Source of the DNA: Eledone cirrhosa
Lineage: Eukaryota
Direction of reading: 5' to 3'
Length of the DNA: 64,000 nt
NCBI GenBank assembly: GCA_964016885.1
Contig: OZ024743.1
Coordinates: forward strand, 198,524,001 to 198,588,000
This document shows positions 1 to 64,000 of the stretch, piece by piece (positions within the stretch are counted from its first letter, which is position 1; each line of letters starts with the position of its first letter). The position numbers and the translations under genes are program-made. Under the pieces are notes generated by a model. It was not told the origin of the DNA, ran no database searches, and worked only from the letters and a program-made list of their open reading frames with translations.

Positions 1-4
1 ACAG

Positions 5-211
5 TAAATAGGTAGAGCGTTGGATGACATGCTTTGCGACATATATTTATTGCCCTTTATGTTCTGAGTTTAATTCCCGACGAGATTAGCTTTACCGTTC
101 ATCCATATGCGGTCGATAAATTAAAGTACCAGTATAGCAATGGGGGCGATTTAATCAACTTTGACCTTCCCTACAAATTGATGGATTTGTGCCAAATGTA
201 GAAACAATTAT
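5..211 (+). mobile_element. Diverged tRNA-derived SINE (Octopus-type family)
   Basis: Matches the reverse complement of the cleaner copies at 861-1273: gttctgagtttaattccc (decayed B box), tttaccgttcatcc, ggtcgataaattaaagtaccag, and 3' end ttgtgccaaatgtagaaacaattat. Confidence 0.75.
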
Positions 212-224
212 CATAGTGAAATGG

Positions 225-436
225 ATTGCCAGTATCAGCAGAGACTTTAACAAAATTCTTTACCGCATTTAGTTTCGACTTTCTACGTTCTGTGTTGAAA
301 TCTCGTCGAGGTCAGTTTTATCTTTCATCCATCCGGGTCGATAAAAGAATGTAGCAGTTATGTACTAGGCCGATATCATTGAATTTTAACTTACTCCGAT
401 ATTGCTGGGCTTGTTCCCAAATTCAAAGCCATTATA
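225..436 (+). mobile_element. Diverged tRNA-derived SINE, same family
   Basis: acgttctgtgttgaaatctcgtcgaggtcag...ctttcatcc...gggtcgataaaa...attgctgggcttgttcccaa is collinear with the other copies. Confidence 0.7.
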
Positions 437-860
437 AATATGAAATACTGAAACGCTTGATAAGGTTTGAAAGTCTTAGAGGATGTAGGAATCCCAAACG
501 CAGAAAATAACAGGAGACAGTCGCTTGCCATAAACAGTAGTTTAGAAAATATACCGAAGATCATACTTTTAATCTACAAGCATATTTTACAAACATATTC
601 TACCCTAAAAATCAATAAAAACACAATATACTATTAGCATAAAAATAGAAGAGAATATAACGGGGATCGGGACGTAGCGCTGTATCTTTAAAGTGATACA
701 CATTTAAAACATCTCATCTTTGGTGGGCGGGAAATGAAATGTTTCGACTAGATAACGAAACAATGCAAGAGAAGCTTATAGTCATCTATAAATTATGTAT
801 ATTCTACATTTCTAAACAAGTTGATCCTACATAAAACAAATTCATCCGACATGAAATAAT

Positions 861-1074
861 GGTTTCTAATTTAGGCACAAGGCCAGCAATTTGAAGGGGA
901 GGGGAAAGTTGATTAAATCGACCCCAATGCTTACTGGTACTTTATTTTATCAACCCCGTAAATATGAAATGCAAAGATAACATCGGTGGGATTTGAAATC
1001 ACAACGTAAAGTGTCGTAACTCTATGCCATGAAGCATTTAGTCCGACGATTTACCGATTCTACCATTCCTCACA
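861..1074 (-). mobile_element. tRNA-derived SINE, long form, 20-bp TSD
   Basis: ttaggcacaaggccagcaatttgaaggggagggg...actggtactttattttat...gggatttgaa. Flanked by ttcat(c/t)cgacatgaaataat at 841-860 and 1075-1094. Confidence 0.9.
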
Positions 1075-1094
1075 TTCATTCGACATGAAATAAT

Positions 1095-1273
1095 TGTTTC
1101 TACATTAGGCACAAGGCCAGCAATTACCCAGTGCATTACTGGTACTTTATTTTATCGACCTCGTGAGTATGAAAGGCAAAGTCAACCTCGGCGGGATTTG
1201 AACTCAGATCGTAAAGGGACGTAACTATGCTGGAAAGCATGGCGTCCGACCCTCTACTGCCAATCCACAGCCC
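1095..1273 (-). mobile_element. tRNA-derived SINE, short (internal-deletion) form, 16-bp TSD
   Basis: B box GTTCAAATCC on minus strand. TSD ttcgacatgaaataat at 1079-1094 and 1274-1289. Confidence 0.9.
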
Positions 1274-1725
1274 TTCGACATGAAATAATGCCGATTCTTC
1301 AATATGTCAATATGTCTATATTTTGATTTTTTCCCGATTAGTTCGGATCTTTTTTTTTTTCATTTTTTTGTGGTTATCTTTTTTTCATAGTGATGCGCAG
1401 AAAATGTTATTAGATACTAATCAAATTCTAATTTGAATATTATCGTTTTCACACCGCCAGAAGTAATTTCAGACCGCTTCGTAATAATGTTTATATTAGT
1501 CATTAATTAGATTGCTCTCAGAATTTCTATTTATACATAAACTCGGTAATTCTTCACATTCTAAGATGATGTAAAAATGTACATTCTTAAAGCATACATA
1601 CATACATATATACATATATGCATAAATACATACATATATACATATATACATACATAATAAGTCAATAATAGTTTTAAAAATAGGGTAAAGTATCGCGGGA
1701 GACGGAAAAGATTGGACAGAGATAG

Positions 1726-1795
1726 GTACCAGCGAGGAATCGAACCAAAGCATTCTCGGATACCAGGGCGGTGCATTGATCATTACACTAATTCC
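1726..1795 (-). pseudogene. tRNA-like head (SINE 5' end or tRNA pseudogene)
   Basis: Minus strand reads tagtgtaatga (A-box-like)...ctggtat (anticodon-loop-like, GGT)...ggttcgattcc (B box, 1736-1746). Acceptor and anticodon stems do not pair well, so it is not a functional tRNA. Confidence 0.55.
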
Positions 1796-4349
1796 TTCTA
1801 TTAAAAATGTTTAAAACCTGTAGCTTGAGCTGTAAACAACGGTTGACTTACGAATCAGACCCCTGACTCAGAGGGGCAAACCTATGATCCGCCAAACTTG
1901 TGCAGATCTCTTCGTTGTTAAGGTAGTTGTTATTATTTTTATTTATATGCTGTGTTTTTTGTTGTTGTCGTAGATGTTTGTTATTTGAGGCTTGGTGGTT
2001 TAAAGAGTTCTTTGGAAGATAAATTAAGAAATATCTCCTACTACTGGGAGGAAATATATATTGAAGTGAAGAAACATTTTTATTTTGTTTGAAGAGTTAT
2101 AAGAGGCTTGTGAGAAAGAAAGTTACCAGAAGCATGAGAAAAATGACGGAATAATATATGAGCTATAAATACCTGGGTGATATATGTGTGTGTGTACACG
2201 TCTATGTGTATGTATGGGTATGTACGTGTAGGTATGTCTGTATGCTTGCATTGTAAGAGGCAGGTTTTAATTTAAATATATATTCAACTAAAAATATAAC
2301 TTCGCGTCTTGAAATTAAAGTGCCTATTAAAGTTTTTTCACTATTATTTCTGGTTTCTTTTTGAGAAATAAATACATATGGTGAAAATGAGATAGGATGT
2401 GAATAAATATAATCAGTAAATTTGTAAACTGTTTCATTGAAAATGAATATGTGTGCAAACGTATACACACACACACATGAAGTTATAATCATACACACGG
2501 ATACGTACATATACATTAAAATAAACACTTCTCTTTATCTTACAGACTTTAAACATTTTCATATGAAAAAAAAAATTATAAGCATTTCCCACACAGACAC
2601 AGTAACGCACGTGTGTATACGGGCATGCGTGCACGCATACATGCTCACACATATGTGCACACATTATATACACACACACAATCAGACACACACAAAATAT
2701 TTTTAATACAATGTATTCCATGTTATGCGCCAAGAAATATTTAAACATTTAAACCCTATCATAAACTTACACTTAAACAAACATACACATTCACAAAACA
2801 GATACAAGCATTCGTGTACACACACGAATACACTTGATTCGTGTTTCATTAGTACGCTTGAAGAAATGTTTTAGTATTTTCCGTGTAAACACAAACATGC
2901 TCACAATCAAGCAGAAATACAAACTATTACATATAAATATCACACCAAAATTTGACTAGACCTTCATATCAAGCATGTTCACCAGAATATCGAGTACGCC
3001 TAGAAATTACTAATGGTTATTTGTTATTCTTTCTTGAGTAAAATACAGAACATTTGGTGCGATATTTACATATACCTGGACATATACAATTCAGTGTATA
3101 GTTTGTTTCAAATACGAAAAACCTCACAAAATAAGATAATAACAGGTCAAATAATGTTCAGTATTTATTTATTATTAATGGCATGTCTTTTATCATCAAA
3201 ATCATAATAATCCCAGAACTGCCAACAACATTTACCTAAGCCTCATTCTAAACTTAACCCTAACCTTAACACAAAACATTTGGTAAACAGTTTAGTTCAT
3301 TTCACACCGTAGGGTTGGATACTGCACTAAAGTAGTAACGATGATTTTGTACAATGATTTCAGAATTTAAGTTAGTTTGTCCTTTATTTATGTTGGTACG
3401 CCTATTCGAAATATGGAACCAGAACGAACGTGTCCCAACGACGAAGGTTTCACTTCAATAATTTTTTGATCGTCATCTAAAATATGTGAAAGAGATTACG
3501 TTTTCGTTCTTGGATTCCCGCCAGGAACAGTGTAGAACTGTTTATAACAGGAATACTCTATCATGGACATTATTCTTGAGAGAGATGTTAGATAAATCTC
3601 CCTCATATCGTAGACAATTTTCTTAAAATGCAGAGGATATAGTTATAGACACACTATTTCTAAAATAAAGACCATATTATCTTATAGAGATTTTCATTAG
3701 CGCTGATCTGAAGATAAATAACAACAACAACAGCAAGATCTCAATCTCCATCGATTCGTGTAAAATGGTTAGAACTTCATTTAATATGAAATAAACTGAA
3801 TATGAATATGAAAATTTGTTTAGATTAATTTAAGGAATCAAGCTTAGAAAAAATAATCAGAATTATCATTATGTTGCTAAAGAGGATTCTCAAGAGTAAA
3901 ATCGGAAATGAAACTTATATCCTTAAGGAGTAACGAATGTTCAATGTATGCTGGGGTGTGTGGTGAATCTAAATACTGTTAATATATTTCTGATAAGCTG
4001 AAAATCATTACAAACTTTAATTCCATGAAGTAGAAAATTTAAGAGTGCTTTAAGAAGCAACTCAACTACAAATTGGAAATATAATACAGACATACAAGAC
4101 CAAATAATAATTACAAAACATAACATGGTATGGTAATTATCACACCCATTAATCGAACTTCGCCACACTTGTGGAAATTTCTTTAAATCTAAATCTGCAT
4201 ATGTGCTACTTAAAAATCCACAAGTACACACACTCTTACGTATAGAGAATGTAAATATTCATATACATTAAGTATCTTATAGTTTTTGTGGTTTTACAGA
4301 TACTTGTGCGCTTTTCTAGAAAGAATAAAATATCAAATTGAGAAAATTA

Positions 4350-4389
<40 letters not shown>

Positions 4390-5125
4390 CGGCGATGAAT
4401 TAGTTTTGCGAGGTTTTTGATATCATATATTGTTATCATATGTAAGGTAAACCCCCAGATAAACTGTAAAACTAGAAACGTAGTTTATAGCATAATATGT
4501 ACAGAGGGTACTTGCAGAAACATGACAACAACATACATAGGCGAGACAGCTCGTATCATAGGTGAAAGGATAGACCAACACTGGGGGAACTAAAAGGACG
4601 AAAAAACGGTTCAGTACTATACGAACATGCCAGACAACAACACAACGGTAACATAGACACATAGAAATTAAAATAATATCTAAACATAGAAATGACCCAG
4701 CAGATAGGCAAATGAGAGAGGCCAGTGAAATAGAACTTAGAAGGCCAAGGCTAAACAGAAAGAATGAATGGAATAACAACAACACCCAAACAAACAACAC
4801 TGACCTAAGAGAAGTATAAATAAATAAATAGATAAATAAATAAATACATACACAAGCACAATAACAACAAACACATATAAACACACACTAGTAAATATAG
4901 AACACATTAACCAATACACAGTCACCCAATCACGAACACACATCAAACAAAACATTATACACACACGAAAATGCATGCGCAAAGAAGACAAAATAAAATA
5001 AACAAATAAATAAATATATAAACAGATTAAATAAAGATGGCGTAGAAAATACAATGCAAGGGGAGGAAACAATAGCACCACTGACGATGTTGCAGATGTG
5101 CAACGAAATAACTTTGATAAACTAT
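4390..5125 (+). mobile_element. Putative Penelope-like non-autonomous remnant between (TA)n tracts
   Basis: Bounded by (TA)n at ~4355-4388 and a short TA tract at ~5123. Ends with a hammerhead-like motif. Family assignment is inferred from the known association of Penelope pLTRs with minimal hammerheads. Confidence 0.35.
5077..5118 (+). ncRNA. Minimal type I hammerhead ribozyme-like motif
   Basis: acca CTGACGA t gttgca-gatg-tgcaac GAAA taac TT tgat. Core is intact, stem II is 6 bp, stem I pairs 3/4, and there is no stable stem III. Confidence 0.55.
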
Positions 5126-5138
5126 ATATATGTGTTTG

Positions 5139-5202
5139 TGTCTATATTGTATCTGTATTATTTTTGACCGTGTCTATATTGTATCTGTATTATTTTTGAC
5201 CG
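5139..5202. repeat. Perfect 32-bp tandem duplication
   Basis: tgtctatattgtatctgtattatttttgaccg x2. Confidence 0.9.
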
Positions 5203-5337
5203 TTGGCAACGTTGAGGACCGAATTAGATTACCGATATAAAATATACAGAAGCGAAAATCAATCCAAACCAAACAGTGAGTGTTTTATTATTATTTCTGG
5301 CAATATTATAACAATATGACTCTCCCTAAATATAACA

Positions 5338-5399
<62 letters not shown>

Positions 5400-5405
<6 letters not shown>

Positions 5406-6181
5406 CTTATGTTCATCGATTTCAGGGACTTGATTCCTTCTTCCTCACTTTTCGTTGCATTACCATCTTTGTTTCTTTACTGTCTCGCTCGTTCCCCCTA
5501 TTTACGTGTCCCACGACTTTCTTTAGCCGTTGCTCGCACCAACCAGAGGTATATGGTCTTTAAAGCGATGAAATACCAATGAAGGCTGGAAGATCACTGA
5601 TGAAGGACTAAATTTATTCATATGTAACCCATATGGAACCACACAGCACGCCATATTTTCTTTTTTTTCATATATTTATATATTTTCCTCCGCTGTGACC
5701 CGTCTGTTTCTTTCTTATTGCTTCCCCTTTCTCTGTATTTCTCACTTTCTTTTTACCCCCTCTGCCAGTCACTCTCTCTGTTAGCCTCTTCCTCACACTT
5801 TCACTCACTCACTCTCTGCTACTTCCTCTCCTACTTTCTCCCGTTTGACCTGTGCGAAATTATTTTCTCACTCACATTTCGACAAGGTTGGATGATATTT
5901 ATTCTCTCTCGTCTACGATTTCACAGAACTTATGTTCATCGATTTCAGGGACATGACTCCTTCCTCACTTTTCGTCGCATTACCATCTTGGTTTGTTTAC
6001 TGTCTCGCTCGTTCCCCCTATTTACGTGTCCCAACGACTTTATTTAGCCGTTGCTCGCACCAACCAGAGGTATATGGTCTTTAAACAGATGAAATACCAA
6101 TGAAGGCTGGAAGATCACTGATGAAGGACTAAATTTATTCATATGTAACCCATTTGCAACCACGCAGCACGCCATGTTTTC
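5400..6181. repeat. ~260-bp direct repeat (5400-5660 and 5923-6181) flanked by (TA)n tracts
   Basis: acagaacttatgttcatcgatttcagggac...gcagcacgcca present twice with few differences. (TA)n at 5340-5400 and 6183-6251. Confidence 0.9.
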
Positions 6182-6182
6182 A

Positions 6183-6254
<72 letters not shown>

Positions 6255-6737
6255 TGTGTGTGTGTATACATATGTATGTATATGTATGATTGGAGTTTTA
6301 TTCCCCACTTGTCATCTTCAGAGAGCGAAACACTATTTTTATGTATACACTTTATTCTGATCGCTCTCCTCACGCGCATTCACTTTTCGTTCTATTGACA
6401 TTATCTGCGCGTTATCCTTTATATTTTTCAACTTGCAATGTGAATATGCTTCGCTGAGAAAATCTGACAAAATCGAAACAGATTAAATGCGTTCAAGAAG
6501 TTGGTCTATCGACAAGGTTCAATCCTATTAAATTTTCTTAAATTATTTAGATCGACCATGATTCCAGGATTTCTCTCCCTTGCTTACTTTCAAACATCCG
6601 GAAGAGTCCAAAAAGGAGTTTTATGCTTGACGTCATGTGAATAGACTTGGTTGATTGGAGTTTGTTCGTTACTCACCATGTTCAGGCCGCAAGATTATTT
6701 CTAATTATACATTTTATGCATAGAGGTAGAATTGTTC

Positions 6738-6779
<42 letters not shown>

Positions 6780-6926
6780 TGTTATACTTTGGGAGGGTCA
6801 TGTGGCCTATAAGAAACACACGCACCAGTTGCTTTCACTCCAATTTATTATAAATTAAATTATAAATTTAAAAATTTATAAATTTCTGGTTAGTTGGTTC
6901 CACAACCGGACGGTTGTTCATATATT

Positions 6927-6969
6927 GCCAAAGTTCTTTCGTCACACATTCTGTGACCTCTTCAGTGAC
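6927..6969 (-). ncRNA. Minimal type I hammerhead ribozyme-like motif
   Basis: Minus strand: gtca CTGAAGA g gtcaca-gaatg-tgtgac GAAA gaac TT tggc. Lies in a ~290-bp segment (6780-7070) between (TA)n tracts. Confidence 0.6.
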
Positions 6970-7063
6970 GGGATTCTTTTCTTTGTTTTGTGCCTTTCCT
7001 TTGTTCTGTCCTACCATCTTGTTTGTGTGTGTTGTGTAAAGAATCTTGCTAATCAAATTCAGA

Positions 7064-7107
<44 letters not shown>

Positions 7108-7650
7108 TTATATATATTTATATATATATATATGTATGAGGGTGTGTGTATGTATCTTTATATATACACACATATATACATGCATACACACACACACATA
7201 TATATATATATATAATCACTTACATATTAATGAAACACGTGTCAGTTACATAATAAACATTACATAGTATATATATATAATTCTTTACCTGTGAGCATGC
7301 AATTGTCGTTCGTTTTAACAAAGATTATCGGTGTTTAAGGGAGATTTGGCTGTTATTACTATAGGTTATTACAAGTACCGCATAAGCCTAGATGGTCCTA
7401 CTTTGACCAGAAATTGTGTTGGTAATTGCAAGAGGTTTGGAAGGTATTCTTTTTATTACTGTAATAGTGGAGGTAAATGTCTTTCTTAGGTTTTGATAAA
7501 AATGGTGTCATGTGGTGTGGGTATTGTGTAGTCTGGTGTTATGAATAAGATAGCATCAAGGCAATATTCCCATCTCTCAAACTCACCCTGTAATAAACAC
7601 CACGACAACACGAAAGCTAATATTTGGTGATAATATTTAGAACAACAACA

Positions 7651-7765
<115 letters not shown>

Positions 7766-7871
7766 GTTATATATATATATAAATCTGTGTATTCATACAT
7801 ACAATCACACACACATATACATATGCATATATATTTAGAGATAGATACGCATAGTATATATAGAGATATGC

Positions 7872-7910
<39 letters not shown>

Positions 7911-8219
7911 GATATGCATATATATATATAATATATAATATATATATCTGATATATATATCTCGTGGACATAGAAATGAAAGAAAATGTTTAGAAAGGGA
8001 TAAAACGGAAAATATAAAATATTCAGACAGATAAAAGAAAGAGAGAAATGAGGTAGAGAGCAGATAAATTGAAGAAAATAAGAAACAAAAGAAGAAAGAT
8101 TGAAAGTAAGAATTGTAGAGGGAACATGGAAGGAAGAAGAAATCAATATAGTAGGAAAGACAGAAAGTTAAAGAGAAAGGAAGGAAGAAAGGATGAAGAA
8201 AATATAGGTATATAGTTAG

Positions 8220-8395
8220 GTTGATAGGTAGGTATATAAACAGATAGATGGATAGATATATAGATAGGTAGATGGATAGATGGATAGATATATAGATAGG
8301 TAGATGGATAGATGGATAGATATATAGATGGATAGATAGATAGAGTGTTAGTTAGATACATGGGTTAATAGATAGATAAATAGGTAGATAGATAG
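8220..8395. repeat. Degenerate (ATAG/ATGG)n tetranucleotide microsatellite
   Basis: gatagatggatagata-type units. Confidence 0.85.
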
Positions 8396-9285
8396 TACAG
8401 AGAAAGCAATAGCACGGAATAAGAAGAAAGACTGATTGTAAAAAAGAATACATAGAAAGGGGGAAATGGAGATGGAACATAAAAAGAAGAAGAAAGAGAG
8501 AGGAATATTAGAATGAAATGGGGGCGGAAAAAGATATGGGAAATAAAGAAAAATGAAAATAGAAGAGAAATATAGCTGAGGCGAAGAACATAAAAAGAAA
8601 CATGAAAAATTTTATAAAAAGGAAAATGAAGAAAGGAAAGAAAAAAAATCTATTTCCAAAATGAAATTATAATGGTAGGAAGGACTCCCTAATGCTAAGT
8701 GAAGGAGGAGCAGTGGTTAAATATCACAGTGTGATATTTCCATTGCCAAACTCCTGCATCTAAAGAATCGGTTTCGACAGCACCAACAATCATTTATCTA
8801 AAAACACTTTAAGACGTTGAACAGCTCACAGAAACACTTGCTTTGTAATGTTGTTCTGCTAAGGAACACCATAAACCTGGACCCGGATGTTTTTCCTCAG
8901 ATGTTTCGCTATCCTTCTCTCCGGATGCGAACACCAAGTGTGTTTTTGATAAAAGCTAAAACTATAAACGGTTTTATTTTTCTCAATTTCAATCCGAAGA
9001 CAGTCAGAATATATGACATAAACAACACAAAGTAGAACAGATGAGATCTTTCTTTCACATGCTTTTCCTGTGGGCATCATAGCGATCTTAAATACAATCA
9101 CAACCAAGTCTCCAATAAACTTAACTCATGTCTGTATATGTGTATATGTGTATGACTTATATAAAGGATTTGTATGTTACTTTTGTAAAGCACACAATTC
9201 ATGTACTTTCAGTGTATATAAGTTAAATGACGGAAGTGTCCCGATTCGACAAACAGCGCAGATTCACACACAAGGCCGCGGTCTT

Positions 9286-9470
<185 letters not shown>

Positions 9471-10369
9471 GGATATGTATGTTTGTATAAATATGAATAC
9501 ATGTATCTTTGAAATAATAAAAAAAAGATATGCTTATATATATATTAGAAATAATCTAATACAGCAATGATTATGACTAAAAAACCTATGATAGAAAATA
9601 GGTAACTATTAATGTTAGGTGAACACAATATTATATGTGAAAGTTATCTCTATATTATATGCAAACATTTATATCATCTTAAATTGCCATTAAATATTTG
9701 CAGTAGGGAAACAAACCCAAAACCATAAATGAAAATATATAGAAATAAATTGACATTGTTTTCATAAAGATAATCTATTATCTTTCCCATGCTATTTAAA
9801 ATGATTTGATGGTTATCATCTCCTGACAAGAAAGAGAAAGTATAATTTTTATATGCTAAGAACCGTAATTTTGAATTGCATGGTCTCAATCAGTTCCAGT
9901 ATTCATGGCGGGGTCTTTCTTCAATTTTGTTTCAATTTAGTGAGTTTCCTTTTTTAGATTCACTTTATGAAGAAGGGTTTCGTTCAAGGCTGGTTTTCGC
10001 TTTACCGGATCTCATGTTATTTTCTAATAATGTCTGCCTTTATATCAATGACAATAACTCGAAATAAATAATCATATGACCTGTATTTATTTCTAAAATG
10101 TAAGTAGAAATTACGTAAGAGACTATTGAATGTATGAATCAATTAAAACGAAATACATAGGAGTTTGTATAATAAGATTTATATAAAAGCAGGCATCAAT
10201 TTATATTGAAATCATGGCCTATTAACTGTCATGCTCTTCAGCACAAGAAACAAAAACAACTGGCATGAACTGGAGTGTATAACTCGATCGTTGATACAAA
10301 ATGCTAGAAACCTATTTCTACGTCATTCAGTTCTGAGACTATAATAATATTGTATTACAGAGGTATAAT

Positions 10370-10558
10370 TGTTTCTACTATTGGCACAAGACTAGCAATT
10401 ATCTAAGTACATTACTGGTGCTTTATTTTATCGACCCCGTAAGGATGAAAGGCAAAGTGAACCTCGGCGGGATTTGAACTCACACCATAAAGGGACGTAA
10501 CTCTTTACTGCAAAGCACGGCGTCAAACCTTCTAATGACACTGCCATTCCCCGCCCTG
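10370..10558 (-). mobile_element. tRNA-derived SINE, short form, 15-bp TSD
   Basis: TSD ttacagaggtataat at 10355-10369 and 10559-10573. B box is present. Confidence 0.9.
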
Positions 10559-10672
10559 TTACAGAGGTATAATGAAATAATTTAAGGTGAGCCTATAGCT
10601 GATTATATAGATCCGTTCTAGTCATCCCGCCCATCCCAAAGGATATTTTGTAAATTTGGTCACGGTGTATTA

Positions 10673-10760
10673 AAATTCAGAAGGCAAATGTGATCAGAGC
10701 ATGATTTAAACTCGGAAGGCAAAGATGTTTATAGTGTGATTTAAATTCAGTAGGCAAGGA
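10673..10760. repeat. Degenerate ~35-bp tandem repeat (2.5 units), probably derived from SINE internal sequence
   Basis: aaattcagaaggcaaa...gattt / aaactcggaaggcaaa...gattt / aaattcagtaggcaa. Confidence 0.5.
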
Positions 10761-10913
10761 CTCACAAATACATATAGCATACACAACTTAACACTATTAG
10801 GCACTGCACGCATATTACGAAGAGTACTGCAAATTCAATAGAAAGAAACAACACCACAACAAACCTCACTGCACATACCCAAGGTCCACAGAACTACACT
10901 CAGTAATGCAGTG

Positions 10914-11137
10914 AATAATAATAATAATAGCTTCTACTATAGGCACAAGGCCAGCAATTTGAGGGGGAGGGGGAAATTCTATTAAATCGACCCAGTACTC
11001 ACTGGTACTCTATTTTATCGACCCCGTAAGTATGAAAGGCACATCTTATTCCGGCGGGATTTGAACTCAGAATGTAAAGGGCCATAACTCTATGCTGCAA
11101 AGCATATTATCCGCCCCTATACTGACTCTGCCAATCC
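10914..11137 (-). mobile_element. tRNA-derived SINE, long form, flanked by (AAT)n
   Basis: aggcacaaggccagcaatttgagggggaggggg...gggatttgaactcag, with (AAT)n on both sides. Confidence 0.88.
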
Positions 11138-11699
11138 AATAACATTAATAATAATAATAATAATAATAAAATTAATAATAATGATAATAATCACAACAAC
11201 TGCAATAAAGGCTCTGCGAATATAACAACAATGACAACATCGAACAACAATGGAAATAATAATAGTGGCAAAGATTATGATGATTCTCCCAATATCAGTG
11301 TACAATAGAGTAGTGATATAAAAGCGGTCAATGTGAAAAGCTTCTCACCAAATTGGGAAAGAAATGAATAAAATCTCCATTGTAAAGCCCGATGCTGCAA
11401 TAAAAGTAGAGTGGAACAAAGGAAGACAAAAACATTCCGCTGCTGTTAGACATACATTCCACAATCCCTTCGTTTTTGCTAACCCTACTACACCTCACTA
11501 TGTACCTCTCTCTCATCCTCTTTTTTTTTCTCTCTCTTGCCCCCCTTCTCTACCATCTCTTTTCCTCTCTCTCTCCCTCCCTCCCTTTCTCTTCTCTCTC
11601 TCTCCACAAACATACACATGGATGCACACTTACATACGCCTACACACACCTACATATGTATATAAATAAATAAATAAATATATATATATATATATATAT

Positions 11700-12027
11700 A
11701 AAAAGATGAAATTGAAAATGCAACTGGAGTCTTATTTAAAAAAATATATATATATTTATTTTGTTCCTTTACCGGTTTCGCAGTTCTTCTGCTTTTCAAA
11801 AGTAGAGTTGAGATGGAGGGTCTGTGGTTTTTCTTACAGATGTGAGAAAAACCACAGAAAAACCACAGATGTGAGAAAAACCAGAGATGTGAGAAAAACC
11901 ACAGAGCCTCCATCTCAACTCTACTTTTGAAAAGCAGAAGAACTGCGAAACCGGTAAAGGAACAAAATAAATATATATATATTTTTTTTAAATAAGACTC
12001 CAGTTGCATTTTCGATTTCATCTTTTT
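11700..12027. repeat. ~135-bp near-perfect inverted repeat (11700-11834 / 11892-12027) with short tandem repeats in the spacer; Penelope-like remnant
   Basis: The arms are reverse complements. The spacer has ~18-bp cagatgtgagaaaaacca units. Each arm holds a decayed minimal hammerhead (11924-11959 on +, 11767-11802 on -). The unit lies between (TA)n tracts. Confidence 0.85.
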
Positions 12028-12096
12028 TTCTTTATACTTTCACTCGTGTAGGACACCTGAGTTATTCTTCATTTTGTAAAAAAAACTCACTTTCTA

Positions 12097-12175
<79 letters not shown>

Positions 12176-13363
12176 TAAAATTGCGTTTACCCTTAAATTA
12201 ATTTTTGCTTACTATACTTTGCCTCACTATTAATATACTTTTATTATACCTAGACAATAGTTTTGTAAATGAAGCGCTGAAAATTGGGATTTTAGCCCTT
12301 ATGTTCATGGAGCTATTTATGATATAATATGATTGAGACAATGTATTTTGATCTATGTTTTATGACTTCCACACTTATATATATATATACATAAGAGTGG
12401 AAGTGAGTAAAATCGATGTGTGGCGCTCGGCCAGCATCCACGAAAAGACAATAATTCGGAAGCTTTGCACGAAGCACTCAATAAGATGATATCGATAAAT
12501 CGATAAGTTACATCTTAGAGCAATAAATATACCTTAAAACGGCGTGACAAATTGAAAACTATGGTTAAGGGAAATCCACAAAACCCATCACAACAACGAA
12601 AATACGACCAGGTTAAATGTTTATATATATATATATATATACGAAATATAGTTCTCCCAACATAAATGACTATAATGTAGGAGACATGGCGGTATTTGAT
12701 TCGGATCAAGTTCAAAATTTGCCTTTTTCCGCCAGGAGCTGAGACCGACAAATAGTACCTGCAATGGAAATATCAATGTAAACTATGTTACCGTCTTGGT
12801 CTTATATGATCGACTCCATTCTGCTTAATTTTTCTTTTCGAATAAATGATATTTTCTTGCAGTACATTCCCACTTTCCAATATTCAACATTTCAATATTA
12901 AATGGTTTTAATATTCCGATAATATATTTATATAGTCTCACAAAACGTATCACAATAGTATCGTTTAAATTCTGACTATAAAGTTCTATTTGAGCTGAGA
13001 GAACAATTTTTGAAAGCTATAATATATTGACAAACAGAAGCAAATTAGTTATGGTTGCATCCTAGGGTATCGGCTAACGTTTTGAACTCTATACAGAATA
13101 TGAAGTGTTATTTTTATGTAACCTCGGGTTGAGCAGTCTTACGAGCAGCCAAACTCTTCAGCATTCTTCCGTTCTACTTTACGGCATAGGATGTAGAGAA
13201 ATACACCCTTAGTATATTTCTGTTGATAATAATATTTTACACTAGATTTTTACACTAAATTGTAATGCCTATTCTTAATACACTGATACGAATTCAGGCA
13301 CCTATGCACATTCATTCACACACATACACACATATACTTATGCAATGTTCTTCAAACTTATGA

Positions 13364-13413
<50 letters not shown>

Positions 13414-13427
13414 ATTATATTAGTATA

Positions 13428-13491
<64 letters not shown>

Positions 13492-13570
13492 ATACATTAA
13501 GTTAGAAACTCAAAATAGTCTCTTACAAACAATCGCTCAAGGTAAAAAAAAAGGTTTTCCGGGCCGTGTA

Positions 13571-13939
13571 ATATAATTGAATATAAAAGGGAGATAAACA
13601 CAGATATATACATATATGTGTTCAAATCGTAAAGGACCAGATTCGCTAGGGTGAAAAAAATACTAGCCATGAACAATTTAAAAGAATATACAAGCCGAAA
13701 TTGTGATAACTATCAAATTATACATCCAGACATTTTGGCGATGCTGCTTCGCAATTAAGTGAAAGGGAATAACCAATTCTATTGCTCGTCAGTGGATGTT
13801 GAATTAGTAAACCCTTCACTTCTAAGTATCTCGGAATACTGAATGAGGCGCGTGTTTAAAATAGTGAATCTGGTCCCTTACGATTTGAACACATATATGT
13901 ATATATCTGTGTTGATTTCTCTTTTATATTCAATTATAT
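13571..13939 (-). mobile_element. Penelope-like/retrozyme-like element with ~78-bp terminal inverted repeats and an internal hammerhead
   Basis: Inverted repeat 13571-13648 / 13862-13939 (atataattgaatataaaag...gaccagattc). Adjoins (TA)n. Confidence 0.65.
13722..13799 (-). ncRNA. Type I hammerhead ribozyme motif with one core substitution
   Basis: Minus strand: acatcca CTGACGA gcaat-(25 nt)-attgc GAAg ca-gcatcgccaaaa-t GTC tggatgt. Stem I is 7 bp, stem II is 5 bp, cleavage triplet GUC, and GAAA is changed to GAAG. Confidence 0.7.
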
Positions 13940-14629
13940 ATATATATACACATCAAATCTCCTACAAATAGACATAGGAGAGGTAGCATACTCATCTTTA
14001 TTAATGATTTGACATTCACAGTTAAAGGTGTCAGCTTCCGAAAGTATGAAGTTAACATGCGGTAGATTTAAACGTACGTATCTAAAGAAAGTGTTGGGAG
14101 GGGGCGAATATGAACGGATATCTTGTAGCAAAAATGATGATTATACTTGGGGAGTACATGCATAGATTTATAGTTAGACATTTCTCTTGGCAACTGTAGG
14201 GACGCTGGTTCGATCTCGCTGTACTGTATCTTTAGCACATATTTTACCATAAATTTAAATGACTAAACCATTTGAATGAAATTAGGTAAGTAGAAATTGT
14301 GATTGAAACTATCATAGGGGAGTCTTTGTTCTTGGGGATATACATTTGGCGCGAATTTTAACACCGATATAAGGTTCTTGGGTGCTTTTAGTGGAATTTA
14401 CACTCTTACAGCCACTAGGATAAGCATTGGTGTTTCCCTGAGTCTCCGACTCCGGGTCTGTGAGACTCACAAATGCCGCGGCGGTACCATTGAGAATCCT
14501 TAATGTTACCATCCACAGCCATGCCGTTACAGTGTTAGCCACAACCCACGCCATGCTGTTCTCAACGAGATCATAAAACATGGTCTAGATAATCGTGCAG
14601 GCTTACCTACCCAGCTTGAGCCAGCGGGG

Positions 14630-14950
14630 CTAGACTAAGAATTTGAAGAGGAGCCGTTCCAACTTGACGAGGCGCGGACGGGGGCAAGGCACGACGGTCA
14701 GGCGGTAGTAGATGACGGACGCGATGTACGCATTCGCCACCTCCGCGCGACCTTTCAGTGATAGCTTCCTCCCAGCCCATTTTTGGGTGAGACTGGCTAC
14801 TCTGCTCGTTACCTCGTCCCAATTCTTTTCCACCTGGAGGTCTGGTCCGAACCAAACCCCGAGCAACTTTACCGGTACGTCCGTCCAGCGGCCCACGACG
14901 CTGTTGGACGGCATGGGCTTGCTTCTCCAGGTTCCGAGTTGCAAGGAAAA
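14630..14950 (-). mobile_element. LINE (L1/Tx1-like) ORF2 fragment, RT C-terminal/thumb region
   Basis: Translation VKLLGVWFG...EKNWDEV...W.GRKLSLKGRAEVAN...YY resembles the K.LG / NW / W..R.LSL.GR motif series of L1/Tx1 RTs. It lies in a GC-richer island (~14,310-15,350). Confidence 0.75.
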
Positions 14951-15688
14951 GGCAAGATGGCATGACATGACAATCTGCCCGTTCCGTGAGAGTAGGTGAC
15001 TCAACTGGGATGGTACATGCTGTGACACATTCTCTAGTGGCAATCTGATGCGTTCGGCTACAAGCCCAGTCTCCGCTACACGCCAGACCAAAGAGAGCAC
15101 ACAGTCCAAGTATCATCCCCTCTTCGATAGGTTTGTGGTTGAACCGGTAGCAGTGGGAACTTCCGGCGTTTTCATCCGAGCTCACTACCACCGAGGCAGA
15201 GTTGGTAGCCCGCAGGTGCGAGCCACGCGAGTTGAAGTGGCTGTTCCAGCGCGTCTCTCTTGCCGTCCTCCAACATATTTTCCATCCTCTGGGCCAGTAC
15301 CAGAGGCGGCGGCTAAGTTAGCTGGAGGTGGAGGATACTCGTTCGGACGTCACACATATATACACACGTACTCAACCACTTGCAGATGTATTCAGTAAAC
15401 AGGTATATATAATATCAGGTTTTATATGGGAAGAAATTATTTAGCCTATATCTGAACATTTACCTATAAAGAGTCTATCAAGAGCCTTCTCATTGTGCAA
15501 CGTATCTGATTCTGAGAGTCTGTGAGTGAGAGGATATTTATCGAGAGGATATTTATCGACGTCGGAAAGATGTAAGGTATAGATAACCACATGGGGTTTC
15601 AATTTAGTATAGAGAAAGCCGAAACACATAGCTCGACTACAATACACACACACCCGCATATATATGTATATATGCATATATATATGTG

Positions 15689-15732
<44 letters not shown>

Positions 15733-15909
15733 CCACCCACATATATATATATATGTGTGTGTGTAAATATATATACATATATATTATACCCTTTATATTA
15801 ATATATAAAACGTACATGCTATCCAAAACTTGGAAGAGAAATAATCCTTAAGTGGGGGGAAAAGGTATTAAATATCCACAATAAGGGAAGCTGAGATGAC
15901 GTATATAAT

Positions 15910-16091
15910 TGTTTCTACTTTTGGCACAAGGCCATCAATTACCCAGTGCATTACTGGTACTTTATTTTATCGACCCCGTAAGGATGAAAGGCAAAGTGAA
16001 CCTCGGCGGGATTTGAACTCAGACCTTAAAGGGACGTAACTATGCTGGAAAGCATAGCGTCCGACTCTCTACCGATACTGCCAATCCACCA
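15910..16091 (-). mobile_element. tRNA-derived SINE, short form, 18-bp TSD
   Basis: TSD tgagatgacgtatataat at 15892-15909 and 16092-16109. Confidence 0.92.
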
Positions 16092-16142
16092 TGAGATGAC
16101 GTATATAATGGCATCGAAAATGTAATAAAACCTTTATTATGT

Positions 16143-16318
<176 letters not shown>

Positions 16319-17814
16319 AAGGTCAAATGAATGTTTGTGTTCACAAAAACATATACAACCATAGTAGAATCTATGCAAAATCTAACACAGAAAATAGCAT
16401 GTAAACAACATCACCTGTTATAGATGCGCAAATCTAAAATGAAAGAATCATACATACATGTATGCATGTATAGAAACCTAGCTACATGCATACATATTCG
16501 ATGTGATGTTTTGCAGTAGCACGACTTTAATAATTTGTCGTCGAATTGGGTTTGGTTTTTCAGTTAAAAAAATTCCTATTAGGCCAAAACATTTTTCTTT
16601 TCAATTACTGCTATTACGCTGGTATCGGTGTTAAAGCTTTCAGAAGCAGTAACGACAGAGAAAGAGTGTTGTTCTTTGAAAGACAATAATAAGCGAACAA
16701 CTGTGGTTACAGGTCAAACGAGTATTGTCGGTTTCCTCGATAGCAAGACAATGGGCTTTTTATGAAAACAAGCCTCACGTTTCAGCAGGACAATGCTGCT
16801 GACATTTTAAGCAAGGAGAAAGACGTTATTTTATCATCGTCCTATCTGAAGCGACAATAACAGCCAGGAATAGACAATGCTCCAGGCAAAATTAAATGTC
16901 AGCTTATTGAACGTGATGGTATTTGATGGGAGAAGAAAGGAATAAGGAAAGAAAGAAAACAGAGGAAAAAAGAAGGGAAATGGTAAAAGAACAAGAACAA
17001 GAACAATAGAACTACCGTTCAAAAGTTGCTTGTAAAATAAAGTAGTTACTGGAAAGAGATGATCCGTTGGTATTATATCCGTTGGTTTTAATGTTACACT
17101 GGACAAAACAACTATAATGTAGCTAGCTTATCAATATCGTGATCACCTTTTCTATTCTCTTTCTTTTTCTCTCATTCATTGTTTTTCTCTCTCACTATTA
17201 TTCTCTTCCTTTCTCACACCCTCTCTCTAGTGTTTCTGTAAATTTCGATATTTTAGTCGATGTCTGCTTGGCTGTGCGCATATGCGGTGGTAAATAATAC
17301 TAAGAATCGCATAATGTATTTGTAGAAGACAGCAAAGTATCAACCCCAATCCTCGATATTTTGAAACTCTGCTTCCTATTACATCGTCTCTTGCGTAATG
17401 TCACAGTTACTTCGAGGCCTACACAAATGTCAAATTGGCTCTCAAGCGGTGCTCAACTCCGTGTCCGAAATGATAGAGGTCTCGTTCCATTACTAACTCT
17501 TCAGTAGGTTGTTGTGTAATTGTTGACAATCACAGTGTAATCATGTACTCCCAGCTAGGCTATATACGGAGATTGAAGTAGTAATTAGCAACAAACCAAG
17601 CCATCAATTTTTCTTCCTTTACCCCTTACTAATCTCAGTGACCCTGTAATATTTAACATCACCCCTTTTTCTTTGACTCGAGATATAAAATAAAATCAAG
17701 ATATGTACGCCAGACAATCCAGCTTCCAACCAGTAGATCTGTTGAGTTACAATTTCAAGGACATACTATGTAACGGCCTTGACTGTAACGGCCTTGACTG
17801 TAAGCAGTTACAGT

Positions 17815-18135
17815 CAAGGTTGGATTTAGACAAAGGTGGGAGAACCGGGGCACTTCAGGATAGGGGAGCTCTTCAAAGACCCCCCCCCCCCCCCAAAAAA
17901 AAAAAGAATGCACAGCACCATTCCCTCCATTTTACATATCAAAGTTAGCTTGGCGCAAATAATTGGAATTGAAAAGTTATACATACAGGGATTAAATTAA
18001 AAATCCCTAACCAACCTAAAACTAAAAAGCCCAGCTTAGGGCACAAATAAATTGCTACGGCCGTCGCTGGTGGGGCTCCCCATTGCAGATCTCCCGGGGC
18101 AATTGCCACCTTTGCCCCCCGTAAATTCGGCCCTG
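17815..18135. mobile_element. Non-autonomous hAT-like MITE
   Basis: Imperfect 14-bp TIRs caaggttggattta / taaattcggccctg (10/14 match). 8-bp TSD gttacagt (17807-17814) / attacagt (18136-18143). GC-rich subterminal regions. Confidence 0.7.
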
Positions 18136-18419
18136 ATTACAGTTCTGGAAACTTTGACTTGTTGTCTGATGAACTTTGACGTCTAACACTACCGAGGGAG
18201 ATAATGTTACCAATTAAAGGTTATTAATGTTGTAATTAAATATCAATAAGTACAACAGAATTCTGTGAATATTCATGATGTAGTCTGCAAGAACGCGATG
18301 TTTGGAAAACATCAATAATATTCTCGATTTCCGATCAACAAATAAATGGACCCATTTATTTGTTGATCTATTACTGTGTAGTACAAGAGAAGTTACTCTC
18401 TAAACTAATATACCTCCGT

Positions 18420-18582
18420 CAGTTTTGATGAAGAGTGTTCTAGTTGTTTGATCACTGGAACAGCTAGCTCAAGAAATTAACGTGTAGGTGACTGAGAATT
18501 CCCCAGAAAGGTATATATTTAACATAATTCTCTGGGTGTTTCAGTGTATGACCAAACTGTCCTTTTGAATTGTAGGTACACT
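18420..18582. mobile_element. Diverged interspersed repeat fragment
   Basis: gttctagttgtttgatcactggaacagc...gaaattaacgtg...gtaggtaca resembles a common Octopus repeat as I recall it. Not searched. Confidence 0.4.
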
Positions 18583-18589
18583 ATATCCA

Positions 18590-18745
18590 ACTCGCTTCCA
18601 AACAGTTTCCGTCTAGCCAAGGTCACTCATAGGGTATGGGTCGAGCCGAGACTATAGTAAATGACAATTACCCAAGATGTCACTCAGTGTGATCAAACTC
18701 GGAACCTAATTATTGCGAAGCAAACTCCTTAACCATTCGGCCATT
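18590..18745 (-). mobile_element. Second tRNA-derived SINE family, 5' part (diverged)
   Basis: Minus strand: tggccgaatggttaagg (A-box-like)...gagtttgatc (decayed B box)...cttgggtaa...tagacggaaactg. Confidence 0.6.
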
Positions 18746-18910
18746 CTACGTCTACAACGGTTTCAAGTACACCACAATTGTATGTTTAACGTTATATATT
18801 ACTAGTTGACTAATACAGCAGGATAACCTGGTTGGTGTGGCAGTTTAGCCAACAACACAGACGTATAACAGGTTGTACTGAATGACATGTAAGAACATTC
18901 AGATCTAACA

Positions 18911-18913
<3 letters not shown>

Positions 18914-18981
<68 letters not shown>

Positions 18982-19028
18982 GCACACGCACACGCACACA
19001 CACACACATACACACACACACACACACA
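18914..19028. repeat. (CA)n microsatellite
   Basis: Direct reading. Confidence 0.95.
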
Positions 19029-19044
19029 TGGTCCCATATATTAA

Positions 19045-19260
19045 TTTATACTTTAGACACAAAGCCAGAAAATTTGGTGGATGAGCAAGATTGATTAAAT
19101 CATCTGCAGCACTTGACTGGTAGCTTATATTGTCGACCTGAAATAATGGAAGGTAAAGCTGGCCTCAGTGAGATTAGAACTTAGTACGTAAAGAGTCGTA
19201 ACTAAATGCTACAAAGCATTTTTTCCAATGCTCTAACAACTCCGCTAATTAACCGCCCTT
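19045..19260 (-). mobile_element. Diverged SINE, long form
   Basis: agacacaaagccag...gattaaatc...actggta...gtcgacc...gaaggtaaag...cgtaaagagtcgtaact...ccgccctt is collinear with 861-1074. Confidence 0.75.
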
Positions 19261-19557
19261 ATATGCTCATAAATTAAAGTACGAGACACTATCTTTAGAT
19301 CCATAGTTAGAATTACGTAAAATCACGTCAGTACAAATCCATAAGTATATTTGTTTTATCAAGAAATGATACGAGATTAAATATGTTTCATAGGTTTCTG
19401 AAAGATGTTAATGTCTTGGAGTAAAAGACGTAAGCCTACTCCAGATGTGAATTGAAGCCACATCTGGCATTCATATAGAAATGAACATATCACTGCTGTA
19501 TCAAACTAGAAAGTAGAACGGTGTGAAGTCAATTTCACCGATGAGACATATCCACTG

Positions 19558-19591
19558 TTGCTGCTACTAACATTACTACTGCTGCTGCTGT

Positions 19592-19624
<33 letters not shown>

Positions 19625-19625
19625 C

Positions 19626-19676
<51 letters not shown>

Positions 19677-19706
19677 GTTGTTGCTGCTGCTGTTGTTGTT
19701 GCTGTT
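19558..19706. repeat. (CTA/CTG/TTG)n trinucleotide microsatellite
   Basis: Explains the poly-Leu ORF at 19558. Confidence 0.9.
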
Positions 19707-21189
19707 AAGGTGGTTTATCTCACTACAGTTGTATATATATGTTATGTATGGTGTCGGAAAATTAATACTGATGAGCCTTCAATCATAAACCAATCAGGTA
19801 TCATACCTTACAAGATCCTTCTGTAGACAGCAGCGGGCAAAGATTTTTCTTAAAATGGATATTGTATGGTTGCTGTGGGGCCTTCTTAGCGCTTGGGCCC
19901 CGAAACAAGGTACTGGCTGGACACACTCTCTCCCCCTCATATGCCCTGACCATGTATGGCCACCCCACCTGAAGAGGGCTATGATTAAATAGCAACCTTT
20001 CTAAAGTCAGTGGCGAAAATGAGAAATAATAAGGAAGGTAAATAAATAGATGAAAAGTTTATTACATGAATTGTGATATAAGTAAATAGATGAGATTTTG
20101 TATTGGAACATCTCATCCCAAATATTTTCAAACTGCATATGTTCGGCCATTCATTGAGATAATAGTGAAAGCGGATCTAACATTTCGCACAATATGTGCC
20201 AATTGTTAAATTGTGGGATGAAAGCTGTATAAAAGCCATCGAATATGAAGCGATATATGTATTTACAAGAATATATATATGCATGTGTTTATATAAATTT
20301 ATATGAAAATATCGATGCGCGCTTGTGTATACGTAACATAGGTCAGATACTATACATATGTGTATGTATATACGTGGCAATGGTAGAAAAAAAAGAAAAG
20401 ATTGAGCACAGAAAAAATAGAACATTAAGCAAAAATATAAATAATAGAATTAATGAAAGAATAATAAATAAAGGAGAGCAGTGGATAAAAGAGGAAAATC
20501 TAAGACGTTAGAAAAGATTCAAAAAAGTCAAATGGCTGAAGGCAAACCGAACATCAAGTAAAGTTCGTGATACAAGCACGACCTTGCTTTTTATGTAACC
20601 ACTATACAAGACAAACGTTAAAAATTCTTTCTTTATTTTTTCTTCCTTATTTTATCCTCTGCACATTTTTGTCACAATGTGTTTTGTGATATTTTACAAA
20701 GTACCCCAATACGTAAGAGTGGTTAGAAAATTGTCATTTCCGCTGGTTCAATTTCTTTACCTCTGTCAGCTGATAACAATATATATAAAAAGATCGGGAT
20801 GAGGGTGGAGTGAGAGTGAAAATAATACGATAAAAGAAATGAAGAAAATATAAAGGAAGAAAAAATACTATCCTCAGGTGATTCTATTAAAAAAGAAAAC
20901 AAAACAAATGAACGACGAAAAAAAAAACAAAACATCTTAATAATGAGAAGAAAAAAACACAATGGACATGTCAAAGAAAACTAACGAAACGAAAATACAT
21001 GAACAAAAACTACGAGGTAAAGACATAACAAAGAAAAATATGAGACAACAAAAAGGCAACGAAACGAAACATTAAAATGCAAAATGAAAGAGTAAAATGC
21101 AAAGGTAAATAACGAAGGGAAAAAATGAAAAAAATAGAGAGCGGTGGGTAGAGGTAGAGAAAGAAGAATCTAGAAAGGGAACAGGGGAA

Positions 21190-21193
<4 letters not shown>

Positions 21194-21273
<80 letters not shown>

Positions 21274-21292
21274 TGTGTGAAAGAGAGAGAGA
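21194..21292. repeat. (GA)n microsatellite
   Basis: Direct reading. Confidence 0.95.
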
Positions 21293-22509
21293 GGGGATAA
21301 TAAAGTGATCAGCGAACAAAGAGCGGAAAATAAGAGTAAATCAAAAGGGACTTTGCAAAGTGTTTTGAAGCTGTTAACAATGAACTCCAGACAATATGCT
21401 ATCTTCGATGGCTGTCATCTTGGTATTTGCTTATTTCCTGCGGCTTACCAACACGAACAACACAATAGAATTCTTAACTAAATAGCTGCAAACACATATT
21501 TTCTATTCAATGTCCAGTAGAATGTGGAATAAAAACAAACAACAAATAAATAAAAGCATTACAAATGAAATTTTAGAAGCATTTTTTTCATTTTTTGTTT
21601 TTACTATTGTGTATCATAATATAATAATTCTTTTTTTATATTTTGTTTCTTCAATTCGTTAGAAATAGTGTAGAAAATAACAGATGTGATATTTTCGGTC
21701 TTGAAACGTCGGAGCAATTAAATCTAGGTCATATGAAAACTTGGATTAACTTTCAAAACAGGATAGCACTTGATCGAAACATTACTTGGTGATGATAAGC
21801 CAGACACCAGCTGCTTTATATCGATAAAAAAGAAGGAAAAAAAGCAGGCATTTTTTCTTTTGTCAAAACTATAAGACACGAAGTAGGAATCATAAGTAGG
21901 TATAACTAACTAAACTAAGGAGTGTGCAACAGATTGTAACTGTAACCCACAAGCATGCGCTCATACAAAAACACACAAGCACGCGTAAACACACGTGGGT
22001 GCTTACACATAGACATTTACGTATGCACACACATACACACACACACTCACACGTATATATATACATATAAATATATACTAATGGAATACCTGGCATTTCT
22101 CAGGTTGAAAGGATGGTAGAAATGGATCAAAGCCCTACAGATAAGCGCTCAATATGAATAGAATATTTTATAATGTCATACAGCTTGTTCATTTATAATA
22201 AACTGAAACATATGATTAGGTGAAACTGAAAGAAGCTTCAATTCATTTGAATGTTTCGTTGAAAATCAATCTTTTTTTTTGTGGTGGAGGGATTACTTAA
22301 TCAGGGAATGTAGGTAGGGGCGTACAGATGACATTTTTTATTGCTGGAAAGAGATATCCTCAAAGGGGAGAAACTTTCCTAATGCATGGAATAGATTGGA
22401 ATATAATAAGGGCAACCTGATGGTTTAGGTCCACCATCCATGAAGGCCTTAACTTGATTTGAATTAAGAACAGAAAGAACCGGACCCCCCCAACACTAAT
22501 AATTCCGAG

Positions 22510-22650
22510 GATCGATCATTCTGCACTGGTATTTTGTTTTATGGACACCGCAGTACAAAAACCACATTTGCCCTCGTCAGTATTTGTACTTAGAGGACAC
22601 AGTCAATTCACATACCTCAAAGCGTTTTGTCCAATATGCTAATGGCTTTC
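22510..22650 (-). mobile_element. Highly decayed SINE copy
   Basis: atcgatc...actggtattttgttttatggacacc...cctcgtcagtatttgtacttag...aagcgttttgtcc loosely follows the SINE order. Confidence 0.4.
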
Positions 22651-23299
22651 AATTAGACACATACCAGTGCCACATGAAAAGGAATAGAAAGGGGGTATTC
22701 ACCCATGGAAATAAAATCATTCCCATAACGTATGGAATCTAGTGAACACAGAATCAACCAACGTATTCAGATACTGGAAAAATGTTAGCGATATTCAAGG
22801 AAATATTTGAAATTTGGTTTTAATCCTTCGAAGTCTATATATTTTTTTTAGGTGAAACATTTGGAAATGATGCAATGAAGCCTTAGAAAGTGAAGGACTT
22901 CCTTGGGATGATGCATAGAGATAATTAAAAAAATATTTTCAATTTTTAAGACTTCGAAAGAAAGCATTGGAAAATGTTTTCCTGAAATGACGATTTTATG
23001 CTTACTGGTGAAATGAAGCCCTCTTACAATATATCCTTTTATTAACAAAAAATAATTACAGTATGTTATTGTGCCAACTGTAAAGGAAGTCCAGAAAGCT
23101 CTGATGAAGAAAAAACTCTGAAATATTCTTAACGTTAATACTCTGAATAACAATATAGGAAAATGCCATATTTCTGCATAATATATTAAGAACACGAGAA
23201 ATTCAAATCCTCAATACTATAGAAATGTTTTATCCAGCTGGACGAGCCAATGTCTAACGCCTCCAATATACACGCACACACGCACATTGCACCCCGCCA

Positions 23300-23396
23300 C
23301 ATATATATATATATGTGTGTGTATATGTTTGTGTGTGTGTGTGCGCGCGCGTCTGTGTGTGTGTATGTGCGTGTGCGTGCGTGTATGTGCGTGTGC

Positions 23397-23443
<47 letters not shown>

Positions 23444-23470
23444 CGCGCGTGTGTGTGTGTGTGTGTGTGT
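23300..23470. repeat. Mixed (TA)/(GT)/(GC) microsatellite
   Basis: Direct reading. Confidence 0.9.
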
Positions 23471-23949
23471 AAGATTTTGACCAACTGGGCTGCAAATACA
23501 ATACTCCAATCAGTAAACTATGATGCAATTAGATTCAAACACTCAACGAAATGTGTATCTTTCTAAATAATATTTGGTAGTCCATTGTCGAGTATGTATA
23601 TCCGATAATAATAATTACAAGGGCCAGATGTATAAATGCATACTTTATGTGTGCATAACCCTATTGAATTAAATCCAAATCATCGTTTTACGTGGGTATA
23701 TGACTGAACAATAACGATACTCACTGGTCGAAGATTCACTCCTTTTAACTTCTGCCTTATAAAACCATGTTATGGATTTAATTACGATAAGCAACTTACA
23801 TTTATTATAAAGCTTTCACTGATATTTTCGATACAGAAACATTGAGAAAAGTAAAGATTCGAAACTGCAACATTATCGGCTAAGCAATAAATTGATGTAA
23901 TATTTCCTCACCTGCAATCAACAGTATTGTAGCTCTCCTTTCACTCTCT

Positions 23950-24175
23950 ATTGAGAACAAAGAGCCTTTGTACTGTCAATCAAGAAAGTGGCCAGTAGAA
24001 GGGTTTATTAGCCAGAAAGAATGGCTGGCCTTTCCAGTTGAATACCTTAACAAGAGACGTCGTTCATGTTTAACTAATCAACTGTCTGAACGGAACAATT
24101 GATTGTGGCTGTCTTTTAATTACTTGGCGACATCAAACGGTGTTGCCTTGGTAATTAATGTCACATTAATTTCAA
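23950..24175. promoter_or_regulatory. Candidate enhancer (Sox dimer site, Pbx-Meis site, TAAT cluster)
   Basis: acaaag-agc-ctttgt at 23957-23971; ctgtcaatca (= TGATTGACAG) at 23973-23982; several TAATTA/TAAT cores downstream. Motif match only. Confidence 0.3.
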
Positions 24176-25343
24176 AATCTCACCAAATTGTTAAAACCAA
24201 CTGTTATTTCTTAGAACTTAATGTAAAGAAAAGCTATTGCCATTTACTACGTTATACAGGTTCCTCATAACAATGATTCATTTATATTAAGTTTACTTTG
24301 AGAGGGTGACTGTTAGAATTCCCTCAAGTAGACAGTGGTGTAAGTGGTTTGATCATGCTCGAATCGTTCTCGATAGTTTGAACTCAACTTTATAAGCTAC
24401 CCGAACTCTTGTTAATTGTGCAGTGTTCTCCCCTATTTTTATAGTAGTAAAAAGTGTGCCTATCTCATCGTACTCATTTACATTTAAACGAAATAGGTCA
24501 AGGAAAGTTAAGTGTTTTGACCCCTAACACAGTACAGCACTGGTAATAATATACAAACAATCGCCAAACAATCGCCATTCTATAGAATTGTTTATGTGAA
24601 ACGCCTTTTAAGAAGGATAACTATAAAATAGTAATTCTACGCTAGAATGTAGAATCGACTTCTTTAGAAACATATCATTTCGTATATTGATAGGAACGAA
24701 TCCTGCATGGTTTAATGGATAGTATAGGGGAAGTCGTGTCTTTCATGTCTTCCGAAAATGCACTCGTTCTGTAGAAAGTAAATGAAATTTCTTGAAACGG
24801 AGGTTTGACTTTAAAATTTGGTGACACATTTGAAATTTTGGTCTCCACAATCCCTTTTACTAATCCCTAAATATAACAGATATAAAACTACCCCAGACAT
24901 GAAACTAACAACCTATAGGAAAATGAAATATAACTAAATGTATGACATTCTCTGTAACATTAACATCCTAAATAAATTAAATTGATTTGAACATGTAATT
25001 ATATGTGGGATGGTGAATCTGCTGCACGTGAGATATTTTTTATTATAGCATCATGAGGATCAACATTTTCTTTTAATTAGTAGATTTCTTTTGACTATAA
25101 AGTCTAGCTTCAAAGGAGAGTAGAGTGGGACTGTTTCTCCATTGGTCATTAGCTGCATACCTGAAATAATATAGCATGACCTGGGCATTGAGAACGTATC
25201 TCGGATTTGGTAGCTCTAGCGATTATCCTTTGTTTTTCAAAGCACTCCATTGCATAAAAATAATAAGTTAATTAATAGCATATATTTTACAGATTAGAAT
25301 TAAACCCATAATTAAACAACAGAAAAAGGAAAAAACAAATAAT

Positions 25344-25486
25344 TGTTTCTACTTTAGGCACAAGGCCAGCAATTAGCCAGTGCATTACTGGTACTTTATT
25401 TTATCGACCCCGTAAGGATGAAAGGCAAAGTCAACCTCGGCGGGATTTGAACTCAGATCGTAAAGGGACGTAACTATGCTGGAAAG
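25344..25486 (-). mobile_element. 5'-truncated SINE, short form, 8-bp TSD
   Basis: TSD caaataat at 25336-25343 and 25487-25494. Nearly identical to 1095-1240 and 15910-16053. Confidence 0.9.
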
Positions 25487-27461
25487 CAAATAATGCAAAT
25501 AAATCTTATTTAAAAGATATTGTGTTATCGAAGTGTTACAAATGCGATCAAAGATGTGAATTCTACAATCTGTAATAGCAGTTGTAGTAGTGAATTCATA
25601 AGTTCTTGATTGTTCCAGGCTTAATGATGAGGTGTTGGTGAACTATGTAGGTAGTTGAACTCTGTAGTAAATGTCTCGAGGCTTAAATGATTGACTTCGG
25701 CATAACACCAACATGAATTTCTAAACATTTATTCTGCTTTAAATGAAGAAATATCTCCGTTTTTTAAAACTTTTTTCGCTTGTTTTGTTTTGCTTAAGAA
25801 AATTGTGGTTAATTAGCAAAAACTCTTCTTTTGCTTCAGTTTGTGAGAACAATTAGTTGCACTCAGGCAAACTGCTTGACTTATGACCTGGTTTGCTTCA
25901 AAGTAGGAATGAAAGTACAAAATTGGTTCAAAAGGTCCTGTAAGTGGCACTGCTATCACTTAAAACATGCTACAAATAAATGAATGAATAAATATTGATT
26001 TCTCTGTGACTGTTATAAAGATCTTGACATTGTTACGAAGATGGTTTGTTCACAGCATGAAACAAGTCTTTAATTACACCAAGTCTAAACACATAAGCTG
26101 GGGAAATATAGAAATGTCTCCAATGACTTTTGTATGATTCTTAAGTTGACTACTTGAACAATACATACGTTTCATTTATTTATTTATATATATTTTTTGT
26201 TTAATTTCTCCTTAAATGAAATTTCTACTTACACCCTCGCCATCACTTCGCTAAAACAATCAGGAAACAAGGTTAAGCTTTACAAGAGGGAACTAAATGA
26301 CTCACAGACCTCACTATTAGATGATATGACCGAATTCTTTAGCCAGTTGTTTTTCACAATTTCTCATTCATTTTTATTATTTTTCTAAGATTGTTCATTG
26401 AAGTTTCACGCTGGAGCGGATGTCTGTAAAATTGTTAGATTTTGCCGTGTACTCATGTGTCAATAATGTGTTTTGTAATGCAACAGAGAGCTGATAATTT
26501 GTACTATGGATACTACAGTGGCTGTTGATGCTTTATATCATGTCATGACTATAGCTACTTACATAACATGCATAATAGTTCAAACCGAGGATCGTAGACA
26601 TCGAAACATTATATTACGTGTAACGAAATGATTGAAATTCATCTTGGTGCTGGCCAACACAAATAGGCTATTTGAAATTGAAAATAACCCATATAAAATA
26701 TAACTGATAGAAATGAAATGGTGCATTCTAAAATTATGTTAATGGTTTCGGTCGTTAGATATACCATCATGCTGGAGGTCCATCCTCAGGATTTGCAGTC
26801 GATTATATCGACCCTCAATATTTGTCACTTTAACAACACACTTCCTGTGGTTCATCTCCGTAGAGGTACATACAAATGAGTATATTCATGGTGTTGTGTA
26901 TGCCAGTAAACAAAAAAAAACAAAAAAATGTATGTCTATTTTACTTTACTTAGAAAGTATAGTTAAAATCAAGAGTATAGAAAAAAGATATTACCTAAAG
27001 TGCTCTGCTGCAGGATCGAACCGAATACAATATTGTTGAGATCTCTAAGCCACAACCTAAATTTGAACTGTCTTCGATGGTTTAACTTGAGCTTGCTTAG
27101 AACCACTCTATTGTGCTTACTCATGCAACTATATCCATCTTTATCTACCTATTTATCTCTCCTATTCCTCTCTCACTCTCTCTATCTCTCTCTCTCTATA
27201 TATATATAAATGAAAGGTATAGAAATTGTTTTAGCGAGAAGCTAACAGCATTCCATAACATATATGCGACTATGTCGTCAAGATGGGAAAAATAGTTAAC
27301 GTAAGATGTAGGAAAAATAATTCAAACTCATCTCAAAATAGAATCAGGATACAAATTCATCCACAGAATTTAGTGAAATCCAGGGAAAAATCAATAGACC
27401 CTTAACTCATGATAAAATAAAGTTTAAAATACCTATCCTTCAATTTGGAAAAACATCAAAT

Positions 27462-27540
27462 GCTCTGTATAGTCTTAAAGACTATTTCATGAAAACTTTC
27501 AGTGGAGATGGTCACGGTTGGAGTTCATCATCAGCAGAGC
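27462..27540 (-). ncRNA. Type I hammerhead ribozyme motif with intact core
   Basis: Minus strand: gctctg CTGATGA tgaa-(30 nt)-ttca t GAAA tagtct-tta-agacta TA cagagc. Stem I is 6 bp, stem III is long, the cleavage triplet is AUA, and stem II is imperfect. Confidence 0.7.
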
Positions 27541-27695
27541 TCAACAGATAAACAGGGCTCTCACAGAATTATAAGCCAAGAAGGAAATTCTAAAACTGGG
27601 TAGTTCACCATCATGCGTGAATATGAAAAACGCACATGAGGAAAAACGGGGCTAGTGACGTCAGGATGAAAATGAATGTTTGTTTACAAGAAATA

Positions 27696-27696
<1 letters not shown>

Positions 27697-27761
<65 letters not shown>

Positions 27762-27838
27762 GTGTATGTGTGTGTGTGTATGTGGGGTGCGTGTATGTGT
27801 GTGTGTGTGAGTATGCTTGTATCTCTGTATATATGTAT

Positions 27839-27905
<67 letters not shown>
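27697..27905. repeat. Mixed (TA)/(CA)/(GT) microsatellite
   Basis: Direct reading. Confidence 0.9.
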
Positions 27906-27906
<1 letters not shown>

Positions 27907-30900
27907 TTGTGTGAGTTCGCACGAGCAAGTGTAAGTTTGAGCACAACTGTCTCTGCACGTGTATGTGTGTGTGTGTAATGCATGTCTGTATAAGTGTTTG
28001 GTAGACACATCCTTCTATGTTGTTAGCTTTGTTAATAAAACAAAATGACAGATAATGAAAATTTATTGACGCTTGAACTATGTGTTATCGCTACGTGTTA
28101 TTATGGTGCGTTATTTAAGTGTGTATCTGTTTATCTACCAATCTATAAGACTGCGTTTTGCAAAGGCTTCCAAGTTCATCTCCGCAAAATCTGCTTGATA
28201 CTTTCTCTTAAGAGGTTCACGACACAAAACAGAAAAGGTTAAATGAAATAGATTTGTATATAAGGAGGAACAAAACACTGAATACGTAATTTACATTAGC
28301 GTTGTTTGATGTTGTTGTTGTTGTTGGTGTTGGTGGTGGTGATGATGGTGGTGGTGGTCTTAGTGATAGTGGTGGTGGTGGTGGTGGTGCTGGTGTTGGT
28401 TTGTGGAGTGGTGTGACTGCCAATGCTGGAATTTATGTTAGCAATGGTGTTATTGGTGGCGGTTGTGGTGTTAGCGATGGATTTGGTGATGTGTTTGGTG
28501 TTATTGGTGATTGTTGTTGTTGTTGTGGTGGTGGTGGTGGTGGTGGTGTTGGTGATAGAGTTGGCGGTGTTGGTGTTGGTGTTGGTGGTGGTGGTGGCGT
28601 TGGTATTGGTGGTGGGGTTGCTCTTGGTGGTGGGGTTGGTGTTGGTGGTGGGGCTGGTGTTGGTGGTGGGGTTGGCGTTGGTGTTGGTGGTAGGGTTGGT
28701 GTTGGTGGTGTTGGTGGTGTTGGTGGTGGAGTTGGCGTTGGTGGTGGTGGTGGGGTTGGTATTGGTCGTGGCGTTGGTGTTGGTGGTGGGGTTGGTTGTG
28801 GTGGTGGGGGTCGGTTTTGGTGGGGAGGTTGGTGTTGGTGGTGGGGTTGGTGTTGGTGGTGGGGTTGGTGTTGGTGGTGGGGTTGGTGTTGGTGTTGGTG
28901 GTAGGGTTGGTGTTGGTGGTGTTGGTGGTGGGGTTGGTGTTGGTTGTGCTGGTGCTGGTGTTGGTGGTGCTGATGTTGGTGGTGGTGTTGGTGTTGGTGG
29001 TGTTGGTGTTGGTGTTGGTGATGGTGTTGGTGGTTTTGGTGTTGGTGGTGGTGTTGGTGGTGCTGGTGTTGGTGGTGTTGGTGTTGGCGTTGGTGGTGCT
29101 GGTGTTGGTGGTGTTGGTGTTGGTGTTGGTGTTGGCGTTGGTGGTGTTGGTGTTGGTGGTGTTGGTGTTGGTGGTGGTGGTGTTGGTGTTGGTGGTGTTG
29201 GTGTTGGTGGTGCTGGTGTTGGTGTTGGTGGTGCTGGTGCTGGTGTTGGTGATGCTGGTGCTGGTGTTGTTGGTGTTTATTGGTGGTGTTGGTGGTTGTG
29301 TTGTTGGTGTTGGTGGTGTTGGTGTTGGTGTTGGTGTTGTGGTGTTGGTGTTGGTGTTGTTGGTGGTGTTGGTGGTGCTGGTGTTGGTGTTGGTGGTGTT
29401 GGTGTTGGTGGTGCTGGTGTTGGTGTTGGTGGTGTTGGTGGTGCTGGTGTTGGTGCTGGTGGTTCTGGTGTAGGTGGTGTTGGTGTTGGTGGTGCTGTTG
29501 TTGGTGGTGTTGGTGTTGGTAGTGCTGGTTTTGGTGTTGCTGGTGGTGCTGGTGTTGGTGTGGTGGGGCTGGTGTTGGTGTTGGTGGTGCTGGTGTTGGT
29601 GTTGGTGGTGGGGTTGGTGTTGGTGGTGGGGTTGGTGTTAGTGGTGGTGGGGTAGGTATTGGTGGTGGGGTTGGTGTTGGTGGGGATGGTATGGTTGGTG
29701 GTGGGGTTGGTGTTGGTGGTGTGGTTGGTGTTGGTGGTGGGGTTGGTGTTGGTGGTGGGGTTGTTGTTGGTGGTGGTGGTGGGGGGATGTATTGGTGGGG
29801 GGAGGTAGATATTGGTGGGGGTTGATGTTGGTGGTGGGGTTGGTGTTGGTGGTGGGGTTGGTGTTAGTGGCGTGGTGGTGGGGTTGGTGTTGTGGGGTGG
29901 GGGTGGTATGGTTGGTATTGGTGTTGGTGCTGGTGTTGCTGCTGGTGTTGGTGTTGGTGGTGCTGGTGCTGGTGTTGGTGTTGGTGGTGTTGGTGCTGGT
30001 GGTGTTGGTGTCGGTGGTGCTGGTGTTCGGTGTTGGTGGTGCTAGTGTTGGTGTTGGGGGTGCTGGTGTTGGTGTTGGGGGTGCTGGTGTTGGTGGTGTT
30101 GGGGTTGGTGGTGCTGGTGTTGGTGTTGGTGGTGTTGGAGTTGGTGGTGCTGGTGTTGGTGGTGTTGGTGTTGGTGTTGGTGGTGCTGGTGTTGGTGTTG
30201 GTGGTGTTGGTGTTGGTGGTGCTGGTGTTGGTGGTGCTGGTGTTGGTGGTGCTGGTGTTGGTGGTGTTGGTGTTGGTGGTGTTTGTGTTGGTGGTGCTGG
30301 TGTTGGTGTTGGTGTTGGTGGTGTTGGTGGTGCTGGTGTTGGTGGTGCTGGTGTTGGTGGTGCTGGTGTTGGTGGTGCTGGTGTTGGTGGTGTTGGTGTT
30401 GGTGGTGTTTGTGTTGGTGGTGCTGGTGTTGGTGTTGGTGTTGGTGGTGTTGGTGGTGCTGGTGTTGGTGGTGCTGGTGTTGGTGGTGCTGGTGTTGGTG
30501 GTGTTGGTGTTGGTGGTGTTTGTGTTGGTGGTGCTGGTGTTGGTGGTGCTGGTGTTGGTGGTGTTGGTGTTGGTGGTGTTTGTGTTGGTGGTGCTGGTGT
30601 TGGTGTTGGTGTTGGTGGTGTTGGTGGTGCTGGTGTTGGTGGTGCTGGTGTTGGTGGTGTTGGTGTTGGTGGTGCTGGTGTTGGTGGTGCTGGTGTTGGT
30701 GGTGCTGGTGTTGGTGGTGTTGGTGTTGGTGGTGTTTGTGTTGGTGGTGCTGGTGTTGGTGTTGGTGGTGCTGGTGTTGGTGGTGCTGGTGTTGGTGTTG
30801 GTGTTGGTGGTGTTGGTGTTGGTGGTGCTGGTGTTGGTGTTGGTGTTGGTGGTGCTGGTGTTGGTGGCGCTGGTGTTGGTGTTGGTGTTGGTGGTGCTGG

Positions 30901-33900
30901 TGTTGGTGGCGCTGGTGTTGGTGTTGGTGTTGGTGGTGCTGGTGTTGGTGGTGCTGGTGCTGGTGTTGGTGTTGGTGGTGTTGGTGTTGGTGGTGCTGGT
31001 GTTGGTGGTGCTGGTGTTGGTGTTGGTGTTGGTGGTGCTGCTGTTGGTGGCGCTGGTGTTGGTGTTGGTGTTGGTGGTGCTGGTGTTGGTGGTGCTGGTG
31101 CTGGTGTTGGTGTTGGTGGTGTTGGTGTTGGTGGTGCTGGTGTTGGTGGCGCTGGTGTTGGTGGTGCTGGTGCTGGTGTTGGTGTTGGTGTTGGTGGTGT
31201 TGGTGTTGGTGGTGCTGGTGTTGGTGGCGCTGGTGTGGGTGTTGGTGTTGGTGGTGCTGGTGTTGGTGGTGCTGGTGCTGGTGTTGGTGTTGGTGGGGTT
31301 GGTGTTGGTGGTGGGGCTGGTGTTGGTGGTGGGGTTGGCGTTGGTGTTGGTGGTAGGGTTGGTGTTGGTGGTGTTGGTGGTGTTGGTGGTGGGGTTGGCG
31401 TTGGTGGTGGTGGTGGGGTTGGTATTGGTCGTGGCGTTGGTGTTGGTGGTGGGGTTGGTTATGGTGCTGGGGGTCGGTGTTGGTGGGGACGTTGGTGTTG
31501 GTGGTGGGGTTGGTGTTGGTGGTGGGGTTGGTGTTGGTGGTGGGGTTGGTGTTGGTGGTGGAGTTGGTATTGGTGATGGGGTTGCTGTTGGTGGTGTTGG
31601 TGTTGGTGGTGCTGGTGTTGCTGTTGGTGGTGTTGGTGTTGGTGGTGGGGTTGGTGTTGGTTGTGCTGGTGCTGGTGTTGGTGGTGCTGATGTTGGTGGT
31701 GGTGTTGGTGGTGCTGATGTTGCTGGTGGTGTTGGTGTTGGTGGTGTTGGTGTTGGTGCTGGTGTTGGTGGTTTTGGTGGTGGTGGTGGTGTTGGTGATG
31801 TTAGTGTTGGTGTTGGCGTTGGTGGTGCTGGTGTTGGGTGTGTTGGTGTTGGCGTTGGTGGTACTGGTGTTGGTGGTGTTGGTGTTGGTGTTGGTGTTGG
31901 CGTTGGTGGGGTAGGTATTGGTGGTGGGGTTGGTGTTGGTGGGGATGGTATGGTTGGTGGTGGGGTTGGTGTTGGTGGTGTGGTTGGTGTTGGTGGTAGG
32001 GTTGGTGTTGGTGGTGGGGTTGGTGTTGGTGGTGGTGGTGGTGGTGGTGGGGGGGGTATTGGTGGGGGAGGTAGATATTGGTGGGGGTTGATGTTGGTGG
32101 TGGGGTTGGTGTTGGTGGTGGGGTTGGTGTTAGTGGCGTGGTGGTGGCGTTGGTCTTGGTGGGGTGGGGGTGGTATGGTTGGTATTGGTGTTGGTGCTGG
32201 TGTTGCTGCTTGTGTTGGTGTTGGTGGTGCTGGTGCTGGTGTTGGTGCTGGTGGTATTGGTGTCGGTGGTGCTGGTGTTCGGTGTTGGTGGTGCTAGTGT
32301 TGGTGTTGGGGGTGCTGGTGTTGGTGGTGTTGGTGTTGGTGGTGTTGGTGTTGGTGGTGTTGGGGGTGCTGGTGTTGGTGGTGTTGGTGTTGGTGGTGTT
32401 GGGGTTGGTGGTGCTGGTGTTGGTGTTGGAGGTGCTGGTGTTGGTGGTGTTGGTGTTGGTGGTGTTGGTGTTGGTGGTGTTGGGGGTGCTGGTGTTGGTG
32501 GTGTTGGTGTTGGTGGTGTTGGGGTTGGTGGTGCTGGTGTTGGTGGTGTTGGTGTTGGTGTTGTTGGTGCTGGTGGTGTTGGTGTTGGTGTTGGTGTTGG
32601 TGGTGCTGGTGTTGGTGGTGCTGGTGTTGGTGTTGTTGGTGCTGGTGTTGGTGGTGCTGGTGTTGGTGGTGCTGGTGTTGGTGGTGTTGGTGTTGGTGGT
32701 GCTGGTTTTGGTGTTGCTGGTGGTGCTGGTGTTGGTGTGGTGGGGCTGGTGTTGGTGTTGGTGGTGCTGGTGTTGGTGTTGGTGGTGGGGTTGGTGTTGG
32801 TGGTGGGGTTGGTGTTAGTGGTGGTGGTGGGGTAGGTATTGGTGGTGGGGTTGGTGTTGGTGGGGATGGTATGGTTGGTGGTGGGGTTGGTGTTGGTGGT
32901 GTGGTTGGTGTTGGTGGTGGGGTTGGTGTTGGTGGTGGTGGTGGTGGGGGGGGGGGGTATTGGTGGGGGGAGGTAGATATTGGTGGGGGTTGATGTTGGT
33001 GGTGGGGTTGGTGTTGGTGGTGGGGTTGGTGTTAGTGGCGTGGTGGTGGGGTTGGTCTTGGTGGGGTGGGGTGGTATGGTTGGTATTGGTGTTGGTGCTG
33101 GTGTTGCTGCTGGTGTTGGTGTTGGTGGTGCTGGTGCTGGTGTTGGTGCTGGTGGTATTGGTGTCGGTGGTGCTGGTGTTCGGTGTTGGTGGTGCTAGTG
33201 TTGGTGTTGGGGGTGCTGGTGTTGGTGGTGTTGGTGTTGGTGGTGTTGGTGTTGGTGGTGTTGGGGGTGCTGGTGTTGGTGGTGTTGGTGTTGGTGGTGT
33301 TGGGGTTGGTGGTGCTGGTGTTGGTGGTGCTAGTGTTGGTGTTGGGGGTGCTGGTGTTGGTGGTGTTGGTGTTGGTGGTGTTGGGGGTGCTGGTGTTGGT
33401 GTTGGTGTTGGTGGTTCTGGTGTTGGTGTTGGTGGTGTTGGTGTTGGTGGTGTTAGTGTTGGTGTTGGTGGTGTTGGTGTTGGTGGTGTTGGTGCTGGTG
33501 CTGGTGTTGGTGGTGCTGGTGTTGGTGTTGGTGTTGGTGGTTCTGGTGTTGGTGTTGGTGGTGTTGGTGTTGGCGTTGGTGGTGTTGGTGTTGGTGGTTC
33601 TGGTGTTGGTGTTGGTGGTGTTGGTGTTGGTGGTGTTAGTGTTGGTGTTGGTGGTGTTGGTGTTGGTGGTGTTGGTGTTGGTGGTGTTGGTGTTGGTGTT
33701 GGTGGTGTTGATGTTGGTGTTGGTGGTGTTGGTGTTGGTGTTGCTGGTGTTGGTGGTGCTAGTGTTGGTGTTGGGGGTGCTGGTGTTGGTGGTGTTGGTG
33801 TTGGTGGTGTTGGGGTTGGTGGTGCTGGTGTTGGTGGTGTTGGTGTTGGTGGTGCTGGTGTTGGTGGTGCTAGTGTTGGTGTTGGGGGTGCTGGTGTTGG

Positions 33901-36900
33901 TGGTGTTGGTGTTGGTGGTGTTGGGGTTGGTGGTGCTGGTGTTGGTGGTGCTGGTGTTGGTGGTGCTGGTGTTGGTGTTGGTGTTGGTGGTTCTGGTGTT
34001 GGTGTTGGTGGTGTTGGTGTTGGCGTTGGTGGTGTTGGTGTTGGTGGTTCTGGTGTTGGTGTTGGTGGTGTTGGTGTTGGTGGTGTTAGTGTTGGTGGTG
34101 TTGGTGTTGGTGGTTCTGGTGTTGGTGTTGGTGGTGTTGGTGTTGGTGGTGTTGGTGTTGGTGTTGGTGGTGTTGATGTTGGTGTTGGTGGTGTTGGTGT
34201 TGGTGTTGCTGGTGTTGGTGGTGCTAGTGTTGGTGTTGGGGGTGCTGGTGTTGGTGGTGTTGGTGTTGGTGGTGTTGGGGTTGGTGGTGTTGGTGGTGTT
34301 GGTTGTGGTGTTGTTGGTGCTGGTGTTGGTGGTGCTGGTGTTGGTGTTGGTGTTGGTGGTGCTGGTGTTGGTGGTGTTGGTGTTGGTGGTGCTGGTGTTG
34401 GTGGTGTTGGTGTTGGTGTTGGTGTTGGTGGTGTTGGTGTTGGTGGTGTTGGTGGTGCTGGTGCTGGTGTTGGTGGTGTTGGTGCTGGTGTTGGTGTTGG
34501 TGGTGTTGGTGTTGGCGTTGGTGGTGTTGGTGTTGGTGGTTCTGGTGTTGGTGTTGGTGGTGTTGGTGTTGGCGTTGGTGGTGTTGGTGTTGGTGGTTCT
34601 GGTGTTGGTGTTGGTGGTGTTGGTGTTGGTGGTGTTAGTGTTGGTGTTGGTGGTGCTGGTGTTGGTGCTGGTGGTGCTGGTGTTGGTGGTGCTGGTGTTG
34701 GTGGTGTTGGTGCTGGTGGTGTTGGTGTTGTTGGTGCCGGTGTTGGTGTTGGTGGTGGTGGTGCCGGTGTTGGTGTTGGTGGTGTTGGTGTTGGTGGTGC
34801 TGGTGCTGGTGTTGGTGGTGCTGGTGTTAGTGTTGGTGGTGTTGGTGGTGTTGGTGTTGGTGGTGCTGCTGTTGGTGTTGGTGGTGCTGGTGTTGGTGGT
34901 GCTGCTGTTGGTGGTGCTGGTGTTGGTGTTGGTGGTGCTGCTGTTGGTGTTGGTGGTGCTGGTGTTGGTGTTGGTGGTGCTGGTGTTAGTGTTGGTGGTG
35001 CTGGTGTTAGTGTTGGTGGTGTTGGTGGTGTTGGTGTTGGTGGTGTTGGTGGTGCTGCTGTTGGTGGTGCTGGTGTTGGTGTTGGTGGTGCTGCTGTTGG
35101 TGTTGGTGGTGCTGGTGTTGGTGGTGCTGCTGTTGGTGGTGCTGGTGTTGGTGTTGGTGGTGCTGCTGTTGGTGTTGGTGGTGCTGGTGTTGGTGTTGGT
35201 GGTGCTGGTGTTGGTGCTGGTGTTGGTGTTGGTGGTGCTGGTGTTGGTGTTGGTGGTGTTGTTGGTGGTGTTGGTGTTGGTGGTGTTGGTGTTGGTGGTG
35301 TTGTTGGTGGTGTTGGTGTTGGTGGTGTTGGTGTTGGTGCTGGTGTTGGTGTTGGTGGTGTTGGTGTTGGTGTTGGTGGTGCTGGTGTTGGTGGTGCTGT
35401 TGGTGTTGGTGTTGGTGGTGCTGTTGTTGGTGTTGGTGGGGTTGGTGTTGGTGTTGGTGGTGCTGGTGTTGGTGTTGGTGTTGGTGGTGGTGGTGCTGGT
35501 GTTGGTGTTGGTGTTGGTGGTGTTGGTGTTGGTGTTGGTGGTGCTGGTGTTGGTGTTGGTGGTGCTGGTGTTGGTGTTGGTGGTGTTGGTGTTGGCGTTG
35601 GTGGGGTTGGTGTTGGTGTTGGTGGTGCAGGTGTTGGTGTTGGTGGTGCTGGTGTTGGTGTTGGTGGTGTTGGTGTTGGCGTTGGTGGGGTTGGTGTTGG
35701 TGTTGGTGGTGCTGGTGTTGGTGTTGGTGGTGCTGGTGTTGGTGGTGCTGGTGTTGGTGTTGGTGGTGTTGATGTTGGTGGTGCTGGTGTTGGTGTTGTT
35801 GGTGCTGGTGTTGGTGGTGCTGGTGTTCGTGTTGGTGGTGCTGTTGTTGGTGTTGTTGGTGGTGGTGCTGGTGTTGGTGTTGGTGGTGGTGGTGTTGGTG
35901 GTGTTGGTGTTGGTGTTGGTGGTGCTGGTGTTGGTGTTGGTGGTGTTGGTGTTGGTGGTGCTGGTGTTGGTGGTGCTGGTGTTGGTGTTGGTAGTGCTGG
36001 TGTTGGTGGTGGTGGTGCTGGTGTTGGTGGTGCTGGTGTTGGTGGTGTTGGTGTTGGTGGTGCTGGTGTTGGTGTTGGTGGTGCTGGTGTTGGTGTTGGT
36101 AGTGTTGGTGTTGGCGTTGGTGGTGTTGGTGTTGGTGTTGGTGGTGCTGGTGTTGGTTTTGGTGGTGCTGGTGTCGGTGTTGGTGGTGTTGGTGTTGGCG
36201 TTGGTGGGGTTGGTGTTGGTGTTGGTGGTGCTGGTGTTGGTGTTGGTGGTGCTGGTGTTGGTGGTGCTGGTGTTGGTGTTGGTGGTGTTGATGTTGGTGG
36301 TGCTGGTGTTGGTGTTGTTGGTGCTGGTGTTGGTGGTGCTGGTGTTCGTGTTGGTGGTGCTGTTGTTGGTGTTGTTGGTGGTGGTGCTGGTGTTGGTGTT
36401 GGTGGTGGTGGTGTTGGTGGTGTTGGTGTTGGTGTTGGTGGTGCTGGTGTTGGTGTTGGTGGTGTTGGTGTTGGTGGTGCTGGTGTTGGTGGTGCTGGTG
36501 TTGGTGTTGGTAGTGCTGGTGTTGGTGGTGGTGGTGCTGGTGTTGGTGGTGCTGGTGTTGGTGGTGTTGGTGTTGGTGGTGCTGGTGTTGGTGTTGGTGT
36601 TGGTGGTGTTGGTGTTGGTGGTGCTGGTGTTGGTGGTGCTGGTGTTGGTGTTGGTAGTGCTGGTGTTGGTGGTGGTGGTGCTGGTGTTGGTGGTGCTGGT
36701 GTTGGTGGTGTTGGTGTTGGTGGTGTTTGTGTTGGTGTTGGTGGTGTTGGTGTTGGTGGTGCTGGTGTTGGTGGTGCTAGTGTTGGTGTTGGGGGTGCTG
36801 GTGTTGGTGTTGGTGGTGTTGGTGTTGGTGGTGTTTGTGTTGGTGTTGGTGGTGTTGGTGTTGGTGGTGCTGGTGTTGGTGTTGGTGTTGGTGGTGTTGG

Positions 36901-38293
36901 TGTTGGTGGTGCTGGTGTTGGTGGTGCTGGTGTTGGTGGTGCTGGTGTTGGTGGCGCTGGTGTTGGTGTTGGTGTTGGTGGTGCTGGTGTTGGTGGTGCT
37001 GGTGCTGGTGTTGGTGTTGGTGGTGTTGGTGTTGGTGGTGCTGGTGTTGGTGTTGGTGTTGGTGGTGCTGGTGTTGGTGGTGCTGGTGCTGGTGTTGGTG
37101 GGGTTGGTGTTGGTGGTGGGGCTGGTGTTGGTGGTGGGGTTGGCGTTGGTGTTGGTGGTAGGGTTGGTGTTGGTGGTGTTGGTGGTGTTGGTGGTGGTGG
37201 GGTTGGTATTGGTCGTGGCGTTGGTGTTGGTGGTGGGGTTGGTTATGGTGCTGGGGGTCGGTGTTGGTGGGGACGTTGGTGTTGGTGGTGGGGTTGGTGT
37301 TGGTGGTGGGGTTGGTGTTGGTGGTGGGGTTGGTGTTGGTGGTGGAGTTGGTATTGGTGATGGGGTTGCTGTTGGTGGTGTTGGTGTTGGTGGTGCTGGT
37401 GTTGCTGTTGGTGGTGTTGGTGTTGGTGGTGGGGTTGGTGTTGGTTGTGCTGGTGCTGGTGTTGGTGGTGCTGATGTTGGTGGTGGTGTTGGTGGTGCTG
37501 ATGTTGCTGGTGGTGTTGGTGTTGGTGGTGTTGGTGTTGGTGCTGGTGCTGGTGGTTTTGGTGGTGGTGGTGGTGTTGGTGATGTTGGTGTTGGCGTTGG
37601 TGGTGCTGGTGTTGGGTGTGTTGGTGTTGGCGTTGGTGGTACTGGTGTTGGTGGTGTTGGTGTTGGTGTTGGTGTTGGCGTTGGTGGTGGTGGTGTTGGT
37701 GTTGGTGGTGTTGGTGTTGGTGTTGGTGGTGCTGATTGGTGGTGTTGGTGGTGTTGGTGTTGGTGTTGGTGGTGTTGGTTTTAGTGTTGCTGGTGGTGCT
37801 GGTGTTGGTGGTGTTGGTGTTGGTGTTGGTGGTGCTGGTGTTGTTGGTGTTGATTGGTGGTGTTGGTGGTGTTGGTGTTGGTGTTGGTGGTGTTGGTTTT
37901 AGTGTTGCTGGTGGTGCTGGTGTTGGTGGTGTTGGTGTTGGTGGTGCTGGTTTTGGTGTTGCTGGTGGTGCTGGTGTTGGTGTGGTGGGGCTGGTGTTGG
38001 TGTTGGTGGTGCTGGTGTTGGTGTTGGTGGTGGGGTTGGTGTTGGTGGTGGGGTTGGTGTTAGTGGTGGTGGTGGGGTAGGTATTGGTGGTGGGGTTGGT
38101 GTTGGTGGGGATGGTATGGTTGGTGGTGGGGTTGGTGTTGGTGGTGTGGTTGGTGTTGGTGGTGGGGTTGGTGTTGGTGGCGGGGTTGGTGTTGGTGGTG
38201 GTGGTGGGGGGGGGGGGTGTATTGGTGGGGGGAGGTAGATATTGGTGGGGGTTGATGTTGGTGGTGGGGTTGGTGTTGGTGGTGGGGTTGGTG

Positions 38294-41200
38294 TTAGTGG
38301 CGTGGTGGTGGGGTTGGTGTTGGTGGGGTGGGGGTGGTATGGTTGGTATTGGTGTTGGTGCTGGTGTTGCTGCTTGTGTTGGTGTTGGTGGTGCTGGTGC
38401 TGGTGTTGGTGCTGGTGGTATTGGTGTCGGTGGTGCTGGTGTTCGGTGTTGGTGGTGCTAGTGCTGGTGTTGGGGGTGCTGGTGTTGGTGGTGTTGGTGT
38501 TGGTGGTGTTGGGGTTGGTGGTGTTGGGGGTGCTGGTGTTGGTGGTGTTGGTGTTGGTGGTGTTGGGGTTGGTGGTGCTGGTGTTGGTGTTGGGGGTGCT
38601 GGTGTTGGTGGTGTTGGTGTTGGTGGTGCTGGTGTTGGTGGTGTTGGTGTTGGTGGTGTTTGTGTTGGTGTTGGTGGTGTTGGTGGTGCTGGTGTTGGTG
38701 TTGGTGTTGGTGGTGTTGGTGGTGCTGGTGCTGGTGTTGGTGTTGGTGGTGCTGGTGTTGGTGTTGGTGGTGGGGTTGGTGTTGGTGGTGGGGTTGGTGT
38801 TAGTGGTGGTGGTGGGGTAGGTATTGGTGGTGGGGTTGGTGTTGGTGGGGATGGTATGGTTGGTGGTGGGGTTGGTGTTGGTGGTGTGGTTGGTGTTGGT
38901 GGTGGGGTTCGTGTTGGTGGTGAGGGTGGGGGGGGGGGGTATTGGTGGGGGGAGGTAGATATTGGTGGGGGTTGATGTTGGTGGTGGGGTTGGTGTTGGT
39001 GGTGGGGTTGGTCTTGGTGGGGTGGGGTGGTATGGTTGGTATTGGTGTTGGTGCTGGTGTTGCTGCTGGTGTTGGTGTTGGTGGTGCTGGTGCTGGTGTT
39101 GGTGCTGGTGGTATTGGTGTCGGTGGTGCTGGTGTTCGGTGCTAGTGTTGGTGTTGGGGGTGCTGGTGTTGGTGGTGTTGGTGTTGGTGGTGTTGGGGTT
39201 GGTGGTGCTGGTGTTGGTGGTGTTGGTGTTGGTGTTGTTGGTGCTGGTGTTGGTGGTGCTGGTGTTGGTGTTGGTGTTGGTGGTGCTGGTGTTGGTGGTG
39301 CTGGTGTTGGTGGTGTTGGTGTTGGTGTTGGTGTTGGTGGTGTTGGTGTTGGTGGTGTTGGTGGTGCTGGTGTTGGTGTTGGTGTTGGTGGTGTTGGTGT
39401 TGGTGGTGTTGGTGGTGTTGGTGTTGGTGTTGGTGTTGGTGGTGTTGGTGTTGGTGGTGTTGGTGGTGCTGGTGTTGGTGGTGCTGGTGTTGGTGTTGGT
39501 GTTGGTGGTGTTGGTGTTGGTGGTGTTGGTGGTGCTGGTGTTGGTGTTGGTGGTGTTGGTGTTGGTGTTGGTGTTGGTGGTGTTGGTGTTGGTGGTGTTG
39601 GTGCTGGTGGTGTTGGTGTTGGTGTTGGTGTTGGTGGTGTTGGTGTTGGCGTTGGTGGTGTTGGTGTTGGTGTTGGTGTTGGTGGTGTTGGTGCTGGTGT
39701 TGGTGTTGGTGGTGTTGGTGTTGGCGTTGGTGTTGGTGGTGTTGGTGTTGGCGTTGGTGGTGTTGGTGTTGGTGTTGGTGTTGGTGGTGTTGGTGTTGGT
39801 GGTGGTGGTGCTGGTGTTGGTGGTTCTGGTGTTGGTGTTGGTGGTGTTGGTGTTGGCGTTGGTGGTGTTGGTGTTGGTGGTTCTGGTGTTGGTGTTGGTG
39901 GTGTTAGTGTTGGTGTTGGTGGTGCTGGTGTTGGTGGTGTTGGTGCTGGTGGTGTTGGTGTTGGTGGTGTTGGTGTTGGTGTTGGTGGTGCTGGTGTTGG
40001 TGTTGGTGTTGGTGTTGGTGTTGGTGCTGGTGTTGGTGCTGGTGGTGTTGGTGTTGGTGGTGTTGGTGTTGGTGTTGGTGGTGCTGGTGTTGGTGTTGGT
40101 GTTGGTGTTGGTGTTGGTGCTGGTGTTGGTGCTGGTGGTGTTGGTGTTGGTGTTGGTGGTGTTGGTGTTGGTGTTGGTGTTGGTGTTGGTGTTGGTGCTG
40201 GTGTTGGTGCTGGTGGTGTTGGTGTTGGTGGTGTTGGTGGTGCTGGTGTTGGTGGTGCCGGTGTTGGTGTTGGTGGTGCTGGTGCTGGTGTTGGTGGTGC
40301 TGGTGGTGTTGGTGTTGGTGGTGTTGGTGTTGGTGTTGGTGGTGCCGGTGTTGGTGTTGGGGGTGCTGGTGTTGGTGGTGTTGGTGTTGGTGGTGTTGGG
40401 GTTGGTGGTGCTGGTGTTGGTGTTGGTGGTGTTGGTGTTGGTGGTGCTGCTGTTGATGTTGGTGGTGCTGGTGTTGGTGGTGCTGCTGTTGGTGGTGCTG
40501 GTGTTGGTGTTGGTGGTGCTGCTGTTGGTGCTGGCGGTGTTGGTGTTGGTGTTGGTGTTGGTGGTGTTGGTGTTGGTGGTGCTGGTGCCGGTGTTGGTGT
40601 TGGTGGTGTTGGTGTTAGTGTTGGTGGTGTTGGTGGTGTTGGTGTTGGTGGTGCTGCTGTTGATGTTGGTGGTGCTGGTGTTGGTGGTGCTGCTGTTGGT
40701 GGTGCTGGTGTTGGTGTTGGTGGTGCTGCTGTTGGTGTTGGTGGTGCTGGTGTTGGTGTTGGTGGTGCTGGTGTTGGTGTTGGTGGTGCTGCTGTTGGTG
40801 TTGGTGGTGCTGGTGTTGGTGGTGCTGGTGTTAGTGTTGGTGGTGTTGGTGTTGGTGGTGCTGCTGTTGGTGGTGCTGGTGTTGGTGTTGGTGGTGATGC
40901 TGTTGGTGTTGGTGGTGCTGGTGTTGGTGTTGGTGGTGCTGCTGTTGTTGTTGGTGGTGTTGGTGTTGGTGGTGCTGCTGTTGATGTTGGTGGTGCTGGT
41001 GTTGGTGGTGCTGGTGTTGGTGGTGCTGGTGTTGGTGGTGCTGGTGTTGGTGTTGGTGGTGCTGGTGTTGGTGTTGGTGGTGCTGGTGTTGGTGTTGGTG
41101 TTGGTGGTGTTTGCGTTGGTGGTGTTGGTGCTGGTGTTAGTGGTGCTGGTGTTGGTGTTGCTGGTGTTCGTGTTGGTGTTGTTGGTGTTGGTGTTGGTGG

Positions 41201-44200
41201 TGTTATTGTTGGTGTTGGTGTTGGTGTTGGTGGTGCTGGTGTTGGCGTTGGTGGTGTTGGTGTTGGTGTTGGTGGTGTTGGTGTTGGTGGTGTTGGTGTT
41301 GGTGTTGGTGGTGTTGGTGGTGCTGGTGTTGGTGCTGGTGTTGTTGTTGTTGGTGTTGGTGGTGTTGGTGGTGCTGGTGTTGGCGTTGGTGGTGCTGGTG
41401 ATGGTGTTGGTGGTGTTGGTGTTGGTGGTGTTGGTGTTGGTGGTGCTGGTGTTGGTGTTGGTAGTGCTGGTGTTGGTGCTGGTGTTGTTGTTGTTGGTGT
41501 TGGTGGTGTTGGTGGTGCTGGTGTTGACGTTGGTGGTGCTGGTGTTGGTGTTGGTGGTGTTGGTGTTGGTGGTGCTGGTGTTGGTGGTGGTGGTGTTGGT
41601 GGTGTTGGTGGTGTTGGTGTTGGTGTTGGTGGTGTTGGTGGTGCTGGTGTTGGCGTTGGAGGTGCTGGTGATGGTGTTGGTGGTGTTGGTGTTGGTGGTG
41701 TTGGTGTTGGTGGTGCTGGTGTTGGTGTTGGTAGTGCTGGTGTTGGTGCTGGTGTTGTTGTTGTTGGTGTTGGTGGTGTTGGTGGTGCTGGTGTTGACGT
41801 TGGTGGTGCTGGTGTTGGTGTTGGTGGTGTTGGTGTTGGTGGTGCTGGTGTTGGTGGTGGTGGTGTTGGTGGTGTTGGTGGTGTTGGTGCTGGTGGTGTT
41901 GGTGTTGGTGGTGTTGGCGTTGGTGGTGCTGGTGTTGGCGTTGGTCGTGCTGGTGTTGGTGTTGGTGGTGTTGGTGGTGCTGGTGTTGGCGTTGGTGTTG
42001 GTGGTGTTGGTGTTGGTGGTGTTGGCGTTGGTGGTGTTGGTGTTGGTGGTGTTGGTGGTGCTGGTGTTGGTGTTGGTGGTGCTGGTGTTGGTGTTGGTGG
42101 TGTTGGTGTTGGTGGTGCTGGTGTTGGTGTTGGTGTTGGTGGTGCTGGTGTTGGTGTTGGTAGTGCTGGTGTTGGCGTTGGTGGTGCTGGTGTTGGTGGT
42201 GCTGGTGTTGGTGGTGCTGGTGTTGGTGTTGGTAGTGCTGGTGTTGGTGGTGCTGGTGGTGCTGGTGTTGGTGGAGCTGGTGTTGGTGTTGGTGGTGTTG
42301 GTGTTGGTGTTGGTGGTGTTGGTGTTGGTGGTGTTGGTGGTGCTGGTGTTGGTGTTGGTGTTGGTGGTGCTGGTGTTGGTGTTGGTGGTGTTGGTGTTGG
42401 TGGTGTTGGTGGTGCTGGTGTTGGTGTTGGTAGTGCTGGTGTTGGTGGTGATGGTGTTGGTGGTGCTGGTGTTGGTGGTGCTGGTGTTGGTGTTGGTAGT
42501 GCTGGTGTTGGTGGTGATGGTGCTGGTATTGGTGGTGCTGGTGTTGGTGGTGCTGGTGTTGGTGTTGTTGGTGTTGGTGTTGGTGGTGTTGGTGTTGGTG
42601 TTGGTGGTGTTGGTGGTGCTGGTGTTGGTGTTACTGTTGGTGGTGTTGGTGTTGGTGTTGGTGGTGTTGGTGTTGGTGGTGTTGGTGTTGGCGTTGGTGG
42701 TGTTGGTGTTGGTGGTTCTGGTGTTGGTGTTGGTGGTGTTGGTGTTGGTGGTGTTAGTGTTGGTGTTGGTGGTGCTGGTGTTGGTGCTGGTGGTGCTGGT
42801 GTTGGTGGTGCTGGTGTTGGTGGTGTTGGTGCTGGTGGTGTTGGTGTTGTTGGTGCCGGTGTTGGTGTTGGTGGTGGTGGTGCCGGTGTTGGTGTTGGTG
42901 GTGCTGGTGTTGGTGTTGGTGGTGTTGGTGTTGGTGTTGGTGGTGTTGGTGGTGCTGGTGTTGGTGGTGCTGGTGTTGGTGTTGGTGTTGGTGTTGGTGG
43001 TGCTGTTGTTGGCGTTGGTGGTGTTGGTGTTGGTGTTGGTGGTGCTGGTGTTGCTGTTGGTGTTGGTGGTGGTGGTGCTGGTGTTGGTGTTGGTGGTGCT
43101 GGTGTTGGTGTTGGTGGTGTTGGTGTTGGCGTTGGTGGTGCTGGTGTTGGTGTTGTTGGTGCTGGTGTTGGTGGTGCTGGTGTTGGTGGTGCTGGTGTTC
43201 GTGTTGGTGGTGGTGGTGCTGGTGTTGGTGGTGCTGTTGTTGGTGTTGGTGGTGGTGGTGCTGGTGTTGGTGTTGGTGGTGGTGGTGTTGGCGTTGGTGG
43301 TGTTGGTGTTGGTGTTGGTGGTGCTGGTGTTGGTGTTGGTGGTGCTGGTGTTGGTGTTGGTGGTGGTGGTGTTTGCGTTGGTGGTGTTGGTGTTGGTGTG
43401 GGTGGTGCTGGTGTTAGTGGTGCTGGTGTTGGTGTTGCTGGTGTTCGTGTTGGTGTTGTTGGTGTTGGTGTTGGTGGTGTTAGTGTTGGTGTTGGTGTTG
43501 GTGGTGGTGCTGGTGTTGGTAGTGCTGGTATTGGCGTTGGTGGTGCTGGTGTTGGTGGTGTTGGTGGTGCTGGTGTTGGTGTTGGTAGTGCTGGTGTTGG
43601 CGTTGGTGGTGCTGGTGTTGGTGGTGCTGGTGTTGGTGGTGCTGGTGTTGGTGTTGGTAGTGCTGGTGTTGGTGGTGCTGGTGGTGCTGGTGTTGGTGGA
43701 GCTGGTGTTGGTGTTGGTGGTGTTGGTGTTGGTGTTGGTGGTGTTGGTGTTGGTGGTGTTGGTGGTGCTGGTGTTGGTGTTGGTGTTGGTGGTGCTGGTG
43801 TTGGTGTTGGTGGTGTTGGTGTTGGTGGTGTTGGTGGTGCTGGTGTTGGTGTTGGTAGTGCTGGTGTTGGTGGTGATGGTGTTGGTGGTGCTGGTGTTGG
43901 TGGTGCTGGTGTTGGTGTTGGTAGTGCTGGTGTTGGTGGTGATGGTGCTGGTGTTGGTGGTGCTGGTGTTGGTGGTGCTGGTGTTGGTGTTGTTGGTGTT
44001 GGTGTTGGTGGTGTTGGTGTTGGTGTTGGTGGTGTTGGTGGTGCTGGTGTTGGTGTTACTGTTGGTGGTGTTGGTGTTGGTGTTGGTGGTGTTGGTGTTG
44101 GTGGTGTTGGTGTTGGCGTTGGTGGTGTTGGTGTTGGTGGTTCTGGTGTTGGTGTTGGTGGTGTTGGTGTTGGTGGTGTTAGTGTTGGTGTTGGTGGTGC

Positions 44201-47200
44201 TGGTGTTGGTGCTGGTGGTGCTGGTGTTGGTGGTGCTGGTGTTGGTGGTGTTGGTGCTGGTGGTGTTGGTGTTGTTGGTGCCGGTGTTGGTGTTGGTGGT
44301 GGTGGTGCCGGTGTTGGTGTTGGTGGTGCTGGTGTTGGTGTTGGTGGTGTTGGTGTTGGTGTTGGTGGTGTTGGTGGTGCTGGTGTTGGTGGTGCTGGTG
44401 TTGGTGTTGGTGTTGGTGTTGGTGGTGCTGTTGTTGGCGTTGGTGGTGTTGGTGTTGGTGTTGGTGGTGCTGGTGTTGCTGTTGGTGTTGGTGGTGGTGG
44501 TGCTGGTGTTGGTGTTGGTGGTGCTGGTGTTGGTGTTGGTGGTGTTGGTGTTGGCGTTGGTGGTGCTGGTGTTGGTGTTGTTGGTGCTGGTGTTGGTGGT
44601 GCTGGTGTTGGTGGTGCTGGTGTTCGTGTTGGTGGTGGTGGTGCTGGTGTTGGTGGTGCTGTTGTTGGTGTTGGTGGTGGTGGTGCTGGTGTTGGTGTTG
44701 GTGGTGGTGGTGTTGGCGTTGGTGGTGTTGGTGTTGGTGTTGGTGGTGCTGGTGTTGGTGTTGGTGGTGCTGGTGTTGGTGTTGGTGGTGGTGGTGTTTG
44801 CGTTGGTGGTGTTGGTGTTGGTGTGGGTGGTGCTGGTGTTAGTGGTGCTGGTGTTGGTGTTGCTGGTGTTCGTGTTGGTGTTGTTGGTGTTGGTGTTGGT
44901 GGTGTTAGTGTTGGTGTTGGTGTTGGTGGTGGTGCTGGTGTTGGTAGTGCTGGTATTGGCGTTGGTGGTGCTGGTGTTGGTGGTGTTGGTGGTGCTGGTG
45001 TTGGTGTTGGTAGTGCTGGTGTTGGTGGTGCTGGTGGTGCTGGTGTTGGTGGTGCTGGTGTTGGTGGTGCTGGTGTTGGTTTTGTTGGTGTTGGTGTTGG
45101 TGGTGCTGGTGTTGGTGGTGCTGGTGTTGGTGTTGGTGGTGTTGGTGTTGGTGGTGTTGGTGGTGCTGGTGTTGGTGTTGGTAGTGCTGGTGTTGGCGTT
45201 GGTGGTGCTGGTGTTGGTGGTGCTGGTGTTGGTGGTGCTGGTGTTGGTGTTGGTAGTGCTGGTGTTGGTGGTGGTGGTGCTGGTGTTGGTGGTGCTGGTG
45301 TTGTTGGTGCTTGTGATGGTGTTGTTGGTGTTGGTGTTGGTGGTGCTGGTGTTGGTGTTGGTGGTGTTGGTGTTGGTGGTGTTGGTGGTGCTGGTGTTGG
45401 TGTTGGTGGTGCTGGTGTTGGTGGTGCTGGTGTTGGTGGTGCTGGTGTTGGTGTTGGTAGTGCTGGTGTTGGCGTTGGTGGTGCTGGTGTTGGTGGTGCT
45501 GGTGTTGGTGGTGCTGGTGTTGGTGTTGTTGGTGTTGGTGTTGGTGGTGTTGGTGTTGGTGCTGGTGTTGGTGTTGGTGGTGCTGGTGTTGGTGGTGCTG
45601 GTGTTGGCGTTGGTGGTGCTGGTGTTGGTGGTGCTGGTGTTGGTGGTGCTGGTGTTGGTGTTGGTGGTGTTGGTGTTGGTGCTGGTGTTGGTGTTGGTGG
45701 TGCTGGTGTTGGTGGTGCTGGTGTTGGTGGTGCTGGTGTTGGTGGTGCTGGTGTTGGTGTTCGTGTTGGTGGTGCTGTTGTTGGTGTTGGTGGTGGTGGT
45801 GCTGGTGTTGGTGTTGGTGGTGGTGGTGTTGACGTTGGTGGTGTTGGTGTTGGTGTTGGTGGTGCTGGTGTTGGTGTTGGTGGTGCTGGTGTTGGTGTTG
45901 GTGGTGTTGGTGTTGGTGGTGGTGGTGTTGGCGTTGGTGGTGTTGGTGTTGGTGTTGGTGGTGCTGGTGTTAGTGGTGCTGGTGTTGGTGTTGCTGGTGT
46001 TCGTGTTGGTGTTGGTGTTGGTGGTGTTGGTGTTGGTGTTGGTGGTGCTGGTGTTGGCGTTGGTGGTGTTGGTGTTGGTGTTGGTGGTGTTGGTGTTGGT
46101 GGTGTTGGTGCTGGTGTTGTTGTTGTTGGTGTTGGTGGTGTTGGTGGTGCTGGTGTTGGCGTTGGTGGTGCTGGTGTTGGTGGTGTTGGTGTTGGTGGTG
46201 TTGGTGGTGCTGGTGTTGACGTTGGTGGTGCTGGTGTTGGTGTTGGTGGTGTTGGTGTTGGTGGTGTTGGTGATGGTGGTGCTGGTGTTGGTGTTGTTGG
46301 TGCTGGTGTTGGTGGTGCTGGTGTTGGTGGTGCTGGTGTTCGTGTTGGTGGTGCTGTTGTTGGTGTTGGTGGTGGTGGTGCTGGTGTTGGTGTTGGTGGT
46401 GGTGGTGTTGGCGTTGGTGGTGTTGGTGTTGGTGTTGGTGGTGCTGGTGTTGGTGTTGGTGGTGCTGGTGTTGGTGTTGGTGTTGGTGGTGTTTGCGTTG
46501 GTGGTGTTGGTGCTGGTGTTAGTGGTGCTGGTGTTGGTGTTGCTGGTGTTCGTGTTGGTGTTGTTGGTGTTGGTGTTGGTGGTGTTAGTGTTGGTGTTGG
46601 TGTTGGTGGTGTTGGTGTTGGTGTTGGTGGTGCTGGTGTTGGCGTTGGTGGTGTTGGTGTTGGTGTTGGTGGTGTTGGTGTTGGTGGTGTTGGTGTTGGT
46701 GGTGTTGGTGTTGGTGTTGGTGGTGTTGGTGGTGCTGGTGTTGGTGCTGGTGTTGTTGTTGTTGGTGTTGGTGGTGTTGGTGGTGCTGGTGTTGGCGTTG
46801 GTGGTGCTGGTGATGGTGTTGGTGGTGTTGGTGTTGGTGGTGTTGGTGTTGGTGTTGGTGGTGTTGGTGGTGCTGGTGTTGGCGTTGGTGGTGCTGGTGA
46901 TGGTGTTGGTGGTGTTGGTGTTGGTGGTGTTGGTGTTGGTGGTGCTGGTGTTGGTGTTGGTAGTGCTGGTGTTGGTGCTGGTGTTGTTGTTGTTGGTGTT
47001 GGTGGTGTTGGTGGTGCTGGTGTTGACGTTGGTGGTGCTGGTGTTGGTGTTAGTGGTGTTGGTGTTGGTGGTGCTGGTGTTGGTGGTGGTGGTGTTGGTG
47101 GTGTTGGTGGTGTTGGTGCTGGTGGTGTTGGTGTTGGTGGTGTTGGCGTTGGTGGTGCTGGTGTTGGTGTTGGTGGTGTTGGTGGTGCTGGTGTTGGCGT

Positions 47201-50200
47201 TGGTGTTGGTGGTGTTGGTGTTGGTGGTGTTGGCGTTGGTGGTGTTGGTGTTGGTGGTGTTGGTGGTGCTGGTGTTGGTGTTGGTAGTGCTGGTGTTGGT
47301 GGTGATGGTGCTGGTGTTGGTGGTGCTGGTGTTGGCTTTGGTGGTGCTGGTGTTGGTGTTGGTAGTGCTGGTGTTGGTGGTGATGGTGCTGGTGTTGGTG
47401 GTGCTGGTGTTGGCTTAGGTGGTGCTGGTGTTGGTGTTGGTGGTGTTGGTGTTGGTGGTGCTGGTGTTGGTGTTGGTGTTGGTGGTGCTGGTGTTGGTGT
47501 TGGTAGTGCTGGTGTTGGCGTTGGTGGTGCTGGTGTTGGTGGTGCTGGTGTTGGTGGTGCTGGTGTTGGTGTTGGTAGTGCTGGTGTTGGTGGTGCTGGT
47601 GGTGCTGGTGTTGGTGGTGCTGGTGTTGGTGTTGGTGGTGTTGGTGTTGGTGTTGGTGGTGTTGGTGTTGGTGGTGTTGGTGGTGCTGGTGTTGGTGTTG
47701 GTGTTGGTGGTGCTGGTGTTGGTGTTGGTGGTGTTGGTGTTGGTGGTGTTGGTGGTGCTGGTGTTGGTGTTGGTAGTGCTGGTGTTGGTGGTGATGGTGT
47801 TGGTGGTGCTGGTGTTGGTGGTGCTGGTGTTGGTGTTGGTAGTGCTGGTGTTGGTGGTGATGGTGCTGGTGTTGGTGGTGCTGGTGTTGGTGGTGCTGGT
47901 GTTGGTGTTGTTGGTGTTGGTGTTGGTGGTTTTGGTGTTGGTATTGGTGGTGTTGGTGTTGGTGGTGTTGGTGGTGCTGGTGTTGGTGTTGGTGTTGGTG
48001 GTGTTGGTGTTGGTGGTGCTGGTGTTGGTGGTGCTGGTGTTGGTGTTGGTGGTGTTGGTGTTGGTGGTGCTGGTGCTGGTGCTGGTGTTGGTGGTGTTGG
48101 TGCTGGTGTTGGTGTTGGTGGTGTTGGTGTTGGCGTTGGTGGTGTTGGTGTTGGTGGTTCTGGTGTTGGTGTTGGTGGTGTTGGTGTTGGCGTTGGTGGT
48201 GTTGGTGTTGGTGGTTCTGGTGTTGGTGTTGGTGGTGTTGGTGTTGGTGGTGTTAGTGTTGGTGTTGGTGGTGCTGGTGTTGGTGCTGGTGGTGCTGGTG
48301 TTGGTGGTGCTGGTGTTGGTGGTGTTGGTGCTGGTGGTGTTGGTGTTGTTGGTGCCGGTGTTGGTGTTGGTGGTGGTGGTGCCGGTGTTGGTGTTGGTGG
48401 TGGTGGTGCCGGTGTTGGTGTTGGTGGTGTTGGTGTTGTTGGTGCTGGTGCTGGTGTTGGTGGTGCTGGTGTTAGTGTTGGTGGTGTTGGTGGTGTTGGT
48501 GTTGGTGGTGCTGCTGTTGGTGTTGGTGGTGCTGGTGTTGGTGGTGCTGCTGTTGGTGGTGCTGGTGTTGGTGTTGGTGGTGGTGGTGTTTGCGTTGGTG
48601 GTGTTGGTGTTGGTGTGGGTGGTGCTGGTGTTAGTGGTGCTGGTGTTGGTGTTGCTGGTGTTCGTGTTGGTGTTGTTGGTGTTGGTGTTGGTGGTGTTAG
48701 TGTTGGTGTTGGTGTTGGTGGTGGTGCTGGTGTTGGTAGTGCTGGTATTGGCGTTGGTGGTGCTGGTGTTGGTGGTGTTGGTGGTGCTGGTGTTGGTGTT
48801 GGTAGTGCTGGTGTTGGTGGTGCTGGTGGTGCTGGTGTTGGTGGTGCTGGTGTTGGTGGTGCTGGTGTTGGTTTTGTTGGTGTTGGTGTTGGTGGTGCTG
48901 GTGTTGGTGGTGCTGGTGTTGGTGTTGGTGGTGTTGGTGTTGGTGGTGTTGGTGGTGCTGGTGTTGGTGTTGGTAGTGCTGGTGTTGGCGTTGGTGGTGC
49001 TGGTGTTGGTGGTGCTGGTGTTGGTGGTGCTGGTGTTGGTGTTGGTAGTGCTGGTGTTGGTGGTGGTGGTGCTGGTGTTGGTGGTGCTGGTGTTGTTGGT
49101 GCTTGTGATGGTGTTGTTGGTGTTGGTGTTGGTGGTGCTGGTGTTGGTGTTGGTGGTGTTGGTGTTGGTGGTGTTGGTGGTGCTGGTGTTGGTGTTGGTG
49201 GTGCTGGTGTTGGTGGTGCTGGTGTTGGTGGTGCTGGTGTTGGTGTTGGTAGTGCTGGTGTTGGCGTTGGTGGTGCTGGTGTTGGTGGTGCTGGTGTTGG
49301 TGGTGCTGGTGTTGGTGTTGTTGGTGTTGGTGTTGGTGGTGTTGGTGTTGGTGCTGGTGTTGGTGTTGGTGGTGCTGGTGTTGGTGGTGCTGGTGTTGGC
49401 GTTGGTGGTGCTGGTGTTGGTGGTGCTGGTGTTGGTGGTGCTGGTGTTGGTGTTGGTGGTGTTGGTGTTGGTGCTGGTGTTGGTGTTGGTGGTGCTGGTG
49501 TTGGTGGTGCTGGTGTTGGTGGTGCTGGTGTTGGTGGTGCTGGTGTTGGTGTTCGTGTTGGTGGTGCTGTTGTTGGTGTTGGTGGTGGTGGTGCTGGTGT
49601 TGGTGTTGGTGGTGGTGGTGTTGACGTTGGTGGTGTTGGTGTTGGTGTTGGTGGTGTTGGTGTTGGTGTTGGTGGTGCTGGTGTTGGTGTTGGTGGTGTT
49701 GGTGTTGGTGGTGGTGGTGTTGGCGTTGGTGGTGTTGGTGTTGGTGTTGGTGGTGCTGGTGTTAGTGGTGCTGGTGTTGGTGTTGCTGGTGTTCGTGTTG
49801 GTGTTGGTGTTGGTGGTGTTGGTGTTGGTGTTGGTGGTGCTGGTGTTGGCGTTGGTGGTGTTGGTGTTGGTGTTGGTGGTGTTGGTGTTGGTGGTGTTGG
49901 TGCTGGTGTTGTTGTTGTTGGTGTTGGTGGTGTTGGTGGTGCTGGTGTTGGCGTTGGTGGTGCTGGTGTTGGTGGTGTTGGTGTTGGTGGTGTTGGTGGT
50001 GCTGGTGTTGACGTTGGTGGTGCTGGTGTTGGTGTTGGTGGTGTTGGTGTTGGTGGTGTTGGTGATGGTGGTGCTGGTGTTGGTGTTGTTGGTGCTGGTG
50101 TTGGTGGTGCTGGTGTTGGTGGTGCTGGTGTTCGTGTTGGTGGTGCTGTTGTTGGTGTTGGTGGTGGTGGTGCTGGTGTTGGTGTTGGTGGTGGTGGTGT

Positions 50201-53200
50201 TGGCGTTGGTGGTGTTGGTGTTGGTGTTGGTGGTGCTGGTGTTGGTGTTGGTGGTGCTGGTGTTGGTGTTGGTGTTGGTGGTGTTTGCGTTGGTGGTGTT
50301 GGTGCTGGTGTTAGTGGTGCTGGTGTTGGTGTTGCTGGTGTTCGTGTTGGTGTTGTTGGTGTTGGTGTTGGTGGTGTTAGTGTTGGTGTTGGTGTTGGTG
50401 GTGTTGGTGTTGGTGTTGGTGGTGCTGGTGTTGGCGTTGGTGGTGTTGGTGTTGGTGTTGGTGGTGTTGGTGTTGGTGGTGTTGGTGTTGGTGGTGTTGG
50501 TGTTGGTGTTGGTGGTGTTGGTGGTGCTGGTGTTGGTGCTGGTGTTGTTGTTGTTGGTGTTGGTGGTGTTGGTGGTGCTGGTGTTGGCGTTGGTGGTGCT
50601 GGTGATGGTGTTGGTGGTGTTGGTGTTGGTGGTGTTGGTGTTGGTGTTGGTGGTGTTGGTGGTGCTGGTGTTGGCGTTGGTGGTGCTGGTGATGGTGTTG
50701 GTGGTGTTGGTGTTGGTGGTGTTGGTGTTGGTGGTGCTGGTGTTGGTGTTGGTAGTGCTGGTGTTGGTGCTGGTGTTGTTGTTGTTGGTGTTGGTGGTGT
50801 TGGTGGTGCTGGTGTTGACGTTGGTGGTGCTGGTGTTGGTGTTGGTGGTGTTGGTGTTGGTGGTGCTGGTGTTGGTGGTGGTGGTGTTGGTGGTGTTGGT
50901 GGTGTTGGTGCTGGTGGTGTTGGTGTTGGTGGTGTTGGCGTTGGTGGTGCTGGTGTTGGTGTTGGTGGTGTTGGTGGTGCTGGTGTTGGCGTTGGTGTTG
51001 GTGGTGTTGGTGTTGGTGGTGTTGGCGTTGGTGGTGTTGGTGTTGGTGGTGTTGGTGGTGCTGGTGTTGGTGTTGGTAGTGCTGGTGTTGGTGGTGATGG
51101 TGCTGGTGTTGGTGGTGCTGGTGTTGGCTTTGGTGGTGCTGGTGTTGGTGTTGGTAGTGCTGGTGTTGGTGGTGATGGTGCTGGTGTTGGTGGTGCTGGT
51201 GTTGGCTTAGGTGGTGCTGGTGTTGGTGTTGGTGGTGTTGGTGTTGGTGGTGCTGGTGTTGGTGTTGGTGTTGGTGGTGCTGGTGTTGGTGTTGGTAGTG
51301 CTGGTGTTGGCGTTGGTGGTGCTGGTGTTGGTGGTGCTGGTGTTGGTGGTGCTGGTGTTGGTGTTGGTAGTGCTGGTGTTGGTGGTGCTGGTGGTGCTGG
51401 TGTTGGTGGTGCTGGTGTTGGTGTTGGTGGTGTTGGTGTTGGTGTTGGTGGTGTTGGTGTTGGTGGTGTTGGTGGTGCTGGTGTTGGTGTTGGTGTTGGT
51501 GGTGCTGGTGTTGGTGTTGGTGGTGTTGGTGTTGGTGGTGTTGGTGGTGCTGGTGTTGGTGTTGGTAGTGCTGGTGTTGGTGGTGATGGTGTTGGTGGTG
51601 CTGGTGTTGGTGGTGCTGGTGTTGGTGTTGGTAGTGCTGGTGTTGGTGGTGATGGTGCTGGTGTTGGTGGTGCTGGTGTTGGTGGTGCTGGTGTTGGTGT
51701 TGTTGGTGTTGGTGTTGGTGGTTTTGGTGTTGGTATTGGTGGTGTTGGTGTTGGTGGTGTTGGTGGTGCTGGTGTTGGTGTTGGTGTTGGTGGTGTTGGT
51801 GTTGGTGGTGCTGGTGTTGGTGGTGCTGGTGTTGGTGTTGGTGGTGTTGGTGTTGGTGGTGCTGGTGCTGGTGCTGGTGTTGGTGGTGTTGGTGCTGGTG
51901 TTGGTGTTGGTGGTGTTGGTGTTGGCGTTGGTGGTGTTGGTGTTGGTGGTTCTGGTGTTGGTGTTGGTGGTGTTGGTGTTGGCGTTGGTGGTGTTGGTGT
52001 TGGTGGTTCTGGTGTTGGTGTTGGTGGTGTTGGTGTTGGTGGTGTTAGTGTTGGTGTTGGTGGTGCTGGTGTTGGTGCTGGTGGTGCTGGTGTTGGTGGT
52101 GCTGGTGTTGGTGGTGTTGGTGCTGGTGGTGTTGGTGTTGTTGGTGCCGGTGTTGGTGTTGGTGGTGGTGGTGCCGGTGTTGGTGTTGGTGGTGGTGGTG
52201 CCGGTGTTGGTGTTGGTGGTGTTGGTGTTGGTGGTGCTGGTGCTGGTGTTGGTGGTGCTGGTGTTAGTGTTGGTGGTGTTGGTGGTGTTGGTGTTGGTGG
52301 TGCTGCTGTTGGTGTTGGTGGTGCTGGTGTTGGTGGTGCTGCTGTTGGTGGTGCTGGTGTTGGTGTTGGTGGTGCTGCTGTTGGTGTTGGTGGTGCTGGT
52401 GTTGGTGTTGGTGGTGCTGGTGTTAGTGTTGGTGGTGCTGGTGTTAGTGTTGGTGGTGTTGGTGGTGTTGGTGTTGGTGGTGTTGGTGGTGCTGCTGTTG
52501 GTGGTGCTGGTGTTGGTGTTGGTGGTGCTGCTGTTGGTGTTGGTGGTGCTGGTGTTGGTGGTGCTGCTGTTGGTGGTGCTGGTGTTGGTGTTGGTGGTGC
52601 TGCTGTTGGTGTTGGTGGTGCTGGTGTTGGTGTTGGTGGTGCTGGTGTTGGTGCTGGTGTTGGTGTTGGTGGTGCTGGTGTTGGTGTTGGTGGTGTTGTT
52701 GGTGGTGTTGGTGTTGGTGGTGTTGGTGTTGGTGGTGTTGTTGGTGGTGTTGGTGTTGGTGGTGTTGGTGTTGGTGCTGGTGTTGGTGTTGGTGTTGGTG
52801 GTGTTGGTGTTGGTGTTGGTGGTGCTGGTGTTGGTGGTGCTGTTGGTGTTGGTGTTGGTGGTGCTGTTGTTGGTGTTGGTGGGGTTGGTGTTGGTGTTGG
52901 TGGTGCTGGTGTTGGTGTTGGTGTTGGTGGTGGTGGTGCTGGTGTTGGTGTTGGCGTTGGTGGTGTTGGTGTTGGTGTTGGTGGTGCTGGTGTTGGTGTT
53001 GGTGGTGCTGGTGTTGGTGTTGGTGGTGTTGGTGTTGGCGTTGGTGGGGTTGGTGTTGGTGTTGGTGGTGCAGGTGTTGGTGTTGGTGGTGCTGGTGTTG
53101 GTGTTGGTGGTGTTGGTGTTGGCGTTGGTGGGGTTGGTGTTGGTGTTGGTGGTGCTGGTGTTGGTGTTGGTGGTGCTGGTGTTGGTGGTGCTGGTGTTGG

Positions 53201-56200
53201 TGTTGGTGGTGTTGATGTTGGTGGTGCTGGTGTTGGTGTTGTTGGTGCTGGTGTTGGTGGTGCTGGTGTTCGTGTTGGTGGTGCTGTTGTTGGTGTTGTT
53301 GGTGGTGGTGCTGGTGTTGGTGTTGGTGGTGGTGGTGTTGGTGTTGGTAGTGCTGGTGTTGGTGGTGCTGGTGGTGCTGGTGTTGGTGGTGCTGGTGTTG
53401 GTGTTGGTGGTGTTGGTGTTGGTGTTGGTGGTGTTGGTGTTGGTGGTGTTGGTGGTGCTGGTGTTGGTGTTGGTGTTGGTGGTGCTGGTGTTGGTGTTGG
53501 TGGTGTTGGTGTTGGTGGTGTTGGTGGTGCTGGTGTTGGTGTTGGTAGTGCTGGTGTTGGTGGTGATGGTGTTGGTGGTGCTGGTGTTGGTGGTGCTGGT
53601 GTTGGTGTTGGTAGTGCTGGTGTTGGTGGTGATGGTGCTGGTGTTGGTGGTGCTGGTGTTGGTGGTGCTGGTGTTGGTGTTGTTGGTGTTGGTGTTGGTG
53701 GTTTTGGTGTTGGTGTTGGTGGTGTTGGTGTTGGTGGTGTTGGTGGTGCTGGTGTTGGTGTTGGTGTTGGTGGTGTTGGTGTTGGTGGTGCTGGTGTTGG
53801 TGGTGCTGGTGTTGGTGTTGGTAGTGCTGGTGTTGGTGGTGATGGTGCTGGTGTTGGTGGTGCTGGTGTTGGTGGTGCTGGTGTTGGTGTTGTTGGTGTT
53901 GGTGTTGGTGGTTTTGGTGTTGGTGTTGGTGGTGTTGGTGTTGGTGGTGTTGGTGGTGCTGGTGTTGGTGTTGGTGTTGGTGGTGTTGGTGTTGGTGTTG
54001 GTGGTGTTGGTGGTGCTGGTGTTGGTGTTGGTGGTGTTGGTGTTGGTGTTGGTGGTGTTGGTGGTGCTGGTGTTGGTGGTGCTGGTGTTGGTGTTGGTGT
54101 TGGTGTTGGTGGTGCTGGTGTTGGTGTTGGTGGTGCTGGTGTTGGTGTTGGTGGTGTTGGTGTTGGCGTTGGTGGTGCTGGTGTTGGTGTTGTTGGTGCT
54201 GGTGTTGGTGGTGCTGGTGTTGGTGGTGCTGGTGTTCGTGTTGGTGGTGCTGTTGTTGGTGTTGGTGGTGGTGGTGCTGGTGTTGGTGTTGGTGGTGGTG
54301 GTGTTGGCGTTGGTGGTGTTGGTGTTGGCGTTGGTGGTGCTGGTGTTGCTGTTGGTGTTGGTGGTGGTGGTGCTGGTGTTGGTGTTGGTGGTGCTGGTGT
54401 TGGTGTTGGTGGTGTTGGTGTTGGCGTTGGTGGTGCTGGTGTTGGTGTTGTTGGTGCTGGTGTTGGTGGTGCTGGTGTTGGTGGTGCTGGTGTTCGTGTT
54501 GGTGGTGCTGTTGTTGGTGTTGGTGGTGGTGGTGCTGGTGTTGGTGTTGGTGGTGGTGGTGTTGGCGTTGGTGGTGTTGGTGTTGGTGTTGGTGGTGCTG
54601 GTGTTGGTGTTGGTGGTGCTGGTGTTGGTGTTGGTGGTGGTGGTGTTTGCGTTGGTGGTGTTGGTGTTGGTGTGGGTGGTGCTGGTGTTAGTGGTGCTGG
54701 TGGTGCTGGTGTTGGTGTTGGTGGTGGTGGTGTTTGCGTTGGTGGTGTTGGTGTTGGTGTTGGTGGTGCTGGTGTTAGTGGTGCTGGTGTTGGTGTTGCT
54801 GGTGTTCGTGTTGGTGTTGTTGGTGTTGGTGTTGGTGGTGTTAGTGTTGGTGTTGGTGTTGGTGGTGGTGCTGGTGTTGGTAGTGCTGGTATTGGCGTTG
54901 GTGGTGCTGGTGTTGGTGGTGTTGGTGGTGCTGGTGTTGGTGTTGGTAGTGCTGGTGTTGGTGGTGCTGGTGGTGCTGGTGTTGGTGGTGCTGGTGTTGG
55001 TGGTGCTGGTGTTGGTTTTGTTGGTGTTGGTGTTGGTGGTGCTGGTGTTGGTGGTGCTGGTGTTGGTGTTGGTGGTGTTGGTGTTGGTGGTGTTGGTGGT
55101 GCTGGTGTTGGTGTTGGTAGTGCTGGTGTTGGCGTTGGTGGTGTTGGTGTTGGTGGTGCTGGTGTTGGTGTTGGTGTTGGTGGTGCTGTTGTTGGTGTTG
55201 GTGTTGGTGGTGGTGGTGCTGCTGTTGGCGTTGGTGGTGCTGGTGTTGGTGTTGGTGGTGTTGGTGGTGCTGGTGTTGGTGTTGGTGGTGTTGGTGTTGG
55301 TGGTGCTGGTGTTGGTGGTGCTGGTGTTGGTGTTGGTGTTGGTGGTGCTGGTGTTGGTGGTGCTGGTGTTGGTGGTGCTGGTGTTGGTGTTGGTGGTGCT
55401 GGTGTTGGTGGTGCTGGTGTTGGTGTTGGTGGTGCTGGTGTTGGTGTTGGTAGTGCTGGTGTTGGTGCTGGTGTTGTTGTTGTTGGTGTTGGTGGTGTTG
55501 GTGGTGCTGGTGTTGACGTTGGTGGTGCTGGTGTTGGTGTTGGTGGTGTTGGTGTTGGTGGTGCTGGTGTTGGTGGTGGTGGTGTTGGTGGTGTTGGTGG
55601 TGTTGGTGCTGGTGGTGTTGGTGTTGGTGGTGTTGGCGTTGGTGGTGCTGGTGTTGGTGTTGGTGGTGTTGGTGGTGCTGGTGTTGGCGTTGGTGTTGGT
55701 GGTGTTGGTGTTGGTGGTGTTGGCGTTGGTGGTGTTGGTGTTGGTGGTGTTGGTGGTGCTGGTGTTGGTGTTGGTAGTGCTGGTGTTGGTGGTGATGGTG
55801 CTGGTGTTGGTGGTGCTGGTGTTGGCTTTGGTGGTGCTGGTGTTGGTGTTGGTAGTGCTGGTGTTGGTGGTGATGGTGCTGGTGTTGGTGGTGCTGGTGT
55901 TGGCTTAGGTGGTGCTGGTGTTGGTGTTGGTGGTGTTGGTGTTGGTGGTGCTGGTGTTGGTGTTGGTGTTGGTGGTGCTGGTGTTGGTGTTGGTAGTGCT
56001 GGTGTTGGCGTTGGTGGTGCTGGTGTTGGTGGTGCTGGTGTTGGTGGTGCTGGTGTTGGTGTTGGTAGTGCTGGTGTTGGTGGTGCTGGTGGTGCTGGTG
56101 TTGGTGGTGCTGGTGTTGGTGTTGGTGGTGTTGGTGTTGGTGTTGGTGGTGTTGGTGTTGGTGGTGTTGGTGGTGCTGGTGTTGGTGTTGGTGTTGGTGG

Positions 56201-59200
56201 TGCTGGTGTTGGTGTTGGTAGTGTTGGTGTTGGTGGTGTTGGTGGTGCTGGTGTTGGTGTTGGTAGTGCTGGTGTTGGTGGTGATGGTGTTGGTGGTGCT
56301 GGTGTTGGTGGTGCTGGTGTTGGTGTTAGTAGTGCTGGTGTTGGTGGTGATGGTGCTGGTGTTGGTGGTGCTGGTGTTGGTGGTGCTGGTGTTGGTGTTG
56401 TTGGTGTTGGTGTTGGTGGTTTTGGTGTTGGTGTTGGTGGTGTTGGTGTTGGTGGTGTTGGTGGTGCTGGTGTTGGTGTTGGTGTTGGTGGTGTTGGTGT
56501 TGGTGTTGGTGGTGTTGGTGGTGCTGGTGTTGGTGTTGGTGGTGTTGGTGTTGGTGTTGGTGGTGTTGGTGGTGCTGGTGTTGGTGGTGGTGGTGCTGCT
56601 GTTGGCGTTGGTGGTGCTGGTGTTGGTGTTGGTGGTGTTGGTGGTGCTGGTGTTGGTGTTGGTGGTGTTGGTGTTGGTGGTGCTGGTGTTGGTGGTGCTG
56701 GTGTTGGTGTTGGTGTTGGTGGTGCTGGTGTTGGTGGTGCTGGTGTTGGTGGTGCTGGTGTTGGTGTTGGTGGTGCTGGTGTTGGTGGTGCTGGTGTTGG
56801 TGTTGGTGGTGCTGGTGTTGGTGTTGGTAGTGCTGGTGTTGGTGCTGGTGTTGTTGTTGTTGGTGTTGGTGGTGTTGGTGGTGCTGGTGTTGACGTTGGT
56901 GGTGCTGGTGTTGGTGTTGGTGGTGTTGGTGTTGGTGGTGCTGGTGTTGGTGGTGGTGGTGTTGGTGGTGTTGGTGGTGTTGGTGCTGGTGGTGTTGGTG
57001 TTGGTGGTGTTGGCGTTGGTGGTGCTGGTGTTGGTGTTGGTGGTGTTGGTGGTGCTGGGGTTGGCGTTGGTGTTGGTGGTGTTGGTGTTGGTGGTGTTGG
57101 CGTTGGTGGTGTTGGTGTTGGTGGTGTTGGTGGTGCTGGTGTTGGTGTTGGTAGTGCTGGTGTTGGTGGTGATGGTGCTGGTGTTGGTGGTGCTGGTGTT
57201 GGCTTTGGTGGTGCTGGTGTTGGTGTTGGTAGTGCTGGTGTTGGTGGTGATGGTGCTGGTGTTGGTGGTGCTGGTGTTGGCTTAGGTGGTGCTGGTGTTG
57301 GTGTTGGTGGTGTTGGTGTTGGTGGTGCTGGTGTTGGTGTTGGTGTTGGTGGTGCTGGTGTTGGTGTTGGTAGTGCTGGTGTTGGCGTTGGTGGTGCTGG
57401 TGTTGGTGGTGCTGGTGTTGGTGGTGCTGGTGTTGGGGTTGGTAGTGCTGGTGTTGGTGGTGCTGGTGGTGCTGGTGTTGGTGGTGCTGGTGTTGGTGTT
57501 GGTGGTGTTGGTGTTGGTGTTGGTGGTGTTGGTGTTGGTGGTGTTGGTGGTGCTGGTGTTGGTGTTGGTGTTGGTGGTGCTGGTGTTGGTGTTGGTGGTG
57601 TTGGTGTTGGTGGTGTTGGTGGTGCTGGTGTTGGTGTTGGTAGTGCTGGTGTTGGTGGTGATGGTGTTGGTGGTGCTGGTGTTGGTGGTGCTGGTGTTGG
57701 TGTTGGTAGTGCTGGTGTTGGTGGTGATGGTGCTGGTGTTGGTGGTGCTGGTGTTGGTGGTGCTGGTGTTGGTGTTGTTGGTGTTGGTGTTGGTGGTTTT
57801 GGTGTTGGTGTTGGTGGTGTTGGTGTTGGTGGTGTTGGTGGTGCTGGTGTTGGTGTTGGTGTTGGTGGTGTTGGTGTTGGTGTTGGTGGTGTTGGTGGTG
57901 CTGGTGTTGGTGTTGGTGGTGTTGGTGTTGGTGTTGGTGGTGTTGGTGGTGCTGGTGTTGGTGGTGCTGGTGTTGGTGTTGGTGTTGGTGTTGGTGGTGC
58001 TGGTGTTGGTGTTGGTGGTGCTGGTGTTGGTGTTGGTGGTGTTGGTGTTGGCGTTGGTGGTGCTGGTGTTGGTGTTGGTGGTGTTGATGTTGGTGGTGCT
58101 GGTGTTGGTGTTGGTGGTGCTGGTGTTGGTGTTGGTGGTGTTGATGTTGGTGGTGCTGGTGTTGGTGTTGGTGGTGCTGGTGTTGGTGGTGCTGGTGTTC
58201 GTGTTGGTGGTGCTGTTGTTGGTGTTGGTGGTGGTGGTGCTGGTGTTGGTGTTGGTGGTGGTGGTGTTGGCGTTGGTGGTGTTGGTGTTGGCGTTGGTGG
58301 TGCTGGTGTTGCTGTTGGTGTTGGTGGTGGTGGTGCTGGTGTTGGTGTTGGTGGTGCTGGTGTTGGTGTTGGTGGTGTTGGTGTTGGCGTTGGTGGTGCT
58401 GGTGTTGGTGTTGTTGGTGCTGGTGTTGGTGGTGCTGGTGTTGGTGGTGCTGGTGTTCGTGTTGGTGGTGCTGTTGTTGGTGTTGGTGGTGGTGGTGCTG
58501 GTGTTGGTGTTGGTGGTGGTGGTGTTGGCGTTGGTGGTGTTAGTGTTGGTGTTGGTGGTGCTGGTGTTGGTGTTGGTGGTGCTGGTGTTGGTGTTGGTAG
58601 TGGTGGTGTTTGCGTTGGTGGTGTTGGTGTTGGTGTGGGTGGTGCTGGTGTTAGTGGTGCTGGTGGTGCTGGTGTTGGTGTTGGTGGTGGTGGTGTTTGC
58701 GTTGGTGGTGTTGGTGTTGGTGTTGGTGGTGCTGGTGTTAGTGGTGCTGGTGTTGGTGTTGTTGGTGTTGGTGTTGGTGGTGTTAGTGTTGGTGTTGGTG
58801 TTGGTGGTGGTGCTGGTGTTGGTAGTGCTGGTATTGGCGTTGGTGGTGCTGGTGTTGGTGGTGTTGGTGGTGCTGGTGTTGGTGTTGGTAGTGCTGGTGT
58901 TGGTGGTGCTGGTGGTGCTGGTGTTGGTGGTGCTGGTGTTGGTGGTGCTGGTGTTGGTTTTGTTGGTGTTGGTGTTGGTGGTGCTGGTGTTGGTGGTGCT
59001 GGTGTTGGTGTTGGTGGTGTTGGTGTTGGTGGTGTTGGTGGTGCTGGTGTTGGTGTTGGTAGTGCTGGTGTTGGCGTTGGTGGTGCTGGTGTTGGTGGTG
59101 CTGGTGTTGGTGGTGCTGGTGTTGGTGTTGGTAGTGCTGGTGTTGGTGGTGGTGGTGCTGGTGTTGGTGGTGCTGGTGTTGTTGGTGCTTGTGATGGTGT

Positions 59201-62200
59201 TGTTGGTGTTGGTGTTGGTGGTGCTGGTGTTGGTGTTGGTGGTGTTGGTGTTGGTGGTGTTGGTGGTGCTGGTGTTGGTGTTGGTAGTGCTGGTGTTGGC
59301 GTTGGTGGTGCTGGTGTTGGTGGTGCTGGTGTTGGTGGTGCTGGTGTTGGTGTTGGTAGTGCTGGTGTTGGCGTTGGTGGTGCTGGTGTTGGTGGTGCTG
59401 GTGTTGGTGGTGCTGGTGTTGGTGTTGTTGGTGTTGGTGGTGTTGGTGTTGGTGCTGGTGTTGGTGTTGGTGGTGCTGGTGTTGGTGGTGCTGGTGTTGG
59501 CGTTGGTGGTGCTGGTGTTGGTGGTGCTGGTGTTGGTGGTGCTGGTGTTGGTGTTGGTGGTGTTGGTGTTGGTGCTGGTGTTGGTGTTGGTGGTGCTGGT
59601 GTTGGTGGTGCTGGTGTTGGCGTTGGTGGTGCTGGTGTTGGTGGTGCTGGTGTTGGTGGTGCTGGTGTTGGTGGTGCTGGTGTTGGTGTTGGTGGTGGTG
59701 GTGCTGGTGTTGGTGGTGCTGGTGTTGGTGGTGCTGGTGTTGGTGTTGGTGTTGGTGGTGCTGATGTTGGTGTTGGTGTTGGTGTTGGTAGTGCTGGTGT
59801 TGGTGGTGCTGGTGTTGGTGGTGCTGGTGTTGGTGGTGCTGGTGTTGGTGGTGCTGATGCAGGTTTTGGTGTTGGTGGTGCTGGTGTTGGCGTTGGTGGT
59901 GTGGGTGTTGGTGTTGGTGTTGGTGGTGCTGGTGTTGGTGTTGGTGGTGCTGGTGTTGGTGGTGCTGGTGTTGGTGTTGGTGGTGCTGGTGTTGGTGTTG
60001 GTGTTGGTGGTGCTGTTGTTGGTGTTGGTGTTGGTGGTGGTGGTGCTGCTGTTGGCGTTGGTGGTGCTGGTGTTGGTGTTGGTGGTGTTGGTGGTGCTGG
60101 TGTTGGTGTTGGTGGTGTTGGTGTTGGTGGTGCTGGTGTTGGTGGTGCTGGTGTTGGTGTTGGTGTTGGTGGTGCTGGTGTTGGTGGTGCTGGTGTTGGT
60201 GGTGCTGGTGTTGGTGTTGGTGGTGCTGGTGTTGGTGGTGCTGGTGTTGGTGTTGGTGGTGCTGGTGTTGGTGGTGCTGGTGTTGGTGGTGCTGGTGTTG
60301 GTGTTGGTGGTGCTGGTGTTGGTGGTGCTGGTGTTGGTGTTGGTGTTGGTGGTGCTGATGTTGGTGTTGGTGTTGGTGTTGGTGGTGCTGGTGTTGGTGT
60401 TGGTAGTGTTGGTGGTGCTGTTGTTGGTGGTGCTGGTGTTGGTGCTGGTAGTGCTGGTGTTGGTGTTGGTAGTGCTGGTGTTGGTGGTGCTGGTGTTGGT
60501 GTTGGTAGTGCTGGTGTTGGTGGTGCTGGTGTTGGTGGTGCTGGTGTTGGTGGTGCTGGTGTTGGTGTTGGTGGTGCTGGTGTTGGTGTTGGTAGTGCTG
60601 GTGTTGGTGGTGCTGTTGTTGGTGGTGCTGGTGTTGGTGTTGGTGGTGTTGGTGTTGGTGGTGCTGGTGTTGGTGGTGCTGATGTTGGTGCTGGTGTTGT
60701 TGTTGGTGGTGTTGGTGTTGGTGGTGTTGGTGTTGGTGGTGCTGGTGTCGGTGGTGCTGGTGTTGGTGGTGCTGGTGATCGTGTTCGTGGTGTTGGTGTT
60801 GGTGTTGGTGGTGCTGGTGTTGGTGGCGCTGGTGTTGGTGTTGGTGTTGGTGGTGCTGTTGTTGGTGTTGGTGTTGGTGTTGGTGGTGCTGGTGTTGGTG
60901 GTGCTGGTGTTGGTGGTGCTGGTGTTGGTGTTGGTGTTGGTGGTGCTGGTGTTGGTGGTGCTGGTGTTGGTGGTGCTGGTGATCGTGTTCGTGGTGTTGG
61001 TGTTGGTGTTGGTGGTGTTAGTGTTGGTGTTGGTGTTGGTGTTGGTGGTGTCGGTGTTGGTGGTTTTGGTGTTGGTGTTGGTGGTGTTGGTGTTGGTGGT
61101 GCTGGTGTTGGTGGTGCTGGTGTTGGCGTTGGTGGTGTTGGTGTTTGTGTTGGTGGTGCTGGTGTTCGTGTTGGTGGTGTTGCCGTTGGTGGTGTTGGTG
61201 GTGTTGGTGTTGGTGGTGTTGGTGGTGGGGTTGGTGTTGGTGGTGCTGGTGCTGGTGTTGGTGGTGCTGGTGTTGGTGTTGGTGGTGCTGGTGTTGGTGT
61301 TGGTGGTGCTGGTGTTGGCGTTGGTGGTGCTGGTGTTGGTGTTGGTGTTGGTGGTGTTGGTGTTGGTGGTGTTGGTTTTTGTGATGGTGGTGTTGGTGTT
61401 GGTAGTGCTGGTGTTGGTGGTGCTGGTGTTGGCGTTGGTGGTGCTGGTGTTTGTGTTGGTGGTGTTGGCATTGGTGGTGTTGGTGGTGTTGGTGTTGGTG
61501 GTGTTGGTGGTGGGGTTGGTGTTGGTGCTGGTGTTGGTGTTGGTGGTGCTGGTGTTGGTGTTGGTGGTGCTGGTGTTGGTGTTGGTGGTGTTGGTGTTGG
61601 TGGTGTTGGTGTTGGTGGTGTTGGTGGTGTTGGTGTTGGTGTTGGTGTTGGTGGTGTTGGTGTTGGTGGTGTTGGTGCTGATTCAGGTGTTGGTGTTGGT
61701 GGTGCTGGTGCTGATGCAGGTGTTGGTGTTGGTGGTGCTGGTGTTGGTGGTGCTGGTGTTGGTGTTGGTGGTGCTGATGCAGGTTTTGTTGTTGGTGGTG
61801 CTGGTGTTGGCGTTGGTGGTGTTGGTGTTGGTGTTGGTGGTGCTGGTGTTGCTGTTGGTGGTGCTGGTGTTGGTGGTGCTGGTGTTGGTGTTGGTGGTGT
61901 TGGTGTTGGTATTGGTGGTGTTGGTGTTGGTGGTGTTGGTGTTGGTGTGGGTGTTGGAGGTGTTGGTGTTGGTGGTGTTGGTGTTGGTGGTGTTGGTGTT
62001 GGTGTTGGTGGTGTTGGTGTTGGTGGTGTTGGTGTTGGTGGTGTTGGTGTTGGTGGTGTTGGTGTTGGTGTTGCTGGTGCTGATGCAGGTGTTGGTGTTG
62101 GTGGTGCTGGTGTTGGTGGTGCTGGTGTTGGTGTTGGTGGTGTTGGTGTTGGTATTGGTGGTGTTGGTGTTGGTGGTGTTGGTGTTGGTGTGGGTGTTGG

Positions 62201-63928
62201 AGGTGTTGGTGTTGGTGGTGTTGGTGTTGGTGGTGTTGGTGTTGGTGTTGGTGGTGTTGGTGTTGGTGGTGTTGGTGTTGGTGGTGTTGGTGTTGGTGGT
62301 GTTGGTGTTGGTGTTGCTGGTGCTGATGCAGGTGTTGGTGTTGGTGGTGCTGGTGTTGGTGGTGCTGGTGTTGGCGTTGGTGGTGTTGGTGTTGGTGTTG
62401 GAGGTGTTGGTGTTGGTGGTGTTGGTGTTGGTGGTGTTGGTGTTGGTGTTGGTGGTGTTGGTGGTGTTGGTGTTGGTGGTGTTGATGTTGGTGTTGGTGG
62501 TGTTGGTGTTGGTGTTGCTGGTGCTGATGCAGGTGTTGCTGTTGGTGGCGCTGGTGTTGGTGGTGCTGGTGCTGGTGGTGTTGGTGTTGGTGGTGGTGGT
62601 GTCTGTGTTTGTGTTGGTGGTGTTGGTGTTGGTGGTGTTGGTGTTGGTGGTGTTGGTGTTGGTGTTGGTGTTGGTGGTGCTGGTGTTGGTGTTGGTGGTG
62701 TTGGTGGTGTTGGTGTTGGTGTTGGTGGTGTTGGTGGTGGTGGTGTTGGTGTTGGTGGTGCTGGTGTTGGTGGTGTTGGTGTTGGTGTTGGTGGTGCTGC
62801 TGTTGGTATTGGTGGTGCTGGTGTTGGTGGTGCTGGTGTTTGTGTTGGTGGTGCTGGTGTTGGTGTTGGTGGTGCCGGTGTTGGTGTTGGTGGTGCTGGT
62901 GTTGGTGTTGGTAGTGCTGGTGTTGGTGTTGGTGTTGGTGGTGCTGGTGTTGGTGTTGGTAGTGCTGGTGTTGGCGTTGGTGTTGGTGGTGTTGCTGTTG
63001 GTGGTGTTGGTGTTGGTGGTGCTGGTGTTGGTGTTGGTAGTGCTGGTGTTGGTGGTGCTGGTATTGGTGGTGTTCGTGTTGGTGTTGGTGGTGTTGGTGT
63101 TGGTGTTGGTTGTGCTGGTGTTGGTGGTGTTGGTGTTGGTGGTGTTGGTGTTGGTGGTGTTGGTGTTGGTGGTGTTGGTGTTGGTGGTGCTGGTGTTGGT
63201 GGTGTTGGTGTTGGTGGTGCTGGTGTTGGTGCTGGTGTTGGTGGTGCTGGTGTTGGTGGTGTTGGTGTTGGTGATGGTGATGGTGGTGTTGGTGTTGGTG
63301 TTGGTAGTGCTGGTGTTGGTGGTGCTGGTGTTGGTGGTGTTGGTGTTGGTGATGGTGGTATTGGTGTAGGTGTTGGTGGTGCTGGTGTTGGTTTTGGTGG
63401 TGTTGGTGTTGGTGGTGCTGGTGTTGGTGTTGGTGGCGTTGGTAGTGCTGGTGTTGGTGTTGGTGGTGCTGGTGTTGGTGTTGGTGGTGTTTGTGTTGGT
63501 GGTGCTGGTGTTGGTGTTGGTGGTGCTGGTGTTGGTGTTGGTGGTGCTGGTGTTGGTGTTAGTGGTGTTGGTGTTGGTGGTGCTGGTGTTGGTGTTGGTG
63601 GTGTTGGTGTTGGTGTTGCTGGTGTTGGTGTTGGTGTTGGTGGTGCTGGTGTTGGTGGTGCTGGTTTTGGTGGTGTTGGTGTTGGTGGTGTCAGTGGTGT
63701 TGGTGTTGCTGTTGGTGGTGTTGGTGTTGGTGGTGCTAGTGTTGATTGTTGGTGGTGTTGGTGTTGGTGTTGGTGGTGTTGGTGTTGGTGGTGTTGGTGT
63801 TGGTGTTGGTGGTCCTGGTGTTGGTGGTGGTGTTGGTGGTGTTGGTGTTGGTGGTGTTGGTGTTGGTGGAGTTGGTGTTGGTGGTGCTGGTGTTGGTGTT
63901 GTTGGTGGTGGTGTTGGTGTTGGTAGTG
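38294..63928 (-). CDS. Hypothetical giant Pro/Thr/Ala-rich (mucin PTS/extensin-like) reading frame; could only be an internal exon, and may be non-coding
   Basis: Track ORF 38294-61471. By my reading the frame stays open upstream to a TAA at 63929-63931. No signal peptide or vWD/CysD/SEA domain is seen, and NCA codons are intrinsically stop-poor. Confidence 0.25.
39027..63926 (+). CDS. Hypothetical Gly/Val/Ala-rich (elastin/silk-like) reading frame, antisense mirror of the above
   Basis: 8299-codon track ORF with a non-ATG start and out-of-register ends. GNT codons are intrinsically stop-poor. Confidence 0.12.
42130..45025. repeat. 1425-bp higher-order tandem duplication (2 units; boundaries approximate)
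   Basis: Marker gga-gct at 42273 and 43698, marker act at 42633 and 44058. Both pairs are 1425 bp apart. Confidence 0.85.
44760..52365. repeat. 3792-bp higher-order tandem duplication (2 units; boundaries approximate)
   Basis: Marker gcttgtgat at 45309 and 49101, marker ggcttag ending at 47418 and 51210. Both pairs are 3792 bp apart. Confidence 0.85.
55200..57950. repeat. 1377-bp higher-order tandem duplication (2 units; boundaries approximate)
   Basis: Marker gctgctgttggc at 55218 and 56595, marker ggcttag ending at 55908 and 57285. Confidence 0.85.
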
Positions 63929-64000
63929 TTAGGTGGTGTTGGTGTTGGTGGTGTTGGTGTTGGTGGTGCTGGTGTTGGTGTTGGTGGTGTTTGTGTTGGT

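What the first reader, a model, noticed from the sequence alone, without database searches (positions are those of the whole stretch)
28305..64000. >35-kb triplet-grammar array with ~25-kb open frames on both strands: giant mucin exon, elastomeric protein, or new satellite
Seen: one register is kept from 39,138 to ~63,746. Plus-strand GNT codons and minus-strand NCA codons share the same wobble base, so both strands stay open (GVGGAGVG and PTPAPPTP). The order is constrained: GCT and GTT are nearly always separated by GGT. There is no TE insertion despite dense TEs next door. Established: gel-forming mucins have multi-kb single PTS exons with VNTRs. Against coding: stops need two hits from these codons, slippage preserves triplets, non-synonymous variants (agt, cgt, tgc, tct, ttt) are common, and no flanking domain exons are visible. 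Either outcome is unusual.
Basis: partly seen in the sequence, partly recalled or inferred. Interest (0 to 1): 0.75.

Follow-up and report, generated by a model that had tools for sequence, protein, structure and literature searches.

The report
Giant triplet satellite mimicking a gene
This 37-kb stretch built almost entirely from three 3-letter DNA words is the largest of at least 20 similar arrays found in this genome and is most likely non-coding repeat DNA, whose 8,000-codon open frames are likely a by-product of words that cannot become stop signals by a single mutation.

Summary
In detail: a GGT/GTT/GCT array runs from 28,301 to about 1.6 kb past the window end (37.3 kb). Its register is unbroken from 39,138 to 63,744, with open frames of 8,316 aa (+) and 8,544 aa (-). 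It is most likely a non-coding complex triplet satellite. Once the register is kept, both frames stay open in 44% of random-substitution trials. Independent substitutions show no third-position excess (34:25 first:third; control arrays 354:195). No mucin or chitin-binding exon was found nearby, and the + frame has no Met. The array grew by near-identical 0.5-3.8 kb duplications. At least 20 arrays of the same G/T triplet class occur on 9 contigs. Two large ones share the word order yet are frame-broken, and one carries an LTR element. Unexplained residue: this core and a second 26.6-kb array have no frameshift over 21-25 kb, which few slippery G-runs and recent growth explain only in part. Expression and spanning reads could not be tested. 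The scan noted a similar satellite mimicking a mucin exon on other DNA of this genome (e1-10318175).

The parts
28301..64000 (.). Complex GGT/GTT/GCT triplet array; continues ~1,560 bases beyond the window (37.3 kb in all)
28301..39137 (.). Degenerate left zone: 11% non-canonical triplets, 13.5 G-runs (4 or more) per kb, 38 register breaks, many being copies of one block (marker at 29,804; 32,070; 32,972; 38,234; 38,954)
39138..63744 (.). In-register core: 5.4% non-canonical triplets, 0.45 G-runs per kb, no register break
38976..63926 (+). Open frame, 8,316 aa, Gly/Val/Ala, no Met; both ends run into shifted registers (Cys/Trp, Val/Leu)
38294..63928 (-). Open frame, 8,544 aa, Pro/Thr/Ala, single Met at residue 820; both ends run into shifted registers
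44759..52374 (.). Tandem duplication, period 3,792 (3 mismatches in 3,824)
42138..45025 (.). Tandem duplication, period 1,425 (1 mismatch in 1,463)
55199..57966 (.). Tandem duplication, period 1,377 (4 mismatches in 1,391)
34732..35900 (.). Block repeated 17.4 kb away at 52,169-53,343 (1 mismatch in 1,186 aligned bases)
63449..64000 (.). Right edge, period-500 duplication that copies two frameshifts (63,744 and 63,931; second copies lie past the window end)

Best explanation
This is most likely a non-coding complex triplet satellite that likely grew from a GGT/GTT microsatellite by repeated in-register duplication, and its long open frames are likely a by-product of its three-word alphabet. 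Shown: the working units are GGTGTT, GGTGGTGTT and GGTGGTGCT; the core holds near-identical 0.5-3.8 kb duplications; and GGT, GTT, GCT and their P/T/A-frame complements cannot reach a stop by one substitution. Inferred: misaligned pairing between matching 6-15-base words copies or deletes whole words, which keeps both register and word order. The recently amplified core pushed an older, G-run-rich, frameshifted zone to the edge. Speculative: two-tier G-quadruplexes on the G-rich strand could promote the misalignment.
For: (1) Random-substitution null on the real core (465 changes, 300 trials): both frames open in 44%. (2) Independent substitution clusters, first:third position, are 34:25, 54:42, 69:58 and 84:80 at four context lengths; control arrays give 354:195, Fisher p=0.32. 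A G/V or P/T protein predicts third >> first. (3) Three exact patterns hit 20 loci on 9 contigs. Arrays at C2:84.5 Mb (19.7 kb, 29 breaks, longest register 2.1 kb) and C2:120.2 Mb (15.7 kb, 12 breaks) keep the GGT-spacer rule although frame-broken; the latter holds three 99.9% identical copies of a 2.3-kb LTR element amplified with the array. (4) A second 26.6-kb array at C2:105.1 Mb has 7,500-8,900-aa frames on both strands but shares no variant in a 7-triplet context and no more long words than a Markov null. (5) Of 306 flank ORFs scanned, only transposon-type domains passed Pfam cut-offs; none of 72 VWD or 110 CBM_14 matches lies within 50 Mb on this contig. (6) (GGT)3 occurs 6 times and (GGT)4 58 times, against single-triplet slippage. 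(7) 20 of 41 breaks sit at G-runs, which are 30-fold rarer in the core. (8) The whole-array frameshift:substitution ratio, 18:212, matches controls at 24:392 (p=0.32) and dispersed repeats at 0.08-0.10.
Against: The two break-free cores hold 0 frameshifts against 145 substitution clusters (p=0.001 vs 24:392; this core alone p=0.037); the cores were defined after the fact, so these p values are too small, but the clustering is not fully explained. Against only the two large broken arrays this core has somewhat more third-position change (34:25 vs 230:87, p=0.03). A neutral growth simulation gave a break-free share of 66% or more in only 7-10% of runs at the repeat-derived indel ratio (20-57% at lower ratios); it timed out after 6 of 18 settings and overshot the real variant load. 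Exons under 62-85 codons and low-complexity exons were not scanned. The control arrays are assumed, not shown, to be non-coding.
Confidence: 0.85

Rival explanations
1. The core is a giant exon for a Pro/Thr-rich mucin-like protein (- strand), with small flanking exons not yet found.
For: 8,544-aa frame, 54% Pro and 31% Thr; no frameshift in 24.6 kb; a second array keeps register for 21 kb; mucin PTS exons are variable tandem repeats, e.g. the 8,793-bp MUC2 central exon (PMC6269512, passages read).
Against: No third-position excess; Pro-to-Leu/Gln/Arg type changes are as common as silent ones; no VWD or CBM_14 exon near; no polypyrimidine acceptor matched on the - strand at 63.5-66.5 kb and no GTRAG donor in the array on that strand; third-position entropy 0.29 bits against 1.83-1.84 in two long CBM_14-bearing ORFs of this genome (weak, because young VNTR exons can be homogeneous).
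Confidence: 0.07
2. The + strand encodes an elastin- or silk-like Gly/Val/Ala structural protein.
For: 8,316-aa frame with GVGGAGVG repeats; resemblance to elastomeric proteins is recalled, not tested.
Against: No Met in the frame; no acceptor-like site matched at 27.0-39.5 kb; no Pfam match for a 500-aa sample; no wobble bias; the same words occur in frame-broken arrays.
Confidence: 0.03
3. A shorter real array was inflated by assembly error.
For: Several duplications are over 99.7% identical; no spanning read was seen.
Against: Duplicates differ by 1-4 bases and are nested at several scales; about half of the array lies outside exact blocks of 400 bp or more; there are no N bases; a contig of run X1 matches the left flank without a difference up to 28,298, though X1 may be the assembly's own sample.
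Confidence: 0.05

Closest known systems
Long simple-sequence (micro)satellite arrays with eroded ends, e.g. AAC/AC arrays of Rumex acetosa (PMC3547029, passages read) and SSR-derived 'clouds' (PMC7027126, abstract read)
   Same: Triplet motifs (AAC/ACC family), long arrays, more substitution at the ends, cryptically simple flanks
   Different: Three interleaved words with a fixed order rather than one motif; 37 kb at one euchromatic-looking locus; nested kb-scale duplications
Expanded TGG repeats at human 14q32.2 and TGG/TTG G-quadruplex aptamers such as AS1411 (both as described in PMC7102960, passages read)
   Same: G-rich strand made of GG tracts with short loops (T, TGTT, TGCT); prone to homology-driven rearrangement
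   Different: Far longer here; quadruplex folding was not tested for this sequence
Gel-forming mucin central PTS exons, MUC2/MUC6 (PMC6269512, passages read)
   Same: A long open Pro/Thr-rich frame with tandem gain and loss of units
   Different: Mucin exons have 23-aa or longer units and lie in genes with VWD, CysD and CK domains; none was found here, and the open frame is explained by the alphabet

Membership tests
Gel-forming / chitin-binding mucin gene | Long Pro/Thr/Ser-rich open frame | tested here: met
   - strand frame 8,544 aa, P 4,616, T 2,619, S 87
Gel-forming / chitin-binding mucin gene | Flanking VWD, CysD, CK or CBM_14 exons | tested here: not met
   0 of 72 VWD and 0 of 110 CBM_14 matches (150 of 266 candidates scored) within 50 Mb on C4; 306 flank ORFs gave only transposon domains over cut-off. 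Exons under 62-85 codons not covered.
Gel-forming / chitin-binding mucin gene | Start codon with signal peptide, or splice sites bounding the exon | tested here: inconclusive
   Single internal Met (-), none (+); simple acceptor/donor patterns found nothing; a distant small exon cannot be excluded
Protein-coding repeat (any) | Excess of silent third-position change | tested here: not met
   first:third 34:25 to 84:80 in the core; controls 354:195
Protein-coding repeat (any) | Spliced, translated transcript | not testable with these tools
   No RNA holder listed
Complex simple-sequence satellite | Multi-kb head-to-tail array of short related motifs | tested here: met
   GGT 6,552, GTT 3,749, GCT 1,202 of 12,450 tokens
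Complex simple-sequence satellite | Growth by local and higher-order duplication, homogeneous core and eroded ends | tested here: met
Complex simple-sequence satellite | Further arrays of the class in the genome, indifferent to frame | tested here: met
   20 loci, 19 fetched; large frame-broken members; one with an LTR element
Complex simple-sequence satellite | Length polymorphism between individuals; heterochromatin marks | not testable with these tools
   No long reads or chromatin data were offered
Single-origin satellite family (shared ancestral monomer) | Shared diagnostic variants or flanks between arrays | tested here: not met
   C4 and C2:105 arrays share 0 variants in 7-triplet context; the C4 array's 600-bp flanks matched none of the other flanks in a set of 33

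The most novel reading that the evidence does not exclude
The two GCT-rich giant arrays (this one and C2:105.1 Mb) are held in register by selection because they are transcribed and translated, as satellite-born giant Pro/Thr- or Thr/Asn-rich glycoprotein exons or by non-AUG repeat translation, which would be mucin-like genes arising independently from triplet satellites.
Probability: 0.07. Interest if true: 0.8.

Novelty: new member of a known kind. Interest (0 to 1): 0.25.

Why it matters
As non-coding DNA it is a clean warning for annotation: an 8,000-codon, mucin-looking frame on both strands can arise with no selection on protein. It also gives a natural series of 19 fetched arrays of different apparent age in one genome that converge on the same word order without shared variants, useful for studying how microsatellites become satellites. 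If the register were kept by translation, it would be a case of giant genes born from simple repeats. Three full-text searches showed no description of such arrays in octopods; subscription journals and supplements were not covered.

Tried and rejected
Sequencing-run search: no RNA holder listed; no evidence either way. Laying runs on the flank: a relative (X4) shares the left flank at roughly 91-96% identity up to 28,296, but the tool skipped the repeat, so presence of the array in the relative is unknown. BLAST self-comparison of the arrays returned no alignments; replaced by exact-diagonal blocks and context clustering. Growth simulation timed out with 6 of 18 settings done and too high a variant load; only a rough guide. 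Protein Atlas look-up for a taxon hint gave no result; 'octopod' rests on earlier unreviewed notes and recall, not on a test of mine. A search for the Triticeae GAA satellite as a precedent found nothing usable; recalled only, not relied on. PMC13282606 (Octopus vulgaris repeat annotation; passages read) says nothing on such arrays in its main text; its supplements were not read. Rejected: one dispersed satellite family or a TE-borne seed (no shared variants or flanks); single-triplet slippage as the main driver ((GGT)3 much rarer than (GGT)4); lack of TE insertions as a sign of function (the array has no TTAA or AAAA and 16-fold less TA than the flank, and a sister array does carry an LTR element); the Thr/Asn frame as the coding frame here (5 stops in the core).

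Full report
What is there. The window is G000:C4:198,524,001-198,588,000 of a 3.0-Gb genome. From 28,301 the + strand is almost only G and T. Neighbouring stretches show the array ends about 1,560 bases past the window, 37.3 kb in all, fading into ordinary repeat-rich DNA. A triplet parse gives GGT 6,552, GTT 3,749 and GCT 1,202 of 12,450 tokens and 42 register breaks: 38 left of 39,140, none between 39,138 and 63,743, and 4 at the right edge. The frames are + 38,976-63,926 (8,316 aa, no Met) and - 38,294-63,928 (8,544 aa, one Met at residue 820); both run into shifted registers at their ends. The word order is as reported: GTT-GCT 21 and GCT-GTT 52 against 263 expected each.

Are the open frames more than chance? 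Given the register, no. Placing the observed 465 substitutions at random on the idealised core left the G/V frame open in 86%, the P/T frame in 51% and both in 44% of 300 trials. The other four frames carry 5, 5, 41 and 181 stops. A second array at C2:105.084-105.110 Mb (26.6 kb) has frames of 7,476-8,895 aa on both strands, some running straight across register shifts.

Is there selection on a protein? Variants were collapsed into independent clusters by shared context. In the core, first:third position counts are 34:25, 54:42, 69:58 and 84:80 at context lengths 6, 10, 15 and 25 triplets; the C2:105 core gives 38:19 to 84:68. The third position is silent in both the G/V and P/T frames, so coding predicts the reverse. 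Fourteen segments from 12 other regions give 354:195; the core does not differ (p=0.32), although against the two largest broken arrays alone it has slightly more third-position change (p=0.03). Third-position entropy is 0.18-0.29 bits against 1.83-1.84 in two long CBM_14-bearing ORFs of the same genome; this control is weak because young repeat exons can be homogeneous and those ORFs are not shown to be expressed.

Is there a gene around it? I scanned 306 non-low-complexity ORFs in the C4 flanks (62 aa or more within about 48 kb left and 38 kb right; 85 aa or more out to about 108 kb left and 198 kb right). Only reverse-transcriptase, zf-RVT, DDE and transposase-type HTH domains passed Pfam cut-offs; one C2H2 finger and a few DUF/TMEM192 hits were below cut-off. 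The 84 ORFs around C2:105 gave transposon domains plus one coiled-coil hit beside an RT frame. None of 72 VWD matches lies between 144.7 and 320.0 Mb on C4, and the nearest of 110 CBM_14 matches on C4 is at 326 Mb (150 of 266 candidates scored). Simple splice patterns found no acceptor at either relevant end and no GTRAG donor on the - strand. Small exons are not excluded, and no RNA run was available.

How it grew. Exact-diagonal blocks show tandem duplications of 3,792, 1,425, 1,377 and 500 bases and a block repeated 17.4 kb away, with 0-4 mismatches each; 52% of the array lies in such blocks. The commonest words are GGTGTT, GGTGGTGCT and GGTGGTGTT. (GGT)3 occurs 6 times but (GGT)4 58 times, which fits a point change inside GGT-GGT-GYT-GGT followed by word-level copying, not single-triplet slippage (inference). 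Homology-guided duplication keeps neighbour pairs and register by construction, which accounts for the 'grammar' (inference). The left zone has twice the variant load (11% vs 5.4%), 30 times the G-run density, and 20 of 41 breaks lie at G-runs; one frameshifted block is present in five copies. Higher substitution at array ends and cryptically simple flanks are described for microsatellites (PMC3547029, passages). The G-rich strand is GG tracts with T, TGTT or TGCT loops, like TGG/TTG sequences known to fold into quadruplexes (PMC7102960, passages); folding was not tested here.

It is one of a class. Three exact patterns hit 20 loci on 9 contigs (lower bounds); 19 were fetched. C2:84.5 Mb (19.7 kb) has 29 breaks and a longest register of 2.1 kb; C2:120.2 Mb has segments of 15.7, 5.6 and 5.6 kb with 12, 9 and 7 breaks. 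Both keep the GGT-spacer rule (207 of 917 and 311 of 962 expected adjacencies). The latter contains three 99.9% identical copies of a 2.3-kb element with 230-bp terminal repeats and an integrase frame, so arrays of this class take TE insertions and duplicate them. Five small members (1.0-2.8 kb) have no internal break. The C4 and C2:105 arrays share no variant in a 7-triplet context and no more 60-90-mers than Markov nulls, and the C4 flanks match no other array's flanks, so independent origins are more likely than one spreading family.

What is left over. Over whole arrays the frameshift:substitution ratio is ordinary (18:212 here, 3:110 at C2:105, 24:392 in controls; p=0.32 and 0.23; dispersed repeats 0.08-0.10). 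But both GCT-rich cores have none (0:76 and 0:69; joint p=0.001, inflated because cores are defined by lacking breaks). They have about 3 variant clusters per kb against 7-9 in the broken arrays, so they look younger, and this core lacks G-runs. A partial simulation gave 7-57% for so long a clean stretch depending on the indel ratio. This window was also chosen as an extreme. I leave about 10% for a translated reading.

Comparison and verdict. It works like a long simple-sequence satellite and meets the tested features of that class. It resembles a mucin central exon only in composition; MUC2's is 8,793 bp of 69-bp units in a gene with VWD, CysD and CK domains (PMC6269512, passages), and those features were not found. 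Searches found no paper describing these arrays in octopods. The taxon label comes from earlier unreviewed notes, one of which reached the same conclusion for a different, 21-base satellite. Verdict: real, most likely non-coding, a new member of a known kind; interest 0.25.

Noticed in passing
G000:C2:120,191,200-120,204,300 (L068-L069): Three 99.9% identical copies of a 2.3-kb LTR element (230-bp terminal repeats, 502-aa frame with integrase domains) inside a GGT/GTT array, apparently amplified with it.
   Followed up: partly
G000:C2:105,083,600-105,110,300 (L034-L037): Second giant GGT/GTT/GCT array, 26.6 kb, with duplications of 4,707 and 2,931 bases; its Thr/Asn/Ser frame is open for 8,895 aa across the whole array, without Met.
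   Followed up: yes
window 27,202-27,755: Repeat with very high depth in run X1 but near background in the relative X4, suggesting a young lineage-specific element just left of the array.
   Followed up: no
window 25,338-25,490: Extremely high-copy dispersed repeat (SINE-like, label recalled) in all four runs laid; similar copies lie 0.5-1 kb right of the array.
   Followed up: no
window 14,600-15,320: Fragment that reads like a LINE reverse-transcriptase region (recalled; no Pfam hit).
   Followed up: no
L052-L053 (C13:16.361 Mb) and L054 (C3:220.853 Mb): Long ORFs of 1,800 aa (one CBM_14 then an Asn/Ser/Thr-rich stretch) and 1,958 aa (tandem Cys-rich chitin-binding-like units); plausible real peritrophin- or mucin-like exons.
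   Followed up: partly
G000:C2:167.39-167.49 Mb: Four near-equal VWD exon pairs spaced about 33-36 kb apart, a likely recent tandem gene cluster.
   Followed up: no
L012:6364-6696 (+); L020-L021 (about 185-190 kb right of the array): A single sub-cut-off C2H2 finger ORF; a smaller degenerate G/T-rich triplet tract of about 6 kb.
   Followed up: no
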